NCBI GenBank assembly: GCA_040755995.1 | Contig: JBFMAF010000034.1 | Coordinates: 48,743-112,742 of the forward strand | Length of the DNA stretch: 64,000 nucleotides | Source: Acidobacteriota bacterium | GTDB taxonomy: Bacteria; Acidobacteriota; CAIWXX01 | Reading direction: 5' to 3' | Shown here: positions 1 through 64,000 of the stretch, piece after piece | Layout: each line of letters opens with the position of its first letter | How positions within the stretch are numbered: the first letter of the stretch is position 1 | Translations under genes and position numbers: made by a program | Notes under the pieces: generated by a model | What the model saw: the letters and a program-made list of their open reading frames with translations, nothing else | What the model was told of the DNA's origin: nothing | Databases searched by the model: none

Positions 1-708
1 CCCGAGGGCGAGATACCGGTCTCGTCGTTGCGCGAGCAGCTTCTGGCTCAGCTTCCGGCGGCCGACTACGTCAAGGACGCCGCGATGCATGACAGCGAGC
101 ATTCGCTCGAAGCGCTCGCCTACTGGCTGAAGCATGCGAGACCTGACGTCGAGATCCTGCCGATCATCATCCCAGCCGCAGGTTTTTCACGGATGCAGGA
201 GCTCGCCGGGCGTACCGGCTCGGCGCTTGCGGCGGCGATGAAGGCACGGGGCTGGCATCTTGGAAGGGACGTGTCCATAGCCATCTCGTCTGACGCGGTT
301 CACTACGGCACGGACTTCAAGTACACGCCGGTCGGCGAGGGCGGTGTGGAGGCCTACATGAAGGCGTACGATCAGGATCTCGCGCTGCTCCGAGGGCCGC
401 TGGCTGGGCCCGTTTCGACGTCGGGCATCCGGCGGTTCTACGAGACATGCGTGAACCCGGAAAACCCCAACGAGTATCGTCTGACATGGTGCGGCAGGTT
501 CTCGATCCCGTTCGGCATGCTACTGCTCGAGAGGACCGCTGTGGCGCTCGGCGGCGGGGCGCCGGTCGCGATGCCGCTCGCATACGCAACTTCGGTGGGG
601 TCCACTGAGATCCCCATTCGTGACACAGGTCTGGGCGACACTGCCTCCGCTAATCTCTACCATTTTGTCGGCTATCCGGCTGTGGCATTCACCGTGCCCG
701 GGCGTTGA
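1..708 (+). CDS. AmmeMemoRadiSam system protein B / MEMO1 family, 5'-truncated by the window edge
   Basis: Frame is open from base 1. Motifs EHSLE, ISSDAVHYG, TWCG and C-terminal VGY are typical of the MEMO1 family. Confidence 0.75.
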   Translation, partial: PEGEIPVSSLREQLLAQLPAADYVKDAAMHDSEHSLEALAYWLKHARPDVEILPIIIPAAGFSRMQELAGRTGSALAAAMKARGWHLGRDVSIAISSDAVHYGTDFKYTPVGEGGVEAYMKAYDQDLALLRGPLAGPVSTSGIRRFYETCVNPENPNEYRLTWCGRFSIPFGMLLLERTAVALGGGAPVAMPLAYATSVGSTEIPIRDTGLGDTASANLYHFVGYPAVAFTVPGR

Positions 709-745
709 GCTTCCAAGTCTTGATTACACACAGGAGGGTCATCTC

Positions 746-1627
746 GTGAGATCGGTATCATCAGTCTGCATTGCGTGCCTGGCCCTGTTGGGCTTTGTCG
801 GGGGTCTTCAGGCGGCCCCGGTCGTGTTCGAAGGTGTGCGGGTACGATACCAGAAGGCTGACGGAAAGCGGCGCATGGAGGAGAAGAAAGCGAAGCTCGC
901 ATTTGACGATGAGAAGTCCCTCTTGACGTTGGATGCGCCGAGCGCCCTGTCGATTCTGTACGCATCGGTTCAGAGGGTCGTCCACGAGATCACGAGACGC
1001 TCGGCGGGCGGGGCCATGGGGAGCACTCGCACCGTGAAGGACTATTGGTGCCTGTTCGATGTGAAGTCTGAGGACGGCTCGTCTCGGAGCTATCTCATCG
1101 CCACCGATGAGAAATCAGCACCACCGGTGATCGAGAAGATGAAGGCGGTCTTCGGCGAGAGATTCGTCGTGCCGGCCTTTCCGGAGAAGCCGGACGAGAT
1201 CAAGGAAGACTTGCCCAAGGCAACGAACAAGTGCGGCCTCTCGGTAGACCAGAAGAGCTCGCCGGTGCCGGAGATCGTCCCCGGCAAGGCGCTTGTGGTG
1301 GTCGTGTTCCCGGACTACGACGGCCGGATGCTCTCCGCAGAATTCAAGCTCCGGGTGGCTGAGAAGATACTGGGTGTGAACAGGGAAGGCACGTACACAT
1401 TCTTCCACCTTGACCCTGGCCAGGTCCTGCTTGCGTCCGAGGGAACATCCAACACCTACGGGATGACAATCACCCTTGAACCGGGGAAGGACTACTACTT
1501 CATGCAGAACATGTTCGAGTCGAAGCAGGTCTACAATCAGCAGTTCCTCGGGGCGATGACCCGGCAGAGCAAGGAGCTGGTGATGTTCGAGATCGGAGGA
1601 GCCAACTACTCGAGCTGCAAGGAGTAA
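746..1627 (+). CDS. Secreted hypothetical protein, C-terminal DUF2846-like domain
   Basis: GTG start after CAGGAGG RBS. Signal-peptide-like N-terminus. C-terminal PGKALVVV...GTYTFFHLDPG...LEPGKDYY pattern. Confidence 0.55.
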   Translation: MRSVSSVCIACLALLGFVGGLQAAPVVFEGVRVRYQKADGKRRMEEKKAKLAFDDEKSLLTLDAPSALSILYASVQRVVHEITRRSAGGAMGSTRTVKDYWCLFDVKSEDGSSRSYLIATDEKSAPPVIEKMKAVFGERFVVPAFPEKPDEIKEDLPKATNKCGLSVDQKSSPVPEIVPGKALVVVVFPDYDGRMLSAEFKLRVAEKILGVNREGTYTFFHLDPGQVLLASEGTSNTYGMTITLEPGKDYYFMQNMFESKQVYNQQFLGAMTRQSKELVMFEIGGANYSSCKE

Positions 1628-1668
1628 AGAACGCCTCGACTCGGCGCCGGCCGCAGGCTGCCGGGGTG

Positions 1669-3051
1669 CTACGAGGCGTGCTCAGCGCTTTCCCAGCCCG
1701 ACTCCAGGTACCATTGCAGCACCTGCCGCAGCCGCACCACGTCGCCGACGACGATCAGCGCCGGGGGCTCCAGGTTCGCCGTCTTCACTCTCTCGACGAT
1801 GTCGGCGAGGACGCCGGTCGCAGTGCGCTGCTGCGGTGTGGTCCCGCACTGAATCACCGCAGCCGGGCATTGCGGATCTTTGCCGTGGAGCAGGAGTTGC
1901 TGCACGATATGAGTGAGGTTGTGGAGGCCCATGAACACGACTAGCGTGCCGGTGCTCCTTGCGAGCCGATCCCATTGCACCGCAGGCGAGTCCTTCCCGC
2001 TTCGCTCGTGCCCGGTCACGAACGTGACCTCGGATGTGATGTCGCGGTGCGTCAGAGGGATGCCGGCATAAGCGGGCACTGCACTGCCGGCCGTGACTCC
2101 CGGAACGACCTCGAACGAAATCCCCGCCTCCGCGAGCGCCTGCGCCTCCTCGCCACCGCGCCCGAATACGAACGGGTCTCCGCCCTTCAGCCGTACGACC
2201 TTCCGGCCGGCGCGCGCTTCCCTGACGAGAATCGCGTTGATCTCCTCCTGCGGCAGGCTGTGAACCCCGTCGCGCTTGCCGACGTAAATGACCGTGGCAT
2301 CTGGGCGGCACAGATCCAGCAGGCGTTTCTCGGCGAGAGCGTCGTACACGACGACGTCCGCCGTCTCCAGGCAGCGCTTCCCCTTTAGCGTGAGCAACCC
2401 CGGGTCGCCGGGGCCGGCGCCGACGAGGAACACCCGGCCTCGGTCCTGCGGATCAGACTCCATCGAGGTCGCTGGCAGAACTGAGTCAACTATGTGCTCG
2501 AAGCGCTCCCGCTCCTCCGCGAGACCCCTTCCCTCGGCGCGCGACTGTTCTCGCAGAGCTCGCAGGCGATCCAGTGTCGTGGCGTACTCGGGTCCAAAGC
2601 TGTGCTCCAGTACCTCGCGAATGCGGCGCGCCATCGCGGGGCTCGCGCCACCGGTCGAGATGGCGATGGCTAGATCGCCCTGCCGCGCTACAGCCGGCGC
2701 GATGAAGTCGCAGAGTGCAGGCCGATCTGCTACGTTCAGCCAGACGCCGGTCGACTCAGCTTCCGACCGGACGGCCTCGTTCACCCCTGGGTCGTCGGTG
2801 GCGGCGAAGGCCAACCTGCAGCCGTGCAAATCGCCCGGCCGGTAGTGACGACGTTCGATTGTAATGCGGCCCTGCTCCGCCCATCCCGCAATCGTACCGG
2901 TGACTTCGGGGCTGACGACGCACACCTGCGCTCCTGCTTCCAGCAGCGCCGCGACCTTGCGTTCGGCCACGACGCCGCCACCCACGACCAGGACGCGGTG
3001 ACCATGGAGCTCCAGGAACACCGGGTAGTAGTGCGAAGGCGTGTGGCCCAT
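1669..3051 (-). CDS. cysG: Siroheme synthase (precorrin-2 dehydrogenase/chelatase fused to uroporphyrinogen-III methyltransferase)
   Basis: N-terminal [11 protein letters not shown] and ISTGGASP. C-terminal [13 protein letters not shown] and [16 protein letters not shown]. Confidence 0.93.
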
Positions 3052-3149
3052 ACCCGTCGGCTCTGACTTCCTGCTTCGCTACTGGAGCCCCTATGAAGCG
3101 GAAGAGAGCGAGGCGCCTGCATGGCGCCGCGCTCGATTCCGCTGGCTGT

Positions 3150-3470
3150 CTAGACGCAGCCGGTGGGTTTCGGAAGCCCGGCGACCTTGCAGGCTCCCTT
3201 GGCCGGACCTGACGGGAACAGTTCGTAGACCTTCTTCAGGTTGAAGCCGGTGTCCTTGCAGAGCTTGCGGATCATCGGGGCGATCTTGAACTCGAGGTAG
3301 TAGCCGCGCAGATAGCGCACGAGCTTCCAGTGGTCATCGGTCAACTCCGCGATGCCCTCTTCCTTCAGGGCCAGCTCCTTCGCGACCTCGTCGTCCCAGA
3401 GCTCCGGGTCCTGAATGAAACCGTCTTCGTCTACTTCGAGGGTCTTCCCACCCAGTTGGACTTGTGCCAT
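3150..3470 (-). CDS. dsrC: Sulfur carrier DsrC
   Basis: C-terminal GPAKGACKVAGLPKPTGCV carries both conserved cysteines. Confidence 0.96.
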   Translation of the reverse strand: MAQVQLGGKTLEVDEDGFIQDPELWDDEVAKELALKEEGIAELTDDHWKLVRYLRGYYLEFKIAPMIRKLCKDTGFNLKKVYELFPSGPAKGACKVAGLPKPTGCV

Positions 3471-3534
3471 GCTTATTCCCCTTTCCGTTGTGTCTTCGAT
3501 TCAAGCGACGTTGCGACCAATCGATACTCCAGTT

Positions 3535-5022
3535 TCATAACGCCCTCGCATGCAGCCCGGCGAGGTCGTGCCTGCACGCGCCTTCGATGCAACCCATGCC
3601 TGCCGTGCCGGAGCTTCGCCTGCGGAAGGCGAGCGCCGTCCTCACAAGTGTCTCGGCCCATTCGGGGCAGCCGAGAGCATGGATGTGCAGGAAAGACGCC
3701 AGCACGTTCCTGTAGACGAGCCCGTCCCGTTCCCCGTCGAATCCATAACCTCTCTCGACTCGAAAGGCCGTGCGGATGAGCTCGCTTTCGGCAGATCGAA
3801 CGAATGAGTATCGGAACTCATGTCCCCGAATGACGGCTCCGATCGGAAAGTACGGGTTGGCCCGATCCGCCACCACGCAGGCGTATCCGTGTCCCATGGG
3901 ACGCTTCCCCAGCTCGAAGGTCACGGGGACGACGCCCGTCATCGCATGGGCCACTCCGTCTACGACCAGGCTCTCGGCCAGGTAGATCAAGCCTCCGCAT
4001 TCGGCGAACACCGGCATGCCTGACTCCACGGCCCGCCGGATCGATGCGCGGAAGCCGGTGTTGTTCTCCAGCGCGGCTGCGTGTGTCTCCGGGTAGCCTC
4101 CCCCGATGTACAGCGCGTCGATGGGCGGTAGCTGCCGGTCGGCCATGGAGTCAAGGAAAACGAGGTGAGCCCCGGCTCGCTCCAGTGCCTCCAGGTTCTC
4201 CGGGTAGTAGAACGTGAAGGCCGAGTCGCGGATGACCCCGATTCGCACGCTGGTCGTGGCCCAGGCATGCCCCTCTGCCTGGGCCGCGCGTGACCAGCGG
4301 AGTTCCGGCGCCTTTTGGGCGAGATCCATGACCGTGACCACATCCACGTGTTTGGCGACGGCCTCGCGTGCCGCCTCTGTCGGCCGTTCGCGTTCCGGGT
4401 GCTCGGCCGGCGTGAGCAGCCCGAGGTGCCGTTCGGGAAGCGCGAGATCATGTATCTTCGGAACGCAGCCGAGCACAGGGACCCCACAAACCTGCTCGAC
4501 TGCGCCCCGAATCGCATGTTCCTGCCGTTTCGTACCAGTGCGGTTGAGGATGACGCCCGCAATAGGCGCATCGGGATCCATCTTCTGGCAGCCGAGAACC
4601 ATAGCCGCGACGGTCCTCGTCGCCCGTGTGCAGTCCACAACGAGGATCACGGGTGTCTGGAGCTCTCTGGCGAGCTCGGCCGAGCTGCCCTCGGCATTTG
4701 CGCCGAGCCCGTCGTGAAACCCGTGATTCGCCTCGACGATGACCAGATCCGCGCCCACGCTCGATTCCGCCACGGACCGGCGGATCACGTCGCTCGACAT
4801 CAGGTACGCGTCAAGGTTACGGCATGGTCGCCCCGCAGCCTCGCCGAGCCAGGCGGGATCGATATAGTCCGGTCCCTTCTTGAACGGGGCGACAGCGAGG
4901 CCGCGGGAGCGCAGCTCGGCGATCAGACCTATGGTCAGAAACGTCTTGCCGCTTCCTCCGCGCAGCCCACTGATCATGAGCCGCGGGCAGTCCCGGGCCT
5001 CGCCCCGAACGCTGGGCGTCAT
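3535..5022 (-). CDS. dsrN: Siroheme amidase DsrN (cobyrinate a,c-diamide synthase family)
   Basis: GGSGKT, FKKGPDYIDP, ERHLGL, FYYPENLE and ECGG motifs; located within the dsr operon. Confidence 0.9.
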   Translation of the reverse strand: MTPSVRGEARDCPRLMISGLRGGSGKTFLTIGLIAELRSRGLAVAPFKKGPDYIDPAWLGEAAGRPCRNLDAYLMSSDVIRRSVAESSVGADLVIVEANHGFHDGLGANAEGSSAELARELQTPVILVVDCTRATRTVAAMVLGCQKMDPDAPIAGVILNRTGTKRQEHAIRGAVEQVCGVPVLGCVPKIHDLALPERHLGLLTPAEHPERERPTEAAREAVAKHVDVVTVMDLAQKAPELRWSRAAQAEGHAWATTSVRIGVIRDSAFTFYYPENLEALERAGAHLVFLDSMADRQLPPIDALYIGGGYPETHAAALENNTGFRASIRRAVESGMPVFAECGGLIYLAESLVVDGVAHAMTGVVPVTFELGKRPMGHGYACVVADRANPYFPIGAVIRGHEFRYSFVRSAESELIRTAFRVERGYGFDGERDGLVYRNVLASFLHIHALGCPEWAETLVRTALAFRRRSSGTAGMGCIEGACRHDLAGLHARAL

Positions 5023-5042
5023 TCCTTGTTCTCGATCTCGAA

Positions 5043-5291
5043 TCAGCTGCCCTTGGCCTCCGGTGGGATCTCCACGAAGCTACCGCCAAAGTAGGTGTAG
5101 ACCAACCGCTCGGAGTCGACGAGCGAGCGAATCGCCTTCTTGCAGATGTCCTTGTTGCACCGGTCCGGGCCAAAAAACTGGACCGCGGCCTTCTCGAGGT
5201 CCATCGGTTTCAGCTTCTTGACGCCGGTGGCATCCTTGACCATCCGGTACATCGCTTCGGCGACTTCTTCTATACTAACTGGTTCAGCCAT
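5043..5291 (-). CDS. dsrD: Dissimilatory sulfite reductase protein D
   Basis: 82 aa winged-helix-like protein (KKAIRSLVDSERLVYTYFGGS) directly downstream of dsrB. Confidence 0.8.
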   Translation of the reverse strand: MAEPVSIEEVAEAMYRMVKDATGVKKLKPMDLEKAAVQFFGPDRCNKDICKKAIRSLVDSERLVYTYFGGSFVEIPPEAKGS

Positions 5292-5302
5292 GGATCAGCT
5301 CC

Positions 5303-6376
5303 CTAGTCCCTCCGGTGCGCGGACCGCTTGAAGGACAGTCCGGCGTACCGGAAGTCATCGATGTGTTGCTTGGTGAACTGGATGCCCGTCTTCTGGAAGA
5401 AGCGCGGCCATCCGATGCGCTCGATCCATTCGCCCATGCGCTCGTACTTCCGCGCATCGGCCGCCCAGACTTCCACCAGGTTCTTTACGGCCCCCACGAC
5501 CTCGGGCCACCGTGGTGGGTTGTTGGGCAGGAACGGGATTGCCAGCTTGGAGAAGCGCGGTTCGGATCTCGCGTTGCTGACCTTGCCGCCGACCCAGATC
5601 GAGACGCCGTCATTGAGCGGATCGTTGAGCGGCATGGCCGGGCAGACGGTGTAGCAGTTCGCGCAGAACATGCACTGCTCCTCGATTACCTCGACGGTCT
5701 CGACACCCTCGATCCGCTTCGGCCGGATCGCAGCCGTCGGGCAGGACGCCACGACCGACGGGATCTCGCACATCTTCGGCAGCTTCTCTTTGTCGAGCTT
5801 CGGCGGACGGCGGTGGATGCCGAGGATGGCGATGTCCGAGCAGTGGACGGCACCGCACATGTTCAGGCAGCAGGCCAGAGCGAGGCGGAGCTTGCCCGGG
5901 AGTTTCATCGTTGTGAAGTACTCGATGAGCTCATCCATGACCGCCTTCACGACGCCCGATGCGTCGGTAGCGGCCGAGTGGCAGTGCACCCAGCCCTGTG
6001 TGTGGACGATGTTGGATATCGAGTTACCGATCCCGCCGACGGGACGCCCAGCGGCCGTGAGATCCGCGACCAGCGGATCGATCCTGGCCGGGTCTGTGAG
6101 CAGGAATTCGACGTTGTTGCGGCTGGTGAATCTCAGGTGCCCGCCGCAGTACTTGTCGGCGAGGTCGCAGTAGAAGCGGATAGTATCGATGGCGATCAGC
6201 CGTGGCGACGCGGCGCGCACCGTGAACAGCTTGTCGCCGCTCTCGGCGACGTGCACCATGACCCCCGGCTTAAGTACCTCGTGATAGGCCCACTTGCCGT
6301 AGTTCTTCTTCACGACGGGGGGCAGGAATTTCTCGTAGTGTGGCGGCCCAATATCAGTCAAGCGTTCCGTTGTCAT
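5303..6376 (-). CDS. dsrB: Dissimilatory sulfite reductase beta subunit
   Basis: [30 protein letters not shown] and PNNPPRWPE motifs. Confidence 0.98.
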
Positions 6377-6400
6377 ATCTGGTTTCTCCTTTCCTCGCCT

Positions 6401-7609
6401 CTAGTTTCCAGCTTCCTCGTCCGCCACCTCGTACTCCTCGTAGAAGACGTACGGGTTGTCTCGCGGATAGGCGACCATTTCGGGGATCGGCTCGATGCCC
6501 ACGGCTTCGAGGAAGTTGCCCATGCCTACGCGCTGGATGAACTCGCCGATGCGCTCGCGGTTCTTGCCTTCCTCGCTCCAGAGATCGAGCATCTTCGCCA
6601 ACAGGTCCTTGAGCTCCTGATTAGGCAGTTCCATTTTTATGAATGGTATCAGCACGGAGGAGAGCATGGCACCCTGTACGATCGGCGCCTTGGAGCCGAG
6701 CAGGATTGTGGCACCGCGGTCGGCGCCGGGCTTCAGGGCCTTGGTCATCACGTTGATGCAGTGCATGCACTTCACGCAGAACTGGTTCTCGATCGCGAGG
6801 GCCTTGCCATCCCAGCTCATGCACTTGCTCGGGCAGAGGTCGCAGACGTCCTTCTGCACGTCCAGGCCCTTCTTCGCGTATTCCTGAACGGCGTCCTGGT
6901 TGATCTGGATCGGTCCGCGCCAGGTTCCGATGATGCTCAGGTCCGCGCGCGCCACGGAAGCCACGCAGTCGTTCGGGCAGCCGGAGCACTTGATCTTGAA
7001 CTTGTATGGGAATGCCGGCCGGTGGAGCTCATCCTGGAAGTGCATGGTGAAGTCGTAGCAGGTGGCCATCGTGTCGTAGCAGGCCCACTCGCAGCGGCCC
7101 ATACCGACGCAGCAGCTGGGCGTCCGCACATCCGAGCCCGAGCCGCCCAGGTCGAATCCCGCATGTGTCAGCTCGGAGAACACGGTCTCGAGCTTGTCTG
7201 TGGAGGTCCCCAGCAGGATGATGTCACCTGTCGACCCGTGCATGTTGGTGATGCCGGATCCGTATTTTTCCCAAATGTCGCAAACCTTGCGCAGGGCCTC
7301 TGACGTGTAGAACCATCCGGCGGGTTGGTTGATACGCATCGTGTGGAAATGCGCAATGTTGGGGAACTTGTCGGGCACATCAGAATACCGCCCGATGACG
7401 CCGCCTCCGTACCCGCGCACGCCGACTATGCCACCGTGCTTCCAGTGCCCGATCTTCTCGTTGTAGGAAAGCTCGAGGACACCCAGAAGATCTTTGGCTG
7501 GGTCGCTTCTAGCGGCGGCCAACTTGATCTCGCGCACGAAGCTCGGCCACTGGCCCTTCTCCAGCTCGCTCAGCTTCGGCGTTTCCGGCAGTTTCTTCGC
7601 TTCACCCAT
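6401..7609 (-). CDS. dsrA: Dissimilatory sulfite reductase alpha subunit
   Basis: HWKHGGIVGVRGYGGGVIGRY, CxxxxxC...GCPNDC siroheme-cluster ligands, HRPAFPYKFK. Confidence 0.98.
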   Translation of the reverse strand: MGEAKKLPETPKLSELEKGQWPSFVREIKLAAARSDPAKDLLGVLELSYNEKIGHWKHGGIVGVRGYGGGVIGRYSDVPDKFPNIAHFHTMRINQPAGWFYTSEALRKVCDIWEKYGSGITNMHGSTGDIILLGTSTDKLETVFSELTHAGFDLGGSGSDVRTPSCCVGMGRCEWACYDTMATCYDFTMHFQDELHRPAFPYKFKIKCSGCPNDCVASVARADLSIIGTWRGPIQINQDAVQEYAKKGLDVQKDVCDLCPSKCMSWDGKALAIENQFCVKCMHCINVMTKALKPGADRGATILLGSKAPIVQGAMLSSVLIPFIKMELPNQELKDLLAKMLDLWSEEGKNRERIGEFIQRVGMGNFLEAVGIEPIPEMVAYPRDNPYVFYEEYEVADEEAGN

Positions 7610-7656
7610 GTGTTTGCAGCTCCTCTCGTTTTGGCGGCCGGCCCTTGGGCGCGAGC

Positions 7657-9330
7657 CTACCGCATTTCAATGTAACCGCAGGGGCATTCCTCTGCGCACT
7701 TCTTGCAACCCTGACAGAATTCCAGCTTGAACTTGTAAGGCTCGTTCCTGTCCATCGGCTTCACGATGGCCTGGTCCTGGCAGTACTTCCAGCAGCTATC
7801 GCAAGTGAAGCACAGCCCGCAGCTCATGCACCGCTTGGCCTCGGCGATCGCCTGCTCCATCGAGAGCCCCAGATTGACCTCGCCGTCCGGATCCGCGAAC
7901 CGCTGCTCGACAGGTACCGCAGAGGCCTGCGCCCGCGCTATCCTCTGGTAGAAATCGAGCTTCATCTTGTTGTGCGCGATCGGAGGCGGCGGCACCTCAT
8001 CTACGAACGGAATCCCACGCAGCCGATGATGGATAGTCTCGGCGGCGCGCCGCCCGTGGTATATAGCCGTGGTCACGATGCCGAGCTCCAGTATGTCGCC
8101 CCCCGCAAACGTGTTCGCAACGGCCGTCTCGCCGCGTTCGTCTACCGGAATCCAGCCCTTCGGGCCCTTCAACGAATCGAGCCCAGTCCAGATCGGTTCC
8201 TGGCTGATGGCCGGAATAATGAAAGACGCGGGAACGAAGAACTCTGATCCCTTGATCGGAACCGGGCGCCGGCGCCCGCTGGCATCAGGCTCCCCAAGCT
8301 CCATTCTCAAGCAAGTCATGCCCGACGCGCGTCCGTTCTCGGCGACGATGGCCACCGGAGCCGCGAGGAACTCGATCTTGATCCCTTCGTGCTCGGCGTC
8401 TTCAATCTCATGTTTGATTGCGGGCATCTCGGCAATCGTGCGGCGGTAAACGATAGTGACGTTCGCGCCCAGCCGCTTGGATACGCGGGCGGCGTCGATT
8501 GCCGTGTCCCCACCTCCGATCACGATCACGTTGCCGCCGACCTCAATCCTCTCGCCGGTGTTTACACGATGGAGGAACTCGGCACCCGTGAGGACATTGG
8601 AGGAATCCTCGCCGGCCACCCCGAGTCTGGCTCCCTTGTGAGCACCGATCCCGACGAAGATCGCCTGGTGACTCTGGCGCACCTCGTCGAGTGAGATGTC
8701 CTTGCCGACCATCGTGTTGAGCCTCAGCTCTACACCCAGCGCGAGCAGCCGATCTATCTCGGCATCCAGGACGGCGTGAGGCAGGCGGTACTTGGGAATG
8801 CCATACCGCAACATCCCGCCCGCCTTCGGGAAGGATTCGAAGACCGTCACCGAATAGCCGCGACGTGCCAACTGGTACGCGCAGGAAAGGCCGGCTGGCC
8901 CGGAACCTATCACGGCGACTTTCTCAGACTGTCGTTCGTCGGTCAGTCGCTTCAGCTCCAGCTTGTTCTCCAGCGCGAAGTCCCCGATGGCTCGCTCGAT
9001 GCAGTTGATCGACACGGGCCCATCCACATGCTCGCGGTTACACTGATCTTCGCACAGGTGAGGACAGACCCTGCCGCAGACGGCTGGGAGCGGGTTCTTC
9101 TCCGTCACGATGCCAAAAGCCTCTCGAAAGGCCTGGTCGTAGCTTTTCCCCTTGTTTTCGGCCTGCGCGATCGTCGTGATGATTCCACGAACGTCGGTCT
9201 GGTTCGGGCAACCGGTCGAGCATGGTGGCGTTTTGAGTACGTACAGGGGCCGGAGAGGCGATGTCTCCCGCGCACTGGTGCTCGCTCCCGTGCCCACACC
9301 CAACTTGCGGACTTTCTTGACGACGGCCAC
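7657..9330 (-). CDS. dsrL: Iron-sulfur flavoprotein DsrL (DsrL-2-type, YRR motif)
   Basis: GTG start. N-terminal RPLYVLKTPPC, GltD-like FAD/NAD(P) domains, IVYRRT, C-terminal RCMSCGLC...CQGCKKCAEECPCG. Directly upstream of dsrA. Confidence 0.9.
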   Translation of the reverse strand: MAVVKKVRKLGVGTGASTSARETSPLRPLYVLKTPPCSTGCPNQTDVRGIITTIAQAENKGKSYDQAFREAFGIVTEKNPLPAVCGRVCPHLCEDQCNREHVDGPVSINCIERAIGDFALENKLELKRLTDERQSEKVAVIGSGPAGLSCAYQLARRGYSVTVFESFPKAGGMLRYGIPKYRLPHAVLDAEIDRLLALGVELRLNTMVGKDISLDEVRQSHQAIFVGIGAHKGARLGVAGEDSSNVLTGAEFLHRVNTGERIEVGGNVIVIGGGDTAIDAARVSKRLGANVTIVYRRTIAEMPAIKHEIEDAEHEGIKIEFLAAPVAIVAENGRASGMTCLRMELGEPDASGRRRPVPIKGSEFFVPASFIIPAISQEPIWTGLDSLKGPKGWIPVDERGETAVANTFAGGDILELGIVTTAIYHGRRAAETIHHRLRGIPFVDEVPPPPIAHNKMKLDFYQRIARAQASAVPVEQRFADPDGEVNLGLSMEQAIAEAKRCMSCGLCFTCDSCWKYCQDQAIVKPMDRNEPYKFKLEFCQGCKKCAEECPCGYIEMR

Positions 9331-9403
9331 TCTTGAAATCTCCTTTCCCTAGCACTGCCCATCCATCGGGAGGGGCATGAGTCTAGCCCAATCTGCTAGT
9401 TAG

Positions 9404-9419
9404 AGCAAAGACTTTGCCA
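9404..9419 (-). promoter_or_regulatory. Sigma-54 -24/-12 promoter for the dsrL-dsrABDNC operon
   Basis: Minus strand reads TGGCAAAGTCTTTGCT, matching TGGCACR-N4-TTGCW with one mismatch, about 75 bp upstream of dsrL. Confidence 0.75.
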
Positions 9420-9483
9420 ACAGCCCGGCGTGTCAGAATTCCTTGAGAAAGCGGCTCGGATGTCCTTCCCCTGCAGCGGCGGC

Positions 9484-9501
9484 CATTACCGAAAGGTAAC
9501 A
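9484..9501. promoter_or_regulatory. Palindromic regulator site, copy 1 (CATTACC-GAAA-GGTAACA)
   Basis: Matches the perfect palindrome at 9982-9999. Lies upstream of the dsrL sigma-54 promoter. Confidence 0.6.
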
Positions 9502-9586
9502 TTGGGCACCCAGGTGTCACCTCCGCGAAACCATACTCCCCGACCGTCATATTGCCGGCGAGACCCCGCTCTCTCAGCCCGATACT

Positions 9587-9808
9587 TCAGGTGGCCGGAC
9601 GCCGGGGAATCCCGAGTATCTTCGTCTTCTTCCACAGCGTCTTCCGGCTGATCCCCAGCATCTGCGCGGCCTTGCCCCGGTTGCCGCCGGTCAGCTGCAG
9701 GACCGAGATGATATGCGCACGTTCGGCCTCCTCTCTGATGCGATCGAGCGGCCTGTGCGAAGCATCAACCTCCTTGTCGCCATTCCCCTGCTTCTTCTCG
9801 CTTTCCAT
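9587..9808 (-). CDS. Stand-alone Fis/NtrC-type helix-turn-helix (HTH_8) protein
   Basis: ERAHIISVLQLTGGNRGKAAQMLGISRKTLWKK. No AAA+ domain upstream. Confidence 0.8.
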   Translation of the reverse strand: MESEKKQGNGDKEVDASHRPLDRIREEAERAHIISVLQLTGGNRGKAAQMLGISRKTLWKKTKILGIPRRPAT

Positions 9809-9981
9809 CCCTCAGTCCTGCGGCAGCTCCTGCCCGAGACGCTAGCTTCCTCCACGCAATTCGGTCGCCTCAAGCAAGTACCTTGCCATCCGCCTGCCTG
9901 CCCTCCGAACCGGTCGACGCCTGGGTCGCGGAACTGCGCAGACTTTGGGGCGGGCGCCTCACGCCCCCACATCCCCATCCG

Positions 9982-9999
9982 TGTTACCTTGAGGTAACA
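9982..9999. promoter_or_regulatory. Palindromic regulator site, copy 2 (TGTTACC-TTGA-GGTAACA)
   Basis: Perfect inverted repeat in the divergent intergenic region. Confidence 0.65.
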
Positions 10000-10030
10000 A
10001 ATCGTCCACCGGACCGCTCAAGAAGTTGGC

Positions 10031-10046
10031 GGGCACGTCTCTTGCT
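10031..10046 (+). promoter_or_regulatory. Sigma-54 -24/-12 promoter
   Basis: GGGCACGTCTCTTGCT, about 50 bp upstream of the ATG at 10098. Confidence 0.75.
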
Positions 10047-10097
10047 ATTGAATGGGCGGGTCAGGCACGGCTGGGTCTGGACCGTGGGAAGCTACAT

Positions 10098-10889
10098 ATG
10101 GCGATAGTTACGATCTCGCGCGGCACACTTAGTGGCGGCCGGCGGCTTGCGACATGCCTCGCGGCGGGGCTCGGGTATCAGGTGATCAGCCGCGAGCTGC
10201 TGGCGGAGGCGGCGCGGAGGTACGGAGTAGACGAGCAGAACCTGATCAGGGGTGTGGAGCAGCCGCCGTCGTTCTGGGAGCGGTTCCGGACAGACCGCCA
10301 GGTGTACCTGGAGGTCATCCGAGCCACTCTGTGCCAGCTTGTGAGACAGGACAATGTCGTCTACCACGGGCACGCCGGGCACATGCTGCTCCAGGGTGTC
10401 GAGCACGTGCTGCGGGTGCGGGTTATTGCGCCCATGGCCTACCGGGTGAGGGCTGCCATGGCGACTCAGGGCCTGGGTGAGAAGGAGGCCGAGGCGTACA
10501 TTCGCAGGAAGGACGAGGAGCGAGCTGCCTGGACGAGGTTTCTGCACGGGGTCGCCTGGGACGACCCCGGCCTCTACGACCTCACCTTCAACCTGGAAAA
10601 CGTTACGGTCGAGGCAGCCTGCGAAGCGATCGTGAGGATGGTGGACCGGCCGGAATTCCGGATGACCGTCGACAGCATGAGACGCCTCGAGGACTTGTAC
10701 GTCGCCAGCCATGTCCGGAGCATGCTCTTCCTCAACCCCAAGGTCGGGATGGCCGCATCCAAGATCGACGTGACGGCTTCCTCAGGTGTCGTTCGACTCT
10801 CAGGGCTGCCACCCGGCGATGTGCTTGTGGCGGAGGCTGTCCGGACTTGCCGGCAGATGCCGGAGGTCAAGGACGTGCAGGCTGGGTAA
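10098..10889 (+). CDS. Cytidylate kinase-like family protein with C-terminal BON domain
   Basis: MAIVTISRGTLSGG, VVYHGHAGH, LRVRVIAP, YDLTFN. C-terminal IDVTASSGVVRLSG (BON). Confidence 0.8.
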   Translation: MAIVTISRGTLSGGRRLATCLAAGLGYQVISRELLAEAARRYGVDEQNLIRGVEQPPSFWERFRTDRQVYLEVIRATLCQLVRQDNVVYHGHAGHMLLQGVEHVLRVRVIAPMAYRVRAAMATQGLGEKEAEAYIRRKDEERAAWTRFLHGVAWDDPGLYDLTFNLENVTVEAACEAIVRMVDRPEFRMTVDSMRRLEDLYVASHVRSMLFLNPKVGMAASKIDVTASSGVVRLSGLPPGDVLVAEAVRTCRQMPEVKDVQAG

Positions 10890-10924
10890 GGGCGCTCGAA
10901 GACCAGAACTGCCGAGGCGGCCGA

Positions 10925-10942
10925 AGTTTCCAAGAGGTAACA
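10925..10942. promoter_or_regulatory. Palindromic regulator site, copy 3 (AGTTTCC-AAGA-GGTAACA)
   Basis: Same motif, about 120 bp upstream of the aprB sigma-54 promoter, a typical enhancer distance. Confidence 0.6.
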
Positions 10943-11059
10943 TCCCATTCCGCCGGAATCGCACCGTGCCCGTCCGGCCTCGCGTGTATCTGCTTGATTT
11001 CTATCGACAATCTATGGGATCGCGGACTGGTACGGCCGTTGTCACCGACTTCAGTCCTC

Positions 11060-11075
11060 AGGCACAACTCTTGCT
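11060..11075 (+). promoter_or_regulatory. Sigma-54 -24/-12 promoter for aprBA-qmoABC-sat
   Basis: AGGCACAACTCTTGCT. Confidence 0.75.
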
Positions 11076-11300
11076 AGCGTTCATGATGCGCCGATGGCGC
11101 GCGCGGTCGCGAGTCTGCGCATGTGGAAACCTTGGAAAGGGAGGTGGTGGGCGGAGAAAGAGACGAGATCGGAGAAACTCAAGAGGGTGTTCTCCCGGCG
11201 ATCAGCACCGGTGAGAGCAGGAGTCAAACGCATTCTTTCTTAAGAAAGGGGCAAAGCGGTAACGGCGGCCAGGCCGCTTATCGCTGCGAGGAGGTAATTC

Positions 11301-11738
11301 ATGCCAAGTTACGTCAACCCGGACAAGTGTGATGGCTGCAAGGCGCTGGACAAGACCGCCTGCCAGTACATTTGCCCGAACGACCTCATGGTTTTGAACA
11401 AGGACACCATGAAGGCGTACAACCGGGAACCCGAGATGTGCTGGGAGTGCTACAACTGCGTGAAGATCTGCCCGACGCAGGCAGTCGCAGTTCGCGGCTA
11501 CGCGGACTTCGTGCCGATGGGCGCGGACGTAGTGCCGTTGCGCTCTACTGACAACATAATGTGGACGGTGAAGTTCCGCAACGGGAGCGTGAAGCGCTTC
11601 AAGTTCCCGATCCGGACCACTACAGAGGGTCAGGCAGTTCCATCCGGCGGCTGGGAAACCGCGCCATCTATCGATGGCCCAACACTGTCCAGCGAACCCG
11701 AATCCCTTGGCCTGCCCGAAGTGTGGACCAAGAAGTAG
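11301..11738 (+). CDS. aprB: Adenylylsulfate reductase beta subunit
   Basis: CDGC...CQYICPND, CWECYNCVKICP, WTVKFRNG..KRFKFPIRTT. Confidence 0.97.
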   Translation: MPSYVNPDKCDGCKALDKTACQYICPNDLMVLNKDTMKAYNREPEMCWECYNCVKICPTQAVAVRGYADFVPMGADVVPLRSTDNIMWTVKFRNGSVKRFKFPIRTTTEGQAVPSGGWETAPSIDGPTLSSEPESLGLPEVWTKK

Positions 11739-11751
11739 GTAGGAGGCGCAC

Positions 11752-13638
11752 GTGGAAGATTTTAAAACCATTGAAGTAGAAACTGACCTATTGATCCTGG
11801 GCGGCGGCATGGCGGCATGCGGAGCCGCAGTCGAAGCGGCCCACTGGGCGAAGCAGAACGGCCTGAAGGTCACGTTGGTCGACAAGGCCGCGATGGATCG
11901 CTCGGGCGCCGTTGCGATGGGCCTTTCCGCCATCAACCAGTACGTGGGCCTCAGGGACGGCCAGAACACGATCAAGGACTATGTCGACTACGTCCGGAAC
12001 GACCTCATGGGCATCACTCGTGAGGATCTCGTAGCCAACATCGCCCGTCACGTCGACTCGACGGTGCACCTGTTCGAGAAGTGGGGCCTGCCGATCTGGA
12101 AAGACGAGAAAGGTGCGTACGTGCACGAGGGCCGTTGGCAGCTCATGATCAACGGCGAGTCGTACAAGGTCGTCGTGGCCGAGGCGGCCAAGAACGCGAT
12201 CGGCAAAGAGAACGTCTACGAGCGCGTGTTCATCGTCGGCCCGATCATGGACGGCGACAGGTGTGCCGGCGCTTACGGGTTCTCGGTCCGCGATAATACG
12301 TTCTACGTGTTCAAGGCCAAGGCCGTCATCGCGACTATGGGCGGCGCAGTGCACGTGTTCAAGCCTCGGTCCTCCGGTGAAGGCCAGGGCCGTGCTTGGT
12401 ATCCGCCGTGGAACGCCGGCGCGTCTGCTTACTTCACGCTGGCTGCCGGCGCCGAGATGACCTGCCAGGAAGTGCGCTTCATCCCGGTCCGGTTCAAGGA
12501 TGCGTACGGCCCGGTGGGTGCGTGGTTCCTGCTGTTCAAGTCGCGCGCAACCAACGCGTTGGGCGAGAACTACATGGAAACGCGCAAGCCCGAGCTCGAC
12601 AAGTGGAAGCCGTACGGCCTCGTGAAGCCGACCCCGGCGAACCTCCGCAACTACCTCGGCATGCTCGATGTGATGGAGGGCAAGGGCCCGATCTACATGA
12701 GAACCGAGGAGGCCATCCAGAAGATCGCCGCGACATCCGGTGACGAGAAGGCCGCGAAGAAGAAGCTGAAGGAGCTCGATTCCGAGGCGTGGGAGGACTT
12801 CCTCGACATGACGATCTCCCAGGCCATCCTTTGGGCAGCCACCAACGTGTCGCCGGAGGAGAAGCCGTCGGAGATCGCGGCCGCTGAGCCGTATTTCATC
12901 GGCTCGCACTCGGGCGCCAGCGGCGCGTGGGTGAGCGGTCCCGAGGACATCCAGAACGACACGTCCAAGAAGGACTACTTCTGGGGCTACGACCACATGT
13001 CCACGGTGAAAGGTCTGTTCTGCGCGGGTGACGCTTCCGGCGCATCCTCGCACAAGTTCTCCTCCGGCTCGCACGCCGAAGGCAGAATCGTAGGCAAGGC
13101 GGCGATGCGGTACATCCTGAAAGAGAAGCCGGCGGCGCCCGCCGTCACGGCTGATATCGTCGCGAAGCTGAAGGAGCAGACCTACAAGCCGCTGAAGAAC
13201 TACGAGGACAACGTCAAACTCACGACGCAGAACGACGTCAACCCCAACTACATCCGTCCAAAGATGTTCATGATGCGCTTGCAGAAGATGATGGACGAGT
13301 ACGCGGGCGGCGTGACGGCTCAGTTCACCACGTCCGAATCCATGCTCAAGAGGGCGCTCGAGCTCCTGGCCTACCTGAAGGAAGACTCGGACAAGCTCGG
13401 TGCCGCGGACCTGCACGAGCTGCAGAGGGCCTGGGAGAACTACCATCGTATGTTCCAGGCCGAAGCGCACGTGCGATCGATTCTCTTCCGCGAAGAGACC
13501 CGTTGGCCCGGGTACTACTTCCGCTCAGACAAGCCGAAGATGGACCCGAACTGGGAGTGCTTCGTCAACTGCATCTACGACGCCAAGACCGGCGATTGGA
13601 AGATGTTGAAGCGACCCATTCACCACATCTTCACGTAG
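11752..13638 (+). CDS. aprA: Adenylylsulfate reductase alpha subunit
   Basis: GTG start after AGGAGG. RSGAVAMGLSAIN, WQLMINGESYK, RFKDAYGPVGAWF, HKFSSGS. Confidence 0.97.
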   Translation: MEDFKTIEVETDLLILGGGMAACGAAVEAAHWAKQNGLKVTLVDKAAMDRSGAVAMGLSAINQYVGLRDGQNTIKDYVDYVRNDLMGITREDLVANIARHVDSTVHLFEKWGLPIWKDEKGAYVHEGRWQLMINGESYKVVVAEAAKNAIGKENVYERVFIVGPIMDGDRCAGAYGFSVRDNTFYVFKAKAVIATMGGAVHVFKPRSSGEGQGRAWYPPWNAGASAYFTLAAGAEMTCQEVRFIPVRFKDAYGPVGAWFLLFKSRATNALGENYMETRKPELDKWKPYGLVKPTPANLRNYLGMLDVMEGKGPIYMRTEEAIQKIAATSGDEKAAKKKLKELDSEAWEDFLDMTISQAILWAATNVSPEEKPSEIAAAEPYFIGSHSGASGAWVSGPEDIQNDTSKKDYFWGYDHMSTVKGLFCAGDASGASSHKFSSGSHAEGRIVGKAAMRYILKEKPAAPAVTADIVAKLKEQTYKPLKNYEDNVKLTTQNDVNPNYIRPKMFMMRLQKMMDEYAGGVTAQFTTSESMLKRALELLAYLKEDSDKLGAADLHELQRAWENYHRMFQAEAHVRSILFREETRWPGYYFRSDKPKMDPNWECFVNCIYDAKTGDWKMLKRPIHHIFT

Positions 13639-13721
13639 GATCGACTGCGGGTGGTCGTCAGTAGCACTGATACACGCTCCGGGCGCAACTGCGCCCGGAG
13701 CGCGACCCCCACGAGGGAACT

Positions 13722-14048
13722 ATGGCTGAGACCAAGCACGACCTGAAGTGCCCCCACTGCGGCCAGATGCTGAGCCCGTTCGGGCTGCCCGAGAGCGGCG
13801 GTTGGGAGTTGCCATTTCAGTTGGCGTGTTTCAACGATGAGTGTTCTTATTACTCCCGGGGCTGGGGATGGATGTTCGAGCGGTTCGGGGTGAGGGCATC
13901 CTACCGCTACCGGGTGGATCCCGTTTCCGGACAGGCTTCCCCGCTTCCGGTGTGGTCCCCTACTGCACTGCGGGACCGAATTCTGGACGACGACACCCTC
14001 GAGAACATCCTTTCTACCCAGGACGTGATCCCTGAACAGAACTGCTAG
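13722..14048 (+). CDS. Small Cys-rich (zinc-ribbon-like) hypothetical protein
   Basis: CPHC...CFNDECSYY motif, RBS GAGGGA, located inside the apr-qmo operon. Confidence 0.7.
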   Translation: MAETKHDLKCPHCGQMLSPFGLPESGGWELPFQLACFNDECSYYSRGWGWMFERFGVRASYRYRVDPVSGQASPLPVWSPTALRDRILDDDTLENILSTQDVIPEQNC

Positions 14049-14084
14049 CTCGGGCGCGTTCCGCGGGAACTGGTACATCTAGAC

Positions 14085-14891
14085 ATGAGCACACAAGCCG
14101 GCGCCCTGCCCGAGGCCCTGCGTAGCCAGAGGCAACTCGGCGCAGACGAGCGCTTCACTTTCGCTTGCCATCCGGGTCTCCGTTGTTTCACGCGCTGCTG
14201 TGCGGACATCAACATCCTGCTGACGCCGCTCGACGTGCTGCGGCTCGCCCGGAGACGCGGGATGACGACCCGTGAGTTCCTTGACACCCATACTCTGACG
14301 CCGATAACGAAAGAGCTGCATCTACCCGTCGTCATGTTGCGCATGGGAGCCGACCCGGAGCGTCGCTGCCCATTTGTGCATCCGGAGACGGGTTGCACGG
14401 TCTACGATGAGCGGCCGTGGGCGTGCCGCATGTATCCGCTGGGCATGGCATTGCCTCCGGCGCGTGCCGGTGTAGAACCGCAGCCGCTTTACGTCATGTT
14501 CGAGGAGGACTTCTGCCTGGGACGTGGCGAGAAGCGGGAGTGGACGGTCAATCGATGGCGGAACGATCAAGGTATCGTGGCACACGACGAGATCGAGGCC
14601 GGGTTCCGCGAGATCGTCTCACACCCCTGGTTCATAGGCGGTCGGCAGCTGGACCCGAAGCGGATGGAGATGTACTTCACCGGCTGCTACGACCTCGACA
14701 CTTTCCGGAGCTTCATCTTCGAGTCCACGTTTCTTCGTAGATTCGAGCTCGACGAAGCCCTGGTCGAGAAGCTCCGGACCGACGATATGGAACTATTCCG
14801 GTTTGCCTTTCGCTGGCTCCGCTACGCCCTCTTCGGCGAACCGACAATGAAGGTACGGCCTGATGCGCCGTCATCCCGGAGGAATAAATGA
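14085..14891 (+). CDS. YkgJ family (CxxCxxCC-type) Fe-S/Zn cluster protein
   Basis: FACHPGLRCFTRCC, LTPLD, CPFV...GCTVYDERPWACRMYP. Overlaps the qmoA start. Confidence 0.82.
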   Translation: MSTQAGALPEALRSQRQLGADERFTFACHPGLRCFTRCCADINILLTPLDVLRLARRRGMTTREFLDTHTLTPITKELHLPVVMLRMGADPERRCPFVHPETGCTVYDERPWACRMYPLGMALPPARAGVEPQPLYVMFEEDFCLGRGEKREWTVNRWRNDQGIVAHDEIEAGFREIVSHPWFIGGRQLDPKRMEMYFTGCYDLDTFRSFIFESTFLRRFELDEALVEKLRTDDMELFRFAFRWLRYALFGEPTMKVRPDAPSSRRNK

Positions 14892-16144
14892 ACCCATCCA
14901 AACCGCTGCCCCTGCTCGTGCTCGGGGCAGGCATCGCCGGCATCACGGCAGCGCTGGAGGCCGCCGAGGCCGGCCGCGACGTGGTGCTGGTCGAGGCCGA
15001 GCCTGCCGTGGGCGGCCGCGTGCTTCGCAATCACCTCTACTTCCCGAAGCTCTGTCCCCCATCGTGCGGGATGGAGATCAACGTTCGCCGGCTCGAACGG
15101 AACCCACGCATCAGGGTCCTGGTCCGGACGAACGTCGGCAAGGCGACTTCGACTCCGGACGGCTGGCTGGTGACGCTGAACCAGGCCCCCGCTTACATCA
15201 ATGATCGCTGTACGATGTGCGGAGTCTGCAGCGAGGCATGCCCCGCCAAGGTCTCCGATCCGTTCAACCTGGGCATGAAGCAGGTGCCGGCCATTCGAAT
15301 ACCTCATCCCAGTGCGTGGCCGCGTCGCTTCGTGATGGATCGCAAGGCCTGCCCGGCAGATTGCAAGGCCTGCGTGGATGCGTGCAAGTACAACGCGATC
15401 GACCTGAATGCGTCGCCGCTGGAGGAGACGGTCGAGGTCTCCGCCGTCGTGATCGCAACGGGGTGGCATCCTTACCCGATCGAGAAGCTCACGGAGCTCG
15501 GAGGCGGAACCCTGCCCGACGTGATCGCGAATGTCCAGATGGAGCGGCTGGTGTCGCCGGCGGGCCCTACAGCCGGCAAGATCCAGCGGCCGTCCGACGG
15601 CCGGACGCCCAAGCGCGTCGCTTTCGTACAGTGCGCAGGCTCGAGGGACGTGAACCACCTCCCGTACTGCTCCGCTGTCTGCTGCCTGGCATCACTGAAG
15701 CAGGCGCTGTACGTCCACGACCAACTGCCCGAGACCGAGGTCACCATCTATTACATCGATCGCCGTGCGCCGGGCCGCAACGAAGATGTCCTGACTCGCG
15801 TGGCGGCGACATCCGGCGTGAAGCTCGTCAAGGGCAAGGTCGGCAAGATCGAGCGCGGGTCGGGCGGCGCTTTGAAGTTGAGCGTGGAGGACGTGGAGTC
15901 CGGGCGGCTGGCCGACGCCCAGGCCGACCTAGTCGTGCTCGCCACCGGAATGGTGCCCAACGTGCGCACCGACCAGCTCCCATTCGGTCTCACCAATGAC
16001 GATGATGGATTCGGGCTGGACAACATGGAGAGGCGGGTCGTCGTCGCGGGCGTTTCGCGGCGCCCGGAAGATGTGGCTGCGTCTGTCAGAGACGCCACCG
16101 GGGCCGCTGCGAAGGCCATGGTCGCGGCCGGAAGGAGAGCATAG
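14888..16144 (+). CDS. qmoA: Quinone-interacting membrane-bound oxidoreductase QmoA
   Basis: HdrA-like: YFPKLCPPSCG, FVQCAGSRD, YCSAVCCLASLKQ. Confidence 0.93.
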   Translation: MNPSKPLPLLVLGAGIAGITAALEAAEAGRDVVLVEAEPAVGGRVLRNHLYFPKLCPPSCGMEINVRRLERNPRIRVLVRTNVGKATSTPDGWLVTLNQAPAYINDRCTMCGVCSEACPAKVSDPFNLGMKQVPAIRIPHPSAWPRRFVMDRKACPADCKACVDACKYNAIDLNASPLEETVEVSAVVIATGWHPYPIEKLTELGGGTLPDVIANVQMERLVSPAGPTAGKIQRPSDGRTPKRVAFVQCAGSRDVNHLPYCSAVCCLASLKQALYVHDQLPETEVTIYYIDRRAPGRNEDVLTRVAATSGVKLVKGKVGKIERGSGGALKLSVEDVESGRLADAQADLVVLATGMVPNVRTDQLPFGLTNDDDGFGLDNMERRVVVAGVSRRPEDVAASVRDATGAAAKAMVAAGRRA

Positions 16145-18391
16145 ATGCAGAAGTTCGGCGTTTTCATTTGCACCGGTTGCGGCATCGGCGAGGCGATCAA
16201 GGTCGATCCACTCGCCGCCAAGGCGAAGAAGGCCGGCGCAGTTGTCTGCACGACCCATCCGTGCTTGTGTGCGCCGGAGGGCGTCGCGGCGATACGATCG
16301 ACGCTCCAGGGCGGAGCGGCTGAAGGGGTACTGCTTGCCGCGTGCTCGATCCGAGCGAAGTCCGAGGAGTTCAGGTTCGATCCGGCGCAGGCGGCGGTAG
16401 AGCGGGTCAGCCTGCGGGAACAGTGCGTCTGGTCGCACCCGGCAGGTGACGAGAATACGCAGATGCTGGCCGAAGACCTCATGGCCATGGGCCTTGCCAA
16501 GATCGCCAAGATCAGCGTCCCCAAACCACTAACGGAGACTATCGAGCACACGGTGTTGGTGGTCGGAGGCGGGATCGCCGGACTGGAGGCCGCCAGGGCG
16601 GCTGCGGGTGTAGGCCACCCAGTGGTCCTCGTCGAGGCGAAGGACAAGGTTGGAGGTCACCTGGCGAGTATCAAGGACATGGTGCCGGAGCATCCCCCGT
16701 ACGACGTCGTTCACCCCAATCGAGTCACTGAGCTGGCCGCCCAGGTGAGCGCCCACCCTCAGATCCGCATCCTGACGTCGGCGAAGATCCGGAGCATCGC
16801 GGGCCAGCCCGGTCAGTTCCAGGTCGAGGTCGATACGCCGATCGGAGCCCTGTCGTTCACAGCCGGCGCGATCGTCCAGGCCACGGGCGCGCGACCATAC
16901 GACGCGCGCAAGCTCGCGCACCTCGGATACAGCCAGTCCCCCAACGTGGTCACGTCGCAGGAGCTCGATGGGATGCTCGGCGCCGGTAAGCTCGCCCGCC
17001 CCTCTGACGGCAAGTTGCCCGAGCACATCGTCTTTGTCCAGTGCGCGGGCTCGCGCGATCCGCAGCACCTCCCGTACTGCTCCTCCGAGTGCTGCGGGAA
17101 CACGCTCAGGCAGGTTGCGGCGATCCACCGCGACTACCCGAAGGTCGAGACCGCCGTGGTCTACCGCGACATGAGAACACCGGGGCAGCTCGAAAGATTC
17201 TACCTCGCTGTTCAGTCGCAGCCCAACGGTATGTTCACACGGGGCGAGGTCGAGAAGGTCGAGGGCAACGGTCACCTGAAGGTCTATCTGCGCGAGAGCC
17301 TGCTCGGCGACGGCGTCGCGCTTGACGCCGACCTGGTCGTTCTCGCCGTGGGCATGGTGCCGAACACGGCAGACGGCGAAGCTGTCCGCACGCTGCACGA
17401 CGCGCAGAAGCGCGCCGCCACGGGAGACTCGGAGGTGCAGAAGGCCGAGGCCGCGAAGTTGGCCGCCTCTCTCATCCATCATGGGGGCACTGAGATCCTG
17501 AACCTTGGCTACCGCCAGGGCCCGGACCTCCCTATCCTCAAGTACATGTTCCACGACTCGCACTTCATCTGTTTCCCGTACGAGACACGCCGTACCGGCG
17601 TTTACGTGGCTGGATCGGCGCATGCCCCGATGGATGCTGCACAGGCGGCAGAAGACGGATGGGGCGCGGCGATGAAGGCCGTACAGTGCATCGCGGCGGC
17701 GTGGCGAGGCGAGGCCGTTCACCCGCGCGCGGGTGACATCACGATCCCCGACTTCTTCCTGCAGCGCTGCACGCAGTGCAAGCGATGCACCGAAGAGTGC
17801 CCGTTCGGCACGCTGAACGAGGATGTGAAGGGCACGCCGCAGCCTAATCCTTTGCGCTGCCGACGGTGCGGTATCTGCATGGGCGCGTGTCCCGAGCGGA
17901 TTGTCTCGTTTGCCGACTACTCGGTTGATGCCATCTCCTCGATGATCAAGGCGATGGAGGTGCCGGAGGAGGACGAGGAGAAGCCGCGCATAGTCGCTTT
18001 CCTGTGCGAGAACGATGCGGTGCCCGCCCTGGACGTGGCGGCCAGCCAGCGCCGGAGCTGGAACCCGTGGGTCCGGGTGATCCCGTTGAGGTGCCTCGGG
18101 TCCATGAACATCGTCTGGATCGCGGATGCGCTGTCGAGGGGCATCGACGGAGTCATTCTCATCGGCTGCAAACGTGGGGATGACTACCAGTGCCACTTCG
18201 TCAAGGGCTCCGAGCTGGCCAACACGAGGCTCAGCAACGTTCAGGAGACCCTCCAGCGCCTCCAGCTCGAGAAGGAGCGCATCCAGGTGGTCGAGCTGGC
18301 GCATGACGAGTACCACAGAATCACGGACGTTCTCGATGAGTTCGCCGGTGTCATCGAGAAGGTCGGCCCGAATCCGATGAAGGGATTCTGA
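16145..18391 (+). CDS. qmoB: QmoB (HdrA-like plus ferredoxin plus MvhD domain)
   Basis: ICFPYETRRTG, CTQCKRCTEECPFG, CRRCGICMGACP, C-terminal GCKRGDDYQCHF. Confidence 0.95.
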   Translation: MQKFGVFICTGCGIGEAIKVDPLAAKAKKAGAVVCTTHPCLCAPEGVAAIRSTLQGGAAEGVLLAACSIRAKSEEFRFDPAQAAVERVSLREQCVWSHPAGDENTQMLAEDLMAMGLAKIAKISVPKPLTETIEHTVLVVGGGIAGLEAARAAAGVGHPVVLVEAKDKVGGHLASIKDMVPEHPPYDVVHPNRVTELAAQVSAHPQIRILTSAKIRSIAGQPGQFQVEVDTPIGALSFTAGAIVQATGARPYDARKLAHLGYSQSPNVVTSQELDGMLGAGKLARPSDGKLPEHIVFVQCAGSRDPQHLPYCSSECCGNTLRQVAAIHRDYPKVETAVVYRDMRTPGQLERFYLAVQSQPNGMFTRGEVEKVEGNGHLKVYLRESLLGDGVALDADLVVLAVGMVPNTADGEAVRTLHDAQKRAATGDSEVQKAEAAKLAASLIHHGGTEILNLGYRQGPDLPILKYMFHDSHFICFPYETRRTGVYVAGSAHAPMDAAQAAEDGWGAAMKAVQCIAAAWRGEAVHPRAGDITIPDFFLQRCTQCKRCTEECPFGTLNEDVKGTPQPNPLRCRRCGICMGACPERIVSFADYSVDAISSMIKAMEVPEEDEEKPRIVAFLCENDAVPALDVAASQRRSWNPWVRVIPLRCLGSMNIVWIADALSRGIDGVILIGCKRGDDYQCHFVKGSELANTRLSNVQETLQRLQLEKERIQVVELAHDEYHRITDVLDEFAGVIEKVGPNPMKGF

Positions 18392-18415
18392 TGAAGTTTG
18401 GAGGTTAAGGGAGAC

Positions 18416-19552
18416 ATGGCATCTGTTCCAGTGTTCGCTCCATCCTCGACATTCCGTGACGAGCTGCGGCGCCGGGGAGGCGAGACGGCGCTCCGGTGCT
18501 ACCAGTGTGCGACATGTTCGAGCGTCTGCGAGCTGGCCCCCGCCGAAGCTCCATTTCCGCGTCGCCAGATGCTTTGGGCGCAGTGGGGACTGGCGGACCG
18601 GATAGCGGCGGACCCGTCGGTCTGGCTTTGTCACCAGTGCAACGATTGTACTCAGCGATGCCCGCGAGACGCGAAACCTGGTGACGTGCTTTCCGTGGTT
18701 CGCGCGCTGACCATCGAGAAGCTGGCGTTCCCGCGGTTCGTGGGGAGCCTTGTCGGGAAGGTCCGTGTGACGTGGCCGTTGGTTCTCGGCATCCCCATCC
18801 TGTTCTGGGTCCTCCTGCTCATGGCGGTGAACGGCCTGCAGGTGCCGCAGGACTTCCGGGCGTACGAGCAGTTCGTGCCGCACTGGTTGCTGTACGCGGT
18901 CTATTTTCCCGTGGTGGGCTGGGTGGTATTGGCGAGCTGGGTGAGCGGCCGCCGATTCTGGTCGCTGCTTGGACTGGGGGCCTCGCGCAACGGATCCTTC
19001 CTGGGGCATCTATGGCCGGCGCTGATGGAGGTCGGCACGCACAAGCGCTTCGGCAACTGCACCGCTGCGCGTCCGCGCAAGATCGCCCACCTTGCGCTGC
19101 TGTGGGGCTTCGTCGGCGCGGCAGTGACATCGGGGCTTCTGATCATGGCGATCTACGTCCAGGGCATGACGCTCGACAACGGGCAGATGCCGCTCTCTCT
19201 GTGGCACCCGTACAAGATCCTCGGCAACATCTCGGCGGTATTGCTCGTTGTCGGTGGGGTGCTGCTGGTGGCGAACCGGTTGCAAGACGGAGTCCGCTCC
19301 GGTGCCTCGACAGCATTCGACTCGTTCTTCCTGACTGTTGTGGGACTCGTGATCGTGACGGGCGTACTCACCGAAGCAGGGCGATTCGGATTTACTCCGG
19401 AGCTGGCATGCGCGCTCTACGTGGTGCACCTGGGTGTGGTACTCTGCCTGTTCGTCACGTTCCCCTATTCCAAGTTCGCGCACATGCTCTACCGTACGCT
19501 GGCAATGGTTCACGCCAGGATGGCGGGCATCGTCTCACCGCGCGCCAAGTAG
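18416..19552 (+). CDS. qmoC: QmoC membrane subunit
   Basis: HdrC-like CYQCATCSSVC and CHQCNDC..CP, transmembrane helices, PYSKFAHM. Confidence 0.93.
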   Translation: MASVPVFAPSSTFRDELRRRGGETALRCYQCATCSSVCELAPAEAPFPRRQMLWAQWGLADRIAADPSVWLCHQCNDCTQRCPRDAKPGDVLSVVRALTIEKLAFPRFVGSLVGKVRVTWPLVLGIPILFWVLLLMAVNGLQVPQDFRAYEQFVPHWLLYAVYFPVVGWVVLASWVSGRRFWSLLGLGASRNGSFLGHLWPALMEVGTHKRFGNCTAARPRKIAHLALLWGFVGAAVTSGLLIMAIYVQGMTLDNGQMPLSLWHPYKILGNISAVLLVVGGVLLVANRLQDGVRSGASTAFDSFFLTVVGLVIVTGVLTEAGRFGFTPELACALYVVHLGVVLCLFVTFPYSKFAHMLYRTLAMVHARMAGIVSPRAK

Positions 19553-19626
19553 AGCGCTGCCCAGGTGACGACGCGACAATGCAATGAATCTCGCGAGATA
19601 ATCTCAACGTAAAAGGAGGAGTACTC

Positions 19627-20895
19627 ATGAGTAAACTCGTACAACCGCATGGGAGTGCGGATCTGAAGGCTCTTCTGCTTCAGGGGAAGGAAGCGGAGGA
19701 GGAGAAGAAGAAGGCTGAGACGCTCAAGAAGGTCCCCATGACCAGCCGGGAAACCTCGGACTTGATCATGATGGCCATCGGAGCTTTCACGCCGCTGCCG
19801 GGGTTCATGGGCCGGGACGATTGGAAGGGCTGCTGCGAGAACTACCAGCTGCCGTCCATGAAGAACCTGTTCTGGCCCATCCCGATCACGCTGTCGGCCG
19901 AGCAGGCGCTTGCCGATTCGATCAAGATCGGCGAGGAAGTCGGGCTCTGGGACACGGAGACCGAGGCCTATGTCGGGACGATGAAGGTCACCGAGAAGTA
20001 CGGGATCGACAAGGATTACGAGTGCAAGCAGGTGTTCCGGACCACCGACAAGGCGCACCCGGGCGTGCAGAAGGTCATGGAGCAGGCACCCGTCAACCTG
20101 GCCGGCCCGATCCGGCCGTTCTCGGAGTCCTACTACCCCGAGATGTTCTCCACCATCTATCAGCGGCCTGCCGAAGCGAGGAAGGCCTTCGAGGAGCGCG
20201 GGTGGAGCACCGTGGCGGCGCTGCAGCTCCGCAACCCGATGCACGGCTCGCATGCATACCTGGCGTGGATCGCCATCGAAGTGTGCGACGGCGTCTACAT
20301 TCACCAGCTCGTCGGCAAGCTGAAGCCGGGAGACATACCGGCCGAGGTGCGCGTGAAGGCAATCGATGCGCTCGTGAACAAGTACTTCCGCAAGGAGCGC
20401 GTGATCCAGGGCGGGTACCCGATGGAGATGCGCTATGCCGGACCGCGTGAGGCGCTGTTGCACGCCGTGTTCCGCCAGAACTACGGCTGCAGCCACCTGA
20501 TCGTCGGCCGCGACCATGCAGGTGTCGGCGACTACTACGGCCCGTTCGATGCGCAGAAGATCTTCCTGGAGATCCCGCACGGAGCGCTCGAGCTCAAGCC
20601 GCTGCCGCTCGACTGGACCTTCTACTGCTACGAGTGCAAGGGCATGGCGTCGATGAAGACCTGCCCGCACGAGAGCAAGGCCGTGATCGACGAGAACGGC
20701 AACTACAAGGGCGGCGCCAGGCTCCTGCTCTCCGGCACGCTGCTCCGGAAGCTGATGAGCGAAGGGAAGCCCGTGCCCGAGGAGTTCAGCAAGCCCGAGG
20801 TCATCGCGATCCTGAACGACTACTACAACAGCCTCGAGAAGAAGGTGGAGATCAAGCTGCACGGATTCGCCACCGGCGAAGCCGGCAAGAAGTAA
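19627..20895 (+). CDS. sat: Sulfate adenylyltransferase, copy 1 (intact)
   Basis: [36 protein letters not shown]. Confidence 0.97.
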
Positions 20896-20926
20896 TTACC
20901 CCCTTTACCCTCGCCTAACCTTCACC

Positions 20927-20958
20927 AACCGGGGCCTCCAGGCCCCGGTTTTTCTTTT
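20927..20958 (+). terminator. Rho-independent terminator after sat copy 1
   Basis: AACCGGGGCC-TCCA-GGCCCCGGTT followed by a T-tract. Confidence 0.85.
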
Positions 20959-21465
20959 CGGCGGGGCCGTCCCAACCCTCGCATGCAGCTCTTCCACCGT
21001 GGCCCAGGATGGGCTGCACTCGCCCCCTCCCGACCCCTGCGCGAAATTTGACAGGCGACGTGCGCCCTGCTACGCTTCGCCCATGTTTCGCTTCCTTCAT
21101 GTGCATTCTCAAACGCTGCAGGCCCGGATAGGTCGGGGAGGGACCTGGCCGATGACGGCCTGGACTCCCTGTAGTCACGTCTTCTTGCTGCCGGTGGCCA
21201 CAGCGACGTCGATGGCCGCATCGACCACTCGAAGCCCGGGCCGACGATGACCACGGCCTGCATCAACGCATCGAAGGGGCGGTTCGTTCACCACGCGGCC
21301 CCGTTCCAATGCTTCACCGACACCCTTGGCTTCCAGGCTGGCGTGATGGCCAGGGGTGTGCAGGTCGGGAACGCGGTGCCCAGACTTCTCGGCGAGGTGG
21401 TGTCGAGGGTGACGAACGCAGCCGTGACAGCAGTAGGGTGATCAGATCTGACGACGGGTGGTCGG

Positions 21466-22680
21466 ATGGCGCAATGTCACTTCGAGGACATACTGGCGCG
21501 CTGTGCCCGAGAAAGAGACGAAAGCGCATTCTCTGATCTGATCGCCTTCTCCAAGGAGCGTCAGCTGTCCGTGGATCAGATCAGCCGTTTGGCCACGGTT
21601 CTTGCCGACTCGGGGGACAGGTTCAGCTCTCCACATCAGTGGCAGACTGCTGATATTGCCTCGACCGGTGGGCCAACATCTCTCTCCACAATCATGTCTC
21701 CACTTCATCTGCGCTGCCTTGGCTCTCATGTGATCTCATTGGGGGTCCCTGGGCGCCCGGCTGGCGCGGTAGACGTCCTCGCCCAGATTCCCCGCTACAA
21801 GGTGCACCTCTCAAGAGGTGACGCACAGGCGGTTCTGGCAGAGTGCGGCTACGTTCATCTTGTTGCCGACAGTACTTTTGCCCCTTTGGACGCCGCCTTG
21901 TTTAGTTTCCGGCGCCGAACAAAGGCGCCGCCGGTAGGTGCCATCGCCGTTGCGAGTCTGCTGTCGAAGAAGCTAGCAGTGGGAGTTCGCAGTGTCGGGC
22001 TGGATGTTCGCGTGGGCCATCATGGGAACTTCGGTGCCACGCTGCCGGAAGGCAGGGAGAACTCGATCACTTTTTGCCGCACGGCTCGCAACCTTGGCAT
22101 CCATGCGACCTGCTTCTTGACTGATGGAACGATGGCCTACCAGCCCTATGTCGGCAGATCCGAAGCACTTCTTGCGATAAGGGCCTTGATCGACGGCACT
22201 GCCTCACAATGGCTCCTAGAGCACAACCATCTATGTCGGCAAATGGCCTTGACGCTGCGCGGGGGTTCAGAGCCAACGAGTGCACTCTCTCTCCGAGACG
22301 CCTTTACCGCCAACCTGGAAGCACAGGGGTCCAACTACACCAACTTCCTTGCGCAGGCAGGTCGCGTGGAAGCGGCACCTCGTTTTCCGATCCGAGCGCC
22401 GTTGAACGGCTTCGTGAGGATCGATTTGGGCACCCTCAGGCTCTTGCTGGGTAAGTGGCAGTCAGGCGGGGATTGCAGTGCATCCGAGTACCCAGACGCT
22501 TGTGGCGTGACGTTGGTTCGACAATACGACGAGTTCGTGCACACGGGGGACGTGATAGCCCTGGTACGATGCCCGCATGAGGCTGCTGCACAGGCCACCG
22601 AAGACCTCGCGCGTGCATTCGGGATATCCGACGTGCCACTGCGAGCCGCTACAACCGAGATCATCGAGTCAGTCGGATGA
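21466..22680 (+). CDS. Divergent thymidine/pyrimidine-nucleoside phosphorylase family protein
   Basis: DIASTGG (cf. DKHSTGG), ASLLSKKLA, LDVRVG..GNF, and a C-terminal PYNP_C-like segment. Confidence 0.7.
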   Translation: MAQCHFEDILARCARERDESAFSDLIAFSKERQLSVDQISRLATVLADSGDRFSSPHQWQTADIASTGGPTSLSTIMSPLHLRCLGSHVISLGVPGRPAGAVDVLAQIPRYKVHLSRGDAQAVLAECGYVHLVADSTFAPLDAALFSFRRRTKAPPVGAIAVASLLSKKLAVGVRSVGLDVRVGHHGNFGATLPEGRENSITFCRTARNLGIHATCFLTDGTMAYQPYVGRSEALLAIRALIDGTASQWLLEHNHLCRQMALTLRGGSEPTSALSLRDAFTANLEAQGSNYTNFLAQAGRVEAAPRFPIRAPLNGFVRIDLGTLRLLLGKWQSGGDCSASEYPDACGVTLVRQYDEFVHTGDVIALVRCPHEAAAQATEDLARAFGISDVPLRAATTEIIESVG

Positions 22681-25600
22681 ACCAACCAGGAGGCACCATG
22701 CTCAGGCAAGAGTACGCATGTTTTCTTCATCCGCGCAGCAAGGGCCAGAGCCTGGACGAGAAGTGCTCCGAGTGCGGTCTTCCATTCAGCTTTCCTCTGA
22801 GTAATGCCCCCGTAGAGATTGCTGGGCGGACCATCCGCCGAGGCATAAGCCGTGGCTTCTACGGCGCTGTATACGAGGCAGAGCATCGCACCATCAGGAA
22901 CCGCACGTCCGCTATCAAGGTGATACCATTCGCCATCTACGCACCGGTTGAATCGGGAGGATACGGTAAGGACTTCTCGGCAGAGCTGCAACTTCATCAA
23001 GAGCTCTCGGCGATCGACTTGGTCGCAAGGCTTCTGGACGCCGGCGAATTCGAACTCTCCTTCAACAACGTCCGCATCCCTTGCCATTGGCTGGAGATGG
23101 AGTATGTTCGCGGCCCTACATTGAGGGATCTTATCGAAGCGGGTCCAGAGAACCCCCGCATCATTGCTCAGGTGGCATCCGATCTCTTCGACCTTGTGGA
23201 GCAGCTCCAGCAGCGCGGCAAGTTCCACAACGACCTCCATTCCGAGAATGTAAAGATTGTTCCCCTTGATCGCGGCCTGTGGCGAAGCAGTGCCATTGCC
23301 AAGAATGTTCAGACGAAGGTCCTTGATCTCGGCTCGGTCGCAGACGCATCGAAGTCCGCGCCAGCCCGGTGGGGGGATATCCATCAGGTCGCCAGCCACA
23401 TCCTTTCACTCACGGAGGCTTACGAGCGGGCCATTCCGTCAGTGGAGCCGGGCGATCAGAGGATCGTCTCAAGACTGAGGCAGGCGGCTCAACACTGGTG
23501 CGCTGCGGATTGTGACTCGCGGCGCGCGCGCCCACATGACCTAAAGGCGAGCATCGCAGCCGCGTGCAGCTATGGCGCAGAGTGGTGGATGGAGTCTCAC
23601 CGCCTTGATGCAATTGGTGCTCACATCAACGCTGTCACCATGCCCTCCCATAGGGCTCATGCGCTCTTTTGCGGGCCAGCGGGATGGCGCGATGTAATGC
23701 TGGAATCGGGCACCACGTTGCTCACGGGAATGCGCGGCTGCGGCAAGACGATGCTGCTCCGTTCGATCCACTGGCAGGCCAGGGTATTTCAATACGATGG
23801 AGAGACAGAAGAGGAGGTCCGAGAGAGGGTCAACACCGACCGGTTTCTCGGTCTGTTTGTTTCCTGCGCAACGTTGCTTCGAGGCCCCCGGCCGACTCAC
23901 ATCCCGGAACTGGTGATGCATCGCCTGTTCCTTGCCTTCGCCCTCGAGGCAGTCCACTTCATCGAGACGTGTGACTTGCGGAAGATAGGATCGTTCGACG
24001 GCCATGGGTCTGCCAGGCTCTCAGACCTTGCAGCGCGTATCGCACCCTGGTACATAGCCCCGCAGGAACCAGCCGACCTCTACGCTTTGGAGGCGTCTAT
24101 TCTCAGCGCGCTCAACAACGTCCCTTCGGAAAGTGGAGGGATAGCAGAGCTCAACCCGCGGGAGGCGTTCGAGGACCTCACCGCAGTGCTCCGATCCTGG
24201 GGCGATGTCGTCGGCAGCAAGAGATTGCTGTTCTTGTTGGACGATGTGTCGGTTCGCTACATGTCCCGCGAGAATGTTGAGACTATCCTGAAGCAACTAT
24301 GCTTCCAGAGCGGCATGTTCAGCTTCAAGCTCTCGACAGAAACACAGACACTGGCCCTGCATGCCCCAGGGGAGAAGCTTGCACAGGTTGGGCGAGACTA
24401 TCAAGTCTTCGACCTTGGGGAGGAGGTATTCGCGATACTTCGGGACCGCAAGCAGAGTTGCGAGTTCTTTAAAGACATCCTGATGAAGAGGGCTGTCTCA
24501 ACGACGAACCTGTCAGCCGCCCAGAGAGGTATGCCGGACATCCTCTTGGGACGGCTCTCTCTCACCGACATAGCAAGAGGCATTCGCGGGGAGTTCGGGA
24601 AGGGCAAGAAAGGCGAGAAGTTCCTTTACTGGAGCCTGGATGGACTTGTTGCGCTGTGCGTCGGCGATCTCGGCGACATCATCACCCTCTATGAGAGAAT
24701 GGTCCAGCATGTAGCTCCCGAGCGACCCAGCGTGGCCCCCAACGTCCAGCACAAAGAACTGATTGACTTTGCTGAAGCGCGGCTACGCGCACTCGCGGTG
24801 AGAGATCCCTGGCTGTACTCGCATGCAGTGGCTTTTGCCCAGGCAAGCAACCGGGAGCTGTTGGGCAGCACGCCGCAGCGGCTAAGGCAATATGCAGAGG
24901 TGGACGTGACCATCGGAATTGAGGCCGCGAACGAGCTCTTCCCCTTGGTCATGAAGCTTGTTGATGAAGGCGTCTTTGTGGCAACCGGCGCAACCTCCCG
25001 CATGAAATCGCGGGACGTGCTGCAGTTCAAACTCGCATTCCGAAAGATACTCGGGCTGACCCACAGGATTCCCTTGAGCATGAGGGACCGCTTTGAGCTC
25101 CAGAATGCACGGCTCTCCTCATGGCTGAAATCGCCGAGCAGTGCCGTTCTGGAGAGCAGCCGTGCCGCTGATGAGACGGAGCCCGATGCAGAGCAGGAGC
25201 CGGAGCCTTCGGCGGTTGAGTTGCAGGCAGCTGAGCAGCAGCTGTCGCTCGCTTTCGACGGGGAGAGCATGACCCGAGGGGATGCCCGAAAGCCCGATGA
25301 AGCACCTTCCATCGCGAGGGTGCTCCCTACTCCCCGTCTCCTTCACGACGTGACATCACGACGGATACCACCCTCGCGCTGGGGTGCAGCACTGGCCAAC
25401 TGCACTGTGGTTGCCGCCATCGGCTTTGAGGATAGGTCGATTGGGGCCTGGAAGAACCTGCTTGTCCGCACAGTCCCTAGACGTGCGGTCTTGCTGCGCT
25501 ATCCTGACCCGGGTCTCATGAATGCAGCAAACGAGAGGATCCTGACATCGATGCTGAGGGAATCGACAGTTGACACCGTGATCGTCGACACCGGCAGTCT

Positions 25601-26378
25601 ACCGTCGGATGATCTGGCGCTTTGCGTCGCGGCAGATGTCACGGGGTTGCTGGTCATAGATGTTACGTCGATGACAAAGGCGATTATCTTCGACTTGGTT
25701 CGGAAGGGATTGGTTGAAAGGCATCGCTTGGCGCTCTTGCATACGTGCGCCGATCAGTATTTCCCAAGGGAGTCGGAGTTGTCAGACATCGCGGAGCAAC
25801 TGACGATCAGCCTTGACAAGGTGCGCTCACCCAAGGGCCTAAAGGAGACCTTCGACGAGCTGGACAGGAGAGTCACCGGCACAAAGGGGCCATACGAATG
25901 CAATCAGATAGGAGAGACACACGCGGACCCCAGTCAACCCGTATTTCTTGCCGCGCTCATTTCGCTCAAGCATGAACCTATCAGAGCGATACTCGAACAG
26001 GGCGCCGTCGAGCGAAGTGCGATGATCTATCCTGTCCACTCTGCGGGTAGGAGGGCGCGCCGTTCGGTGGTGGCGGAGCAACTGGCTCATTTCCTGGGCC
26101 AGATGTACCACGGAGATGCGATTCCCGCGAAATCTCTGGATCACGTAGCAGTGTATCGCGAACTGAAGGCGCTCCATCAAAGGTGGAGTCTCAGCTCGTC
26201 ATACAATTTCGAGGTGGCATTGGCGGGGACCAAGATGCACACGGTTGGGGCGGCGATGTTCGCTGCGACAGCAGTGCCGTCGTCAGTGTACTATGCCAAG
26301 ACGAAGGGGTTCGATGTCTCTGCATTCACGCAGGGCACGGGAGAGACACAGGCGCATGTACTGGAGCGGACGGAATGA
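22677..26378 (+). CDS. Multidomain protein: Ser/Thr kinase, ORC-CDC6-like P-loop ATPase, C-terminal DUF6293/CARF-like region
   Basis: Kinase: RGFYGAVY, AIKVI, HNDLHSEN, LDLG. ATPase: GMRGCGKT, LLFLLDD. C-terminus: IGFEDRS, IDVTSMTK, ALAGTK. ATGA overlap with the upstream gene. Confidence 0.72.
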   Translation: MNQPGGTMLRQEYACFLHPRSKGQSLDEKCSECGLPFSFPLSNAPVEIAGRTIRRGISRGFYGAVYEAEHRTIRNRTSAIKVIPFAIYAPVESGGYGKDFSAELQLHQELSAIDLVARLLDAGEFELSFNNVRIPCHWLEMEYVRGPTLRDLIEAGPENPRIIAQVASDLFDLVEQLQQRGKFHNDLHSENVKIVPLDRGLWRSSAIAKNVQTKVLDLGSVADASKSAPARWGDIHQVASHILSLTEAYERAIPSVEPGDQRIVSRLRQAAQHWCAADCDSRRARPHDLKASIAAACSYGAEWWMESHRLDAIGAHINAVTMPSHRAHALFCGPAGWRDVMLESGTTLLTGMRGCGKTMLLRSIHWQARVFQYDGETEEEVRERVNTDRFLGLFVSCATLLRGPRPTHIPELVMHRLFLAFALEAVHFIETCDLRKIGSFDGHGSARLSDLAARIAPWYIAPQEPADLYALEASILSALNNVPSESGGIAELNPREAFEDLTAVLRSWGDVVGSKRLLFLLDDVSVRYMSRENVETILKQLCFQSGMFSFKLSTETQTLALHAPGEKLAQVGRDYQVFDLGEEVFAILRDRKQSCEFFKDILMKRAVSTTNLSAAQRGMPDILLGRLSLTDIARGIRGEFGKGKKGEKFLYWSLDGLVALCVGDLGDIITLYERMVQHVAPERPSVAPNVQHKELIDFAEARLRALAVRDPWLYSHAVAFAQASNRELLGSTPQRLRQYAEVDVTIGIEAANELFPLVMKLVDEGVFVATGATSRMKSRDVLQFKLAFRKILGLTHRIPLSMRDRFELQNARLSSWLKSPSSAVLESSRAADETEPDAEQEPEPSAVELQAAEQQLSLAFDGESMTRGDARKPDEAPSIARVLPTPRLLHDVTSRRIPPSRWGAALANCTVVAAIGFEDRSIGAWKNLLVRTVPRRAVLLRYPDPGLMNAANERILTSMLRESTVDTVIVDTGSLPSDDLALCVAADVTGLLVIDVTSMTKAIIFDLVRKGLVERHRLALLHTCADQYFPRESELSDIAEQLTISLDKVRSPKGLKETFDELDRRVTGTKGPYECNQIGETHADPSQPVFLAALISLKHEPIRAILEQGAVERSAMIYPVHSAGRRARRSVVAEQLAHFLGQMYHGDAIPAKSLDHVAVYRELKALHQRWSLSSSYNFEVALAGTKMHTVGAAMFAATAVPSSVYYAKTKGFDVSAFTQGTGETQAHVLERTE

Positions 26379-26405
26379 TGCGGCGGGCAAGTCTGAGGGG
26401 TAGTC

Positions 26406-26822
26406 ATGCCTGATGTCTTCGATAGGCAGAAGCGATCCGAGATTATGCGCAAGATCGGGCCCAAGGACTCGGCACCGGAGATGCGCGTCCGCTCGATCGT
26501 TCACCGCCTGGGCTACCGGTTCCGACTCCATGGTCGTGATCTCCCAGGCACCCCCGACATCGTGCTGCCCGGGCACCGCAAGGTCATCTTCATGCACTCC
26601 TGCTTCTTCCACGGCCATAGGGACTGCCCGAGGGCGACAATTCCGGCGACGCGCTCGGGGTTCTGGGAGGTCAAGATCGAGGGCAACGCCAGGCGTGACC
26701 GCGCGAGCCGCCGTAGGCTTAGGCGCCTCGCATGGGAGTGCCTGGTCATCTGGCAGTGCGAGATACGAAAAGGTACCGAAGAGCGGCTTCGGGCGAAGAT
26801 CCGCAGGTTCCTGGAGGGGTGA
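26406..26822 (+). CDS. vsr: Very-short-patch repair endonuclease
   Basis: RSEIMRKI..KDSAPE, LPGTPDIV, FMHSCFFHGH, FWEVKIEGNARRD, VIWQCE. Confidence 0.93.
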   Translation: MPDVFDRQKRSEIMRKIGPKDSAPEMRVRSIVHRLGYRFRLHGRDLPGTPDIVLPGHRKVIFMHSCFFHGHRDCPRATIPATRSGFWEVKIEGNARRDRASRRRLRRLAWECLVIWQCEIRKGTEERLRAKIRRFLEG

Positions 26823-27008
26823 AGGATGGGGAAGGGCATCTTCACGCCGGGCGCAACCGCCGCATGACGACATCCCATAGATCCGCTACCGCTTGACCGC
26901 AACGAACCCAACAAGTCCCGAGAGGAGGAGCGGCGACCGGATGTCCCGCTTCGCGGATGCGGGGGGTGAGTCCATCTTTCGCGACATGCTCGCCGATCGC
27001 AGAGTCCG

Positions 27009-27063
27009 TGTGGCATACGGCTCAGACAAATTGACCCACTTTGCTCAGATAAACTGACCCACC
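27009..27063. repeat. IS21-family terminal region: TG terminus and two 20-bp direct repeats
   Basis: GCTCAGACAAATTGACCCAC (27020-27039) and GCTCAGATAAACTGACCCAC (27043-27062), 23-bp period. Confidence 0.65.
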
Positions 27064-27357
27064 TAACGGACGGCCTTTTTTGTTTCCAAGCAGCAACATC
27101 TGGGTCGAGTCTGGTGAGTGGTATATGTGTGGACGAATCCGGGTGGTCCGCATGCAGGGTGGGCGGAGGGGGACGGCGCACTTAGCGGATTGTTGACCGG
27201 GGATCTCGGAAGCAGATGACCGGGGGTTTGGGGAAACGTGACTGCGGGCGGTCACTTGGGGGCGAGACGGCGGTCAACAGTTGCGCAAACGCGTTGGGGG
27301 CCGCGTGGGACAGGGCGGTCATGCTCCCAGCTTTGAAGGAGGGAAAGGAATGAAGGC

Positions 27358-27655
27358 ATGGCAAGAAAGCGGCCATCCATCCGCCATGCACGAGACATTC
27401 TGCCACTGAGGCGCGAAGTCCCGGCTGGGTGTTCGAGAGACCGCCCGCAGCCAGCGCGAGGGTCGCGGCAAGCTCGTCAAGTACCTGCGCTGGCGCAGGC
27501 AGCGGAGGGTAGGGTGGTCGCTGCCGGAGGTGATCGCCCACGCCCAGCTGCAGCAGTTGCTCTCTTCCGCCCAGAAGCCTCCGCCGGTGGCCCCCGCCCG
27601 GGGGAGAGACTGGACGCTATTCAGGAAAAGCAACCCCGCGTTGTGGAGCATAGAG
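27358..27655 (+). pseudogene. istA: IS21-family transposase IstA, N-terminal fragment, frameshifted
   Basis: Across one frameshift it reads MARKRPSIRHARDILPLRRE/RLGVRETARS...KYLR...GWSLPE...QLL...RDW, resembling the IstA HTH region. Confidence 0.6.
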
Positions 27656-27702
27656 CGGGGGCCACGCTCCGGACCACCATCGATTCAGCAGAGGAGCCCT
27701 GG

Positions 27703-28758
27703 TCACGCATCGCGAAAGGCACTGCTCTCCTTCAAGAAGCGCGCCACCGCCGCAGCATGCCATTTAGCGAGCTCGGGAGGGAAGGCGTTGCCGATGAGCG
27801 CAGCCGCCGGGAACTTGCCCCGGCACAATTGGAAACGATAGCCGCGGCTGAACGATTGAAGGAGTGCGGCCTCACGCAAGGTCACGCATCGGTCCTCCTG
27901 CGGGTGTAGAAACCGCCCTTTGGAGGGATTCACACAACCAGTCGTGATGGTCGGCGCAACAGCGTCCCATGCCATACGCCCGTATACATCCGAAAACCCG
28001 CGGCATCGTTTGTGACACGGTAAACGAGCCTCCCGGCCGAGATCACTCATGCTTCCGCCGTCCTTCGGGATGCTGCCAATCAGCCTCCTGGTACGGCTGG
28101 TTCTGTTCTCCGGTAGGTCGTGGACCTCATCTCCGCTGTCGCCTGGTCGAGGCAAACAGCCGATTGCGTCACGTACGGTGCGACGGACAGTCAAGGGATC
28201 CGGGTATGGGATCCTTGCGGCGCGTGCTGCGAGGAGGATGACTCTTTCGCGCCGTTGTGGCACTCCGTAGGCGGCCGCGTCGACTTCGCGATAGTCGGCG
28301 GCATATCCCAACTGCTCCAGGTCACGATGAAACCGATGGAATTCGGTCCGTCGCAGCAGCCCGGGCACATTCTCGAACATCACTGCCTTGGGCAGCATGC
28401 CAACTACGAACCGGAGGAAGTCACGTATGAGTCGATTCCTTGGATCGGGAATCGTCCGAGAGCCGTTCAGCGTCCGAAGGCGCGAGAACCCCTGACAGGG
28501 CGGACACCCAGCCAACAGATCCAGGTCTCCCTCCTGCAGGCCTAATTCATCCATGACTTCCTCGGTTGACAGTGCGCGGATGTCCGTGCGCCAGATCCTG
28601 ACCTCGGGATGATTGAGGGCGTAGGTATCGGCGGCGAGACGGTCGATTTCGATCGCGGCCAGGACCCTGAAACCCGCCGCCTTTAGTCCCGCCGTCAATC
28701 CACCGCAGCCGGAAAAGAGATCGATCGCGGAATAGCGGGCTTCTTCAACGACCACCAT
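27703..28758 (-). CDS. DNA (cytosine-5) methyltransferase
   Basis: Motifs I (DLFSGCGG), IV (GCPPCQGFS), VI (ENV), VIII (PQRRER), IX (REAALLQSF) and X (IGNA). Confidence 0.95.
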   Translation of the reverse strand: MVVVEEARYSAIDLFSGCGGLTAGLKAAGFRVLAAIEIDRLAADTYALNHPEVRIWRTDIRALSTEEVMDELGLQEGDLDLLAGCPPCQGFSRLRTLNGSRTIPDPRNRLIRDFLRFVVGMLPKAVMFENVPGLLRRTEFHRFHRDLEQLGYAADYREVDAAAYGVPQRRERVILLAARAARIPYPDPLTVRRTVRDAIGCLPRPGDSGDEVHDLPENRTSRTRRLIGSIPKDGGSMSDLGREARLPCHKRCRGFSDVYGRMAWDAVAPTITTGCVNPSKGRFLHPQEDRCVTLREAALLQSFSRGYRFQLCRGKFPAAALIGNAFPPELAKWHAAAVARFLKESSAFRDA

Positions 28759-28782
28759 TGTCCCTCGGAATCCACTCTCTGG

Positions 28783-30453
28783 CTACGAGGATCGAGCGCT
28801 TTCTGCCAGCTCGCTGATCATCGCCTCGCTACGAGCTGTAGCAGCTGCCTCCTGACTGTGCGACCAACGCTCCGCCGCCTCAAGGAAGTTCTCGTCGCCT
28901 ATGGCCGCGATCTCCAACTCTTTGTCGTGCTCCACCTGGATGATGAGCGGGAATCGGACGGCTTGGCCGCTGATGATCCCCTGGCCCGGTCCGAATCCCG
29001 GGAGTAGACGGCTGTCGTCCTTGCTCAAATTCTCCATGACCTTCTCGACGAAACTCTGGTCACGCGGGTTCACCAAACGAAAAATCATGAACGTGTTGCA
29101 CTGAGAAAGGGCCGTCTCGTCCAGGCGGCTTGGACGTTGGCTGACCAGCAGTAGGCCTGTGCCGAATTTGCGTCCCTCCGTGATCACCTTCCTGATGATC
29201 TCGAGCGAGGGGGTGTCCGCCTGCCCTTCGCTGTGCGATGGAATGAAGTTGTGGGCCTCTTCCACGACTGCCAGGAAGGGAGGGATCGCGTTCGACATGG
29301 AGGCGCGATGTTCGAATAGTTGTTTCAGCACGATCGACACTATGGTTGACTGCGTGAGGTGGTCGTAGCCGCCCAGGTACAGCACGCTCGCTTGGTTCGG
29401 CCGCACGAACCCGGCGGGATTCGTTAGGGGATCGGGCATGGGTTCAAAGGGAAACTGTTGGAGTGACGCCTGCTGCCGCAGTCTCTCATTGGATTTCCCC
29501 ATTTGCTGTATGTAGCCACGCACAATTCGCAGTCCGCGTTTCACCGCGGGAACCGTACCGGGGTGGCTCCCTTTCGGCAATTCATCGAGTTTCTGAACCA
29601 ATAGTTGAAGGAAATCGTCAAGCCCGACTTCGGAACGGAGTTCCACCTTCTCGAGCGCCTCGTCGTATCTGTCCCTTTGTGCGTCTGAAAACCCCTGGGT
29701 CATTTGTGACACCAGGTATCCCACGAGATCGCGGTTTTCGGACTTCACACGAAGGTTCGGGTAATAGAGACGCACAGTTCGACTGGGGAATAAGTCTCGC
29801 CTCGTGTAGAGGCCTAGGTAGTCGCCATGGGGATCCAGAATCAGGAGGGGATATCCCAGCGTCAACAACTCCCGAATGATTCTCCGCGCTGCTACCGTCT
29901 TCCCTCCGCCCGTCATCGCAAGGATCGCCATGTGACGAGCCACGATCGGACTCGTCTTGATCCTCACTTCGACATTAGAACGGCCGATCAACGTGCCCAA
30001 TTTCAGGCGTGGAGCATCTTCGTCGCCCGTCAGGATGGTCTTCACCGACTCGGCTGGAGGCAACAGCACCTCGCCTCCCGGACTGACAGGATAGTTGAGT
30101 GGGCGCATACGCTTGAAGTCACCCATAGGCGTCGCCCCGAGAACCAGCACTTTTCCCTCGACCTGGTCCCGCGACAGCGAGAGCACGGTGTCGCGGAGTT
30201 CGAGTCGCTCCTCGGCGAGCTCTTGGCCTGCCTCTGCCGGGAGAAAGGGGTTGAATCGGCCGAGTTCTACGATCCTCCCCCAAACCGCCACTCTTTCTTT
30301 CGTCAACGCCTCGCGATCGGACCCGGCAGGGCTGGGAACGTCCATCTCAGTGTACACGAGGTCCCCGAGTTTCGCCGCGTAGTTGCGCATGAAGAAACGG
30401 TACTCCTGAGGTGTCGTGTTGCCCACAACGGTGCCCACATGAATGCCAACCAT
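28783..30453 (-). CDS. herA: HerA-family ATPase/helicase (HAS barrel plus FtsK/HerA motor)
   Basis: HMAILAMTGGGKT, ILDPHGDY, VVEEAHNF, EGRKFG, SQRPS. Confidence 0.9.
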   Translation of the reverse strand: MVGIHVGTVVGNTTPQEYRFFMRNYAAKLGDLVYTEMDVPSPAGSDREALTKERVAVWGRIVELGRFNPFLPAEAGQELAEERLELRDTVLSLSRDQVEGKVLVLGATPMGDFKRMRPLNYPVSPGGEVLLPPAESVKTILTGDEDAPRLKLGTLIGRSNVEVRIKTSPIVARHMAILAMTGGGKTVAARRIIRELLTLGYPLLILDPHGDYLGLYTRRDLFPSRTVRLYYPNLRVKSENRDLVGYLVSQMTQGFSDAQRDRYDEALEKVELRSEVGLDDFLQLLVQKLDELPKGSHPGTVPAVKRGLRIVRGYIQQMGKSNERLRQQASLQQFPFEPMPDPLTNPAGFVRPNQASVLYLGGYDHLTQSTIVSIVLKQLFEHRASMSNAIPPFLAVVEEAHNFIPSHSEGQADTPSLEIIRKVITEGRKFGTGLLLVSQRPSRLDETALSQCNTFMIFRLVNPRDQSFVEKVMENLSKDDSRLLPGFGPGQGIISGQAVRFPLIIQVEHDKELEIAAIGDENFLEAAERWSHSQEAAATARSEAMISELAESARSS

Positions 30454-30472
30454 AAGACGTCCCTCCTCAATG

Positions 30473-32269
30473 CTACTGAGCCTTGGGTCTGAAGAAGAAG
30501 TCGCGCGGGCCCCTCGCCAGTAACAGTCTGACCTGGCTGACCAGGCGCGGGTCCCCTGTGTTCATCGCTCGACGCAGCATCCCCGCTGACAGGCTCGCGG
30601 ATACGCCGCGCGACAGCCAATCCGGTACCTTGGCGTACTTGTCGACGATGTCAAGTCCGACGGGGAACGCATAGCGCGGCAGCAACCTGGCGGTGTGGTA
30701 GAGGAATCGCGCAATGAAACCTGAGACCTCGGCGGCGGCTCGATTCATCTCCACCCTAAACGGGAAGTTACTTTCCTCACTCTTGACGAGCATCGCCGAC
30801 GGGCGGGGATACTGCGCCACCACGGGCTTCCAGCGATCACGGGCCCGCACCTCCAAGTTCTTGTCGACTTCTATGGGAGTGAGGTACTCGCCCTCCTTGA
30901 GAATGCAACCGAAAAGGAAATCGTCCGTGATGTCATACTGCTCGATTTTCTCGATCGCTGCCTCCTTATACGCTGCGGTAAAGACACGCTCCCGCTCCAA
31001 GCGGTCCATGACCGCCGTGGTGACCGCCCTGCCGACGGGGCGCTCCACGACTCCCACGACGGGGATGGTGCATTCGTCGATCAGCTGCATCAAGTAGGCG
31101 TAAATCGCCATGAACTGATTCCACATGGACGGTTCGCCTGGAATGTGCTGGACCTTGTTCGAAACCTTCCCTTCGTCGATTCCGATCTTGTTGAGGAATC
31201 CCGGCGCCAGGAACGGCACGTAATTCGGTGGGCCTTCGTCATACTGCTGGAAGGCGTTCACGAGGGGCCCGTGGATCAGAAGGGCCCGCGTCTCCGGATG
31301 CTCTCTCAGATGCAGCAGAGCCGTGAGAGCCTCCAGGGTGTACCGCGCCGCCTCCTGCAGACGCTTCGGGTCGGCGCGTTCAGGAAGGCGTCGACCTCCG
31401 TCCAGGAGGTCTCCGATGACGTAGGGGTGCATGGACCACTGCTCCCGGTGCTCTGGTTCTTCCACCCCGGGGCGAACCGAATATACGCCGACTCGCAACG
31501 CCAGCGGTTCGATGCCCGGGAGCGAAGCAATACGAGCCACGCCCCCGTCAACGAATGCGAACCGCTCTCCCTCCACCTCAGACCACATATCTAGATGGGA
31601 CTTGCGTATCTGTCCGATCCGGATCTTGGAGCCGGCGGTCTCCAAGGAGGCGCGCAATTGCTCGGCGAGTTTCTTGACGACTATCGGAAAGTGGATGTTT
31701 TCCTCCGTCCTCATCGAGAACAGGTGCGAAAAGAGCGCGGTCAGGATGTGCGGTGCGTCCAGGAAGCGCGCGGCGTGCAATGCGAACAGGTCGGGATCCT
31801 TTGCACTCGCCTCACGGTATAGGGCCTCGACAATATGCGGCGCTTCAACAACGGTCGCCTTCGTAGGTGGGATGTCGTATGATTGGAACCGCAATGCGGG
31901 TTCGATCGATTCGAGTCTGGACAGAAACTCGGGTTCCCACACGTCCACCACGCATCGCGCCTCGCTCTCGCTGCCTTCAATGAAGAAGGCGACGATCTTT
32001 CCGTGCAAGTCCGCAAGCTGCAAGTGCCTGCAGAGCCCCTCACACTTGACGTAGAAAGCCTCCTTGAACACCTGTATCCTGGCAGAGCCCTCTGCGACAA
32101 TAGTCCCGGGTGTATGGTCCTTGAACTTGATCAAGAGGCAGCAGCCGTCACGCAGATGGCCCGCGGCAGGTCCAACCGGACAGAGGGCGTGTTCGGCGAT
32201 CCGTCTGGCGTTCTGTTCGCCGCCGAGCAACCAGCCACCGTCGACGAGGATGAACAAGTTCCGATGCAC
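30473..32269 (-). CDS. nurA: NurA-domain nuclease with N-terminal extension
   Basis: FAFVDGG, LLIHGPL, VGVVER, FRVE, YAFPVGLDIVDKYAK. Directly upstream of herA. Confidence 0.72.
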   Translation of the reverse strand: MHRNLFILVDGGWLLGGEQNARRIAEHALCPVGPAAGHLRDGCCLLIKFKDHTPGTIVAEGSARIQVFKEAFYVKCEGLCRHLQLADLHGKIVAFFIEGSESEARCVVDVWEPEFLSRLESIEPALRFQSYDIPPTKATVVEAPHIVEALYREASAKDPDLFALHAARFLDAPHILTALFSHLFSMRTEENIHFPIVVKKLAEQLRASLETAGSKIRIGQIRKSHLDMWSEVEGERFAFVDGGVARIASLPGIEPLALRVGVYSVRPGVEEPEHREQWSMHPYVIGDLLDGGRRLPERADPKRLQEAARYTLEALTALLHLREHPETRALLIHGPLVNAFQQYDEGPPNYVPFLAPGFLNKIGIDEGKVSNKVQHIPGEPSMWNQFMAIYAYLMQLIDECTIPVVGVVERPVGRAVTTAVMDRLERERVFTAAYKEAAIEKIEQYDITDDFLFGCILKEGEYLTPIEVDKNLEVRARDRWKPVVAQYPRPSAMLVKSEESNFPFRVEMNRAAAEVSGFIARFLYHTARLLPRYAFPVGLDIVDKYAKVPDWLSRGVSASLSAGMLRRAMNTGDPRLVSQVRLLLARGPRDFFFRPKAQ

Positions 32270-32647
32270 GATGTCCTCCCTTCAGCGAGTCTCCTGACGG
32301 CCTCCTGACAAAGTATGCCTGAGGCGCATTGATGTCAAGCGGCATCGGAAAGCATCCCTGCAATTCAGACGCTGGGGAGAGGATTCGGCGATCCAGCGGG
32401 CGCGGCAGCTACGGCAGGGGCACTTACCTACGTTGGAAGGCGGGGGACCGGGGGGGGCCGGCGGTGCTGCGGTGTGAATCGAGATGTGGCATCACTGGAG
32501 AAGGCGGGAATGCCCACGCAGATCACGCCATCTGGTCTGAAGAAGCCAAGTGGAATCCGTTGAGACTCACGCGAGCAAGGGTGAGACCGGTCCGGAGCTT
32601 CTAGTAGAGCCAGAGGGGGAGCGGTGGAGGTGTCAGTGCCCTCGACG

Positions 32648-34306
32648 TTAAGGTGCTCTTGGGTTGGCCAGGAGGCTGTAGATTTCGCGCTTGAGGGACT
32701 GGACCTTCTTGAGGAGTTTTCTCCGGGGTTCGCCATCCGGGAGAAGCAGGAGTATCTCAGCGAACTCCGGGAGTGAGATCAAGCAGAACTTGTGTTGGTA
32801 GTAGAGCGCGACGACGTCGATTGCGGGTCCAAGGCGGCGGAGGAATTGGACCCTCGTTCCGCGGGTGAGTTCCCTTCGCTGGCGGAGGAGGTGGACTTGG
32901 AGCAGCGTGTAGGTGAGCAGGACGAAGAGGACGTGAGCGAGAACCAGGGAGAATGCGCGGGACGTGACCCTCATGAGATCCCAGAAGCACTTGTACTGGC
33001 GGTGCCGTTCCTCGATGGTGGGGCGGAGCTCATAGGTGGAGCGGATCTGTGCGGCGCTCCAGTCTCGCGCCGTGGTGACGATCACCCACTCTTCAACCTG
33101 TCCATGAACATCGATTTCGCGGCTGATGACAGCGGTCAGTGGCACGGGGCAGCTACTCCAGCTTGAGAGATCACGAACGATTCCGATGAGGGTGAGTGCT
33201 GGGACCATGGGCGGGGGCGGAGGGAGTCCTTTTCGCGCGGCCAGGGTCTGTTGTCTCTTTGCCTCGCGCTTGATGATTGTCGGATGTTTGGGCCGATCCG
33301 TTTGATCTCGCCGTGTTGCCACAGGACGTAGGAAGATCTCCCACGCGAAGTCCTTCATCGCGGCCAACGCCTGAACATCTATGAAGGCGTCCATGTTTTT
33401 CCTAAGAGGCATCACCGTATCGATCTGGTGAATCTGCTTGAGCCGCCCGATCGCCTCCCCGTCGATGAATCCACGATCCAGAATGAGCACACGCATCCAG
33501 CCGCGGCCAACTGCCTTCACAAACTCCTCGACCATTTCATAGAGAATCGCAGACTCGTGCTCGTTACCAGGAACGAGTCGCGCAGCGACCACAAAGAAGA
33601 AATCCATATTTCGATTGATATGGATCAGGTTGACCAGCTTGTAGCATCGCCTCCACTGGTAGCGCGTGTCTTTCAAGTCGACTTCTTCGTCGTTGACCGG
33701 ATGGTTATGTTCGTCGAATAGCAGCCTGACCGACCCCTCGTACCATTCATTGTCCGGGACGAACACATAGGAGGCGTCCCCGATGTAGACCCCCTCGGCA
33801 TCCAGGAGCTTGCTCCCGCGTAGCGCCCGGGGCACCTCTCGATTGAACCAGGCATGGAGCAGGCCAGAATCCGTATCACGGCCTAACTTGCGGAGGAAGT
33901 CCTGATCGCAGGGCGTCTGCCGGCCATTCGTGTTCTTGTCATTGAACCCCGTGCAGGCGAGCGACACGTCCCCTGAATCCGGATGAACCACCTTTCGTCC
34001 CACTTCCGGCCCCAGCGCGCTGATCAAGCCTCCTGAGCGGATGACGTAGGGAAAGGCCCGGTAGCTACCCGTCCCATGCAACCGCAGGCTCATCTGACTC
34101 GCGATGTAGACCCAAACCGGGACCTCCTCCTTCTTGCGCGGGGTCGGGTAGGTCTCCACCAGTCGATCCATTATCGGGCGCGCAAGAATGTGCCGGAAGA
34201 AATCGGCCTCGGCCGCCTCCGTCACCGGTTCAAGATAGTCCAGATTCCCCGCGCGGAGCGCGTCTAAAACAAACTCCCGATCATGCTCGAACGTAATAAG
34301 GTTCAT
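32648..34306 (-). CDS. DDE transposase (IS4/IS701-like superfamily)
   Basis: YIGDAS, LILDRGF, YELRPTIEERHRQYK (Y-x2-R-x3-E-x6-K signature). Confidence 0.85.
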   Translation of the reverse strand: MNLITFEHDREFVLDALRAGNLDYLEPVTEAAEADFFRHILARPIMDRLVETYPTPRKKEEVPVWVYIASQMSLRLHGTGSYRAFPYVIRSGGLISALGPEVGRKVVHPDSGDVSLACTGFNDKNTNGRQTPCDQDFLRKLGRDTDSGLLHAWFNREVPRALRGSKLLDAEGVYIGDASYVFVPDNEWYEGSVRLLFDEHNHPVNDEEVDLKDTRYQWRRCYKLVNLIHINRNMDFFFVVAARLVPGNEHESAILYEMVEEFVKAVGRGWMRVLILDRGFIDGEAIGRLKQIHQIDTVMPLRKNMDAFIDVQALAAMKDFAWEIFLRPVATRRDQTDRPKHPTIIKREAKRQQTLAARKGLPPPPPMVPALTLIGIVRDLSSWSSCPVPLTAVISREIDVHGQVEEWVIVTTARDWSAAQIRSTYELRPTIEERHRQYKCFWDLMRVTSRAFSLVLAHVLFVLLTYTLLQVHLLRQRRELTRGTRVQFLRRLGPAIDVVALYYQHKFCLISLPEFAEILLLLPDGEPRRKLLKKVQSLKREIYSLLANPRAP

Positions 34307-34725
34307 TGCTTCTTCTCCCGATTCCTCCGAAGCCGACGAGGCGGCGGTGGTGGCAGCCGCAATGCCTTCTCCAGCCGGTCCACTGCCGCAAGAATCTCAC
34401 TCTGAATCCGCACGAGAGTCGCCCGAGCCCGGCGGAAATCCCGATAGCGCAGCGTGAGCCGTTGAACCCGGAGACTGTCGGCAGGGGACACCGACCGCAA
34501 GCGCGTCTTGCCCTCCTCACTCCAGGTGATAACGTCGCTGACGTGTCGCGCCTCCTCAGACCTGGCGCAATGGCAGCCGGCCTTCCCGCACCGCGTGCGC
34601 AGCTTGTAGAGCGTCCCCTTGATCAACTCACGGGGTCGCAACAACGCCTCGATCAGGCGGCGATGCCGCTCGATCAGGTCGTGGAGCGTCTGCCTTTGAC
34701 GGCTCGCATGTACCAAATCGGCCAT
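34303..34725 (-). CDS. DUF6788-like IS accessory protein
   Basis: GTL...RCGKAGCHC...H motif; overlaps the transposase start (ATGA). Confidence 0.7.
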   Translation of the reverse strand: MADLVHASRQRQTLHDLIERHRRLIEALLRPRELIKGTLYKLRTRCGKAGCHCARSEEARHVSDVITWSEEGKTRLRSVSPADSLRVQRLTLRYRDFRRARATLVRIQSEILAAVDRLEKALRLPPPPPRRLRRNREKKQ

Positions 34726-35113
34726 TCTGGACCTCAGCCTTTATTCGCATTCTAGTAATAACATAAAGATTCAACCAAGGCAACAAGAAAAATGTGAGTT
34801 CCGACGAATAACCCTCCCTAACTCGGCCGACTAGCCGCCAGGGAGCCTACCCCTCGGAAAACCGGCCCATCGCCGCATGTGGCCGCTGGGCGGCCCGCCC
34901 TCCGAGGTTCACGGCAGGATCGTGGAGCCGGCGACAGGAGCCCGGGTGACGCCACACCCTACTGTCTGAATCGCAGGGAAAGCATCCGAGAAAGGGAGAA
35001 TGGACGGCCAATGCCGTCCAGCTGCCGAGCCTTCCTTGTTCCCATGTGTAATCCCTAGTTGGCGCCGCCCCTGGGGAACCTGGTACCGATCGATGATGTG
35101 CCAGCCTTCCTGT

Positions 35114-35356
35114 GGCGGCGTTCGACACGTTCTTCCTGACGGTGGTCGCGCTGGTGATCCTGACAGGTGTCCTCACGGAGGGGGGCGACTTGCATTCACA
35201 CCGGAGCTGGCCTGTGTGCTCTACGTGGTGCACCTGGGCGTGGTGCTCTGCCTCTTCATCACGTTCCCCTACTCCAAGTTCGCGCATATGCTCTACCGTA
35301 CGCTGGCCATGGTTCACGCCAGAATGGCGGGCATCGCGTCACCGCGCGCCAGGTAG
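35114..35356 (+). pseudogene. qmoC: 3' fragment of qmoC, diverged duplicate with a 1-bp deletion
   Basis: Homologous to about 19312-19552 (AFDTFFLTVV...FTPELACVLYVVHLG...PYSKFAHMLYRTLAMVHARMAG). Frameshift near 35180. Confidence 0.9.
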
Positions 35357-35424
35357 AGCGCTGCTGAGGATGGGACAATCCAACAAGTCTCGCGAGATAA
35401 TTTCAACGAAAGGGAGGAGTACTC

Positions 35425-36693
35425 ATGAGTAAACTCGTATCGCCGCATGGGAGTGCGGATCTGAAGGCTCTTCTGCTTCAAGGCAAGGAAGCGGAGGAGG
35501 AGAAGAAGAAGGCTGAGACGCTCAAGAAGGTGCCCATGACCAGCCGGGAAACCTCGGACCTGATCATGATGGCCATCGGAGCTTTCACGCCGCTGCCGGG
35601 GTTCATGGGCCGGGACGATTGGAAGGGCTGCTGCGAGAGCTACCAGCTGCCGTCCATGAAGAACCTGTTCTGGCCCATCCCGATCACGCTGTCGGCCGAG
35701 CAGGCGCTTGCCGATTCGATCAAGATCGGTGAGGAAGTCGGGCTCTGGGACACGGAGACCGAGGCCTACGTCGGGACTATGAAGGTCACCGAGAAGTACG
35801 GGATCGACAAGGAGTACGAGTGCAAGCAGGTGTTCCGGACCAACGACAAGGCGCATCCGGGCGTGCAGAAGGTCATGGAGCAGGCACCCGTCAACCTGGC
35901 CGGTCCGATCCGGCCGTTCTCGGAGTCCTACTACCCCGAGATGTTCTCCACCATCTATCAGCGCCCCGCGGATGCGAGGAAGCTGTTCCAGGAGCGCGGG
36001 TGGAGCACCGTGGCGGCGCTGCAGCTGCGCAACCCGATGCACGGCTCGCACGCATACCTGGCGTGGATCGCCATCGAAGTCTGCGACGGCGTCTACATCC
36101 ACCAGCTCGTCGGCAAGCTGAAGCCGGGAGACATACCGGCCGAGGTGCGCGTGAAGGCGATCGATGCGCTCGTGAACAAGTACTTCCGCAAGGAGCGCGT
36201 GATTCAGGGCGGGTACCCGATGGAGATGCGCTATGCCGGACCGCGTGAGGCGCTGTTGCACGCCGTGTTCCGCCAGAACTACGGCTGCAGCCACCTGATC
36301 GTCGGCCGCGACCACGCAGGTGTCGGCGACTACTACGGCCCGTTCGATGCGCAGAAGATCTTCCTGGAGATCCCGCACGACGCACTCGAGCTGAAGCCGC
36401 TGCCGCTCGACTGGACCTTCTACTGCTACGAGTGCAAAGGCATGGCGTCGATGAAGACCTGCCCGCACGAAAGCAAGGCCGTGATCGATGAGAACGGCAA
36501 CTACAAGGGCGGCGCCAGGCTCCTGCTCTCCGGTACGCTACTTCGCAAGCTGATGAGCGAAGGCAAGCCGGTGCCCGAGGAGTTCAGCAAGCCCGAGGTC
36601 ATCGCGATCCTCAACGACTACTACAACAGCCTCGAGAAGAAGGTGGAGATCAAGCTGCACGGATTCGCCACCGGCGAAGCCGGCAAGAAGTAA
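35425..36693 (+). CDS. sat: Sulfate adenylyltransferase, copy 2 (intact, near-identical to copy 1)
   Basis: 422 aa with about 8 substitutions relative to copy 1 (e.g. ADARKLFQE vs AEARKAFEE). RBS retained. Confidence 0.95.
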
Positions 36694-36724
36694 TTACCCC
36701 CTTTACCCTCGCCTAACTTTCACC

Positions 36725-36756
36725 AACCGGGGCCTCCAGGCCCCGGTTTTTCTTTT
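36725..36756 (+). terminator. Terminator after sat copy 2
   Basis: Identical hairpin to 20927-20958. Confidence 0.85.
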
Positions 36757-36949
36757 CGGCTCATGAGGTGCCTGACCACAATAGGTCGTGCCCGATGTGT
36801 TCAGTGGTCTGGATGCGCTTCTTCTTTCCCCGCCGCATGACGCCCGTGCCTTGCTCGAGGGAAACGGCGAGGCGGTGAGGGGGAGACGCGGAGAACCGAA
36901 CACCACCTCTTCACCGCGTGTCCGCGTCGCTGCGACTCCCTCTCTCTTC

Positions 36950-37083
36950 GTTCGTATCGAAGCTCCGGGAAGGCCGTCTCGCTCGCGGTACCGGGTGCTG
37001 AAGCCTGCCGCCTCCAAGCAAGCAGCAAGCTGCTGGGCCAAACCGGAATCCTCTTCAACGTGACTCGTGAAAACGTCTGGCAT
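36950..37083 (-). pseudogene. TIR-domain protein, N-terminal fragment (truncated cassette)
   Basis: MPDVFTSHVEEDSGLAQQLAACLEAAGFSTRYRERDGLPG resembles the start of TIR_2. Begins just after an attC core. Confidence 0.6.
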
Positions 37084-37109
37084 CGGATATATCCCGCCGC
37101 TCGTTGTAC

Positions 37110-37172
37110 GCCCAACGCCGAGCATCAGCGGCACGAGGTCTTATCCGTGTCCGCTGGACGCTCTTGTTCGGC
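37110..37172 (-). other. Integron attC site
   Basis: Minus strand GCCGAAC-AAGAGCGTCCAGCGGAC...GCCGCTGATGCTCGGC-GTTGGGC: R''/R' boxes around an imperfect hairpin, 63 bp. Confidence 0.8.
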
Positions 37173-37367
37173 ACGTCTTGCCCTGGCGGTCGTGGCTCGG
37201 CGGCTTATCTCCTCGATTGTGAGATCCTCGTCGAGGCCCTCTCGCCACTTTGTTTGGTCAAATGGTTCTCGCTGAATCAGCGCTACGAAACGCTCGGCTT
37301 CAATGTCGCCAAGATACCTAGCTAGGACCTGTAGCCCCTTCATACGGATCTCAGTGTCAGTAATCAT
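37125..37367 (-). CDS. Putative antitoxin partner of a PIN toxin
   Basis: MITDTEIRMKGLQVL...EAERFVALIQREPFD. Overlaps the PIN stop codon and runs into the attC. Confidence 0.7.
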   Translation of the reverse strand: MITDTEIRMKGLQVLARYLGDIEAERFVALIQREPFDQTKWREGLDEDLTIEEISRRATTARARRAEQERPADTDKTSCR

Positions 37368-37820
37368 AGCCTGCGCTCCTTGATAAACAGTATCGGGTCC
37401 GCGATGTTGATTGCCGTCACCCGAGGCTTGCATTTCAATATTCTGTCATCGGTTGTGATGAAGTACTCGCATCCAGCGGCGATTGCGCAGGCCAGGTGCA
37501 AGGAATCGATCTTCGGAAGGCCCTCTTCATGCAGACTGCTCGCGTTCGCGAGCAGCTCGGGGCTCTCCTGGACCTCCAATTCAGCGCAGGCCCTCCAGAC
37601 GCTAATCCGGCTCTTGCGTTCCGGATACGGGTTCCTGTCGTTCTCGTAATCCAGAATATAAGACCAAACCCGGGATGCTTGTGACAAGCTGGTAATCCTT
37701 GCTGTGTTTATCCCACCAGTCCCGCGTCCATTTCGTGCGCGCGGCCATTTCCGGTTCGCTGCGGGTCTCGTAGTAGAAGCTCGGTATCGTCGTTTCGATG
37801 TAGACAAGCTGCTTCAGCAC
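37364..37820 (-). pseudogene. PIN-domain toxin; out-of-frame chimera of two PIN subfamilies
   Basis: N-part VYIETTIPSFYYE...WTRDWW joins near 37670 to a C-part VWSYILDYEN...DSLHLACA...FITTDD in another frame. Confidence 0.65.
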
Positions 37821-37974
37821 AAATCAGCCGCTGGCATTGAAAATCCGGTCAATCCGTCACGCAACACTCGGGTGATACGGTTCGGCTCTTCTGCTTCCAC
37901 CATAGCACCTCCTCTTGCGATGTAGTACATCCCGCGGTTTCATCGATGTCATGCTCTGCAAGTCAACCGGCCCG

Positions 37975-38038
37975 GCCCAACACCCCAGATCAGCGGCGGG
38001 CCGCGCAGCGGACCGTCCGCTGCAACCGGTTGTTAGGC
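37975..38038 (-). other. Integron attC site
   Basis: Minus strand GCCTAAC-AACCGGTTGCAGCGGAC...CCGCTGATCTGGGGT-GTTGGGC. The upstream gene's TAA stop lies within GCCTAAC. Confidence 0.88.
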
Positions 38039-38710
38039 CGGAGGCTCCTCGCGCTCGAACCTCGCGAGTTCGGCGAGGTGCCCGGCCGCCGATCGCAGTG
38101 CCCGACCCGAGAGGGCGTCCACCAACCGGCGGGCCCGTGGCCCGAGGTCAGGGCGCTCGACGTACCTGCGCGACAACAGGTGCCCGAGCGCGAGGAACGC
38201 CAGCCCGAAGACGACGTTCGCGATGAGCCAGGCAAGATCGATGCGGGCGAGCGCATCAACGCCGGTCAGCGCCTCGAACAGAACCAGACCTGCGGGGAGC
38301 CAGGCTACCACGCCTCCGATCACTGCCCACTTGAGTGCACGGTACTCCACGAGCCTAGTGTGCTCGAGCTCGCGCTGGATCTCCATTACCGGTGCGCCGT
38401 AGTCGAGCTTGAGGCTGTTGACCAACAGGTAGGTGCACAGCGCGGTGATCGCGCCGGTGAGCACGGCAAGCGCGCCACCCACGATGGCGTAGCGCGGCTC
38501 GGTTACGTGAGCGGCGAGGACCGACATCGCGACGACGAGCATGGTGATGCCGAGCGCCACCTCCAGCGCCCTCCACAGGACGTAGGGCGCGAGGGCGAAG
38601 CGGACCTTGCGCAGCAGCGCTTCGCGCAGAAGCCGCTGGTCGATGGCGACGCTCCGCTCCAGCATGGTGCCGTGCGCGGCCCAGGCTTCTTTCAAATCAT
38701 CGAACTGCAT
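38033..38710 (-). CDS. Membrane protein, putative anti-sigma factor
   Basis: MQFDDLKEAW start, about four transmembrane helices, overlaps the ECF sigma gene. Confidence 0.7.
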   Translation of the reverse strand: MQFDDLKEAWAAHGTMLERSVAIDQRLLREALLRKVRFALAPYVLWRALEVALGITMLVVAMSVLAAHVTEPRYAIVGGALAVLTGAITALCTYLLVNSLKLDYGAPVMEIQRELEHTRLVEYRALKWAVIGGVVAWLPAGLVLFEALTGVDALARIDLAWLIANVVFGLAFLALGHLLSRRYVERPDLGPRARRLVDALSGRALRSAAGHLAELARFEREEPPA

Positions 38711-39215
38711 GTGATCCTCCCGTGTTGCTCGCGCGCTGGTCCAACGCGACGCGCAGCTTGTTTTTGATGCGCAATAGTTTCGTGCCGACGTTTGACACGG
38801 AGATGCCGAGCACTTCCGCGATCGACGCGTGGTCGGTCCCGTCGAGGTAGAGAAGGACGAGCGCCTTATCGAGCGCGCCCAGATCGTCGATGCAGCGCAA
38901 GAGGAGTTGGACATCCTCGTTGGGCTCGACGCAAGCTGCCGCGATGGTGATCGCGTGGGCGTCGAGCGACAGGTGCCCCTCCCGATGCCGCCGTCCACGG
39001 CGGTAAAACGAGATCGCGACGTTGAGCGCGATGCGATAGACCCACGTCGTCTCCTTGTAGCGCTCGTCGTACCGGTGGCGGTAGCGCCAAAGTTGCAGGG
39101 CGACCTCCTGAAAGACGTCCTCGCGGTCCGTCACGTCCCGGCAATAGGCGTAGGCGATCTTGTGGATCAGCCGGGCGTGCCGCCGGATCAGGTCGGTGAA
39201 CTCTTGGGCTTCCAT
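38697..39215 (-). CDS. ECF-subfamily RNA polymerase sigma factor
   Basis: EDVFQEVALQLWR, TWVYRIALNVA, IAEVLGISVSNVGTKLLR. Confidence 0.92.
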   Translation of the reverse strand: MEAQEFTDLIRRHARLIHKIAYAYCRDVTDREDVFQEVALQLWRYRHRYDERYKETTWVYRIALNVAISFYRRGRRHREGHLSLDAHAITIAAACVEPNEDVQLLLRCIDDLGALDKALVLLYLDGTDHASIAEVLGISVSNVGTKLLRIKNKLRVALDQRASNTGGSHAVR

Positions 39216-39358
39216 CGGGGGTATTATTCGCAGGCGCCCCTCGCCAGATCACAGGCTCAGTCGTTCTTTCTTCCGGCGCCCCGACGCAGGGGGCTGCTGA
39301 GCCCCGCCGCCTCCACGGACGGCCTGAAGAGAGCCCGCCTGCGCCGATCCCGCTATCG

Positions 39359-39400
39359 GCCTAACAATAATTAGACTGATCCGCATAAGATGCGGAACTA
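39359..39400 (-). other. Putative integron attI site
   Basis: Minus strand ...CTTATGCGGATCAGTCTAATTATT-GTTAGGC: core site with no attC hairpin, at the head of the first cassette. Confidence 0.6.
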
Positions 39401-39500
39401 CGCTTCCCTGCCTTGATAGCGCGTCGCTGATTCATCCGGCAGAATCGCGATAAGTCCTTCTGTTTCAGTCATTTGTGCCCCATGCTTTGGAATATCCTCC

Positions 39501-39526
39501 GTTCTTATGCGGATCGGCATAAGAAC
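39501..39526. repeat. Palindrome GTTCTTATGC-GGATCG-GCATAAGAAC; also a 13-bp inverted repeat with 39378-39390
   Basis: TCTTATGCGGATC (39503-39515) is the exact reverse complement of GATCCGCATAAGA (39378-39390). Confidence 0.75.
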
Positions 39527-39538
39527 CTCCTCGTTGCC

Positions 39539-39572
39539 TCAAAGTCCGTCAACCGGGCTGCGTAGGCCCCTG
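39539..39572 (-). pseudogene. intI: Remnant of the integron integrase C-terminus
   Basis: Encodes RGLRSPVDGL-stop, matching the IntI tail GVRSP[LV]D, directly upstream of the putative attI. Confidence 0.45.
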
Positions 39573-39932
39573 AGTTCCCCGTCACGCGGGGTGGCCGCTT
39601 CCTGGGGCGCCCGCCCGGGTTGCGCCGCGCGATGGCCCACCGAGTTCACCGGACGAAGCGAAGGGGCCACCTCAACCGGTTCGCCAGTGACGACGTCGAC
39701 CGGGCATCCCCTCGGTGTCCGGCACTGTACGATGCTTCTCTTCGGGATGCCAGCGCCGATCAGGGGTAGTCTTGATCTTCGCCACTCGTTGCGGCTCATA
39801 TGGCACGATCACTCTCAACCGCCCCCTGCGTCCTGGATCAACTACTACAGCGCTAATCGCTGCGAACTCCCTCCATTCTGAACCGAGACGACGAATGTGT
39901 CAACAAGGCTTGCGCGTGCGCGTGCGCGCACC

Positions 39933-40293
39933 CACCACGGCCCGTTCGATTCGCAGAAGATCTTCCTCGTGATCCGGCACGGCGCTCGAGCTCAAGCCGC
40001 TGCCACTGGACTGCACATTCTACTGCTACGAGTGCAAGGGCATGGCGGCGAGGAAGACCTGCCCGCACGAGAGCAACGCGGTGATCGACGAGAACGGCAA
40101 CTACAAGGGCGGCGCCAGACTCCTGCTCTCCGGCACGCTGCTCCGCAAGCTGATGAGCGAAGGCAAGCCGGTGCCCGAGGAGTTCAGTAAGCCCGAGGTC
40201 ATCGCGATCCTGAACGACTACTACGACAGCATCGAGAAGAAGGTGGAGATCAAGCTCCACGGTCACGCCACAGGCGCCGCCGAGAAGAAATAG
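39933..40293 (+). pseudogene. sat: sat copy 3 (3' fragment, frameshifted)
   Basis: HGPFDSQKIF...[27 protein letters not shown]...[14 protein letters not shown]. Confidence 0.9.
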
Positions 40294-40323
40294 CCACCCT
40301 CTATACCCTTGCTACGCTTCACC

Positions 40324-40355
40324 AACCGGGGCCTCCGGGCGCCGGTTTTTCCTTT
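40324..40355 (+). terminator. Terminator after sat copy 3 (variant)
   Basis: AACCGGGGCC-TCCG-GGCGCCGGTT-TTTCCTTT. Confidence 0.75.
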
Positions 40356-40369
40356 CGGTAGCAAAGTTC

Positions 40370-40415
40370 TTGACATCATACCCATTATGGGGTGTATCAT
40401 TCCCAATATGGGAAT
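40370..40415 (+). promoter_or_regulatory. Promoter region with two palindromic operators
   Basis: TTGACA at 40370. Repeats ACCCATTATGGGG and TTCCCAATATGGGAA, the second overlapping the start codon. Confidence 0.55.
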
Positions 40416-41013
40416 GAGCAGGTCATCGGTGGGGATCGCTGACGCATTGTTCACCAAGGTGCAGCAGCGTGTGCTTGGGGTTCTCTTGGGAAATCCTGGC
40501 CGGACTTTCTACGCCAACGAGATCATCGCGCTCGCCGGGTGCGGCACCGGCGCGGTCCAGCGGGAGCTGGCCCGCCTTGCAGCGGCGAAGCTGGTGACGG
40601 TCACCCGCGTTGGCAATCAGAAGCACTACCAGGCAAACGCTGCCGCGCCTGTCTTCGAGGAGTTGCGCGGCCTGGTGCTGAAGACCTCCGGGCTAGCTGA
40701 TGTGCTTGGTGCTGCGTTGGCACCGCTGGCGACGCAGATCAGTGCTGCTTTCGTCTACGGCTCGGTGGCCAAGGGGCAGGACACGGCAGTGAGCGACATC
40801 GATCTGATGGTGCTGAGCGACACTTTGGCCTACGCCGATCTCTTTGTCGCCCTCGAAGGGGCCGCGAAACGGCTCTGTCGCCAGGTGAATCCGACGGTGT
40901 ACTCTCGGCAAGAACTCGGCAATCGGATTCAACAGGGCAATTCCTTTGTCACACGGGTCCTGGCGCAACCCAGGCTCTGGTTGATCGGTGGGGAACGTGA
41001 TCTCGGCGCTTGA
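40408..41013 (+). CDS. HTH-fused minimal nucleotidyltransferase (MNT) antitoxin
   Basis: N-terminal wHTH (GAVQRELARL); FVYGSVAKG..SDIDL. Confidence 0.85.
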   Translation: MGMSRSSVGIADALFTKVQQRVLGVLLGNPGRTFYANEIIALAGCGTGAVQRELARLAAAKLVTVTRVGNQKHYQANAAAPVFEELRGLVLKTSGLADVLGAALAPLATQISAAFVYGSVAKGQDTAVSDIDLMVLSDTLAYADLFVALEGAAKRLCRQVNPTVYSRQELGNRIQQGNSFVTRVLAQPRLWLIGGERDLGA

Positions 41014-41425
41014 GAACCTGTGCGGCCCAGGGAAACCGCTCAAGAAGGAACCGCCTGATACCCAGGAATATCAGGGCCTGAGGCGGTCCGGATTGGTACG
41101 GCTTGCCGACGCCGGCAACACCGCCAACTCGCTCGAGAGCCGCTTCGACCTGGGCTACAACGCGGCGCATTCCCTATGCTTGGCGGCGTTGCGCCGTCAC
41201 GGCTATCGGGCGGTCAACCGATACGTCGTCTTTCAGGTGTTGCCGCACACTCTGGGCCTGGGGCCGGAGGTATGGCGCGTCCTGGCCAAGTGCCATGACC
41301 TCCGGAATCTCGGCGAGTACGAGGGCGACCTCGGGGTCGATGGGCGAATCGTAACCGGCCTGATCGCCGCCTGTCAGGCAGTGGCCGCCAGGCTGGACGC
41401 GCTGGGACCGCCGAGCCAACCGTGA
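40997..41425 (+). CDS. HEPN-like partner of the MNT
   Basis: SRFDLGYNAAH...GYR...HDLRNLGEY; overlaps the MNT gene. Confidence 0.72.
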   Translation: MISALENLCGPGKPLKKEPPDTQEYQGLRRSGLVRLADAGNTANSLESRFDLGYNAAHSLCLAALRRHGYRAVNRYVVFQVLPHTLGLGPEVWRVLAKCHDLRNLGEYEGDLGVDGRIVTGLIAACQAVAARLDALGPPSQP

Positions 41426-41685
41426 CCGCCGTTGGCCAGATCGAAATGCTGACGCAGCAGCGGGTGGTGGCGCTGTCAAGCGACTCGGCGGGCTAGGCAG
41501 ATTCCTTGGGACTGTCTTGCCGCAACGGCGTCGCCGGGCCTGTCTTTGGGCCGTAGCACTGCCGCCGCCCTTTATGCCGAGCTTCGCGAATAGATCTACG
41601 TGCGGTATCTCTGAGTACTGCGGCAGCAGGCCGCGCCCGCGGGCCTGATCGAGCATGGCGAGTATCTCGCCGAACTGCAGTTTCG

Positions 41686-42471
41686 ATCCGGCCATTCTCG
41701 GAGCCCTACTACCCCGAGATGTTCGCGAGCATCTACCGGAGGCCTGCTGACGCGAGGAAACTCTTCCAGGAGCGCGGGTGGAGCACCGTGGCGCCCCTGC
41801 AGCTGCGCAACCCGATGCACGGCTCGCACGCATACCTGGCGTGGATCGCCATCGAAGTCTGCGACGGCGTCTACATTCAACAGCTCGTGGGCAAGCTGAA
41901 GCCGGGAGACATCCTGGCCGAAGTGCGCGTGAAGGCGATCGATGCGCTCGTGAACAAGTACCTCCGCAAGGAGCGCGTGATCCAGCGCGGGTACCCGATG
42001 GAGATGAGGTATGCCGGACCGCGTGAGGCGCTGGTGCACGCGGTGTTTCGCCAGAACTACGGTTGCAGCCACCTGATCGTCGGCCGCGACCACGCGGGTG
42101 TCGGCGACTACTACGGCCCGTTCGATGCGCAGAAGATCTTCCTGGAGATCCCGCACGGCGCGCTCGAGCACAAGCCGCTGCCCCTCAATTGGACCTTCTA
42201 CTGCTGCGAGTGCAAGGGTATGGCGTCGATGAAGACCTGCCCGCGCCAGAGCAAGGCCGTTATCGATGAGAACGGCAACTACAAGGGCGGCGCCAAGCTG
42301 CTGCTTTCCGGCACGTTGCTCCGGAAGCTCGTGAGCGAAGGGAAGCCGGTGCCCGAGGAGTTCAGCAAGCCCGAGGTCATCGCGATCCTGAACGACTACT
42401 ACAACAGCATCGAGAAGAAGGTGGAGATCAAGCTGCACGGATTCGCCACCGGCGACGCCGGCAAGAAGTAA
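41686..42471 (+). pseudogene. sat: sat copy 4 (3' two-thirds, degraded)
   Basis: Lacks the first ~165 codons, frameshift near 41700, missense changes at conserved sites (IQRGYP, YCCEC, CPRQ). Confidence 0.9.
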
Positions 42472-42502
42472 CACCCCCTCATGCCCTAGCTACACATTCG
42501 CC

Positions 42503-42532
42503 AACCGGGGCCCCGGACCCCGGTTCTTTCTT
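42503..42532 (+). terminator. Terminator after sat copy 4 (variant)
   Basis: AACCGGGGCCCCGGACCCCGGTT-CTTTCTT. Confidence 0.7.
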
Positions 42533-42654
42533 GGCCCTGCCGGATGGTCGACGCTTCGATGGCGTGCACCTCTTCAGCGCGCGCCGGAACAAGATACTCC
42601 TAGCACGCAGGTCACTCACCCTGCCGCATAGCTGCATGGACGCGCTCGGCCCAC

Positions 42655-43002
42655 TCACTGAGGTTCGCATTTCGATTGGATGACGTGGCCGATCGCCTTC
42701 ACGATTCTCCGAAAGGCTGGACTATCCAAGGTCCCCCTTGGACCGGAGGAGAAATCGATCTGCTCTTTGTCGATGGAGAAAATGTTCTCGCACTGCGCCA
42801 CGCAGTCCACTGTGAAACCAAACTCCCCCGGTTGGAATGGAACACAGCTCGGCAGTTTGCTCCTCGCGGGAAATCGGGAGGAGGTGCACGGTACCACGAA
42901 TACGTAGCGGCCGCGGTTCAACTCCTCGCGGGATACGATGATCACTGGATGTGGACCCGCCGGGCCGAAGTCCGCGGTGTAGATCTGGCCGGGCCGGATC
43001 AC
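42655..43002 (-). CDS. PemK/MazF-family toxin
   Basis: RPGQIYTADF...HPVIIVSREELN...VVPCTS...AQCENI. Confidence 0.85.
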   Translation of the reverse strand: MIRPGQIYTADFGPAGPHPVIIVSREELNRGRYVFVVPCTSSRFPARSKLPSCVPFQPGEFGFTVDCVAQCENIFSIDKEQIDFSSGPRGTLDSPAFRRIVKAIGHVIQSKCEPQ

Positions 43003-43217
43003 GGAATCTCATCCAGGCGACCCGCGGCGTTGCGCAAAGCAGTGGAATGGATGATCTGTTCGCGTCGTTCGTCCTCGAACAACGCCCGCATCGCCTCATA
43101 CTCGTCCTCCGGAACAAGGACATAAGCAGTGTCAGTGCGGGGATCGACCACACGTTGGGGGTGCTTGTCCTCCCTGTCTAGTGCCTGCTGCTGGTCGGAA
43201 GTCAGTGTGATACTCAT
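42999..43217 (-). CDS. Putative antitoxin
   Basis: 72 aa acidic ORF (AYVLVPEDEYE) overlapping the toxin start. Confidence 0.7.
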   Translation of the reverse strand: MSITLTSDQQQALDREDKHPQRVVDPRTDTAYVLVPEDEYEAMRALFEDERREQIIHSTALRNAAGRLDEIP

Positions 43218-43280
43218 CGCGTATCAAACCTTCGTGCACATTCTACCATCGCGCGATGGGGTCGGCCATAAAATAGAATC

Positions 43281-43913
43281 TCATCGTTTCTGGAATTCCC
43301 TCTCGCACTTCTTCCCTTCGAATTTCCAGGTCTTCGCTATCTCGTCACGAATACTGCAACTCGTCTCGTATGTCTCTGGTGAGGCACACAGCGTTATTTC
43401 ACATATGGAGCCGCCATTGTCTATTGCAATGATGCTGTCTTCCCAGAACAACGTACCCGTGTCATTACACCTGTACAGGACCACCAGGTGCTTAGCTTTG
43501 AGGTCTCCAAGTACGGTGTCCGCAACATCCTTCTTGAGCACTGATGCATTCTCTTCTTCCAACCACCGAAGGCGCAGAGCCACGACCTGGTTAAGGGAAC
43601 CGGGGATGTCTTGCGGGTCATCAAGTATTGCTCCGTAGTCGCCCTGAACCAACAGGTAGTCTGTACCCGCCTCGTTGGGTAATATGGCTCCAAAGCCATG
43701 ATGAGACGAGGACCGCGAACTATCCCTGCCGAGAACCCCGTTCGGAATCGTGACAGAAGAGCAGTGATCCGGATGAAAATAGTATCCTGAAAAGATCACT
43801 TGGTTGTCACTCAGGAAGCCTGCAACGAAGCCCGACCGGTCACAATCTCCTGCAATAGACGGCACTGCACATGCAAGGATCGAGACCGCGGTCAGGAAGG
43901 TTTTCCTCTTCAT
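43281..43913 (-). CDS. Secreted Cys-containing hypothetical protein
   Basis: ATG after GGAGG; signal peptide MKRKTFLTAVSILACAVPSIA. Confidence 0.6.
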   Translation of the reverse strand: MKRKTFLTAVSILACAVPSIAGDCDRSGFVAGFLSDNQVIFSGYYFHPDHCSSVTIPNGVLGRDSSRSSSHHGFGAILPNEAGTDYLLVQGDYGAILDDPQDIPGSLNQVVALRLRWLEEENASVLKKDVADTVLGDLKAKHLVVLYRCNDTGTLFWEDSIIAIDNGGSICEITLCASPETYETSCSIRDEIAKTWKFEGKKCEREFQKR

Positions 43914-43985
43914 GGCACGTCCTCCCCATCGACGAGGTAGATCTAGGGCAGAACCAGCCGGGCGTAAAGGAGCGTCAGACGACAA

Positions 43986-44047
43986 GCCGGACGCTAGACA
44001 TCGGTGGCGGCGCGCAACGGGGGCTCCGCTGCATGCGGATGTCCGGC
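43986..44047 (-). other. Degenerate attC site
   Basis: Minus strand GCCGGAC-ATCCGCATGCAGCGGA...GCCACCGATGTCTAGC-GTCCGGC: same family as the other attC sites, with mutated cores. Confidence 0.5.
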
Positions 44048-44222
44048 GGCTTCTCCAGGATTCGCTCCGAGCTCCCATTCGTATACCCGCTCACCGTATC
44101 TACGTAGTTGCCACGTGCCTCAAGGCAATCCCTTGTGGGACCAGAATGGCGGCGGCATGGATCTCGAAGTGAATAACTCTGTTCATTCATTCCCTCCTTG
44201 ATTGTCCATCGGCGCTGTTCAC

Positions 44223-45560
44223 TCAGTCGCTCTCATCCAACGCCGCCCTGACCTTGGCGGCCAGGTCCTGCGCCGAGAACGGTTCTTGAATGAATCTGCA
44301 GCCCTTATCCAGCACGCCCCGGTGCGCGATGATATCCGCCGTGTAACCCGACATGTACAAGCATTTCACCTCGGGGCAAAGGGTCTTCATCCGTTCTGCC
44401 AATTCCCGTCCGTTCATTACGGGCAGCACCACATCGGTGACCAGCAGGGCGAGCTGGCCGGCATGGGCCGCAGCCGATCGCAGGGCTTCGGAAGGGGTTT
44501 GGGCCGTCAGGACCCTATAGTTGAGCCCGGAGAGAATCCTGTCGGCCAGCTTCAAGATCGAGACCTCGTCCTCGACCACCAGCAACGTCTCGCCGAAGCC
44601 CTTTGCAGCTCTCCTAGCGGCCTGCTCGCGTTCTTCGGGGATATCCCCGATGTGCCTGGGCAGGTAGATCCTGAAAGTCGTGCCTTGACCTGGTTCGCTC
44701 GCAACGCTAATGAAGCCTTCGTTCTGCTTGACGATGCCGTAGACGGTGGCCAGGCCCAGGCCGGTCCCCTTGTACTTCTCTTTGGTGGTGAAGAAGGGCT
44801 CGAACAGGTGTTCGAGTATCTCCTTGTCCATGCCGCATCCGTCGTCGCTGAACGCCATCAGCACATACTGGCCGGGAACGAGCTCGGCGTGGTCGGCGCA
44901 GTCTGCTTCATCGACCACTACGATTCCCGTCTCGATGGTGACCTTGCCTACTCCGGTGATGGCGTCTCTGGCGTTGACCGCCAGGTTGGCCAGGATCTGG
45001 TCGATCTGGGAGGGATCCATCCTCACCATGCACCTTTCATGCGCCGGCCTCCAATCCAGATCGACATCCTCGCCGATGAGCCTGCGGAGCATCTTGAGGA
45101 TACCCGATACGCTGTCGTTCAGATCGAGCACTCTCGGGCTTATGGGCTGCCTCCGCGCGAAGGCGGCAATTGGCGCGTGAGGTCCGCGGAGCGCTTCGCG
45201 GCGGACAGCACCTCCGTCAAACCTGTGGAGATCGGGCTCTCTGGAGGCAGGTCTGCGAGAGCGAGCTCGGTATTCCCCAGGATCACTCCCAGCATGTTGT
45301 TGAAATCGTGGGCTACTCCGCCTGCAAGTCTTCCCACGGCCTCCATCTTCTGGGCCTGTCTGAGTTGCTCCTCCAGGTTCCTGCGCTCCTCCTCCGCCTG
45401 CTTGCGCTCGGTGATGTCCTGGGCAGCGGTGAGGGTGAATCTCTCCTTTCCGATTTCCACGGTATCTACGTTCACGTTGAAGACACGCACATCGCCGGAC
45501 TTCGTCCGCAAGCGCAGCTCATAATCCCGTATCACACCACGCTTCTGAAACTCGGCCAGG
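44223..45560 (-). pseudogene. Hybrid sensor kinase (PAS-HisKA-HATPase-REC), 5'-truncated and frameshifted
   Basis: AGGVAHDFNN, NARDA, FFTTK..GTGLGL and REC domain. 1-bp loss near 45165 (LTRQL/AFARRQ). Confidence 0.85.
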
Positions 45561-46272
45561 TCAGGTCGAGACGCATCACAAGCCGGTCCGTGGCCCTCTC
45601 GGGTGAAATCCCGATGGACCTCGCCTGCTCTTGGAGCTTGGTGACGAACTCGCCACCGCCCTGCAGGTGAGGGTGTGGATGCCTGTCAACGATGCGGAAT
45701 CCGAGCTTCTCCCAGAAAGTGTGCCCGGCGCTGCCCGTGACCTCGTAGATGAGGGGGAGGTCCTCAAATGACTCGGCCTCGATACATTCCCAGCCGTTTG
45801 TCTTGGCCCAATCAATCAGCGTCCTGACCATGCACGTGCCGACGCCCTTTCGCTGGTAAGCATTCTCCTTCTGCTGCGGCGAGCCTGCCATCAGGCAGTG
45901 AACTGCGAGCGTCCTGTCATCTATCTGCGCGGGGGCCGGGTAGCTGCTGTTGGCGAAATCCTCAGCGGGGCCGAAGGGATAGTCCTGTTGAAGGCAAAGA
46001 CCGCCGGCACCATCCATGCTGCATACAACCTTCGGGTAGAAACGAAGATGCCCCACGATTTCCTTGCCGTCGCGCGCCACCATGGCGCACACGCCGTAGG
46101 TCCTGGTCAGCTTCCTCAGAAGCGGCAAGTTCCGATCGCGGAAGCGCTCCCACGGTAGTTCGCTGTCGGGCGGCCACCGGTCGATGATGTCGCGGGAAAG
46201 CGGTCCACAGTGGAGACAGCGCCACAGGATGAACTCCTCCGTCATCGGTTCAACCATGACGTCTTCAATCAT
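45532..46272 (-). CDS. GNAT-family N-acetyltransferase-like protein
   Basis: VHCL...YQRKGVGT, FWEKLGF. Confidence 0.75.
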   Translation of the reverse strand: MIEDVMVEPMTEEFILWRCLHCGPLSRDIIDRWPPDSELPWERFRDRNLPLLRKLTRTYGVCAMVARDGKEIVGHLRFYPKVVCSMDGAGGLCLQQDYPFGPAEDFANSSYPAPAQIDDRTLAVHCLMAGSPQQKENAYQRKGVGTCMVRTLIDWAKTNGWECIEAESFEDLPLIYEVTGSAGHTFWEKLGFRIVDRHPHPHLQGGGEFVTKLQEQARSIGISPERATDRLVMRLDLTWPSFRSVV

Positions 46273-46416
46273 GGCACGCTCAGTCCAGGCCACCGCTGAT
46301 GCCCACGCGCGGGTATCGCCTCGACAGTGGGATCGCAACGTGGCTCAGCCGCACCGTGGTCATCCCCCAACCCTCCTTCTCCGTCGGCCGGTCGCCCAGC
46401 CGCTGCGCGCGGCGGC

Positions 46417-46728
46417 TCAGACCCGGGCTCTCCGCCTGGCGCTCCGTGCATGGCCGACGCTGGCTTCCATGTAGGCCCTGAGCAGTGAGTTGATGCGCGT
46501 CTGATAACCCGGCCCTTGGGATCGGAACCACTCCAGGATGTCATCATCCAGGCGGACTGTGAGCAGCGACTTGCGCCGGATCGGTTTCAGGCCGCGCCTG
46601 ACCAAAGCGCGGGCGAACATCTCCGGTGTGATTTCAGGACTGTCAGACAGGTCGATATCCTCGTCTTTGGTTGCGTCCACACGTGCCCAATCAGTGCACG
46701 ATTTGTTCGAAGTAGCTTTCTTCCTCAT
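46417..46728 (-). CDS. brnA: BrnA antitoxin
   Basis: LTVRLDDDILEWFRSQGPGYQTRINSLLR. Confidence 0.9.
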   Translation of the reverse strand: MRKKATSNKSCTDWARVDATKDEDIDLSDSPEITPEMFARALVRRGLKPIRRKSLLTVRLDDDILEWFRSQGPGYQTRINSLLRAYMEASVGHARSARRRARV

Positions 46729-46966
46729 GTCTCATTGCCTTTCGGACCGAGATGATCCTGATCAGATCACCCTCCTCCGTGTGCGCGACCACGACGGGGC
46801 GCCCCTTGAGCAGGCCGACCGTCTGAAAGCGCCTCTCGTCATAGTCAAAGCGTGTGTCCTCGATTGTAGCCGTGATGCCCTCGAACACGTCCTCGATACC
46901 CACGAAATCAATCCCGTGCTTGCGGAGATTCGCCCGCCGCTTCTTCTCGTCCCATTCGAACCGCAC
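46691..46966 (-). CDS. brnT: BrnT toxin
   Basis: MRFEWDEKKRRANLRKHGIDF...ERRF...IRIISVRKA. Confidence 0.92.
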   Translation of the reverse strand: MRFEWDEKKRRANLRKHGIDFVGIEDVFEGITATIEDTRFDYDERRFQTVGLLKGRPVVVAHTEEGDLIRIISVRKAMRHEEESYFEQIVH

Positions 46967-47187
46967 GCGATGATTGTAACTACTGATCGTAATTACGTCA
47001 ACGTGGCGCTGTCGGCGCTGACTGTGGACATGAGGACACTCCCCCGGGTTTGGGGTTTGTGCAACTCATCGGTTCTGCAAGAGAGCGCATTTGCGCGGCG
47101 ATGGGCGCTACGCTTGTGGCCGCGCCCAGGCCACCCACCATGATAGCCGAAAGAACGAGCGATGGATGTGAGCGGATTGCATGCTGG

Positions 47188-48981
47188 TCATGCACCGTGG
47201 GCCAGGGCCCGAAACTCGGCAGACCTCTGCATGAGCTCATCCCATGTACCGCTGATTTCAATCCGGCCGGCTCGCAGGAAGACGATACGATCACAGTACT
47301 GCACGGTCTGCATGCGGTGTGCGACCAGAAGTATGGTGGTGCGGCCGTGCAGGAAGCCTATGGCCTGCGCGACGGCCTGCTCGGTGCGGGTGTCCAGCGC
47401 GGAGGTGGCTTCATCGAATATGAGCAGCTCGGGGTCGCGATACACCGCCCGTGCAATCGCCACGCGCTGTCTTTCTCCGCCGGAGATCGTCACGCCGCGC
47501 TCGCCGAGCATCGTGTCCAGCCCTGCGGGGAGGCCGGCTACAAAATCCTCGAGCTGCGCCAGGCGGAGCGCCGCATTGACCTTTTCGTCCACGATGGAGC
47601 CATCCGGGACCCCGAACGCTATGTTTCGTCGCAGGGTATCGTGGGTAAGGTAGATGTTCTGGGGCACGTAGCCGATCTTCCGGCGCCAGGCCTCCGCCCT
47701 GTCGCTGATGTCCACGTCATCGACGGTAACTCGGCCCATGGAGGGCGGCAGCAGTCCGAGAATGATGTCGATGAGCGTGCTCTTGCCTGAACCCGTGGCG
47801 CCGACGATGGCAACCGATTCCCCCTTGGCCACGATGAGGTCCAGATCCTTCAAGACAGGTTCGGCCTCGGGTCCGTAAGCAAAGAAGACGCCCTCCACTG
47901 CAAGCCGGCGCTGAAAGGCGAGAGGCCTGTCGCGATCTGCTTCGCCGTGCGGGACGGCCACTGTGCCTATCAGGCGCATGTCTTCGTAGACCAGGTGGGC
48001 ATCCGCCGCCCCGTACCGAATGTTGTTCCACTGGACGGCCATCCGGTTGAAAGAAGGAATGGCCCGGAATCCTGCATAGGCGAACAGGCCCAGCAGCGGA
48101 AGCACTTTTTGCCCGCCGCCGGCTTCCGCGCAGGTCATACCGACAACCAGCAGAGGGATGCAGACGAAAACCGTCTCGACTAGAAACCGTGGGGCAGCGT
48201 TGAGAGTGGCGTGCCACTTGCGTGTCTTCTCGAGGCGGAGCTGGAGCGACAAGAACATGTCGTACCAGTGGCGCTCGCCATCCATGGCCTTCAGTTCCCG
48301 GATGCCGCCGAGCGCCTGCTGCAGGGCCTCCCGGGACTCTACCGAGAGCTGGTGCTGCTCGGCACCGAGGCGGTAGAACCGTCTGTGAGTCCCGTACAGC
48401 AACGCTCCGAGCACAAGGCCGATCGCGGCCAGCGACACGAGCGTTGTCACCGGCGAAGCGAGAATCAGCACGGCGGCCATGCCCGCCAGAACCAGTATTT
48501 CGGATATGCATGAAACCGCCGATTCCAGCACCCTCCGTACGGCATCCTCCGTGCTTCGCACGACCTTGTGCGTGAGGCCTGCGGAACTGCGGCGAGAATG
48601 GAACGGCAACGGGGCACTCAGATACTGCAACAGGAGACCGCTGGAGAGCGCGGCCACCGTCCTGCCTGTCACGGCGCTTCTGAGGTAGGTTGAACCGAGG
48701 AGGAAGAAGTTCTTGAATACGAAAAGACACGCGGCCGCGAGCGTGAACGAGAGGATGAGCCCGGTCGCGTCCCGGATGCCGAGCGCTGAGTACAGCATAG
48801 AGACGACGGGCATGCTGTAGGCGCTACTCGGGCTGTCCATGATCCTTATAAGAGCAAAGACGGCCGCGGCGCCCAGGCTTTCGAGCACGGCCTCGACAAG
48901 CGAAAGGGGGATGAGGCCGAACCACCCGAGCCGCATGCGCGGGCTCAGAAGGGACAGGAGCTTGCGTATACTTGCAAGCAT
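47188..48981 (-). CDS. ABC exporter, fused permease/ATPase (PglK/MsbA-like flippase)
   Basis: Transmembrane domain plus GATGSGKS, ISGGERQR and DEATSALD. Confidence 0.88.
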   Translation of the reverse strand: MLASIRKLLSLLSPRMRLGWFGLIPLSLVEAVLESLGAAAVFALIRIMDSPSSAYSMPVVSMLYSALGIRDATGLILSFTLAAACLFVFKNFFLLGSTYLRSAVTGRTVAALSSGLLLQYLSAPLPFHSRRSSAGLTHKVVRSTEDAVRRVLESAVSCISEILVLAGMAAVLILASPVTTLVSLAAIGLVLGALLYGTHRRFYRLGAEQHQLSVESREALQQALGGIRELKAMDGERHWYDMFLSLQLRLEKTRKWHATLNAAPRFLVETVFVCIPLLVVGMTCAEAGGGQKVLPLLGLFAYAGFRAIPSFNRMAVQWNNIRYGAADAHLVYEDMRLIGTVAVPHGEADRDRPLAFQRRLAVEGVFFAYGPEAEPVLKDLDLIVAKGESVAIVGATGSGKSTLIDIILGLLPPSMGRVTVDDVDISDRAEAWRRKIGYVPQNIYLTHDTLRRNIAFGVPDGSIVDEKVNAALRLAQLEDFVAGLPAGLDTMLGERGVTISGGERQRVAIARAVYRDPELLIFDEATSALDTRTEQAVAQAIGFLHGRTTILLVAHRMQTVQYCDRIVFLRAGRIEISGTWDELMQRSAEFRALAHGA

Positions 48982-49255
48982 TCTACTGCCTCCCCGGGAT
49001 CAGGCTCTTGTGCACAGTCTCGGTCTTCTCTCCGAAAGCTGCCCGCGAAACAGCCGCTGCCAATTTGTACACCAGCAAGCCCAGAGCCTCGGATAGTGAT
49101 GTTTCAACGGCAATGACGACGGGGTTGGCGCGGCACGGCGGCTGTCATGGGAACTCTTTCGCGAGACCGAATTCACTCATCCCGCATGCACTATAGGGCA
49201 TCGTTGCACGTTCCGTCAACGTATGCGCAGACCCACCCGTCGAGCGTTCCGCACT

Positions 49256-49284
49256 TTGACAACCGGCCTACCTCAACATATATT
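49256..49284 (+). promoter_or_regulatory. Sigma-70 promoter for the radical SAM/glycan operon
   Basis: TTGACA-17 bp-TATATT. Confidence 0.7.
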
Positions 49285-49393
49285 CTCGCGGTGCCATGTT
49301 CTCATCGGCTTCCGCGTGACGAAGGCCGGGCATGGTCGACGATGGAGTTGCCCTAGCCCTTCGAGCCTAGTCGTGGATATCTACAGGACTGGA

Positions 49394-50647
49394 ATGAATC
49401 CGGGAACCTTCAATCTCGTAAACGGATCATGCCATCGGCGCCAGGAGGAAATAGCCGCGGTCAAGAGATTCCTTGTCTCGAACAGATGGAGAGAGGAAGG
49501 CGGTGTCAATCAGGCGGACCTGGTCATATTCTTTGCCTGCGGTGCGATGCGTCTCAATGTCGATGAAATGATGGTGAGCCTCACCGACGTCATTGGCAAG
49601 ATGAAGAACGGCGCAGAGCTCGTCGTCGGCGGCTGTCTGCCCCGGACAGACAGCGAGAGGCTGAGCCAGGTCTTCACTGGAAAGACGATTACGTACGCCG
49701 ATTACACCGCGCTCGACACGCTCCCCGGCGTCGAGAATCGGTTCGAGACACTGCCGAAGGTGTTCGGCAATGGCGCGTTCTGCCCGCCGCTCGTCAAGCC
49801 GGGCCTGCGCAAAGCGGGCGCTCTTCGCCTCGTCAGGCTCTCACTTGACCTCGCGCGTGTGTTGATGCGCCACCGGCCGACATCCATTCTGAGGAGAATC
49901 GCATCAAGGCTCAGGCAATACGAGCGCATGGTGATCAGCGTTGGGGCAGGCTGCTCTCGAACCTGCCCCTATTGTGCGAAGCGATTCGCCCTGGGCCCCG
50001 TGAGGAGCAAACCGGCAGAGAAAGTCATGCAGCGGATTGCGGCAGGGAGAATGCTGGGGTACCGGACCTTCGATCTCTTTGCCGATTCGATCGGAGACTA
50101 CGGCCAGGATCTGGGCACCGACTTCGGAGCGCTCCTCGACAGCATCGCGGACTTCGAGGCAGCCGTCAGCGTCGGGATCTATGATCTACACCCCGAGGAT
50201 TTCATCCGGTACTTCGACAGAATCCTCGGTTTGTGCAAAACGGACAGGTTGCATTACCTTTACGTAATCACGGAATCGGGAAACGCGCGGGTGCTGAGAT
50301 CGATGCGTCGGGAGATCGACACCGTGGATCTCGCTCGAAAGCTTCAGGCAATTCGCGGCTACAAGAGCGTTTTCATGCAAACGGCGATCATTGTCGGCTA
50401 TCCGGGCGAGACGGATGAGGAGTTCGACGACACGCTGGCGCTGCTCGGCGAAGTCAATTTCGACAATGTGTACGTGCATTGTTATTGCGATATGCCGAAC
50501 ACAGAGTCATCCCGGCTCGACGGCAAGATCTCCAAGGAGACCGTGTCGAGACGATTGCGCAGGATAGCCGCTGCCGGCATCAGGCACAGCGTTAGCGAGG
50601 CCAGGCGCGAGTGCGATCACTCGTTCCCATGGGGCTCGTTGGGCTGA
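49394..50647 (+). CDS. MiaB-like radical SAM methylthiotransferase-family protein 1 (no TRAM domain)
   Basis: UPF0004 cysteines (SCHRRQEE, FFAC, GGCLP), CSRTCPYC, IVGYPGET. Confidence 0.82.
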   Translation: MNPGTFNLVNGSCHRRQEEIAAVKRFLVSNRWREEGGVNQADLVIFFACGAMRLNVDEMMVSLTDVIGKMKNGAELVVGGCLPRTDSERLSQVFTGKTITYADYTALDTLPGVENRFETLPKVFGNGAFCPPLVKPGLRKAGALRLVRLSLDLARVLMRHRPTSILRRIASRLRQYERMVISVGAGCSRTCPYCAKRFALGPVRSKPAEKVMQRIAAGRMLGYRTFDLFADSIGDYGQDLGTDFGALLDSIADFEAAVSVGIYDLHPEDFIRYFDRILGLCKTDRLHYLYVITESGNARVLRSMRREIDTVDLARKLQAIRGYKSVFMQTAIIVGYPGETDEEFDDTLALLGEVNFDNVYVHCYCDMPNTESSRLDGKISKETVSRRLRRIAAAGIRHSVSEARRECDHSFPWGSLG

Positions 50648-50704
50648 TGAGGGCGTGGCGTTGAGGCTGGCACCGCCGATTCAACTATCTGCATCTAGAA
50701 TCGC

Positions 50705-51943
50705 GTGAGATCGTTTCACTTCGTCGACAATTCGTGCTATCGCCGGCAGGAAGAGGTGTCAATGGTGCGCAGGTTCTTCCTGTCGAACGGATGGACGGAG
50801 TCAGCGACGGTGGAGAATGCCGACTGCGTGATCCTGTTCACCTGCGCGGAGATGCGTTACAAAGCGGCCAACATGATCGGAGAAGTGGAAAGGCTGTCGG
50901 CTCGGATCGGCCGTGATTCGGAGTTGATTGTGGGAAGCTGCCTGCCGAAGACCAACAAGGAAGCGCTGGCGAAGGTCTTCAGCGGGCGCACGATCACGCC
51001 GACCGATTTCAGCGCGCTCAACGCTCTTCCGCAGATCAAAGTCAAGATCGAGGACATGCCACCCGTCTTTGGTAGGAATGCGGCCTTCAGGCCGTTCCCT
51101 GCGCGGAATCGTTGGAGCAAGGGCAACGCCATTCCGTACGGGATATCACGTTGGGCTTCCAGGCTTATGCTTCGCCACCTTCCATTCGACGGTCTGAAGG
51201 GCCTCGCGATAAAGCTCGGAAGAACCAGGGCGATGCGAATCCATGTATCGGCGGGCTGTGCCAAGAACTGCTCTTACTGCGCGATTCATTTCGCGACCGG
51301 GCAGGTCAGGAGCAAACCGCTCGAAGTGATCATGCAGACTATCTCCGAGGGGCTCCGGCTGGGATACAGAACTTTCGATCTCATCTCCGACTCCATCGGC
51401 AGCTACGGCCTGGATCTCGGCACGGACCTGGGCGAGCTATTCGATCGTGTTCTGGGACATCCGGATCGCTTCACGATCGGCATCGACGATCTACATCCAC
51501 ACGAGTTCATCAGGTACTTCGACGGGGTCTTCTCCCTGTGCAGCGCGGGCAAGATGTCGTACCTCTACGTGCCGGTTCAATCAGGCAATGAGCGGATACT
51601 GGGATTGATGAATCGCCGGTGCAATGTGAAGGACCTGACGGACAAGCTCCTAATGATGAGGCACCTTGGAGATGTTTTCCTGGAGACGAGCGTCATCGTG
51701 GGATTTCCCGGGGAAACCGAGGCGGAATTCGACGACACGGTTCATTTCTTGAAGACGGTCGATTTCGACAACGTGTTCATACACTACTACTGCGACATGC
51801 CGAACACCACATCCTCGATCCTCCCCGACAAGACGGACAAGGCCACCATGGTGGAGCGATTGAACCGGATCAATCGTTCAGGCATCAGGCACTCTGTGGC
51901 GGCCACCCGCCACGAGTGGGACTGCAATCTGGCGCTTCCATGA
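50705..51943 (+). CDS. MiaB-like radical SAM protein 2 (no TRAM domain)
   Basis: SCYRRQEE, LFTC, GSCLP, CAKNCSYC, VQSG, IVGFPGET. Confidence 0.82.
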   Translation: MRSFHFVDNSCYRRQEEVSMVRRFFLSNGWTESATVENADCVILFTCAEMRYKAANMIGEVERLSARIGRDSELIVGSCLPKTNKEALAKVFSGRTITPTDFSALNALPQIKVKIEDMPPVFGRNAAFRPFPARNRWSKGNAIPYGISRWASRLMLRHLPFDGLKGLAIKLGRTRAMRIHVSAGCAKNCSYCAIHFATGQVRSKPLEVIMQTISEGLRLGYRTFDLISDSIGSYGLDLGTDLGELFDRVLGHPDRFTIGIDDLHPHEFIRYFDGVFSLCSAGKMSYLYVPVQSGNERILGLMNRRCNVKDLTDKLLMMRHLGDVFLETSVIVGFPGETEAEFDDTVHFLKTVDFDNVFIHYYCDMPNTTSSILPDKTDKATMVERLNRINRSGIRHSVAATRHEWDCNLALP

Positions 51944-53205
51944 GCAAGAAGTTCCTCATCATCGGCAAGTCGTGCAGTCGGCGGCAGGAAGAAGTGTCCA
52001 TGGTGAGGAGGTTTCTCCTGTCGAACGACTGGAACGAAACCGGGCGACTGCAGAGAGCAGACCTGATTGTCTTCTTCGCCTGCGCCGGTGTCCGCTGCAT
52101 CGTGAACGAGAACCTGGAGGAAATAGCAGAAACCCAGAAGAGAATGAAACCGGGCGCAGAGCTGATTGTCGGAAGCTGCCTGCCGAGAATGGACACCGAG
52201 AGTCTTCGAAGCGTCTTCAAAGGGAGAACCATCACCCCGACGGACTTCACGGCGTTGAACGATCTCCCCAATGTCCGGCTGCCTTTCGAAGCCATGCCCG
52301 CCATGTGGGGCAGGGATGCTGCGTGCATCCAGTTGAAACACCCCGGATCGATCGCTGCCTCACGAATGTGGATCGAGGACGCAGCATTCCAGTGCGTCAA
52401 GTTCATCATCGAAAAGCGGCCGGCCCCCTTCTTGAAGCGGACGGCCTTCTGGCTGAAGAGGCGCAACATCGTGAGCTTCTCTGTCGCCGCAGGCTGCTCG
52501 AGGAAATGCGCCTACTGTGCCAGGCCGTTCGCGAGCGGAAAGGTACGGAGCAAGCCGATCGAGGTGGTCGTGGAGAATATACGCAGAGGACTCAGCCTGG
52601 GCTACAGAAGCTACAACCTGTATGCCGACTCCATCGGCACCTACGGCTCTGATCTGGACGTCAGTCTCGGGGATCTGTTGGAGCGGATTCTGGGCATAGA
52701 CGGGCGTTTCACAATCGGCCTGTATGACGTACATGCGCAGGATTTCATCAGGTTCGTTCATCCGATCAAGCGCCTGTGTGAATCGGGAAAGCTCCATTAC
52801 CTCTATGTGGGCGTCCAGTCTGGGAACGAGCGCATCTTGAAACTGATGAGGCGGCCGTGCGACGTGGAGGACCTGGCGGCGAAACTGGCCGACATACGGC
52901 GCTTCGAGCACGTGTTCATGCAGTCGGCGATCATCGCAGGATTCCCAGGGGAGACCGACGACGAGTTCGAAGATACGCTTCGGCTGTTGAAGCGGGTCAA
53001 CTTCGACAACGTCTTCGTTCATTGCTACTGCGACATGCCGAACACCGAAGCGTCCGGCATGCCGGCCAAGGTCGACAAGGATGCAGTGCGCGGGCGGCTC
53101 ACCCGTGTCACACGCGCAGGCATCCATCATGACGCAGCGGAGGCCCTGCAAGAGTGGGACGGCAACCCCGCTATTCACGATTATTTCGGACATCAGGCCC
53201 GATGA
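51940..53205 (+). CDS. MiaB-like radical SAM protein 3 (no TRAM domain)
   Basis: SCSRRQEE, FFAC, GSCLP, CSRKCAYC, IAGFPGET; ATGA coupling. Confidence 0.82.
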   Translation: MSKKFLIIGKSCSRRQEEVSMVRRFLLSNDWNETGRLQRADLIVFFACAGVRCIVNENLEEIAETQKRMKPGAELIVGSCLPRMDTESLRSVFKGRTITPTDFTALNDLPNVRLPFEAMPAMWGRDAACIQLKHPGSIAASRMWIEDAAFQCVKFIIEKRPAPFLKRTAFWLKRRNIVSFSVAAGCSRKCAYCARPFASGKVRSKPIEVVVENIRRGLSLGYRSYNLYADSIGTYGSDLDVSLGDLLERILGIDGRFTIGLYDVHAQDFIRFVHPIKRLCESGKLHYLYVGVQSGNERILKLMRRPCDVEDLAAKLADIRRFEHVFMQSAIIAGFPGETDDEFEDTLRLLKRVNFDNVFVHCYCDMPNTEASGMPAKVDKDAVRGRLTRVTRAGIHHDAAEALQEWDGNPAIHDYFGHQAR

Positions 53206-54512
53206 GATCAATCAGGAGCAGGCCGGCACCGGCCGCGCCGATCTTGTCTGCTCCCGCTGATGCATCCACCCCTGTGAAGACCTTCACATTCGTCAACCAG
53301 TCGTGCCACCGGCGTCAGGAGGAAATCGCCATGGTCAGGCGGTTTCTTCTTCTCAACGGCCTTGCCGAGGACTCGGATCTGACGAGAGCGGACCTGGTAA
53401 TCCTCTTCACCTGCGCGTTCTGCCAGAGCAAAATCGCGGACATGTTGAATGAGATAGCGCGCATTCGTTCCGTCATCAGGGAAGGATGCGAGCTTGTCGT
53501 CGGAAGCTGTTTGCCAAAGACAGACGGCGCCGGGCTGCGGAAGGTCTTCAGCGGAAAAACGATCACGCCTACCGATTTCAGCGCGCTCAACCGGCTCCCC
53601 GGGATCACCTCCGGAATCGAGGAGATGCCGGAGGCGATCGGAAGGCAGGCTGCATGCGAGCCGCTCGTCATCCAACCACCCTCGAACACGGCCAGGGCTC
53701 GCTTGAAGGCACTTGCGCTGGGCGCTACCAGATCGCTGATGCGCACATGGCCGGCGCTGCCTCTCGAAAGAGTCGCTACCAGGCTCGAAACCGACCGGCG
53801 AATGGGAGTGTTTATCTCTTCAGGCTGCATGCGAAAGTGCTCGTATTGTGCGATCCGGTTCGCCACTGGGCAGCTCAGGAGTAAACCGCTGGACGTGGTC
53901 ACTCGAGCGTTTTCCGAAGGGCTGGATCGGGGATATCGCAAGTTTGAGCTGTATGCCGATTCAATCGGCGACTATGGGTTGGATATCGGCACGGACCTCG
54001 GCGAGCTGTTTGACTGGTTCTCGAAGAGCCATCGGGTCTTCAGCGTCGGAATCTATGATCTCCACCCGCAAGCGTTTCTGAAGTTCTTTGGAAAGCTCTT
54101 CTCACTCTGCAGGGCGGGCAGGATTCACTATCTCTATGTTCCCCTGCAATCGGGCAACGCAAGAATCTTGAAATTGATGAATCGCTCGTGCGATGTGAAC
54201 GCTCTCTTGAGGAAGCTCCTGGAAGTGAGGAAACATCGTGGTGTGTTTCTTCAGACCAGCGTCATCGTGGGCTTCCCGACCGAAACAGACGCGGAATTCG
54301 AGGAGACGCTGGCTTTTCTAAGGGCAGTCCGGTTCAGCAATGTGTTTGTCCATTTCTACAGCGACATGCCCAATACGGAATCATCGAAACTGGCCGACAA
54401 GATAGACAGGGCGACCATGCTGCTGCGGCTGAAGCGACTGGGGAGAGCCGGTATCAATTATGACCCTGACATGGCCCGGCACGAGTGGGAAGCTACCCCC
54501 GCTCTTGGTTGA
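53202..54512 (+). CDS. MiaB-like radical SAM protein 4 (no TRAM domain)
   Basis: SCHRRQEE, LFTC, GSCLP, CMRKCSYC, IVGFPTET; ATGA coupling. Confidence 0.82.
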   Translation: MRSIRSRPAPAAPILSAPADASTPVKTFTFVNQSCHRRQEEIAMVRRFLLLNGLAEDSDLTRADLVILFTCAFCQSKIADMLNEIARIRSVIREGCELVVGSCLPKTDGAGLRKVFSGKTITPTDFSALNRLPGITSGIEEMPEAIGRQAACEPLVIQPPSNTARARLKALALGATRSLMRTWPALPLERVATRLETDRRMGVFISSGCMRKCSYCAIRFATGQLRSKPLDVVTRAFSEGLDRGYRKFELYADSIGDYGLDIGTDLGELFDWFSKSHRVFSVGIYDLHPQAFLKFFGKLFSLCRAGRIHYLYVPLQSGNARILKLMNRSCDVNALLRKLLEVRKHRGVFLQTSVIVGFPTETDAEFEETLAFLRAVRFSNVFVHFYSDMPNTESSKLADKIDRATMLLRLKRLGRAGINYDPDMARHEWEATPALG

Positions 54513-54611
54513 CCATGCATCGTGATCTGCGCCCGAGCGCGGGAGTTGCGTCGTGAAGGCACCTGTCGCCGGCGAGCGACCTCTGCAACCAGGTCTGGCG
54601 CACGCACGCCA

Positions 54612-55790
54612 ATGAGCCGCGTTGGATTTCTCTGGGACTCGCTGAGCGCCAATACGGGTGACCAGGCCATCGGTCTGACCATGCTGCGCCTGGCGCGGCG
54701 CGCCGGGCTGCGCGGCCTCGATCCCGTGCGGATCGGCGAGCCGCTGGCCGGCCGCTACGACATGCTGGTTGTCGGCGGCGGCGAGCTGCTCCACCCGCCG
54801 GGCCACGGCTTCTACGACCTCTTCCGCGTCCCGGGCGAGCACGTGCTCAGCACTGTGGGCACCTCCGGCGTCGTCGATGCCAGCCATCTCTCGTCCTACC
54901 GGCTGGTCACCGTGCGGTCATCGGCGGACCGCGACAACCTGCGCGGACTCTCGCGCGAGGTGAAGGTCGCTCCATGCCTCAGCGTGCTGTTCCCAGGGCT
55001 GGCCGAGGACCATCCGGCGGCCATGGAGCGGGACTCGATTCTGGTGCACCTGCACGCGGGAGCGTTCTTGCCGAGCACCGCCCCGACGATGGTGTCGATG
55101 CTGCGGCGGCTGGGCCGGCCGGTTGCGCTGCTTCCGTTTACACCCTACATCCGCGACGCCGACATACAGGCAGTCCTCGCCGCCGCCGCGGACATCGCTC
55201 CACCGCTCGCAGTCGCCGGCCCGGACCAGGTATTCGCCGCCATGCGCCGGGCTGGTGCAGTGGTCGTCGCGTCGCTACACGCCGCGATCTTCGCGTACAT
55301 CGCCGGCGTGCCCTTCCTTGCAATTCCGTACGTGCCGAAGGTGAGGCACTTCATGGCAGAGCGCGGACTTGAGCACCGGCTGCTGCCGGACGTGCTGCGC
55401 CTCCCAGAGAGGCTGCATCTCCTCGCCGCCGATGGCGTCGACTGGCAGGCGACGGCCGCGGCAGATGTGGCGTCCGCAGGCGCGGTCGTGGATGAGATAT
55501 TCGCCTTGGTCGAGGACGCCCTTGCGCGGTCCGGTGGAGGTCGGGCCTGGGGAGCCGCCTGGAGGGAGCCGGCCTGCCCCGAGCGGGCGCACGCCGAAAC
55601 CATGGGCCGCATTGCTGAGTTCGGCCGCCGGCAGGCGCAGGTCACGGCCGACGTTCTCGCCGGCCGTCACAGATTGCGGCGACTGATCGCAACCGGCATT
55701 CGGACGGTGGTGAAGCATGTGCCGGCGATCCGCCGGCTGGGCTGGGCGCGAGCGGTGTGGGAGCGGTGGCTGGTGACTCATGGCTGCTGA
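54612..55790 (+). CDS. Polysaccharide pyruvyl transferase family protein
   Basis: NTGDQAI, VGGGELL, VTVRS, SLHAAIFA...VP...Y.PKV. Confidence 0.78.
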   Translation: MSRVGFLWDSLSANTGDQAIGLTMLRLARRAGLRGLDPVRIGEPLAGRYDMLVVGGGELLHPPGHGFYDLFRVPGEHVLSTVGTSGVVDASHLSSYRLVTVRSSADRDNLRGLSREVKVAPCLSVLFPGLAEDHPAAMERDSILVHLHAGAFLPSTAPTMVSMLRRLGRPVALLPFTPYIRDADIQAVLAAAADIAPPLAVAGPDQVFAAMRRAGAVVVASLHAAIFAYIAGVPFLAIPYVPKVRHFMAERGLEHRLLPDVLRLPERLHLLAADGVDWQATAAADVASAGAVVDEIFALVEDALARSGGGRAWGAAWREPACPERAHAETMGRIAEFGRRQAQVTADVLAGRHRLRRLIATGIRTVVKHVPAIRRLGWARAVWERWLVTHGC

Positions 55791-56703
55791 CGGCGGTCCC
55801 AGCGGCTCCACCGAGCCCCTGGTCTACGTGGTGGTGCTGAGCTGGAACCGCGCCGCCACGACGCTCAGGTGTATCGAGTCAGTTGCCGGCAGCAGCTATC
55901 GGAACGCCCGCGTGGTTGTCGTCGACAATGCATCCGCCGACGATTCTGTGGCACGCATTCGGGAGCGATTCCCTCAGGTTCCGCTCATTCAGAACCCAGC
56001 TAACCTGGGGTACGCCGAAGGCAACAACGTGGGGATACGGTACGCGATGGAGAGGGGAGCCGAGTTCGTGCTGGTGCTCAATGACGACGTCTTCATTGAA
56101 CCGGACGCGCTGGGCCACATGGTGGCCGCGGCGGGCCCAGGGGTGGCGGCCGTCGGGTGCAAAGTGCGCCTCTTCGACGAGCCCGACCGGTTGTGGGCGG
56201 CCGGCGATCTCAATTTCCGGACGGCAGATGCACACCCGAAAGACGACGGCCGTTTCGATGCGCCACGCGACCTGGACTACGCCGTGGGTTGTTGCATCCT
56301 CCTCCGCGCCGGCGTCCTCGATGAGATCGGGCGTTTCGATCCTTCATACTTCCTCGAGTTCGAGGAAGTCGACTGGTGTTCCCGCGCCCGGAAGGCGGGT
56401 CACAGGATCGTTTATGAGCCGAGAGCCGTGGTCTACCACAACCATTCGGTGTCTTTCACCGACAGTTGTTCGCCGGCCTTCCACTATCTCTCCGCCCGCA
56501 ACTGTCTTCTGTTCTGGAAGCGCAATGACGTCGTGCTTAGCGGACGCCCCCGCGCCCTCTACGGCCTGATTTCGTGGCTGGCCCAGCTTCGTCTCATTCT
56601 GCGCACAAGGGGTTCCAAGCTGCGACGGATCACTGCCGCTACGCTCGGGGTCGTCGACTACTACCGCGGGCGCTTTGGCGCTCCACCTCCCAACCTCTAC
56701 TGA
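55780..56703 (+). CDS. Glycosyltransferase family 2
   Basis: VVDNAS, NLGYAEGNN, LNDD, GCCIL, FEEVDWC.R. Confidence 0.9.
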   Translation: MAADGGPSGSTEPLVYVVVLSWNRAATTLRCIESVAGSSYRNARVVVVDNASADDSVARIRERFPQVPLIQNPANLGYAEGNNVGIRYAMERGAEFVLVLNDDVFIEPDALGHMVAAAGPGVAAVGCKVRLFDEPDRLWAAGDLNFRTADAHPKDDGRFDAPRDLDYAVGCCILLRAGVLDEIGRFDPSYFLEFEEVDWCSRARKAGHRIVYEPRAVVYHNHSVSFTDSCSPAFHYLSARNCLLFWKRNDVVLSGRPRALYGLISWLAQLRLILRTRGSKLRRITAATLGVVDYYRGRFGAPPPNLY

Positions 56704-56719
56704 TCATGGGGGCGCGCGC

Positions 56720-57949
56720 GTGAAGATCCTGTACGCCGCCGGCGACTTCCCGGCAGAGCCTCTGAACGGGTGCCACTGGTTTGCGTACAACCTGATTAAC
56801 TGCATGGCACGATCGCACGAGTGCCACCTGATCAGTCTTGCCATGCCGGGGCGAGCCGCGTGCGTCCGGGAATGGGAGCGGTGCCTGCCGGGCCTGCGCG
56901 TGCTGGATGTTCTCCCGGTGCGGCACCGTCAGCTGGTGCGTTGGTCGAAGGGGGCGAATTACATCACGAACCTCCGGATCCCCCATCTCGTGCAATGGAT
57001 GACACCGGGGTTCACTCGTGCACTTCGACGGGTGGTCCGCGAGACCTCCTACGACCTCGTCCACTTCACCGACATCACCCTGGTCTTCTATCGCAACCTT
57101 GTGCGTGGCTCCCCAGTCGTGATCTCCGGGCCCGATCCGGCCTCGCTCCATCTCCGGGGCAACATGCCGTTTGAACCTTCGTTCGCAAAGAGAGTGAAGT
57201 TGGCCACGACGGCCCGGGCGTACGGCAACATAGAACGGACCCATCTAAAGACGTTCTCAGCGGTCCACGTGGTGTCCGAGGCGGACGCCGAGCACTTGAG
57301 GCGCAGCGCCGGACTGAAAAACGTCACTGTGATTAACCATGCGGTGGACCCGAGATTCTTCGCCGTCCCCATTGAGGCCTGCGGCGACGAGGATGCAGTT
57401 ACCATGTTCAGCTCGGGATCCTTCTCGGTGCCCTACATACGTACGCCGTTCATGAGCTTCTTCGAGAGGCACTGGGATGCGATCCGGCGATGCCGCCCCG
57501 CGGCACGCTGGGTTGTCGCGGGACCGGGAGCGCCAGCCGATGTGAAGAAACGGCTCACGGCGGCGCCCGGTGTCGAATACCACGAGTGGATTCACGACTA
57601 TGACGGCGCTCTCTTTCGATCCGACATCGCCGTTTTTCTGGATGGCAGCGGAACGGGCATGAAGACAAGGGTGCTGCAGGCCATGGGCGCCGGAAAGGCA
57701 GTGGTCGGCACGCCTTTCGCCTTCACAGGGCTTGAGGTCAAACACGGAGTGCAGGGCTTCATCGCGGACGGGCACGATTCCTTGATGAGGGCCCTGGTCG
57801 CTCTGATCGAGTCGCCCCGGCTGCGGCGTGAAATCGGCGGGGCCGCGAGGGAACACGTCAGGGCGAGATTCACGCTGGAAATCACGGGCCGAAAGTGGGA
57901 TGCCCTGTACGAGCGAATGTTGCGGCAGCATCGGGATACACGGCTGTGA
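56720..57949 (+). CDS. Glycosyltransferase family 4
   Basis: GT-B fold motifs VVSEAD and GTGMKTRVLQAMGAGKAVV. Confidence 0.85.
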   Translation: MKILYAAGDFPAEPLNGCHWFAYNLINCMARSHECHLISLAMPGRAACVREWERCLPGLRVLDVLPVRHRQLVRWSKGANYITNLRIPHLVQWMTPGFTRALRRVVRETSYDLVHFTDITLVFYRNLVRGSPVVISGPDPASLHLRGNMPFEPSFAKRVKLATTARAYGNIERTHLKTFSAVHVVSEADAEHLRRSAGLKNVTVINHAVDPRFFAVPIEACGDEDAVTMFSSGSFSVPYIRTPFMSFFERHWDAIRRCRPAARWVVAGPGAPADVKKRLTAAPGVEYHEWIHDYDGALFRSDIAVFLDGSGTGMKTRVLQAMGAGKAVVGTPFAFTGLEVKHGVQGFIADGHDSLMRALVALIESPRLRREIGGAAREHVRARFTLEITGRKWDALYERMLRQHRDTRL

Positions 57950-58076
57950 ACAGATGGGTTGCCGCCCGCCCGCCCGGTCGAGTCTTGCCTTGTCGAAGCC
58001 CTATCGATATACTCGGAGTTCGGTACCTCGGAGTCGGCGCTGGCGCGACTAGCTCGCCAAGAGGAGCTTTGTACCA

Positions 58077-59078
58077 ATGGAGATCAAGGGATTGCGCGTG
58101 CTCGTCACGGGCGGTTGCGGATTTCTCGGATCGTGGATTGTCGAGGACCTTGTGAAAAGAGGCGCCGACGTCACGGTCTACGATAACCTCAGCCGCGGGA
58201 CTCAGGACAACCTGAAGGCGGTTGAGAAGGATGTCAGACTCTCCGTTGCGGACATACGCGATCAGCAGAAGGTCTACGAGGCTTGCCGGACGGCGGATGT
58301 CGTTTCTCACCATGCTGCTCAAATCGTGTCGTCGTTGGAAAGCTCGATCGAGACGATCGAGGTCAATCTGTCGGGCAGCGTGAAGGTATTCGAGGCCGCC
58401 GCCGCGGCCGGCGTCAAGAAGGTGATCTACGCCTCGTCCGAGACCGTGTACGGGCATGCCAACGCCCTTCCACAGGATGAAAACCATCCGACCAATCCGC
58501 TCTGGCCATACGGAGTCACCAAGCTGGCCGTGGAGAAGTTCGCCAGCATCTTCCACGCCTACTCCGGGATGAAGATGATCGGGTTGAGGTACAGCGACAT
58601 ATACGGGCCGAGGGAGTGGTACGGGCGCGCGTCGACGGTGTTGCTGCGAGGCGCGATGCGCGGCGAGCAGCCGGAAATGCCCGATGCCGATCAACTCAGG
58701 GACTACTGCTACGTCGCGGATGCCGTCGCGTTTCACAACCTCTGCATCGCTGAAGATGAGCTCGATGACGAGATCTTCAATGTCTCCACCGGAGTCGCGA
58801 CGAGTACAGGGGAGCTGGCGGAGCTGATTGCGGACACCTGCCGCCTGGATTGGAGCACTCCGCGGCTTGCCCACGGCGACGCAAGGCACGAAGACGTGCG
58901 GGCGAGCCACGTGCCGCATGCTGAGTGCAAGGCGATCGTGCTGGACAACTCGCGGGCGAGGCGCATCGGGTGGGTGCCCCACGTCATGCTGCCGGAGGGG
59001 ATCAGGCACCAGCTGGAGTGGCTCCGTGCTCATCCTGCTGCATGGGACGGAGCGCGGGTTGCAGGAGAGGTTGGCTAG
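58077..59078 (+). CDS. NAD-dependent nucleotide-sugar epimerase/dehydratase
   Basis: TGGCGFLGS, ASS..VYG, YGVTK, RDYCYVAD. Confidence 0.9.
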   Translation: MEIKGLRVLVTGGCGFLGSWIVEDLVKRGADVTVYDNLSRGTQDNLKAVEKDVRLSVADIRDQQKVYEACRTADVVSHHAAQIVSSLESSIETIEVNLSGSVKVFEAAAAAGVKKVIYASSETVYGHANALPQDENHPTNPLWPYGVTKLAVEKFASIFHAYSGMKMIGLRYSDIYGPREWYGRASTVLLRGAMRGEQPEMPDADQLRDYCYVADAVAFHNLCIAEDELDDEIFNVSTGVATSTGELAELIADTCRLDWSTPRLAHGDARHEDVRASHVPHAECKAIVLDNSRARRIGWVPHVMLPEGIRHQLEWLRAHPAAWDGARVAGEVG

Positions 59079-60053
59079 GTGAAGAGACAACAGATGCTGT
59101 ATCTGTCTCGCTCCGATGTCGAGAAGGTGGCATTGGATATGCCCACGATCATTGCCCTCCTCGAGGAGGCCTTCAGGGAGAAGGGGCATGGGCGCGTCGA
59201 GATGCCTCCGAAACCCGGCATCCACACACGCCCGGACGCGTTCATTCACGCGATGCCCGCTTACATCCCGGCGCTGCGGTCGGCGGGGATGAAGTGGGTG
59301 AGCGGCTATCCGGACAACCAGAAGCTCGGCCTCCCATACATCTCCGGCCTACTGATTCTGAACGACGCCGAGACGGGACTGCCGTACGCTGTCATGGATT
59401 GCAGCTGGATTACGGCCTACCGGACTGGAGCGGCCTCGGCGCTGTCAGCCAAGTATCTGGCGCGCCCATCAAGCGAGGTCGTCGGAGTGCTGGCGTGCGG
59501 TGTCCAGGGGCGCACAAACCTCATCGCCCTCGCGTCGGTGCTGCCGATCAAGCGCGCCTACGCCTTCGACATCTCCGCCGCGGTCCAGGAGCGCTTCGTC
59601 GACGAGATGCATTCCAGTCTTGGCATCGAGGTCATCGGGGTCGACGGGCCCCGCCGCGCGGTCGCCGAATGCGACGTCGTCGTCACCTCAGGACCGATTC
59701 TCAAGCATCCGGTGCCGGCCATCCAGAAGGACTGGCTGTGTCCCGGGGCCTTCGCAAGCGCGGTGGATTTCGACAGCTACTGGGCCGGCGAGGCTCTGGC
59801 GCAGTTCGACAAACTGGCCACCGACGACATTGCCCAGTTCGACTACTACCGGAGCGCCGGCTATTTCCAGGCGACTCCGCGGCCCTATGCGGACCTGGGC
59901 GAGCTGGTGGTCGGGTTCAAGCCCGGCCGCGAGCGAGACGACGAGCGAACCATGGCGATGAACCTGGGGCTGGCGCTCGACGACATGGCGGTCGCGCCGG
60001 AGATCTATCGGAGGGCGCGGGAGAAGGGCATTGGGACGATGCTGGAGCTGTGA
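59079..60053 (+). CDS. Ornithine cyclodeaminase/mu-crystallin family protein
   Basis: HAMPAY, GMKWVS, ITAYRTGAA, GLALDD. Confidence 0.88.
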   Translation: MKRQQMLYLSRSDVEKVALDMPTIIALLEEAFREKGHGRVEMPPKPGIHTRPDAFIHAMPAYIPALRSAGMKWVSGYPDNQKLGLPYISGLLILNDAETGLPYAVMDCSWITAYRTGAASALSAKYLARPSSEVVGVLACGVQGRTNLIALASVLPIKRAYAFDISAAVQERFVDEMHSSLGIEVIGVDGPRRAVAECDVVVTSGPILKHPVPAIQKDWLCPGAFASAVDFDSYWAGEALAQFDKLATDDIAQFDYYRSAGYFQATPRPYADLGELVVGFKPGRERDDERTMAMNLGLALDDMAVAPEIYRRAREKGIGTMLEL

Positions 60054-60216
60054 GGTGTCTGTCTTCGTCCCGGAGGGCGCCCGATACCTCGCTCTCCCCA
60101 TGAACCACGCCGTGCCGACAGGATGCAGTCCATTGCCAGGGTTCGCAGGGGGCCAGGCGGCTCCCCGTTGAATCTCTCAACTTGCGGGACCACGCTGGTC
60201 TGTGCAGAATGCCGAT

Positions 60217-61236
60217 ATGAAACGGCGTGAGTTCCTTGGGTCGGCCGCGACAGTTGCGGGTCTTGTGATGACTCCGAGCGGCGTCCTCAGCTCGGATGCG
60301 AAGAGCCGTGTCGTTCAAGTGTTCCACGCTGACGCCGTGCGCCCCGGCAGGCAGGTGGATCAGGCTATCGTAGCGAAGATGCTTCGCAGCGGCCTCAGGG
60401 CGCTGGCCGGCGAGGGCCAGTCCATCGGCAAGTGGGTCCGCCCGGGCGATCGGGTCGGGCTCAAGATCAACACGCTGGGCCGCCCGCTTCTGTTCACGCA
60501 TCGCGAGCTGATACTAGCCCTCGTCGAGGAGCTGAAAGAGACGGGGGTCAGCGAGAACAACATCATTGTATGGGACCGGTTCGAGAACCATATGTTGGAG
60601 GCGCGATTCGTCATGAACAACTCGGATCGCGGCGTGCGCTACGTCGCGACGGAATCAGGCGGCGATGGGCCTGCCAGACTCGACGACAACGAGCCCTACC
60701 AGTCTGCGCATGACGATCCGCGCGATCGCCACAACGGCGACACCGCCTCGCGATTCTCCCGGATCTTCACTCGGGAATGCGACAAGATCATCAACATGCC
60801 GATCCTGAAGGATCACGGCCAGACGGGCGTGACCCTTTGCCTCAAGAACCTGGCCTTCGGTATCACGACGAACAACAACAGGTTTCATGGAGCCAGCCAC
60901 GTCGGACCGTTCATATCCGATATATGCGCCCGGCCGCTAGTGAAGTCCAAGACCGTCCTGCATATTCTTGACGGCCTGGAAGGATGCTTCAACAATGGGC
61001 CGGCACCGCGACATCCGGGCTCGTTTTCGACGCCCCGCACAATCTGGCTCGGCTTCGACCCCGTGGCCGTCGACGTGGTCGGGCGCAGGGTAATCGAAGA
61101 GCAAAGGCGCGCAGGTGGGTTGCCCTCGCTTGCGGCCATGAACAAGCCGGTCGACTACATAGAGATGGCGGCCCGAAAGGGAGTAGGGGAATGCAATCTC
61201 GATCGCATCTCCCTCGAAAAGATCTCCGCTGCCTGA
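60217..61236 (+). CDS. Tat-exported DUF362 protein
   Basis: MKRREFLG, VGLKIN, NMPILKDH...TLCLKN, DPVAVD. Confidence 0.82.
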   Translation: MKRREFLGSAATVAGLVMTPSGVLSSDAKSRVVQVFHADAVRPGRQVDQAIVAKMLRSGLRALAGEGQSIGKWVRPGDRVGLKINTLGRPLLFTHRELILALVEELKETGVSENNIIVWDRFENHMLEARFVMNNSDRGVRYVATESGGDGPARLDDNEPYQSAHDDPRDRHNGDTASRFSRIFTRECDKIINMPILKDHGQTGVTLCLKNLAFGITTNNNRFHGASHVGPFISDICARPLVKSKTVLHILDGLEGCFNNGPAPRHPGSFSTPRTIWLGFDPVAVDVVGRRVIEEQRRAGGLPSLAAMNKPVDYIEMAARKGVGECNLDRISLEKISAA

Positions 61237-61295
61237 TTGGCCTTGCCAGGTTCGCGCATCGCTAGACAGGGACTCCCTCGATGGGCGCCCCCCTA

Positions 61296-62192
61296 TCACA
61301 CGAATGCATCCTTGTCGTACCCGATCTTGATGAGCTCGATCCTCTGTGGGTCCGCCGTGCCGAGATGGTACTTCGTGTCGGCGATGGCTATGTGCTTTGC
61401 GGGCGGGCTGAGCGGCCGGTCTTCTGCGAAGTAGTCGCGTCTGATGGCCTCGATTATCCGCAATCCGGTGGCATCCACTGCGACAGCATCGAACCCCAAC
61501 AACAGCCCGTAGTACTTCCAGACATACTTGGGGCTGAAACTGTGGGGACCGAAGCTGTGGAATTGCGGCGTGAACATCACGAGCACGTTCAGCCGTGTCT
61601 TGCCCCTCACGATTGGCAGATCCCAGATTGACGCCAGATCCGCGCAGGAATCGCCATGAATGGAGCTCGGATCCGGCAAGAACATGATGTAGTTCTTGAT
61701 CAACCCTCCGACCCCCGCCCAGTGGTGCGAGCGCATCGGACGGGCGTTGACGAGCGCCGTGGCCTTCTGGAAGATCGGATTCCTCAGGACGTTCAAGTCG
61801 TCGATGCTGATATTCGGTTCCTTGACGCCGGCCTGGACAATCCGCTTCTTCAGCGCATTCTCGACCTCCGCTGTCGTCTTGAGATATGGCCACCTGTTAT
61901 TCTTGATGCCGACGATGTCGTCCGGCTCGATGATCGTCTTCCAGGCGCTCTGCGGGTCGGGCTTGCCGGTCAGGGCCTTGATGCCCGTGTCCAGCATCTC
62001 CTGTACTACGGCCTGCTGAGGCATGCCGGTTTCGCCCAGGACGTTGAGATCGCGCACGAGCACGACCCGGCTCTTGTCGGACTTTGCGGCAGTCGTCTTC
62101 TCCGCTGCCGAGAGCAACAGGGGCGTAGCTATGGCGGCGGCCGAGGCGCTCTTGATGAATTCCCGCCGGCTGATCGATTCGATCGACTTCAT
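61296..62192 (-). CDS. Tat-exported DUF362-like protein
   Basis: SRREFIK, VGIKNN, GGLIKN, DAVAVD. Confidence 0.78.
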   Translation of the reverse strand: MKSIESISRREFIKSASAAAIATPLLLSAAEKTTAAKSDKSRVVLVRDLNVLGETGMPQQAVVQEMLDTGIKALTGKPDPQSAWKTIIEPDDIVGIKNNRWPYLKTTAEVENALKKRIVQAGVKEPNISIDDLNVLRNPIFQKATALVNARPMRSHHWAGVGGLIKNYIMFLPDPSSIHGDSCADLASIWDLPIVRGKTRLNVLVMFTPQFHSFGPHSFSPKYVWKYYGLLLGFDAVAVDATGLRIIEAIRRDYFAEDRPLSPPAKHIAIADTKYHLGTADPQRIELIKIGYDKDAFV

Positions 62193-62205
62193 CGATACCT
62201 CCGTT

Positions 62206-63111
62206 TCATTCCCTGATCTTGGTCAAGATGTTCCTGACGGCCTGCGCATCCGGCGCGTTGAAAACGATACTCAGAAGCTCGCCCCGGCGTTGCAGCCCGG
62301 TCCACCGGCCGTCATCCATCACGCGAGTCATTTCCGTGCCGCCTCCGAGCACCTTCTGTCTGAATTGCTCGCCGGCCGCCTCCGCAAGCGCGGCATCCGG
62401 GTAGCGGACCACGAGCACGTAGCAGGTGGCGCCTTCCTGCCGGTACTTCCCCAAAGCCGCCGGCGTGTCGTTCCCGATATCGAGGACGTTCTCGGCGGAT
62501 ACGAATGAGAAGCTGTTCAGCCACACGTAGTGGTGGAAGTATTTGACGCTCTCGGGAATCAGGTCTTCCGCGGGAAGCAGCGCTATGACAGGCGGCAGTG
62601 CGCCATCATTCTTGATCGCACCGGAAATCGCATCGGCAACTCTAAATACGACATCCCTCTTGGCCGGTGTTTCCGGAAAGGCAAGGATGGAGACGTAATA
62701 TCGGTCCTTCCAAAACGTCAGCAGGCCACCGGCGTACTCGCTGCCCTGACCGAACCGGCTATCGATCGTTTCGCGAGAATGCGCGAAGGCTCCGAATGCG
62801 TCATACGAACTGCCCATGTCGAAGATATCGACGATAATCTCAGCATCGGCTGAATCCTTGTATTTCAGCGATATCGATCCCTCGAAGTTGTAGGACAGGA
62901 AGAGCTCGGCACCGCCGTCGATGTAGCTCGAAAGCGTCTCAGGCGTGAATCGATCGGGCGGTTCGCTCTTCGTCCATCCGTCGATCGATACCGGCAGTGA
63001 TTGGTTGAAGTCGATCATGCTCTCCGACATGGCAGACGTCCTCATCAGGCTGACTAGCGATATGAATGCTCCTACCCCGACGGCAATCTCGCGCGGCATT
63101 ACCCTGGACAA
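62206..63111 (-). CDS. Secreted DUF6599-like hypothetical protein
   Basis: TTG start after GGAGG. LSSYIDGGAELF, DIFDMG..DAFG, FWKDRYYV. Confidence 0.65.
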   Translation of the reverse strand: MSRVMPREIAVGVGAFISLVSLMRTSAMSESMIDFNQSLPVSIDGWTKSEPPDRFTPETLSSYIDGGAELFLSYNFEGSISLKYKDSADAEIIVDIFDMGSSYDAFGAFAHSRETIDSRFGQGSEYAGGLLTFWKDRYYVSILAFPETPAKRDVVFRVADAISGAIKNDGALPPVIALLPAEDLIPESVKYFHHYVWLNSFSFVSAENVLDIGNDTPAALGKYRQEGATCYVLVVRYPDAALAEAAGEQFRQKVLGGGTEMTRVMDDGRWTGLQRRGELLSIVFNAPDAQAVRNILTKIRE

Positions 63112-63269
63112 GCTCTCTCCTCCACAGGTTTCATGATGGTAGCAAAACAGAACCGTGAATTCAAAGACAGGTGACGTCATTGATAAAGACCGGCCCTTTC
63201 CTTACAATGCGCCCTGATGATCACCATGAAGCCGCGTCCCGACGATTCGCGCGGGCACAGGAGAGAGTA

Positions 63270-64000
63270 ATGAGAAAAGTCATCTGCTGGATCGTGACGG
63301 GCCTGATCGTGCTTCCAATCTTCTTCGGAAGCCTCGACGCTCAAGAACTGCAAGCTGGCTTGTCGCCGAGCGAAGAGATGGACAAGCTTTTCGATTTTTG
63401 GAACCGCCTGGACCAACCAGGATTTGCCGTGGTCGTGCTCAACGGGGGCCAGGTGGTCTATCAGAAGGTATTCGGCCTTGCCTGCCAGGAGCACGGCGTC
63501 CCTATCGCTCCCGATTCTGTCTTCAACACCTCGACGCTCGCTCAGCCTATCGTCGGCCAGGCAGTGGCGATGCTGGAGAAGGAGGGCAAGCTCTCGCTGG
63601 ACGACGATGTTCGCAAGACCATCCCCGAGATTCCAGACTTCGGGACACCGATCAAGTTACGCCACCTGGTATATCAAACCAGCGGGCTTCGTGACTGGCT
63701 TCCCGTGCAGCAGCTCACCGGACGCGAGATGGAGGAGCTCACATTCGAGCGGATGCTGAAGATCATCCAGGAACAGAAGAAACTCCTCTTCTCACCCGGA
63801 GATCGCTTTCAGTATTCCAATAGCAACTATGACCTGCTAGCGGAGGCGATCAAGCGGACAACCGGGAGGACGTTTTCCGAATGGGCCTGGGAGAGCATCT
63901 TCAAGCCGTTGAAGATGACCAGGACGCTGTTTCGCGACAACTTCAGGTCGATGATTGAAAACGAGGCCTTCAGTTATGACTACACGCGCAGCGAATACCA
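63270..64000 (+). CDS. Serine hydrolase / class C beta-lactamase-like protein, 3'-truncated by the window edge
   Basis: Absent from the ORF track because it has no stop in the window. Signal peptide, PGFAV, KLSLDDDVRK, LRHL..TSGL, FQYSNSNY. Confidence 0.85.
   Translation, partial: MRKVICWIVTGLIVLPIFFGSLDAQELQAGLSPSEEMDKLFDFWNRLDQPGFAVVVLNGGQVVYQKVFGLACQEHGVPIAPDSVFNTSTLAQPIVGQAVAMLEKEGKLSLDDDVRKTIPEIPDFGTPIKLRHLVYQTSGLRDWLPVQQLTGREMEELTFERMLKIIQEQKKLLFSPGDRFQYSNSNYDLLAEAIKRTTGRTFSEWAWESIFKPLKMTRTLFRDNFRSMIENEAFSYDYTRSEY

What the first reader, a model, noticed from the sequence alone, without database searches (positions are those of the whole stretch)
9404..11075. Sulfur supercluster under three sigma-54 promoters sharing a TGTTACC-N4-GGTAACA palindrome
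Seen: -24/-12 matches at 9404-9419 (dsr), 10031-10046 (kinase-like gene) and 11060-11075 (apr-qmo-sat). Each has a copy of the 18-bp palindrome upstream (9484, 9982, 10925), plus a weak tandem copy at 9515-9532. Inference: one enhancer-binding protein switches the whole pathway on, as expected of a facultative rather than constitutive sulfate reducer. I do not recognise the motif as a named regulon.
Basis: partly seen in the sequence, partly recalled or inferred. Interest (0 to 1): 0.72.

Follow-up and report, generated by a model that had tools for sequence, protein, structure and literature searches.

The report
Sigma-54 switch for sulfate-reduction genes
The genes for dissimilatory sulfate and sulfite reduction in this uncultured bacterium appear to be switched on together by one sensor-controlled activator protein acting at four special promoters, with a small extra DNA-binding protein of unknown role encoded in the middle.

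Summary
The window has four GGCA-N6-TTGCT sigma-54 boxes, not three. All four lie in 9404-11075 (0.44 expected). The missed box (9873-9888, minus) drives an unnoticed 73-aa Fis-type HTH-only gene (9587-9808).

A matrix built only from relatives' sites ranks the three window palindromes first in the 7.7-Mb genome: 24.0, 23.1 and 21.3 bits, next best 14.6.

In 15 of 16 related loci, mostly MAGs labelled Methylomirabilales/NC10/Rokubacteria, the small HTH gene is followed by tandem YGTTACC-N4-GGTAACR sites 30-33 bp apart. A sigma-54 box follows; in the aligned loci it lies 81-84 bp further on, usually upstream of dsrL-dsrAB-dsrN. The window has the same geometry.

The likely activator is a REC-AAA+-HTH response regulator with a histidine kinase at C34:113719-116584, about 1 kb beyond the window. 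Only it and the small protein carry the recognition helix GISRKTLWKK in this genome.

No binding or transcript data exist. The role of the DNA-binding-domain-only paralogue, which I favour as an enhancer competitor, is inference. dsrK lies outside the regulon.

The parts
1669..9330 (-). Target operon 1: dsrL-like NAD(P)H oxidoreductase (7657-9330), dsrA (6401-7609), dsrB (5303-6376), 82-aa ORF, dsrN (3535-5022), dsrC (3150-3470), sirohaem synthase (1669-3051)
   Evidence: Pfam. The same gene order dsrL-dsrA-dsrB-dsrN follows the module in L055, L058, L060, L061 and L063 (NCBIfam).
9404..9419 (-). Sigma-54 -24/-12 box of the dsrL operon (TGGCAAAGTCTTTGCT); predicted start near 9393
   Evidence: It aligns with invariant GGCA...TTGC columns in 14 of 14 sequences.
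9484..9501 (.). Proximal enhancer site CATTACC-GAAA-GGTAACA. Its upstream edge lies 83 bp from the GG; its centre is at about -100.
   Evidence: 2 mismatches. 23.1 bits on the relatives' matrix, second best in the genome. In register with relatives.
9515..9532 (.). Decayed distal enhancer site, 31 bp from the proximal one; keeps one half-site (GGTGACA on the minus strand)
   Evidence: Under 3 bits by matrix, but in register with the conserved distal site.
9587..9808 (-). 73-aa HTH_8-only protein, a DNA-binding-domain-only paralogue of the EBP, with recognition helix GISRKTLWKK
   Evidence: Pfam HTH_8, 52.6 bits against a cut-off of 22. 69 homologues of 40-128 aa. 21 invariant columns. PDB matches to Fis residues 53-96 and to EBP DNA-binding domains.
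9873..9888 (-).
9982..9999 (.). Perfect palindrome TGTTACC-TTGA-GGTAACA, shared by the divergent HTH-gene and kinase-like promoters
   Evidence: 0 mismatches. 24.0 bits, best site in the genome.
10031..10046 (+). Sigma-54 box of the kinase-like gene (GGGCACGTCTCTTGCT); predicted start near 10057
10098..10889 (+). Cytidylate-kinase-like (PF13189) plus BON-domain protein
   Evidence: Pfam. A 70%-identical orthologue sits directly upstream of aprB in G042.
10925..10942 (.). Enhancer site of the apr operon, AGTTTCC-AAGA-GGTAACA; centre 128 bp upstream of the GG
   Evidence: 2 mismatches. 21.3 bits, third best in the genome. The block is conserved in register in G042 and G043.
11060..11075 (+). Sigma-54 box of the apr operon (AGGCACAACTCTTGCT); predicted start near 11086, giving a 5' leader of about 215 nt
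   Evidence: GGCACATGTCTTGCT and GGCACAAGTCTTGCT stand upstream of aprB in G042 and G043.
11301..20895 (+). Target operon 2: aprB, aprA, 108-aa ORF, CxxCxxCC protein, qmoA, qmoB, qmoC, sat
   Evidence: Pfam. The same order is found in G042 and G043.
20927..20950 (+). Intrinsic-terminator-like hairpin (10 pairs, T-run) ending the apr-qmo-sat unit

Best explanation
The 1.7-kb region between the divergent dsrL-dsrAB-dsrN-dsrC and aprBA-qmoABC-sat operons is a sigma-54 control region with four -24/-12 promoters: dsrL, small HTH gene, kinase-like gene and aprB. Each promoter is served by an upstream inverted repeat, YGTTACC-N4-GGTAACR.

Inferred mechanism, step by step:
1. A membrane histidine kinase (HAMP-HisKA-HATPase, C34:115121-116584) senses an unknown signal.
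2. It phosphorylates a REC-AAA+(GAFTGA)-HTH_8 response regulator (C34:113719-115053, about 1 kb past the window end).
3. The regulator's HTH dimers bind the repeats.
4. Its AAA+ ring remodels sigma-54 holoenzyme at all four promoters. The whole sulfate-to-sulfide pathway is therefore induced together.

The 73-aa protein encoded in the middle is a DNA-binding-domain-only paralogue with the same recognition helix, so it should recognise the same repeats but cannot activate. I think it most likely competes with the activator for the enhancer, giving negative feedback or a threshold, because its own gene is under the same control. I put about 0.4 on that sub-claim alone.

Shown: the motifs, their rarity, their conservation and geometry in relatives, the domain architectures, and the uniqueness of the shared helix.

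Inferred: who binds what, sigma-54 dependence, the signal, and the role of the small protein.
For: **Boxes.** All four GGCA-N6-TTGCT matches of the window lie in the region (expected 0.44). The genome holds 53.

**Sites.** Three of the five palindromes with 2 mismatches or fewer in 7.74 Mb are here. A matrix built from 56 sites in 17 relatives' loci ranks them 1st to 3rd in the genome (24.0, 23.1, 21.3 bits; next 14.6).

**Machinery.** rpoN is present. One search listed 48 Sigma54_activat matches, 41 of them strong.

**Conservation.**
- 15 of 16 loci with a small HTH orthologue have tandem sites 30-33 bp apart at the gene's 3' end, plus a sigma-54-like box within 260 bp. In the aligned loci the box lies 81-84 bp after the start of the proximal site. 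The window's spacings are 31 and 83 bp.
- The 14-sequence alignment has invariant columns in both sites and in GGCA/TTGC.

**Downstream genes.**
- dsrL-dsrA-dsrB-dsrN in 5 annotated loci.
- An ArrA-like reductase in L065 and a TtrBA-like reductase in L067.
- Molybdopterin oxidoreductases in L068, L071, L075 and L084.

**apr side.** G042 and G043 show kin, then a site block, then GGCACAxGTCTTGCT, then aprBA-orf-CxxC-qmo. They also have a divergent TauE gene behind tandem sites.

**Activator.**
- EBPs next to the module in L055, L064, L065 and L067 end in ...AAEILGISRKTLWKK....
- The own-genome orthologue is 72% identical over 447 aa. It is REC + Sigma54_activat + AAA_lid + HTH_8 and has GAFTGA.
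- Its neighbour is a HAMP-HisKA-HATPase kinase.
- Only this EBP and the small protein contain SRKTLW in a six-frame search of the genome.
- Sites lie beside 34 of 53 genes with the helix and beside 0 of 24 without it.

**DNA site rather than RNA hairpin.** Of 32 deviating arm pairs, 0 are compensated.

**Other.** No sigma-70-like match falls in 9331-11300, and a terminator follows sat.
Against: - There is no transcript or binding evidence of any kind. No RNA run holds the stretch.
- The candidate EBP lies 55 kb from its proposed targets. In relatives it is usually within a few kb.
- The kinase-like promoter has its site centre only about 42 bp upstream of the GG, which is unusually close for an enhancer.
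- The distal dsrL site is decayed (under 3 bits). The second apr site seen in G042 and G043 is unrecognisable in the window. Three of the four promoters therefore rely on a single site.
- In G043 the 3-mismatch scan found no site between kin and aprB. The block shows only in the alignment.
- The dsrK locus has no site of 8 bits or more. Its only relaxed-pattern box (138962, minus strand) lies 4.5 kb upstream of the plus-strand dsrK, pointing away.
- Five of five distant phylum-mates with aprB have no GGCA-N6-TTGC box and no site upstream.
- At 1 mismatch or fewer, genome-wide counts of the 16-mer in five relatives are no higher than those of the reversed control (3, 8, 7, 4, 2 against 6, 14, 5, 1, 0). 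The signal lies in exact matches and clustering.
- The helix-positive loci were retrieved with a pattern containing the helix, and they are kin, so the 34/53 versus 0/24 contrast overstates independence.
- The competitor role of the small protein has no direct support.
Confidence: 0.72

Rival explanations
1. The palindromes are bound only, or mainly, by the small HTH protein, which acts as a conventional local repressor or as a Fis/IHF-like bending factor. The activating EBP then binds elsewhere, or is a different one of the 41 EBPs.
For: - The small gene is the element most tightly linked to the sites. In 15 of 16 loci the tandem sites start at its 3' end.
- In this genome it is the only helix-bearing gene within the locus.
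- Its nearest solved relatives include Fis, a DNA bender.
Against: - Full-length EBPs with the same helix are followed by the same sites and a sigma-54 box without any small protein between them. Examples are L068, L071 and L075, and the Geomonas/Citrifermentans loci L088 and L091.
- The EBP and the small protein share an identical recognition helix.
- No second conserved upstream repeat common to all four window promoters was seen.
Confidence: 0.15
2. The sigma-54-like boxes are chance or non-functional, and the operons are read from ordinary sigma-70-type promoters. The palindrome is then a site for an ordinary regulator.
For: - The boxes rest on consensus matching alone.
- Two of the four have A instead of C at the sixth position (TGGCAA), and two lack the leading T.
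- No transcript data exist.
Against: - Four of four window matches fall in 1.7 kb of intergenic DNA, each correctly oriented upstream of a gene.
- GGCA and TTGC are invariant in 14 of 14 aligned dsrL, arrA and ttr upstreams, at a fixed distance from the sites.
- The box is conserved upstream of aprB in G042 and G043.
- No sigma-70-like match lies in 9331-11300 (a simple consensus scan only).
Confidence: 0.06
3. The inverted repeats act in RNA, as hairpins that terminate or stabilise the upstream transcript, rather than as protein-binding DNA.
For: In relatives the distal repeat overlaps the 3' end of the small HTH gene. Each repeat could form a stem of 6-7 bp.
Against: - No T-run follows the repeats, and one search lists no terminator-like site in 9331-11300.
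- The arms are conserved in sequence without covariation. Of 32 deviating arm pairs, 0 are compensated, 26 are broken and 6 are G-T.
- The loop varies freely.
- The 9982 repeat lies between two divergent promoters, upstream of both predicted transcripts.
Confidence: 0.03

Closest known systems
NtrB/NtrC and the glnAp2 enhancer (recalled from textbook knowledge, not from a call)
   Same: A sensor kinase plus a REC-AAA+-HTH_8 response regulator. Dimer-binding inverted repeats occur in tandem about three helical turns apart, roughly 100-140 bp upstream of a -24/-12 promoter.
   Different: The recognition helix (GISRKTLWKK) and the site (GTTACC-N4-GGTAAC) differ. The targets are dissimilatory sulfur genes rather than nitrogen assimilation genes. 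A DNA-binding-domain-only paralogue is encoded next to the enhancer.
AtoS/AtoC and ZraS/ZraR two-component systems (best NCBIfam models for the related EBPs and kinases)
   Same: Full-length alignment to the AtoC and ZraR models (429-445 and 380-395 bits) and to the AtoS and ZraS models for the kinase.
   Different: All scores are far below the curated cut-offs (714 and 760 bits), so these are not AtoC or ZraR orthologues. The targets are unrelated.
Fis (factor for inversion stimulation). Its origin from the NtrC DNA-binding domain was proposed by Morett and Bork 1998; that citation is recalled, not read.
   Same: A small stand-alone HTH_8 protein. Residues 23-66 match Fis residues 53-96 (E = 1.4e-4). 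Like Fis, it would be a free-standing derivative of an EBP DNA-binding domain.
   Different: It is 73 aa and lacks the Fis N-terminal arm. It shares its recognition helix with a specific co-resident EBP and is locked in position next to that EBP's sites, so it looks like a dedicated local factor rather than a global nucleoid protein.
Sigma-54 regulome of Desulfovibrio vulgaris Hildenborough (Kazakov et al. 2015, PMC4641369; passages and supplement searches seen)
   Same: A sulfate reducer with many EBPs. DVU0539 has a similar helix (GISRKQLWLKLK) and an inverted-repeat motif with a 4-nt spacer (TGCAAAC-N4-GTTTGCA type).
   Different: Neither 'dsr' nor 'sulfite reductase' occurs in the main text. 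GTTACC and GGTAAC each occur only once in its five supplement files, incidentally, under other regulators' motifs.

Membership tests
Sigma-54 (-24/-12) promoter | GG and GC elements 10 nt apart, matching TGGCAC-N5-TTGCW | tested here: met
   Four boxes match GGCA-N6-TTGCT. Two read TGGCAA and two read GGCAC.
Sigma-54 (-24/-12) promoter | rpoN present in the genome | tested here: met
   PF04552 at 205 bits, C43:18090-18563, open frame of 555 aa.
Sigma-54 (-24/-12) promoter | Intergenic, on the coding strand, upstream of a gene | tested here: met
   The box lies 75, 65, 52 and 226 nt from the start codons of dsrL, the HTH gene, kin and aprB.
Sigma-54 (-24/-12) promoter | Transcript start about 12 nt downstream of the GC, and dependence on RpoN and an EBP | not testable with these tools
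   No RNA run holds the stretch.
Enhancer (UAS) of an NtrC-family EBP | Inverted repeat suited to an HTH dimer, about 70-150 bp or more upstream of the -24 element | tested here: met
   Site centres lie 75, 104 and 128 bp upstream of the GG for dsrL, the HTH gene and apr. The kin promoter is atypical at 42 bp.
Enhancer (UAS) of an NtrC-family EBP | Sites co-occur with an EBP whose DNA-binding domain is conserved along with them | tested here: met
   34 of 53 loci with the ISRKTLW helix have a site at the gene's 3' end, against 0 of 24 without it. The loci are kin and were retrieved with the helix pattern.
Enhancer (UAS) of an NtrC-family EBP | Physical binding of the EBP to the repeat | not testable with these tools
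   Needs EMSA or DAP-seq.
NtrC-family response-regulator EBP (C34:113719-115053) | REC + sigma-54 interaction AAA+ domain with GAFTGA + C-terminal HTH_8 | tested here: met
   Pfam: Response_reg 93.5, Sigma54_activat 231.9, AAA_lid_14 79.7 and HTH_8 50.4 bits. GAFTGA is in the translation.
NtrC-family response-regulator EBP (C34:113719-115053) | Adjacent cognate histidine kinase | tested here: met
   The ORF at C34:115121-116584 is HAMP + HisKA + HATPase_c.
Fis proper | About 98 aa, with an N-terminal beta-hairpin arm and helix A preceding helices B-D | tested here: not met
   PDB matches cover only query residues 23-66, aligned to Fis 53-96. The N-terminal 20 residues vary across the family. 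It is an HTH_8 family member but not a Fis orthologue.
DsrL (for the 557-aa gene at 7657-9330) | GltD-like NAD(P)H:acceptor flavoprotein with Fe-S clusters, encoded beside dsrAB | tested here: met
   Pyr_redox_2, Fer4_20 and a C-terminal Fer4_21, directly upstream of dsrA. Orthologues reach NF009410 above its cut-off.
DsrL (for the 557-aa gene at 7657-9330) | Placement in the DsrL-1 or DsrL-2 clades | not tested
   No tree was made. Diao et al. 2023 (passage seen) state that Methylomirabilota lacked dsrL, so the name is provisional.

The most novel reading that the evidence does not exclude
A conserved DNA-binding-domain-only copy of a sigma-54 activator is encoded directly against that activator's enhancer. 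It acts as a dedicated enhancer-occupancy modulator: a decoy that sets the threshold, or feeds back negatively, on induction of the whole dissimilatory sulfate and sulfite reduction pathway. This would be a recent, promoter-specific replay of the proposed NtrC-to-Fis transition. It would also mean that a single sensor kinase decides when these 'non-canonical' sulfur reducers respire sulfate, and that its ligand can now be sought.
Probability: 0.35. Interest if true: 0.75.

Novelty: new variant of a known kind. Interest (0 to 1): 0.62.

Why it matters
Dissimilatory sulfite reductase genes have been found by metagenomics in many lineages outside the classical sulfate reducers. For these uncultured organisms nobody knows when the pathway is used, or in which direction.

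A defined control region, with four sigma-54 promoters, one motif, one candidate kinase-regulator pair and one accessory protein, turns that question into experiments:
- Reporter fusions in a heterologous rpoN host.
- DAP-seq with two small proteins.
- Ligand screening of one periplasmic sensor domain.

The same helix-and-motif pair also stands upstream of arsenate-, tetrathionate- and nitrite-reductase-like genes in other genomes. It may therefore be a widespread switch for anaerobic respiratory reductases.

The DNA-binding-domain-only paralogue, if it competes for the enhancer, would be an undescribed way of tuning sigma-54 activation.

My searches of the held library found no description of this regulon or of this motif in the D. 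vulgaris sigma-54 catalogue. The searches were not exhaustive, and subscription journals are not covered.

Tried and rejected
- **Complex prediction.** Two copies of the small protein, residues 16-73 with alignment A1: no verdict, score 0.11 against a mark of 0.42. This is not evidence either way.
- **Sequencing runs**: no RNA holder listed.
- **Metagenome scan with the kinase-like protein**: only 6 distant loci (35-43% identity). They were not analysed further.
- **Earlier findings of this scan**: nothing returned.
- **Rfam on 9300-11400**: only a chance-level IRES match (E = 0.93). No known RNA element in the long aprB leader.
- **Other two palindrome hits in the genome.** C24:20277 lies between a hydrolase gene and an unknown ORF. 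C39:9419 lies inside a YhcG-like gene. Neither has a sulfur or sigma-54 context, and I treat both as chance.
- **Kinase-like gene in near relatives.** G001 and G002, the only same-family genomes, gave no match and only a weak match with the kinase-like query. I did not test whether they have dsr or apr at all.
- **aprB upstreams of five distant phylum-mates**: no box and no site. The regulon is lineage-restricted, not phylum-wide.
- **Closest intragenomic HTH paralogue** (C35:218536-218640): part of a 226-aa AAA_lid + HTH_8 remnant with a different helix. Not part of this system.
- **NrfR (DVU0621) of D. vulgaris as the known counterpart.** Considered and rejected: its helix and motif (GTCAT-N6-CTGAA type) differ.
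Full report
**1. What is in the sequence**

The finding sits between two divergent sulfur operons (Pfam).

- Minus strand: a dsrL-like flavoprotein (7657-9330), dsrA, dsrB, an 82-aa ORF, dsrN, dsrC and a sirohaem synthase (down to 1669).
- Plus strand: a cytidylate-kinase-like/BON protein (10098-10889), aprB, aprA, a 108-aa ORF, a CxxCxxCC protein, qmoA, qmoB, qmoC and sat (to 20895). A strong terminator-like hairpin follows at 20927-20950.

The pattern GGCA-N6-TTGCT matches four times in the 64-kb window. All four matches lie in this 1.7-kb region. Shuffles give a mean of 0.44, and none of 100 reached four. The whole 7.74-Mb genome holds 53 matches on both strands.

The fourth box (9873-9888, minus strand) was missed.

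The three palindromes are confirmed with 2, 0 and 2 mismatches. The genome has only five sites at 2 mismatches or fewer, and three are these. The other two have no related context. A simple sigma-70 scan finds nothing in 9331-11300.

**2. Conservation**

The small protein belongs to a tight family of stand-alone proteins. A search limited to 40-128 aa returned 69 hits. The alignment has 21 invariant columns, including the whole recognition helix GISRKTLWK.

A scan of one genome per species returned 77 loci. The best come from MAGs whose records are titled Methylomirabilales, NC10, Rokubacteria, Tectomicrobia, and some 'Deltaproteobacteria' and 'Chloroflexi'.

In 16 of these loci the match is a small ORF. 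In 15 of the 16, the gene's 3' end is followed by two YGTTACC-N4-GGTAACR sites 30-33 bp apart and by a sigma-54-like box within 260 bp. In the aligned loci the box lies 81-84 bp after the start of the proximal site. The exception, L070, a Nitrospirae MAG, has the sites at another spacing.

The window shows the same geometry on the minus strand: 31 bp between the two sites and 83 bp to the GG. A 14-sequence alignment puts the window in register with the relatives. It has invariant columns in both sites and in GGCA and TTGC.

The window's distal site is decayed: 4 of 14 mismatches and under 3 bits.

**3. What the module controls**

- In five annotated relatives (L055, L058, L060, L061, L063) the genes behind the box are dsrL-like, dsrA, dsrB and dsrN (NCBIfam). 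ORF sizes fit the same order in L059, L062 and L066 (not annotated).
- Upstream in these loci a second sites-plus-box module precedes a YeiH-family membrane protein, which is followed by the small HTH gene.
- In L065 the module precedes an ArrA-like reductase. In L067 it precedes TtrBA-like genes.
- In two NC10-labelled genomes that also carry aprBA (G042, G043), the arrangement upstream of aprB mirrors the window. A kinase-like gene (70% identical in G042) is followed by a degenerate site block, the box GGCACA(T/A)GTCTTGCT, and aprB-aprA-orf-CxxC-qmoA-qmoB. A divergent TauE/SafE sulfite-exporter gene sits behind tandem sites.

**4. Limits of conservation**

- Five more distant phylum-mates that have aprB show neither element.
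- In the window's genome the DsrK gene (C37:143510-144934, 717 bits) has no site of 8 bits or more. Its only relaxed-pattern box (138962, minus strand) lies 4.5 kb upstream, pointing away.

**5. Who binds**

Full-length response-regulator EBPs (447 aa, with a sensor kinase) lie directly upstream of the small gene in L064, L065 and L067, and 4.7 kb upstream in L055. They end in ...ERRYLQEVL.SVGGQ..RAAEILGISRKTLWKK.K.L... This is the same recognition helix as in the small protein.

The window's genome has one clear orthologue, at C34:113719-115053 (minus).

- It is 72% identical over 447 aa; the next best EBP is 44%.
- Its domains are REC, Sigma54_activat, AAA_lid and HTH_8, and it carries GAFTGA.
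- A HAMP-HisKA-HATPase kinase lies next to it.
- It lies about 1 kb beyond the window's end, 55 kb from the sites.

A six-frame search finds SRKTLW in only two ORFs of the genome: this EBP and the small protein. Across the 77 loci, a site lies at the 3' end of 34 of 53 genes with the helix and of 0 of 24 without it. The loci are related to one another and were retrieved with a pattern that contains the helix, so this contrast is indicative rather than a formal test.

A matrix made only from relatives' sites (56 sites, 17 loci) ranks the three window sites first, second and third in the genome (24.0, 23.1, 21.3 bits). The next best site scores 14.6. By this criterion the regulon in this genome is this locus alone.

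**6. DNA site or RNA hairpin**

Among the 56 sites, 32 arm pairs deviate from the consensus. None is compensated; 26 are broken and 6 are G-T. The loop varies and no T-run follows. This fits a protein-binding palindrome, not an RNA stem.

**7. Mechanism**

The best-supported model is an ordinary two-component sigma-54 switch. The kinase senses a signal. The phosphorylated EBP binds the repeats and opens sigma-54 holoenzyme at four promoters, so sulfate activation (sat), APS reduction (apr, qmo) and sulfite reduction (dsr) are induced together.

The tandem sites about three turns apart, roughly 100 and 130 bp upstream of the start, resemble the NtrC enhancer of glnAp2. That comparison is recalled, not from a call.

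The unusual part is the DNA-binding-domain-only paralogue. It is under purifying selection as a separate family: it keeps the signature ...EREHI(I/L)SVLQLT..., distinct from the EBPs' ...ERRYLQEVL.SVGG.... It is always placed against the enhancer. In this genome it has its own sigma-54 promoter, fed by the perfect palindrome.

Lacking the AAA+ domain, it cannot activate. With the same helix, it should recognise the same DNA. I therefore favour competition for the enhancer, acting as feedback or as a threshold, at about 0.4. An architectural, Fis-like bending role or heterodimer formation with the EBP remain open.

**8. Comparison with what is known**

- The related EBPs and kinases score best against the AtoC/ZraR and AtoS/ZraS models, but far below the cut-offs.
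- The nearest solved sequences to the small protein are Fis (residues 53-96) and the DNA-binding domains of ZraR, NtrX and an NtrC-family protein. It lacks the Fis N-terminal part.
- In the D. vulgaris sigma-54 regulome paper (PMC4641369; passages and supplement searches seen), neither 'dsr' nor 'sulfite reductase' occurs in the main text. GTTACC and GGTAAC each occur only once in the five supplement files, under other regulators. The most similar helix there, DVU0539, goes with a different repeat.
- Library searches for sigma-54 with dsrAB, for EBP truncations and for Geobacter nrfA regulation found nothing describing this system.
- Diao et al. 2023 (PMC10591310; passage seen) state that Methylomirabilota lacked dsrL and dsrD. 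The dsrL-like gene here and in at least five related loci is at odds with that for dsrL, so the name is provisional.

**9. Verdict**

The regulon is a new member of the EBP/sigma-54 kind. The conserved domain-only paralogue makes it a new variant.

Confidence in the core model is 0.72. Interest is 0.62.

Noticed in passing
L055:7162-7179, and likewise L058, L059, L061, L063, L065, L067: In relatives the stop codon of the small HTH gene lies inside the distal palindrome (GTT ACC NNN NGG TAA). The family's conserved C-terminal '...VTxG/R*' tail is therefore encoded by the enhancer site itself. In the window the gene ends 55 bp before the decayed distal site and has a different tail.
   Followed up: partly
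Alignment A2, columns about 104-125; window about 9437-9458: There is a second conserved inverted repeat between the proximal site and the -24 element. It reads TTCCGCAAGC.TTTGCGG in L055, L058, L059, L061, L063 and L066, and a different TT(T)CTCAA..A.TTC form in the window, L060 and L062. It could be a site for a bending protein or a second regulator.
   Followed up: no
L088:7095-8706, L091:7129-8743 (Geomonas, Citrifermentans): Full-length EBPs with the same GISRKTLWKK helix in cultured Geobacteraceae are followed by exact GTTACC-N4-GGTAAC sites, a GGCACGCT.CCTGCT box and nrfA (cytochrome c552, 536 bits). In L088 an HPP membrane protein follows as well. The helix-and-motif pair thus seems to serve several respiratory reductases across phyla.
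   Followed up: partly
L063:2491 and 7112 (G042): One NC10-labelled genome has two copies of the small HTH gene with identical domains. Each is followed by tandem palindromes.
   Followed up: no
G000:C35:218536-219216 (L050:6510-7187): A 226-aa ORF with only AAA_lid_14 and HTH_8, an EBP remnant lacking the ATPase core. It is the closest intragenomic paralogue of the small HTH protein (57% over 35 aa) but has a different helix.
   Followed up: partly
window 13722-14048 (+): A 108-aa ORF between aprA and the CxxCxxCC gene is conserved in the same place in G042 and G043 (59-60% identity). It has only a sub-threshold zinc-finger hit.
   Followed up: no
window 5043-5291 (-): An 82-aa ORF occupies the position between dsrB and dsrN where dsrD often lies. 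It has no DsrD Pfam hit, only a weak winged-helix match (E = 0.008).
   Followed up: partly
G000:C34:20895, C26:126511, C16:95142, C26:96080; G032:C98: The kinase-like/BON protein has four more paralogues in this genome. In G032, tandem copies lie on the same contig as aprB. All five phylum-mates with a strong match also have aprB. It may be a nucleotide kinase linked to APS/AMP turnover.
   Followed up: no
window 21466-36468: Directly after the sat terminator comes a run of mobile or defence-like genes: an ORC/CDC6-like 1233-aa protein, a C5 DNA methylase, a HerA-like DUF87 ATPase and a DDE transposase. The sulfur cluster borders a variable island.
   Followed up: no
window 7657-9330; L055, L058, L060, L061, L063: A dsrL-like gene precedes dsrA here and in five related loci. 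A 2023 review states that Methylomirabilota lacked dsrL (passage seen).
   Followed up: no

Follow-up and report, generated by a model that had tools for sequence, protein, structure and literature searches.

For the C-terminal displacement arrays of Rhs genes, a circular intermediate and a single homologous crossover that shunts the old gene end downstream were proposed, and these arrays consist of an intact gene, then same-clade partial copies of variable length with one boundary and a different sequence after each, as in the array described here (Jackson et al., 2009; PMC2935791). The Rhs boundary lies inside an open reading frame (ORF), and the variable portion is an in-frame C-terminal toxin tip with its cognate immunity gene (Jackson et al., 2009; PMC2935791). 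For the T6SS effector-immunity arrays of Vibrio cholerae, homology-facilitated illegitimate recombination was invoked and an integrase-less parallel to integrons was drawn; new modules accumulate one after another beside a conserved upstream anchor and push the earlier ones downstream, as at our locus, but orphan immunity genes are kept instead of a duplicated anchor, and the anchor lies within the secretion cluster (Kirchberger et al., 2017; PMC5361080). In MGE-free hotspots of HGT, turnover proceeds through double homologous recombination within the core genes on either side (Oliveira et al., 2017; PMC5635113). Such hotspots resemble our locus as variable, integrase-free and defence-rich spots beside a core gene with flanking homology at work; the double crossover replaces DNA and leaves no scar, whereas the events reported here are additive and leave one partial flank copy each, so that the insertion history can be read.

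Here we report an array of this kind at sat, identified as an ATP sulfurylase gene by PF01747 and PF14306, in the window, by which we mean the whole analysed stretch of 64,000 nucleotides from an acidobacterial genome. Unlike in Rhs arrays, the boundary comes after both the stop codon and the terminator of a gene for a housekeeping enzyme, and the cargo is made of whole independent modules; sat as a true Rhs core was rejected, since the anchor is an ATP sulfurylase and not a protein of RHS/YD repeats with a toxin tip. Prophages at icd (phage 21, e14) leave a displaced 3′ gene fragment downstream of the insert and have an integrase and a short fixed core; the displaced fragment is common to both cases, whereas neither integrase nor phage genes are present at sat. 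In specialised-transduction heterogenotes, a transducing element with host DNA can insert by homology and thereby duplicate that DNA. Homology-facilitated illegitimate recombination is marked by a few nucleotides of microhomology at the illegitimate junction, where the recipient usually loses DNA. A one-sided homologous anchor is present at our locus (sat homology of 428-1650 nt, confined to one side); no clear microhomology was seen at the three left junctions inspected, and recipient DNA was duplicated, not lost.

Four copies of sat in direct orientation (A to D) were recovered by self-BLAST and repeat search, which confirms the four copies noted in a preliminary description of this DNA (coordinates in Table 1). 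Their pairwise identity is 86-94%, with exact identical runs of up to 61 nt, and a search of the whole assembly placed all four on one contig (C34) and nowhere else. Compared with A, copy B is 94.2% identical over 1650 nt (its 422-aa Sat protein being 98% identical), C 89.7% over 428 nt and D 91.8% over 851 nt, while C and D share 86.4%; lengths and identities are far beyond chance expectation. As the preliminary description had it, all copies run through the same terminator and homology ceases just after it: the common right end lies about 14 nt beyond the T-run of a 10-bp GC-rich hairpin, 67 nt past the sat stop codon. The hairpins of B and D were listed as terminator-like in a terminator scan, and that of A was positioned by subtracting a 15798-nt offset from B. 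The left ends of the three downstream copies all differ, falling at 19313 (B), 20534 (C) and 20108 (D) in the coordinates of A. Repeats of 428-1650 nt are indeed far longer than att sites of tens of nucleotides, and the contents first named for the intervals proved correct by Pfam, PADLOC and attC-like sites: unrelated cargo follows each copy, namely a defence island after A, a degenerate integron after B, an MNT/HEPN-like pair after C and MazEF after D.

Table 1. Features of the sat array and adjoining DNA (positions in the window).
Feature	Position	Strand	Content or basis
Native operon aprB, aprA, two small genes, qmoA, qmoB, qmoC	11301-19552	+	Pfam: APS-reductase_C, FAD_binding_2, FlpD, Fer4 families
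Copy A (reference unit)	19313-20962	+	qmoC tail, 74-nt spacer, intact sat 19627-20895, 3′ UTR, terminator hairpin ~20927-20950
Cargo 1, defence island	20963-35117	.	Pfam, PADLOC, NCBIfam
C5-methylase C-terminal fragment (cargo 1)	21247-21441
Thymidine-phosphorylase-like gene (cargo 1)	21466-22680
STK-AAA-CARF protein gene (cargo 1)	22677-26378
Vsr gene (cargo 1)	26406-26822
C5 methylase gene (cargo 1)	27703-28758	-
HerA gene (cargo 1)	28783-30453	-
NurA-like gene (cargo 1)	30473-32269	-
IS4-like insertion sequence (within cargo 1)	32355-34979	-	transposase 32648-34306, DUF6788 34303-34725
Copy B	35118-36760	+	qmoC tail fragment with 1-nt deletion, spacer, intact sat 35425-36693, terminator 36725-36748
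Cargo 2, degenerate integron	36761-39933	-	intI remnant, cassettes, two attC-like sites
Dispersed repeat, 175 nt (cargo 2)	36764-36939
attC-like site	37110-37172	-	one mismatch to boundary motifs
PIN-like toxin-antitoxin cassette	~37125-37820	-	between the two attC-like sites
attC-like site	37975-38038	-	exact match to RYYYAAC / GTTRRRY boundary motifs
ECF sigma factor gene (in a cassette of cargo 2)	38697-39215	-	same cassette also holds 321-aa ORF 38033-38998
intI, internally deleted	39357-39923	-	keeps only 5′ part and 3′ flank
TIR N-terminal fragment (cargo 2)			weak match, E 9e-4
Copy C	39934-40358	+	sat 3′ fragment: last 357 coding nt, UTR, hairpin; 2-bp frameshift deletion near start
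Cargo 3	40359-41683	+	MNT-like nucleotidyltransferase with MarR-type domain (within 40309-41013), HEPN-like partner 40988-41425
Copy D	41684-42532	+	sat 3′ fragment: last 785 coding nt, UTR, hairpin 42503-42525; in-frame ORF 41719-42471
MazF-like toxin	42655-43002	-	Pfam PemK_toxin, E 5e-12; first genes after copy D
Small putative MazF partner	42999-43217	-	inferred from position only

The sat of copy A sits in the native aprBA-qmoABC-sat operon, and the upstream aprBA-qmo-sat gene order is also found in another genome (G032) and in a metagenome locus (L102). Among metagenome sat loci that are 90-97% identical in sat, upstream homology was kept in all 33 pairs; the comparison downstream of sat, proposed in the preliminary description, revealed a variable flank, with homology kept in 7 of 16 pairs. 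The DNA just beyond the sat terminator thus appears to be variable in this lineage. A second piece of sat was found in none of 80 related metagenome sat loci, which indicates that the sat array itself is rare.

Parts of the array recur in other public data. Among the Logan contigs of one run (X1, study P1), the intI flank is joined to the sat fragment at the breakpoint of copy C and the sequence continues into cargo 3, and in a run of another study (X7, study P3) a contig of 1384 nt bridges cargo 3 and copy D. The C and D junctions are reproduced at about 92% identity in these two runs and are hence real and old. The A-cargo 1 and cargo 1-B junctions, which belong to the youngest unit, are known from the assembly alone, and none of the runs searched contains more than 6% of the sequence words of the window. 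A GC-rich filler of 22-25 nt at the left junction of C is present both in the window and in run X1.

A tree with outside sequences, which had likewise been suggested, places the four alleles in an exclusive clade with a support of 1.0 among 84 sats. The closest outside sat shares 82-83% nucleotide and 86% protein identity, and in the collections searched we found no sat above 82% nucleotide identity outside the array, no donor configuration, no empty site and no circle. The differences are mostly synonymous, amounting at codon positions 1/2/3 to 4/5/35 between A and B, 15/8/32 between A and D and 6/6/18 between A and C. The dN/dS values relative to A (0.083 for B, 0.20 for D, 0.25 for C) lie below a benchmark of about 0.5, our own estimate for a fragment dead since an in-place duplication, which implies that the alleles diverged mainly as working genes. 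They are congeneric, derived from the same genus-level lineage, and have a history of purifying selection. Private changes (synonymous/non-synonymous) number 7/1 in A, 10/0 in B, 9/11 in C and 17/17 in D; the private replacements of C and D are mostly at residues invariant in 80 outside sats, and in D 13 of the 17 fall at residues conserved in at least 95% of them. That the two downstream copies are decayed, as first described, holds for C, in which a frameshift of 2 bp is combined with 11 private non-synonymous changes, and for D with its 17; D has neither indel nor stop and is still open. To judge from these patterns, C and D are long-dead pseudogenes and B is intact, and the copies are of unequal age, with B fresh and C and D old; the latter two may originally have been longer and later truncated. 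Divergence between A and B is patchy, ranging from 22% to 0% per 100 nt, which would fit reciprocal hybrids or gene conversion; the sites matching D switch between the two copies (8 against 5 sites in the left half, 3 against 11 in the right), a mosaic signal that is weak, with 13 and 14 informative sites.

The same scar was found elsewhere in the genome. A genome-wide scan gave 69 nearby direct-repeat pairs, and at six of the 11 loci inspected a full gene, cargo and a 3′ fragment ending at the same stop codon were observed for at least seven other core genes (GH94, metH, an MMPL gene, GH9, a NuoF-like gene plus ferredoxin, a 303-aa ORF and GH99). Their cargo is mostly defence, with a BREX system between the copies of metH. 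Six of the seven genes have 62-77% of their differences at third codon positions, with no gaps and no stops. On contig C44 the interval contains one fragment from each of two convergent genes, which is what a single contiguous donor segment would leave. Another of the 11 loci is an Rhs locus with a classic displacement array (C16:1-17156). The preliminary description had taken sat as an integration anchor; given the same scar at seven other core genes and the Rhs array, sat is not special in this respect.

We favour, with moderate confidence, the explanation that the sat array arose by serial RecA-type single-crossover insertion of circularised congener DNA at a housekeeping gene, similar to Rhs displacement. 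On at least three occasions, the resident sat would have undergone one homologous (RecA-type) crossover with a congeneric donor segment, most simply a circle, that began within qmoC or sat and continued past the terminator into the genes lying downstream in the donor. Such a crossover would add DNA instead of replacing it, so that the intact gene comes first and the new cargo next, while a partial sat, its left end being the end of the incoming segment, would be pushed downstream with everything already present. The insertion units would be cargo 1 with B, cargo 2 with C and cargo 3 with D. Variable left ends and a fixed right end are predicted by single-crossover (Campbell-type) insertion. 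B was apparently inserted latest, and C and D would be earlier, dating from before two related organisms split off; this order, like the circular intermediate and the RecA dependence, is what we infer. Our best reading is the known Rhs-type displacement model, here applied to a housekeeping gene. It retains from the preliminary description the Campbell-type capture from related strains, in agreement with the exclusive clade of one genus-level lineage, the variable left and fixed right ends and the unequal ages; it departs from it in that sat is no special anchor, that the integron family of cargo 2 is native, and that capture at C-cargo 3-D was not recent, the segment being common to two other organisms. 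Homologous recombination is inefficient at 86-94% identity, which counts against a single crossover even though exact runs reach 61 nt, and the first circle would have had to close with no evident microhomology at the left junctions and no Ku gene found in the genome (99.84% complete), which counts against a circle. Further points against this reading are that no donor configuration, empty site or circle was seen, that the youngest unit is known from the assembly alone, that the mosaic signal is weak, that C and D may owe their shortness to later truncation, and that the sat array is rare.

The circularisation step would not be needed if a replicating or broken 3′ end in sat had invaded a linear donor fragment at the homology, copied it to its end and returned to the resident chromosome at a point upstream of its entry, by template switching or break-induced replication, the partial copy then being purely of the resident allele. 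We regard this as unlikely, even though it dispenses with circularisation, where the circle is weakest given that no Ku was found, and leads to an array of identical geometry, and even though the filler at the left junction of C resembles untemplated or slipped synthesis. Microhomology, however, is not visible at the left junctions, and the spread of units between genomes would be left unexplained by template switching alone. Nothing in the present analysis separates the two mechanisms.

If each cargo had been a classical site-specific island, an integrative element of the phage 21 and e14 kind whose attP carried a replacement 3′ end of sat and whose integrase has since been lost, the expected trace would be an intact gene followed by its displaced 3′ fragments, as observed; all copies have one right boundary, and a tyrosine recombinase remnant does lie in cargo 2. 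That remnant, however, is an integron integrase whose cassettes point in the direction opposite to copy C; no core is common to the three left ends, which all differ, and the repeats measure 428-1650 nt. No integrase families were found in 68 ORFs or 87 stop-to-stop frames save this internally deleted integron integrase, which bears out the earlier remark on the lack of an intact integrase; the cargos at the six other loci scanned also yielded none, and no shared junction motif was detected across 11 junction sets from 9 loci. With no integrase in cargo 1, cargo 3 or these six loci, and no such motif, site-specific islands are quite unlikely.

A history in place is improbable as well. Full-length sat paralogues, formed by tandem duplication or one old import, would have diverged under selection and later been truncated; the four alleles are mutually closest relatives, B shows that a complete copy is possible, and C adjoins the edge of a multi-copy intI unit that is possibly a later arrival. 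Yet three truncations sparing the same right end and three unrelated insertions exactly past the terminator would be required, and the one-sided pattern at seven other genes would repeat that coincidence each time. An assembly artefact that threaded co-occurring strains into one contig via shared sat, conceivable in a 56-contig draft genome with 3% contamination and A-B exact runs long enough to confuse a short-read graph, is highly improbable, since the left junctions join unique DNA to mid-sat, which shared k-mers cannot create, independent contigs from two other runs match the junctions on either side of C and that between cargo 3 and D at about 92% identity, and a swap inside A or B would only make unit 1 a 15.8-kb circle with the same junctions.

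If single-crossover insertion is correct, a unit lying between direct repeats of sat might in principle be excised and enter a naive relative in the same way, so that the array would resemble one of gene cassettes but need no recombinase. The preliminary description supposed that toxin-antitoxin and methyltransferase modules might oppose such loss. It is possible, but to our mind doubtful, that units of a core-gene 3′ fragment and cargo constitute a distinct class of recombinase-free mobile cassettes, which loop out by host homologous recombination and re-enter a congener at the same core gene via the captured homology arm. In that event sat, metH and the GH94 gene would be species-restricted docking sites, defence systems would circulate within the genus without an integrase, and sat would provide the first example of a single sequence that records four successive dockings.

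Cargo 2, which we take to be a chromosomal integron with a co-oriented ("inverted") integrase, belongs to an integron family native to this genome. Like chromosomal integrons it has an intI homologue (TIGR02249), attC-like palindromes, and cassettes for toxin-antitoxin and regulator functions, one of which also occurs between different flanks in a metagenome; unlike them, its integrase is internally deleted, no attI was identified and the array is truncated. An intI homologue on contig C36 is a pseudogene with an in-frame stop, its two halves scoring 231 and 221 bits against TIGR02249 (cut-off 265). The two attC-like sites, palindromes of 63-64 nt detected by a regex-plus-fold test and not by a published attC model, are 865 nt apart and flank the PIN-like pair, and similar sites lie near two other intI copies in the genome. 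The cassettes lie on the far side of the intI remnant, towards the terminator of B, and the sigma-factor cassette occurs at 97.5% identity with other flanks in run X3. The sat fragments themselves, unlike integron cassettes, are devoid of attC features, and such an identity was rejected because their 24-nt hairpin has no paired boxes and homology extends 14 nt beyond its GTT.

A duplicated flank beside a rolling-circle (HUH) transposase is the pattern of complex class 1 integrons. No HUH transposase was found among the ORFs and stop-to-stop frames of the array, and ISCR/IS91-type capture was rejected, as the sole transposase, an IS4-like enzyme of the DDE type, comes with inverted repeats and a target duplication of its own. 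This IS4-like element is bounded by terminal inverted repeats of 28 nt, with about 5 nt of target sequence duplicated; it is single-copy in the assembly and has counterparts of about 92% identity in runs X1 and X7. It stops 138 nt short of the left end of B, which identifies it as a secondary insertion and not as the junction. Cargo 1 further gave a PADLOC match to PDLC01925 (E 4.5e-210). The cargo 3 pair, preceded on its 5′ side by a promoter/operator-like palindrome, matched PDC-M05A (E 7e-82) and PDC-M05B (E 2e-58) in PADLOC and recurs in runs X1 and X7 at about 92% identity, and the MazF region was found at about 89% identity in run X1.

The dissimilatory sulfate operon of the window runs on the plus strand as aprBA, two small genes, qmoABC and sat (Pfam), and its end is present as four direct copies, A to D, detected by self-BLAST and a repeat search of the window. 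The preliminary description had reported four sat-plus-terminator copies, each with a different cargo behind it; self-BLAST, repeats and end alignments confirmed this observation in full, and the cargos it had named, a defence island after A, integron cassettes after B, MNT-HEPN after C and MazF after D, were likewise recovered (see the table below). The identity between copies C and D is 86.4%. No further copy of this operon end was found in the whole genome (7.7 Mb, 56 contigs), and a second, distant sulfurylase gene (37% identity) lies on a different contig. According to the end alignments, all four copies carry the same GC-rich hairpin of 10 bp and remain homologous to about 14 nt past its T-run; a terminator scan picked up this hairpin as terminator-like for B and D. 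On the left, homology begins at three unrelated positions, of which one is in qmoC and two are in sat, and no microhomology was seen at the left junctions. Since the window contains no Rfam family and no tRNA, there is no RNA-gene target.

Features of the sat array and of further loci of the same genome (coordinates without a contig name are those of the window; C followed by a number denotes another contig)
Feature	Location	Strand	Repeat length and identity	Description
copy A	19313-20962	+	reference for identities	final 240 nt of qmoC, 74-nt spacer, sat (19627-20895), UTR, terminator
cargo 1	20963-35117			C5-methylase C-terminal fragment, thymidine-phosphorylase-like gene, 1233-aa kinase-AAA-CARF protein (PADLOC PDLC01925, E 4.5e-210), Vsr, C5 methylase, HerA, NurA-like protein, IS4-like element (Pfam, PADLOC, NCBIfam)
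IS4-like element in cargo 1	32355-34979			28-nt inverted repeats 32355-32382 and 34952-34979; target duplication of about 5 nt
copy B	35118-36760	+	94.2% to A over 1650 nt	extent as A; intact sat of 422 aa
cargo 2	36761-39933	-		degenerate integron: attC-like sites, PIN-like pair, ECF sigma-factor cassette, intI remnant, TIR fragment, dispersed repeat
dispersed palindromic repeat	36764-36939		about 175 nt	starts 3 nt past the end of B homology; interrupts a TIR-like ORF
attC-like sites	37110-37172 and 37975-38038			two palindromes of 63-64 nt with canonical attC end motifs
integron integrase (intI)	39357-39923	-		internally deleted; in cargo 2
other copies of the intI unit	C36:325600-327112; C55:234485-235093 and 238257-238464; C47:263-532; C33:135623-135832
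copy C	39934-40358	+	89.7% to A over 428 nt	sat 3' fragment
cargo 3	40359-41683			MNT/HEPN-like pair (PADLOC PDC-M05A/B)
copy D	41684-42532	+	91.8% to A over 851 nt	sat 3' fragment
after D				MazF-like toxin with small partner gene (Pfam)
GH94 glucan enzyme	C4:20000-52600		1216 nt, 90.8%	small ORFs between copies; Mrr and DUF5131 beyond the fragment
metH	C33:74102-92469		1112 nt, 88%	about 15 kb between copies, with BrxL, BrxB, large methylase
MMPL transporter	C30		720 nt, 89%	PLD-like, lipase and phosphoesterase genes
GH9	C11		593 nt, 95%	not defence-type: ECF sigma factor, DUF4367 protein, peptidases, outer-membrane protein
NuoF-like gene and ferredoxin	C29		960 nt, 89%	CHAT-AAA-TPR protein
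303-aa ORF	C44:28559-36668		371 nt, 87%	convergent with GH99
GH99	C44:28559-36668		341 nt, 94%	convergent with the 303-aa ORF
Rhs-repeat locus	C16:1-17156		656-2651 nt, 85-93%	four nested core copies

An additive insertion by single crossover fits the one-sided homology, the variable left ends, a boundary that coincides with the end of the anchor transcription unit, and the lack of a recombinase or shared terminus. The donor segment would start inside the anchor gene and continue into the donor's own downstream DNA, and one homologous crossover would add it to the recipient locus without replacing anything. The fixed right end calls for no special site, as it marks the transition from conserved to variable DNA. 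Related metagenome loci with sat genes 90-97% identical shared upstream homology in 33 of 33 pairs and downstream homology in only 7 of 16, related loci not being independent. The divergence between A and B is patchy, with 22% at the qmoC end and 0-1% in two stretches, and the copy that matches D (A or B) switches weakly at about 20520-20580, within a 61-nt run identical in A, B and D; the patchiness fits reciprocal hybrids or later gene conversion, the numbers being small. Homology-driven capture, as put forward in the preliminary description, is the best mechanism available, and we consider it slightly better than an even bet. A template switch might lead to an equal product with no circular intermediate. 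NHEJ circularisation was rejected, as no Ku was found in the genome. ComEC is present, which is uninformative because it was nearly universal among the controls.

The origin of the alleles was addressed with a maximum-likelihood tree of the four copies and the 80 best sat genes that the collection of metagenome contigs offered. The comparison with related sat genes that had been called for placed the four alleles in an exclusive clade with a support of 1.0. They are 88-96% identical to each other and at most 82-83% identical to any outside sat gene in nucleotides, which points to congeners as donors. No such congeners were found among the 40 relatives (two in the same family; best sat 82% identical in protein) or the 80 metagenome sat loci (at most 86% identical in protein and 82% in nucleotides) of the collections searched. 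All 80 of these loci lack the cargos, and none has downstream synteny in common with the sat array.

Differences at codon positions 1/2/3 number 4/5/35 for A-B, 15/8/32 for A-D and 6/6/18 for A-C, with Nei-Gojobori dN/dS values of 0.083, 0.20 and 0.25, respectively. By our estimate, a value of about 0.5 would be expected for a fragment dead since an in-place duplication; the third-position excess and the lower ratios therefore imply that most of the divergence arose while both partners were working genes. Private changes (synonymous/non-synonymous) tell young copies from old ones and amount to 10/0 in B, 7/1 in A, 17/17 in D and 9/11 in C, which also carries a 2-bp frameshift, so that the two downstream copies are indeed decayed. 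From these counts, neutral decay is estimated at roughly 3-4% for C and D, with none detectable for B. Copy D retains an ORF (41719-42471) with an ATG start, 250 aa and the whole ATP-sulfurylase catalytic domain (Pfam 3-211 of 212), without the PUA-like domain. In D, 13 of the 17 replacements affect residues that at least 95% of the 80 outside sat genes have in common, and these replacements at invariant positions argue that the ORF is dead.

The same scar was found at other core genes. A scan of the genome for direct repeats (at least 300 nt, 80-98.5% identical, on the same contig and less than 60 kb apart) returned 69 pairs, and 11 loci were inspected by ORF layout, nine of them also with Pfam (C24, C8 and C20 were left out). 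Six loci with seven core genes have the same layout, in which a complete gene has, further downstream, a 3' fragment of itself that shares its stop codon. Sat had been described as a serial integration anchor; with seven other core genes showing the scar, it is one of several anchors and not a special one. For six of these seven genes, third codon positions account for 62-77% of the differences, and neither gaps nor stops occur; GH99 is the exception in its distribution by codon position (3/9/10). On C44 the 3' fragments of the two convergent genes are interleaved in the interval between them, as expected from one contiguous donor segment that spans both gene ends and enters by a single crossover. 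The Rhs core copies on C16 all have the same boundary, which is followed after about 600-700 nt by 3' tips that differ between copies, and this locus is a textbook displacement array in the same genome as the sat array. Contigs C24, C52, C8 and C20 did not fit the pattern or were ambiguous. The Pfam scan found no integrase in the cargos of the other scar loci, and no common motif or mobile-element terminus was found among 33 junction segments from nine loci.

Two of these loci deserve a separate description. On C33, metH (687 aa) and a 374-aa 3' fragment bracket an interval that looks like a BREX system, its methylase being 1153 aa long and accompanied by other large ORFs; no integrase was found at this locus. 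The GH94 gene on C4 encodes 2761 aa, and its 5' 1.6-2.1 kb are duplicated 15.6 kb upstream. A type I methylase and RadC occupy the stretch from duplicate to gene, which therefore has scars on both sides.

Contigs of four public sequencing runs (Logan assemblies) from four different studies were aligned to the array; all derive from relatives and not from the source organism, and no run examined shares more than 6% of the words of 33200-43190. In run X1, one contig contains the intI flank (to 39921), 22 GC-rich letters and then a sat fragment from the equivalent of the left end of copy C, and a 664-nt contig contains the intI flank, at most about 376 nt unaligned and then cargo 3 from 40365. 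A 1384-nt contig of run X7 passes from cargo 3 into D across 41683/41684, extending 80 nt to one side of this junction and 41 nt to the other. The identities of X1 and X7 to the array, about 89-93%, indicate other organisms. These junction contigs imply that the part from C through cargo 3 to D is real and common to these relatives, whether inherited from a shared ancestor or transferred as one block, which agrees with the decay estimate; part of the sat array is ancient. Independent contig support covers this part; no contig spanned the junction between cargo 1 and B (34870-35203), a gap that speaks neither for nor against that junction.

In cargo 2, the PIN-like pair is bracketed by the two attC-like sites, with the ECF sigma-factor cassette next. 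The intI unit occurs in five copies in the genome with sharp shared ends, and all copies inspected are broken, the window copy by its internal deletion and the fullest one (C36; TIGR02249 match on both halves, 231 and 221 bits) by an in-frame stop. The 3' boundary of the unit coincides exactly with an attC-type end motif, which would suit a recombination site downstream of intI. Sites resembling attC occur 3' of intI in the window and at two other copies, so the cassette array runs from intI towards the terminator of B, where it ends in a weak TIR fragment, the only match to a truncated gene in the junction gaps, and the dispersed repeat. Sat fragments as integron cassettes were ruled out, since they lack paired boxes, cassettes sit 3' of intI and the intI end adjoining copy C has a promoter-like site. 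The sat terminator as a proto-attC was likewise ruled out, being without paired boxes and with homology running 14 nt past the GTT. An IS4-like insertion as the cause of the truncation of B is excluded, as the inverted repeats and target duplication of this element mark a simple insertion 138 nt short of B.

In X3, a sediment run, the sigma-factor cassette (38013-39365) is present on one contig with an identity of 97.5%, and many different loose ends begin at its attC site, which is the behaviour of a mobile cassette. The summed contig depth of the attC-like site (37876-38209) was about 3100 in this run, far above its neighbours, and the same attC type seems to be abundant in that community. 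The dispersed repeat has at least 10 diverged copies (68-83%) on other contigs and many loose ends in X1 and X7, and may be MITE- or REP-like. The IS4-like element, which encodes a DUF6788 protein upstream of the transposase, is single-copy in this genome and had no match in the plasmid collection searched; its depth in X7 was several-fold above that of sat, so it is probably multi-copy in that relative.

No recognisable mobile-element gene is present in about half of the hotspots of bacterial gene transfer, nor in many defence islands (PMC5635113). The addition, as opposed to swapping, of DNA at such places has been deduced largely by statistical means. At the sat locus the additive route has left scars that can be read, every partial copy giving the date and rank of one insertion. 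The sat architecture is of a known kind, a displacement array. Jackson et al. (PMC2935791) proposed the same model, a circle and single crossover, for Rhs arrays with core fragments of variable length, and Kirchberger et al. (PMC5361080) discuss a related homology-anchored route for T6SS arrays. What is unusual is the setting, at housekeeping genes with defence, integron and toxin-antitoxin cargo and at several loci in one genome. We found no description of displacement scars at housekeeping genes in the literature searched, although one may have been published.

Seven further core genes carry the scar, next to a BREX system, restriction enzymes and other genes of defence type, which suggests that single-crossover insertion-duplication is a regular route by which this lineage gains accessory DNA. 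If this is true, a genome scan for 3' fragments of core genes would offer an easy means to locate and delimit islands that lack an integrase, the Rhs displacement model would reach beyond toxin loci, and the process would be directly testable in culturable relatives. If only occasional illegitimate recombination was at work, the locus would be a clean natural example and not a new principle. Elsewhere in the window, self-BLAST revealed a run of diverged paralogous segments (49947-54436; 64-74% identical) with no relation to the sat array; the ORF at 49223-50647 encodes a radical-SAM protein (Pfam).

Follow-up and report, generated by a model that had tools for sequence, protein, structure and literature searches.

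Methylthiotransferases (MTTases) of the MiaB, MtaB and RimO groups act on tRNA A37 (MiaB and MtaB; PDB 7mjv and 9a6d) or, in the case of RimO, on a non-RNA substrate, Asp88 of ribosomal protein S12 (PDB 4jc0). RimO joins a three-Cys UPF0004 domain to a radical SAM core, with TRAM as its C-terminal domain, and is single-copy and outside glycan operons. To our knowledge, a glycan substrate has not yet been described for this enzyme family, and the Wzm/Wzt polysaccharide loci known to us are without MTTase-like radical SAM genes. In characterised MTTases, the three-Cys site of the MTTase domain holds the cluster that donates sulfur or methylthio (PMC10702137).

Here, we report four tandem radical SAM genes (RS1 to RS4; Table 1) in a 64,000-nucleotide stretch of an Acidobacteriota bacterium genome (GCA_040755995.1, contig JBFMAF010000034.1, positions 48,743 to 112,742; hereafter the window). 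Our best explanation, held tentatively, is that they form a TRAM-less, two-cluster sister lineage of MiaB, RimO and MtaB that acts on the glycan of an adjoining GT2/GT4 module, likely by methylthiolating it.

Table 1. Features of the RS locus (positions within the window)
Feature	Position	Strand	Remarks
ABC exporter with transmembrane and ATPase domains in one protein	47188-48981	-	divergent from RS1; ABC_tran 108 bits
Divergent promoter-like pair	49190-49284	both	+ TTGACA-17-TATATT, 49256-49284; - TTGACG-18-TATAGT, 49219-49190
RS1, TRAM-less MTTase-like radical SAM enzyme	49394-50647	+	417 aa from ATG; 424 aa from GTG at 49373
RS2, TRAM-less MTTase-like radical SAM enzyme	50705-51943	+	412 aa
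RS3, TRAM-less MTTase-like radical SAM enzyme	51940-53205	+	421 aa; start overlaps RS2 stop (ATGA)
RS4, TRAM-less MTTase-like radical SAM enzyme	53202-54512	+	436 aa; start overlaps RS3 stop (ATGA)
PS_pyruv_trans-family protein, GT-B fold	54612-55790	+	392 aa; conserved partner
GT2 glycosyltransferase (Pfam)	55780-56703	+	307 aa; conserved partner
GT4 glycosyltransferase (Pfam)	56720-57949	+	409 aa; conserved partner
SDR sugar epimerase/dehydratase-like	58077-59078	+	after 127-bp gap; missing at G010 locus
Ornithine cyclodeaminase/mu-crystallin (OCD) family enzyme	59079-60053	+	Pfam, 203 bits; abuts SDR stop; missing at G010 locus

Domains, motifs and fold of RS1 to RS4

The four proteins are tandem paralogues (46 to 54% pairwise identity; E, ~1e-130 or lower), and all matched UPF0004 and Radical_SAM in Pfam (PF04055, 47 to 67 bits), with UPF0004 weak (25 to 31 bits; cut-off, 27; two of four below it). 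Neither TRAM profile (PF01938, PF18693) matched any of them. Matches to TIGR00089, the MiaB/RimO family model of NCBIfam, reached 166 to 187 bits, under the cut-off of 251, and stopped at profile position 356 to 365 of 429; scores against the MiaB, MtaB and RimO equivalogs were 108 to 149 bits, under cut-offs of 355 to 357. Past the core, RS-type enzymes have 2 to 9 residues (at most 21), versus 63 to 87 in 19 canonical enzymes. The three N-terminal Cys and CxxxCxxC, together all six cluster ligands, were invariant in the alignment of RS1 to RS4; across 75 family sequences, C47, C79 and CxxxCxxC were invariant and C11 was present in at least 90%. The original prediction of four paralogues with six Cys ligands each and no TRAM is thus borne out by Pfam, NCBIfam and alignment.

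One motif, C-x-RRQEE, had been called family-specific, and a second, H-x-Y-x-DMPNT, had been named beside it. Both were found in all four paralogues. The first broadens to C-x-R-R-x-E-E in the wider family, and alignment to RimO showed the pair to be diverged forms of the canonical CPKNEAD and YSDEEGT, with Arg replacing the Asn that follows the first Cys in canonical enzymes. The predicted basic amphipathic insert before CxxxCxxC was recovered as ~37 residues, relative to RimO, between the two domains; net charge over the 80 residues preceding CxxxCxxC is +4 to +12, and this stretch contains amphipathic 11-mers (moments, 0.6 to 0.8). A B12-binding domain (PF02310) was not detected in RS1 to RS4 with Pfam, and the enzymes do not qualify as class B radical SAM enzymes: the Cys triad lies in the N-terminal domain, where class B enzymes have the B12-binding domain, and NCBIfam B12-radical SAM equivalogs gave weak partial matches confined to the radical SAM core.

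In an AF2 model of RS2 (pLDDT, 93.4), two helices occupy the C terminus where TRAM would be. Its closest PDB folds (Foldseek) were MtaB, MiaB and RimO (TM, 0.66 to 0.69; 0.67 for RimO), with which the RS enzymes also share six Cys and, presumably, two [4Fe-4S] clusters; the top PDB sequence match of the family profile was RimO (199 bits). Unlike the genes for MiaB and MtaB, the RS genes occur as several copies in tandem and are co-linear with genes for glycosyltransferases.

Phylogeny, paralogy and distribution

An 83-row tree (IQ-TREE; 19 TRAM-bearing rows, 38 RS-family rows, e-MtaB/CDKAL1-type sequences left out) split the TRAM-bearing rows from every TRAM-less row (SH-aLRT, 99). The RS family was a clade of its own (support, 99) nested within the TRAM-less assemblage, and RS1 to RS4 were placed outside the MiaB, RimO and MtaB clades of this sample rather than clustering with the canonical tRNA and S12 enzymes. 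RS2, RS3 and RS4 belong to orthogroups of 29, 18 and 26 rows (supports, 99 to 100), and RS1 is sister to the RS3 clade. Judged from these orthologues, the paralogy is old, because RS2, RS3 and RS4 each recur on other contigs and the order RS1-RS2-RS3 is kept in a related metagenome-assembled genome (MAG), G010, at ~70% identity each (RS4 is missing at that locus). On four further metagenomic contigs (lengths, 16768, 141326, 5082 and 16616), the RS2, RS3 and RS4 orthogroups appear together, a co-location deduced indirectly from equal contig size.

The family comprises ~100 database clusters and is rare in its phylum (2 of 401 sampled genomes); more distant members include Deltaproteobacteria-labelled MAGs. 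A link to the host's own sulfide had been proposed but is not supported: there is no specific tie, because dsrA occurs in 40 of the 401 sampled genomes and the RS family in only 2.

Of the 150 closest representatives at the 50% identity level, 140 were without a C-terminal extension of at least 55 aa. These wider TRAM-less UPF0004 plus radical SAM proteins (Atlas metagenomes; Omnitrophota, Methanobacteriota, Bathyarchaeota; e.g., P0099) resemble the RS family in their two-domain layout and length of ~400 aa, and some lie in polysaccharide loci. They differ in identity (~30%), in family-profile score (222 to 322 bits, versus 560 to 643 within the RS family) and in being mostly single-copy in mixed genomic contexts. 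Flanks were sugar-related in three of the seven loci where they were usable (L019, Wzx and an acyltransferase; L024, RmlD, a dehydratase and Wzx; L106, galactokinase and YfhO); elsewhere, L022 adjoins PqqD, and L021 and L023 have further radical SAM genes and a permease of the MacB type as neighbours. Our literature search found no characterised member among these wider proteins and no published description of the RS family.

Glycan genes at the window and G010 loci

A near-consensus sigma-70 promoter had been predicted ahead of RS1, and the plus-strand site fits (11 of 12 positions); the minus-strand site (10 of 12) faces the ABC exporter. Both are consensus matches from a scan that found 6 sites in a 16-kb region where 3.3 were expected. 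Since the plus-strand promoter falls inside a 474-aa open reading frame starting at 49223, the true start of RS1 would lie downstream of it.

The pyruvyl-transferase-like protein exceeded the PF04230 cut-off (42.3 versus 25.3 bits) over profile positions 120 to 278 of 280 only and fell below that of the CsaB equivalog (53.7 versus 213); Foldseek matched its AF2 model (pLDDT, 89.8) to generic GT-B enzymes including Pvg1p (TM, 0.45/0.52). The top NCBIfam match of the OCD enzyme was archaeal AlaDH (196 bits; cut-off, 409). GT4 and the SDR/OCD pair are parted by the intergenic gap, which holds a weak promoter-like site. The exporter, which the original prediction had described as PglK-like, is indeed a divergent ABC exporter; it is, however, equally MsbA-, HepA- and PglK-like (267 versus 602, 258 versus 725 and 252 versus 1000 bits against the NCBIfam equivalog cut-offs), far below all three.

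At the G010 locus, one strand carries genes for a methyltransferase-GT2 fusion, RS1 to RS3, GT2, GT4, Wzm, Wzt with a Wzt_C domain, and pyruvyl-transferase-like and Kdo-hydroxylase-like proteins. Its RS1 orthologue is 70% identical to that of the window. The GT2, GT4 and pyruvyl-transferase-like genes recur near RS1 to RS3 at 68 to 77% identity: 68% for the pyruvyl-transferase-like protein, 70% for GT4 (6 orthologues, each at least 63% identical) and 77% for GT2 when compared with the corresponding domain of the fusion protein encoded just upstream of RS1. The closest homologues thus again stand beside glycosyltransferase genes. In G010, the partner genes are rearranged and Wzm/Wzt replace the ABC exporter; this locus resembles O-antigen-type Wzm/Wzt loci in its transporter, fusion and glycosyltransferase genes, and the window differs in having no Wzm/Wzt. 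Of the operon first proposed, the pyruvyl-transferase-like, GT2 and GT4 genes are kept as partners, while the epimerase, OCD enzyme and exporter are not part of the conserved module. By indirect pairing on equal size, RS matches also share contigs with pyruvyl-transferase-like matches (lengths, 43852 and 6354) and with GT4 matches (lengths, 9752, 5869 and 6354). The linkage is documented for close relatives alone (partners with 63% identity or more), probably members of one narrow lineage, and so comes close to a single evolutionary observation.

No sulfur-donor or sulfur-trafficking gene, initiating phosphoglycosyl transferase or lipid-synthesis gene was found at the window or G010 locus, and no Wzx/Wzy in the window. 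Upstream regions were not conserved, and neither locus held a conserved small open reading frame outside the large genes.

Substrate and chemistry

The RS genes are part of a conserved gene module for a sugar polymer, so their substrate is probably a glycan rather than RNA. Each enzyme retains CxxxCxxC, the [4Fe-4S] site of the radical SAM core, together with the three Cys for an auxiliary cluster, and has exchanged TRAM for two short helices and gained the basic, partly amphipathic insert. The module of RS, GT2, GT4 and pyruvyl-transferase-family GT-B proteins would make an exported glycan. In the mechanism we propose, the paralogues may all act at the membrane on an intermediate linked to a nucleotide or lipid, each taking hydrogen from an unactivated carbon that the others do not use, in a sugar or in a group attached to it, and a sulfur-based group, most likely methylthio, would pass from the auxiliary cluster, as in MTTases. 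Direct comparison gives the domain layout, the ligands of the clusters, a clade of its own, paralogy that is old and conserved, and the glycosyltransferase linkage; the class of substrate, the way the paralogues share the work, and the chemistry, be it methylthiolation or another insertion of sulfur, are predictions from sequence.

Six Cys are no proof of methylthiolation, as auxiliary clusters can also take part in oxidation or in radical reactions of other kinds. Further points against the methylthiolated-glycan reading are the Arg after the first Cys, the weak UPF0004 scores, the missing sulfur-donor and initiating-transferase genes, the mixed contexts of the wider TRAM-less relatives and the narrow lineage in which the linkage is documented. 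The same glycan module could employ these enzymes with no sulfur added; the auxiliary cluster would then conduct electrons, and the reaction on sugars could be C-methylation, dehydrogenation or epimerisation, deoxygenation or C-C bond formation. We regard this as possible, if rather doubtful: the next fold matches after the MTTases were MgmA (9ccb), a methylase, and AprD4 (6fd2), a sugar diol-dehydratase with an aminoglycoside substrate, the family lies far from proven MTTases by TIGR00089 score, and sulfur-trafficking genes are absent at both loci, but the family keeps the three-Cys site that holds the sulfur- or methylthio-donating cluster in characterised members (PMC10702137), and has no detected B12-binding domain. 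That the enzymes are methylthiotransferases for tRNA/rRNA or S12, whether redundant or specialised, and lie beside glycan genes by chance is very improbable. JGI pipelines do name many homologues 'tRNA A37 methylthiotransferase MiaB', but such names are automatic, and NCBI names them only 'radical SAM protein'; the missing TRAM, the scores under all equivalog cut-offs, the clade apart from canonical enzymes, the canonical set elsewhere in the genome and the conserved co-linearity with glycosyltransferase genes all speak against it.

As RimO, the top PDB profile match, illustrates, this fold is able to modify protein, and a peptide or protein could be modified likewise and then glycosylated in an ABC-exported RiPP or glycopeptide pathway. 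The PqqD-like RiPP recognition element beside L022, the top NCBIfam match of GT2 (mycofactocin glycosyltransferase, 88 bits) and the likeness of the exporter to NHLP bacteriocin exporters (234 bits) agree with this, but it is unlikely: PqqD/RRE, a peptidase and a conserved small open reading frame are absent in or around both loci, upstream regions vary, and the G010 exporter is Wzm/Wzt and includes Wzt_C, a domain that binds glycan. That polysaccharide-type exporter also argues, as does the absence of lipid-synthesis genes at both loci, against modification of the chains of membrane lipids or of the aglycone of a glycolipid, with GT2 and GT4 building the head group and an MsbA-like exporter flipping the product. 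We consider that reading improbable too, even though the basic amphipathic insert points to docking on the surface of the membrane, the window exporter is MsbA/HepA-like, and the window has two glycosyltransferases only, with no Wzx/Wzy or initiating transferase.

The methylthiolated-glycan reading stays our best, if tentative, explanation. RS1 to RS4 come in addition to a complete canonical set: at other places, the source genome has genes for MiaB (457 bits), RimO (434 bits) and an MtaB-like protein (349 bits). The RS family is real, and probably a new form of a known kind of enzyme.

Architecture and gene order of the paralogues

RS1 to RS4, four tandem methylthiotransferase (MTTase)-like paralogues with 46 to 54% pairwise identity, each carry UPF0004 and Radical_SAM domains, and none of the four has a TRAM domain. 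Against NCBIfam, they scored 166 to 187 bits with TIGR00089 (cut-off, 251) and 108 to 149 bits with the MiaB, MtaB, and RimO equivalogs (cut-offs, 355 to 357), with profile matches ending at position 356 to 365 of 429. Three N-terminal Cys, CxxxCxxC, RRQEE, and H-x-Y-x-DMPNT were invariant in the alignment of the four. Across 75 sequences of the RS family (RS1 to RS4 and close homologues; about 100 database clusters), cluster-ligand Cys were invariant or at least 90% conserved, and the first motif read C-x-R-R-x-E-E in the wider family. The original prediction called both motifs family specific; their conservation in the paralogues held, but profile alignment to RimO identified both as diverged canonical MTTase motifs. 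The basic amphipathic insert that it placed before CxxxCxxC was seen, as was the lack of a C-terminal TRAM. In that profile alignment, ~37 residues with no RimO counterpart separate the two domains of the RS enzymes; the stretch contains amphipathic segments and is basic, its net charge across 80 residues being +4 to +12. An AF2 model of RS2 (pLDDT, 93.4; pTM, 0.90) ends in two helices, and its best PDB folds were MtaB, MiaB, and RimO (TM, 0.66 to 0.69), then MgmA and AprD4. RS1 to RS4 are thus predicted to have a two-cluster MTTase-like architecture without TRAM.

Features of the RS locus and of the sulfur-metabolism region (window coordinates)
Feature	Position	Strand
Dissimilatory sulfur-metabolism cluster	1669-20895	
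ATP sulfurylase	19627-20895	
Island: ORC/CDC6-like gene	22677-26378	
Island: C5 DNA methylase	27703-28758	
Island: HerA-like DUF87 gene	28783-30453	
Island: DDE transposase	32648-34306	
ATP sulfurylase	35425-36693	
ATP sulfurylase	41719-42471	
ABC exporter, divergent; MsbA/HepA/PglK-like	47188-48981	-
Promoter-like site, TTGACA-17-TATATT	49256-49284	
RS1	49394-50647	+
RS2	50705-51943	+
RS3	51940-53205	+
RS4	53202-54512	+
Pyruvyl-transferase-like gene (PS_pyruv_trans family)	54612-55790	+
GT2	55780-56703	+
GT4	56720-57949	+
SDR	58077-59078	+
OCD/mu-crystallin gene	59079-60053	+
DUF362 gene	60202-61236	+
DUF362 gene	61296-62192	-

The RS2/RS3 and RS3/RS4 gene pairs each overlap at an ATGA, and 11 bases are shared by the pyruvyl-transferase-like and GT2 genes. 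The promoter-like site (11/12 consensus matches) lies within a long open reading frame opening at 49223, which puts the RS1 start downstream, at ATG 49394 or GTG 49373; a divergent site facing the exporter has 10/12 matches. A 127-bp gap and a weak promoter-like site precede the SDR gene. An Rfam scan of 46000-62500 returned nothing relevant (one sub-threshold snoRNA match; E, 0.5), and alignment of the upstream regions of the window locus and of G010, a related MAG, revealed no conserved leader or riboswitch. In a small-ORF conservation search, every match fell inside large genes, with none conserved outside. Just past the operon are two convergent DUF362 proteins, one with a weak TAT-signal match.

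Elsewhere, the genome (7.74 Mb; 99.84% complete) encodes a separate MiaB (457 bits), a separate RimO (434 bits), and an MtaB-like protein (349 bits, just below the equivalog cut-off and above that of TIGR00089). Judged from these profile scores, RS1 to RS4 are additions to the housekeeping MTTase set.

The RS family and its distribution

In a search of 5.8 billion proteins, 96 of the 120 matches listed scored at least 303 bits, and the next full-length match scored 192 bits. Among the best 150 matches from 1.84 billion representatives, 16 scored at least 223 bits, and the rest were ~400-amino-acid (aa) proteins at ~30% identity; a C-terminal extension of at least 55 aa was absent from 140 and present in 5 (partial sequences, 5). 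With 140 of the 150 nearest representatives TRAM-less, these proteins appear to form a large superfamily branch without an assigned substrate. Unnamed UPF0004 plus Radical_SAM clusters were also present in the ESM Atlas. A tree of 83 hand-picked rows (IQ-TREE; e-MtaB/CDKAL1-type sequences left out) separated all TRAM-less enzymes from 19 with TRAM, among them the three encoded by the genome itself (SH-aLRT, 99), and 38 RS-family rows formed a single clade (support, 99) nested among TRAM-less relatives. In line with the original prediction, the paralogues therefore did not group with canonical tRNA or S12 enzymes, and the RS enzymes are best described as a family of their own inside the large TRAM-less branch.

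Many RS-family members are named "tRNA A37 methylthiotransferase MiaB" or "CDKAL1" by JGI pipelines and only "radical SAM protein" by NCBI; the specific JGI names are probably over-annotations. An "MTL1" clade features in older MTTase phylogenies; no paper on it was found in the full-text literature. Among wider TRAM-less relatives, some combine at least two MTTase-like units in one protein (P0135, 1,245 aa, which also has MurB_C, the C-terminal domain of enolpyruvyl-sugar reductase, at its N-terminus; P0194, 1,019 aa), possibly as gene-calling artefacts. A low-GC metagenome contig (L021, 483-5150) has a tandem pair of MTTase-like genes without TRAM (417 and 413 aa) beside two more radical SAM genes, an independent tandem duplication in the wider branch. 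In a metagenome contig scan, whose patterns were too general, the 80 loci listed were all distant (at most 33% identity; 7 TRAM-less relatives, the remainder canonical MTTases), and none was a new core RS-family locus. A genome-contig scan contributed L009 as its single relevant locus, besides a Prevotella MTTase of no relevance.

In a FastTree phylogeny (117 rows), RS2, RS3, and RS4 each fell into an orthogroup of its own, with 29, 18, and 26 rows, respectively (supports, 99 to 100; sizes biased by the RS2-seeded search), and RS1 with one other sequence was sister to the RS3 group. G010, the sole related genome found (same taxonomic family), keeps RS1, RS2, and RS3 in order at ~70% identity each and has no RS4. 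Four other apparent contigs each have members from every one of these three orthogroups, and another 14 have members from two of them (shared contigs inferred indirectly, from equal longest-contig values). The paralogues thus appear ancient, travelling together as conserved multi-paralogue sets; basal members from Deltaproteobacteria-labelled MAGs (e.g., MBW1741946.1 and MBW1858593.1) appear solitary. The family occurred in 2 of 401 sampled genomes of the phylum (G000 and G010) and in 2 of the only 3 covered at class level. A looser threshold, with only four candidates scored per genome, matched 4/401, adding G026 (a TRAM-less relative) and G196 (a partial match).

Glycan genes and sulfur metabolism around the RS genes

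On one strand, the G010 locus carries a methyltransferase-GT2 fusion, RS1 to RS3, a second GT2, GT4, Wzm, Wzt with a Wzt_C domain, and pyruvyl-transferase-like and Kdo-hydroxylase-like genes. Homologues are thus again found with glycosyltransferases, and of the surroundings originally described, GT2, GT4, and the pyruvyl-transferase-like gene recur (77%, 70%, and 68% identity, in a different order), but the SDR (its epimerase), the OCD gene, and the MsbA/HepA/PglK-like exporter are absent from this locus. The pyruvyl-transferase-like family is small (34 matches), and 4 members, including those of the window's contig and G010, apparently share a contig with RS matches; likewise, 4 of 6 GT4 orthologues (at least 63% identity) apparently do so, both by indirect inference. 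These neighbourhoods indicate operon-level linkage of RS genes to the three partners in one lineage. Among wider TRAM-less relatives, 7 loci had usable flanks: 3 were sugar related (L019, L024, and L106), 1 had a PqqD neighbour, and 3 were uninformative or among other radical SAM genes.

The pyruvyl-transferase-like protein had no significant match in a PDB sequence search and only generic GT-B matches in a fold search. Some relatives carry a fused Kdo-hydroxylase-like domain (PF11004) or fused 2OG-Fe(II) oxygenase domains (P0278 to P0282 and P0295 to P0297), and the corresponding genes are adjacent in G010 (L009, 17655-19743), which suggests that the protein is functionally paired with an oxygenase. 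A PF11004 search of the window's genome gave no match, but positive controls were likewise unrecovered.

The window also holds dsrAB-like, aprBA, qmo-like, and sat genes. Its dissimilatory cluster comprises sirohaem synthase, a CobB/CobQ-like amidase, two NIR_SIR genes (dsrA model, 562 bits on one), a GltD-like oxidoreductase, AprB, AprA-like, and Qmo/Hdr-like genes, and ATP sulfurylase. The copies of ATP sulfurylase (two of 422 aa and one truncated, of 250 aa) lie apart, with an island of mobile or defence-like character between them. The suggestion that the RS enzymes use the host's own sulfide found no specific support, since dsrA occurred in 40/401 genomes versus 2/401 for the RS family, and G029, of the same taxonomic family, has neither. 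G000, G010, and G026 all carry dsrA; this co-occurrence was rejected as evidence because the genomes are too few and mutually related.

Substrate and chemistry

We propose that the RS enzymes work at the membrane, where each paralogue would transfer a methylthio or sulfur group to a distinct position of a carbohydrate or glycolipid intermediate. Given the recurring partner genes, the substrate is probably neither RNA nor S12 and tied to glycan assembly; canonical RNA or S12 modification, the activity that some automatic database names would imply, is scarcely credible beside the tree and the separate housekeeping enzymes. A peptide or protein substrate is improbable, and a lipid equally so. 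The chemistry is less secure. The nearest folds are MTTases, and methylthiolation specifically is a tentative reading; the rival that they carry out some different radical reaction on this glycan, with MgmA and AprD4 next among the folds, is somewhat unlikely. Taken as a whole, a glycan-linked module whose RS enzymes perform methylthio-type sulfur transfer comes close to an even call.

The Discussion of a 2023 paper (PMC10702137) names tRNA and ribosomal protein S12 as the sole known substrates of MTTases. In openly accessible full-text articles, we found no published account of MTTase-like enzymes without TRAM at glycan loci; passages of PMC10702137, PMC13459092, PMC9016551, and PMC9477430 contained none. 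A bolder and unlikely proposal is that this is the first carbohydrate-directed branch of the MTTase superfamily, with three to four specialised two-cluster radical SAM enzymes that would each place a methylthio or other sulfur group on its own unactivated carbon, in either a surface polysaccharide or a glycolipid. Such a group might serve as a terminal cap read by a Wzt-type exporter. On this proposal, MTTase substrates would reach beyond tRNA and protein S12, and a sulfur-decorated glycan would come to light in sulfur-cycling bacteria.

With its conserved multi-paralogue sets and tight coupling to a small glycosyltransferase set and a defined exporter, the RS locus is an unusually informative entry point to the TRAM-less branch. 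If the substrate is a glycan, the enzymes would represent a novel class of carbohydrate C-H functionalisation by radical chemistry, and widespread automatic "MiaB" annotations would be corrected.
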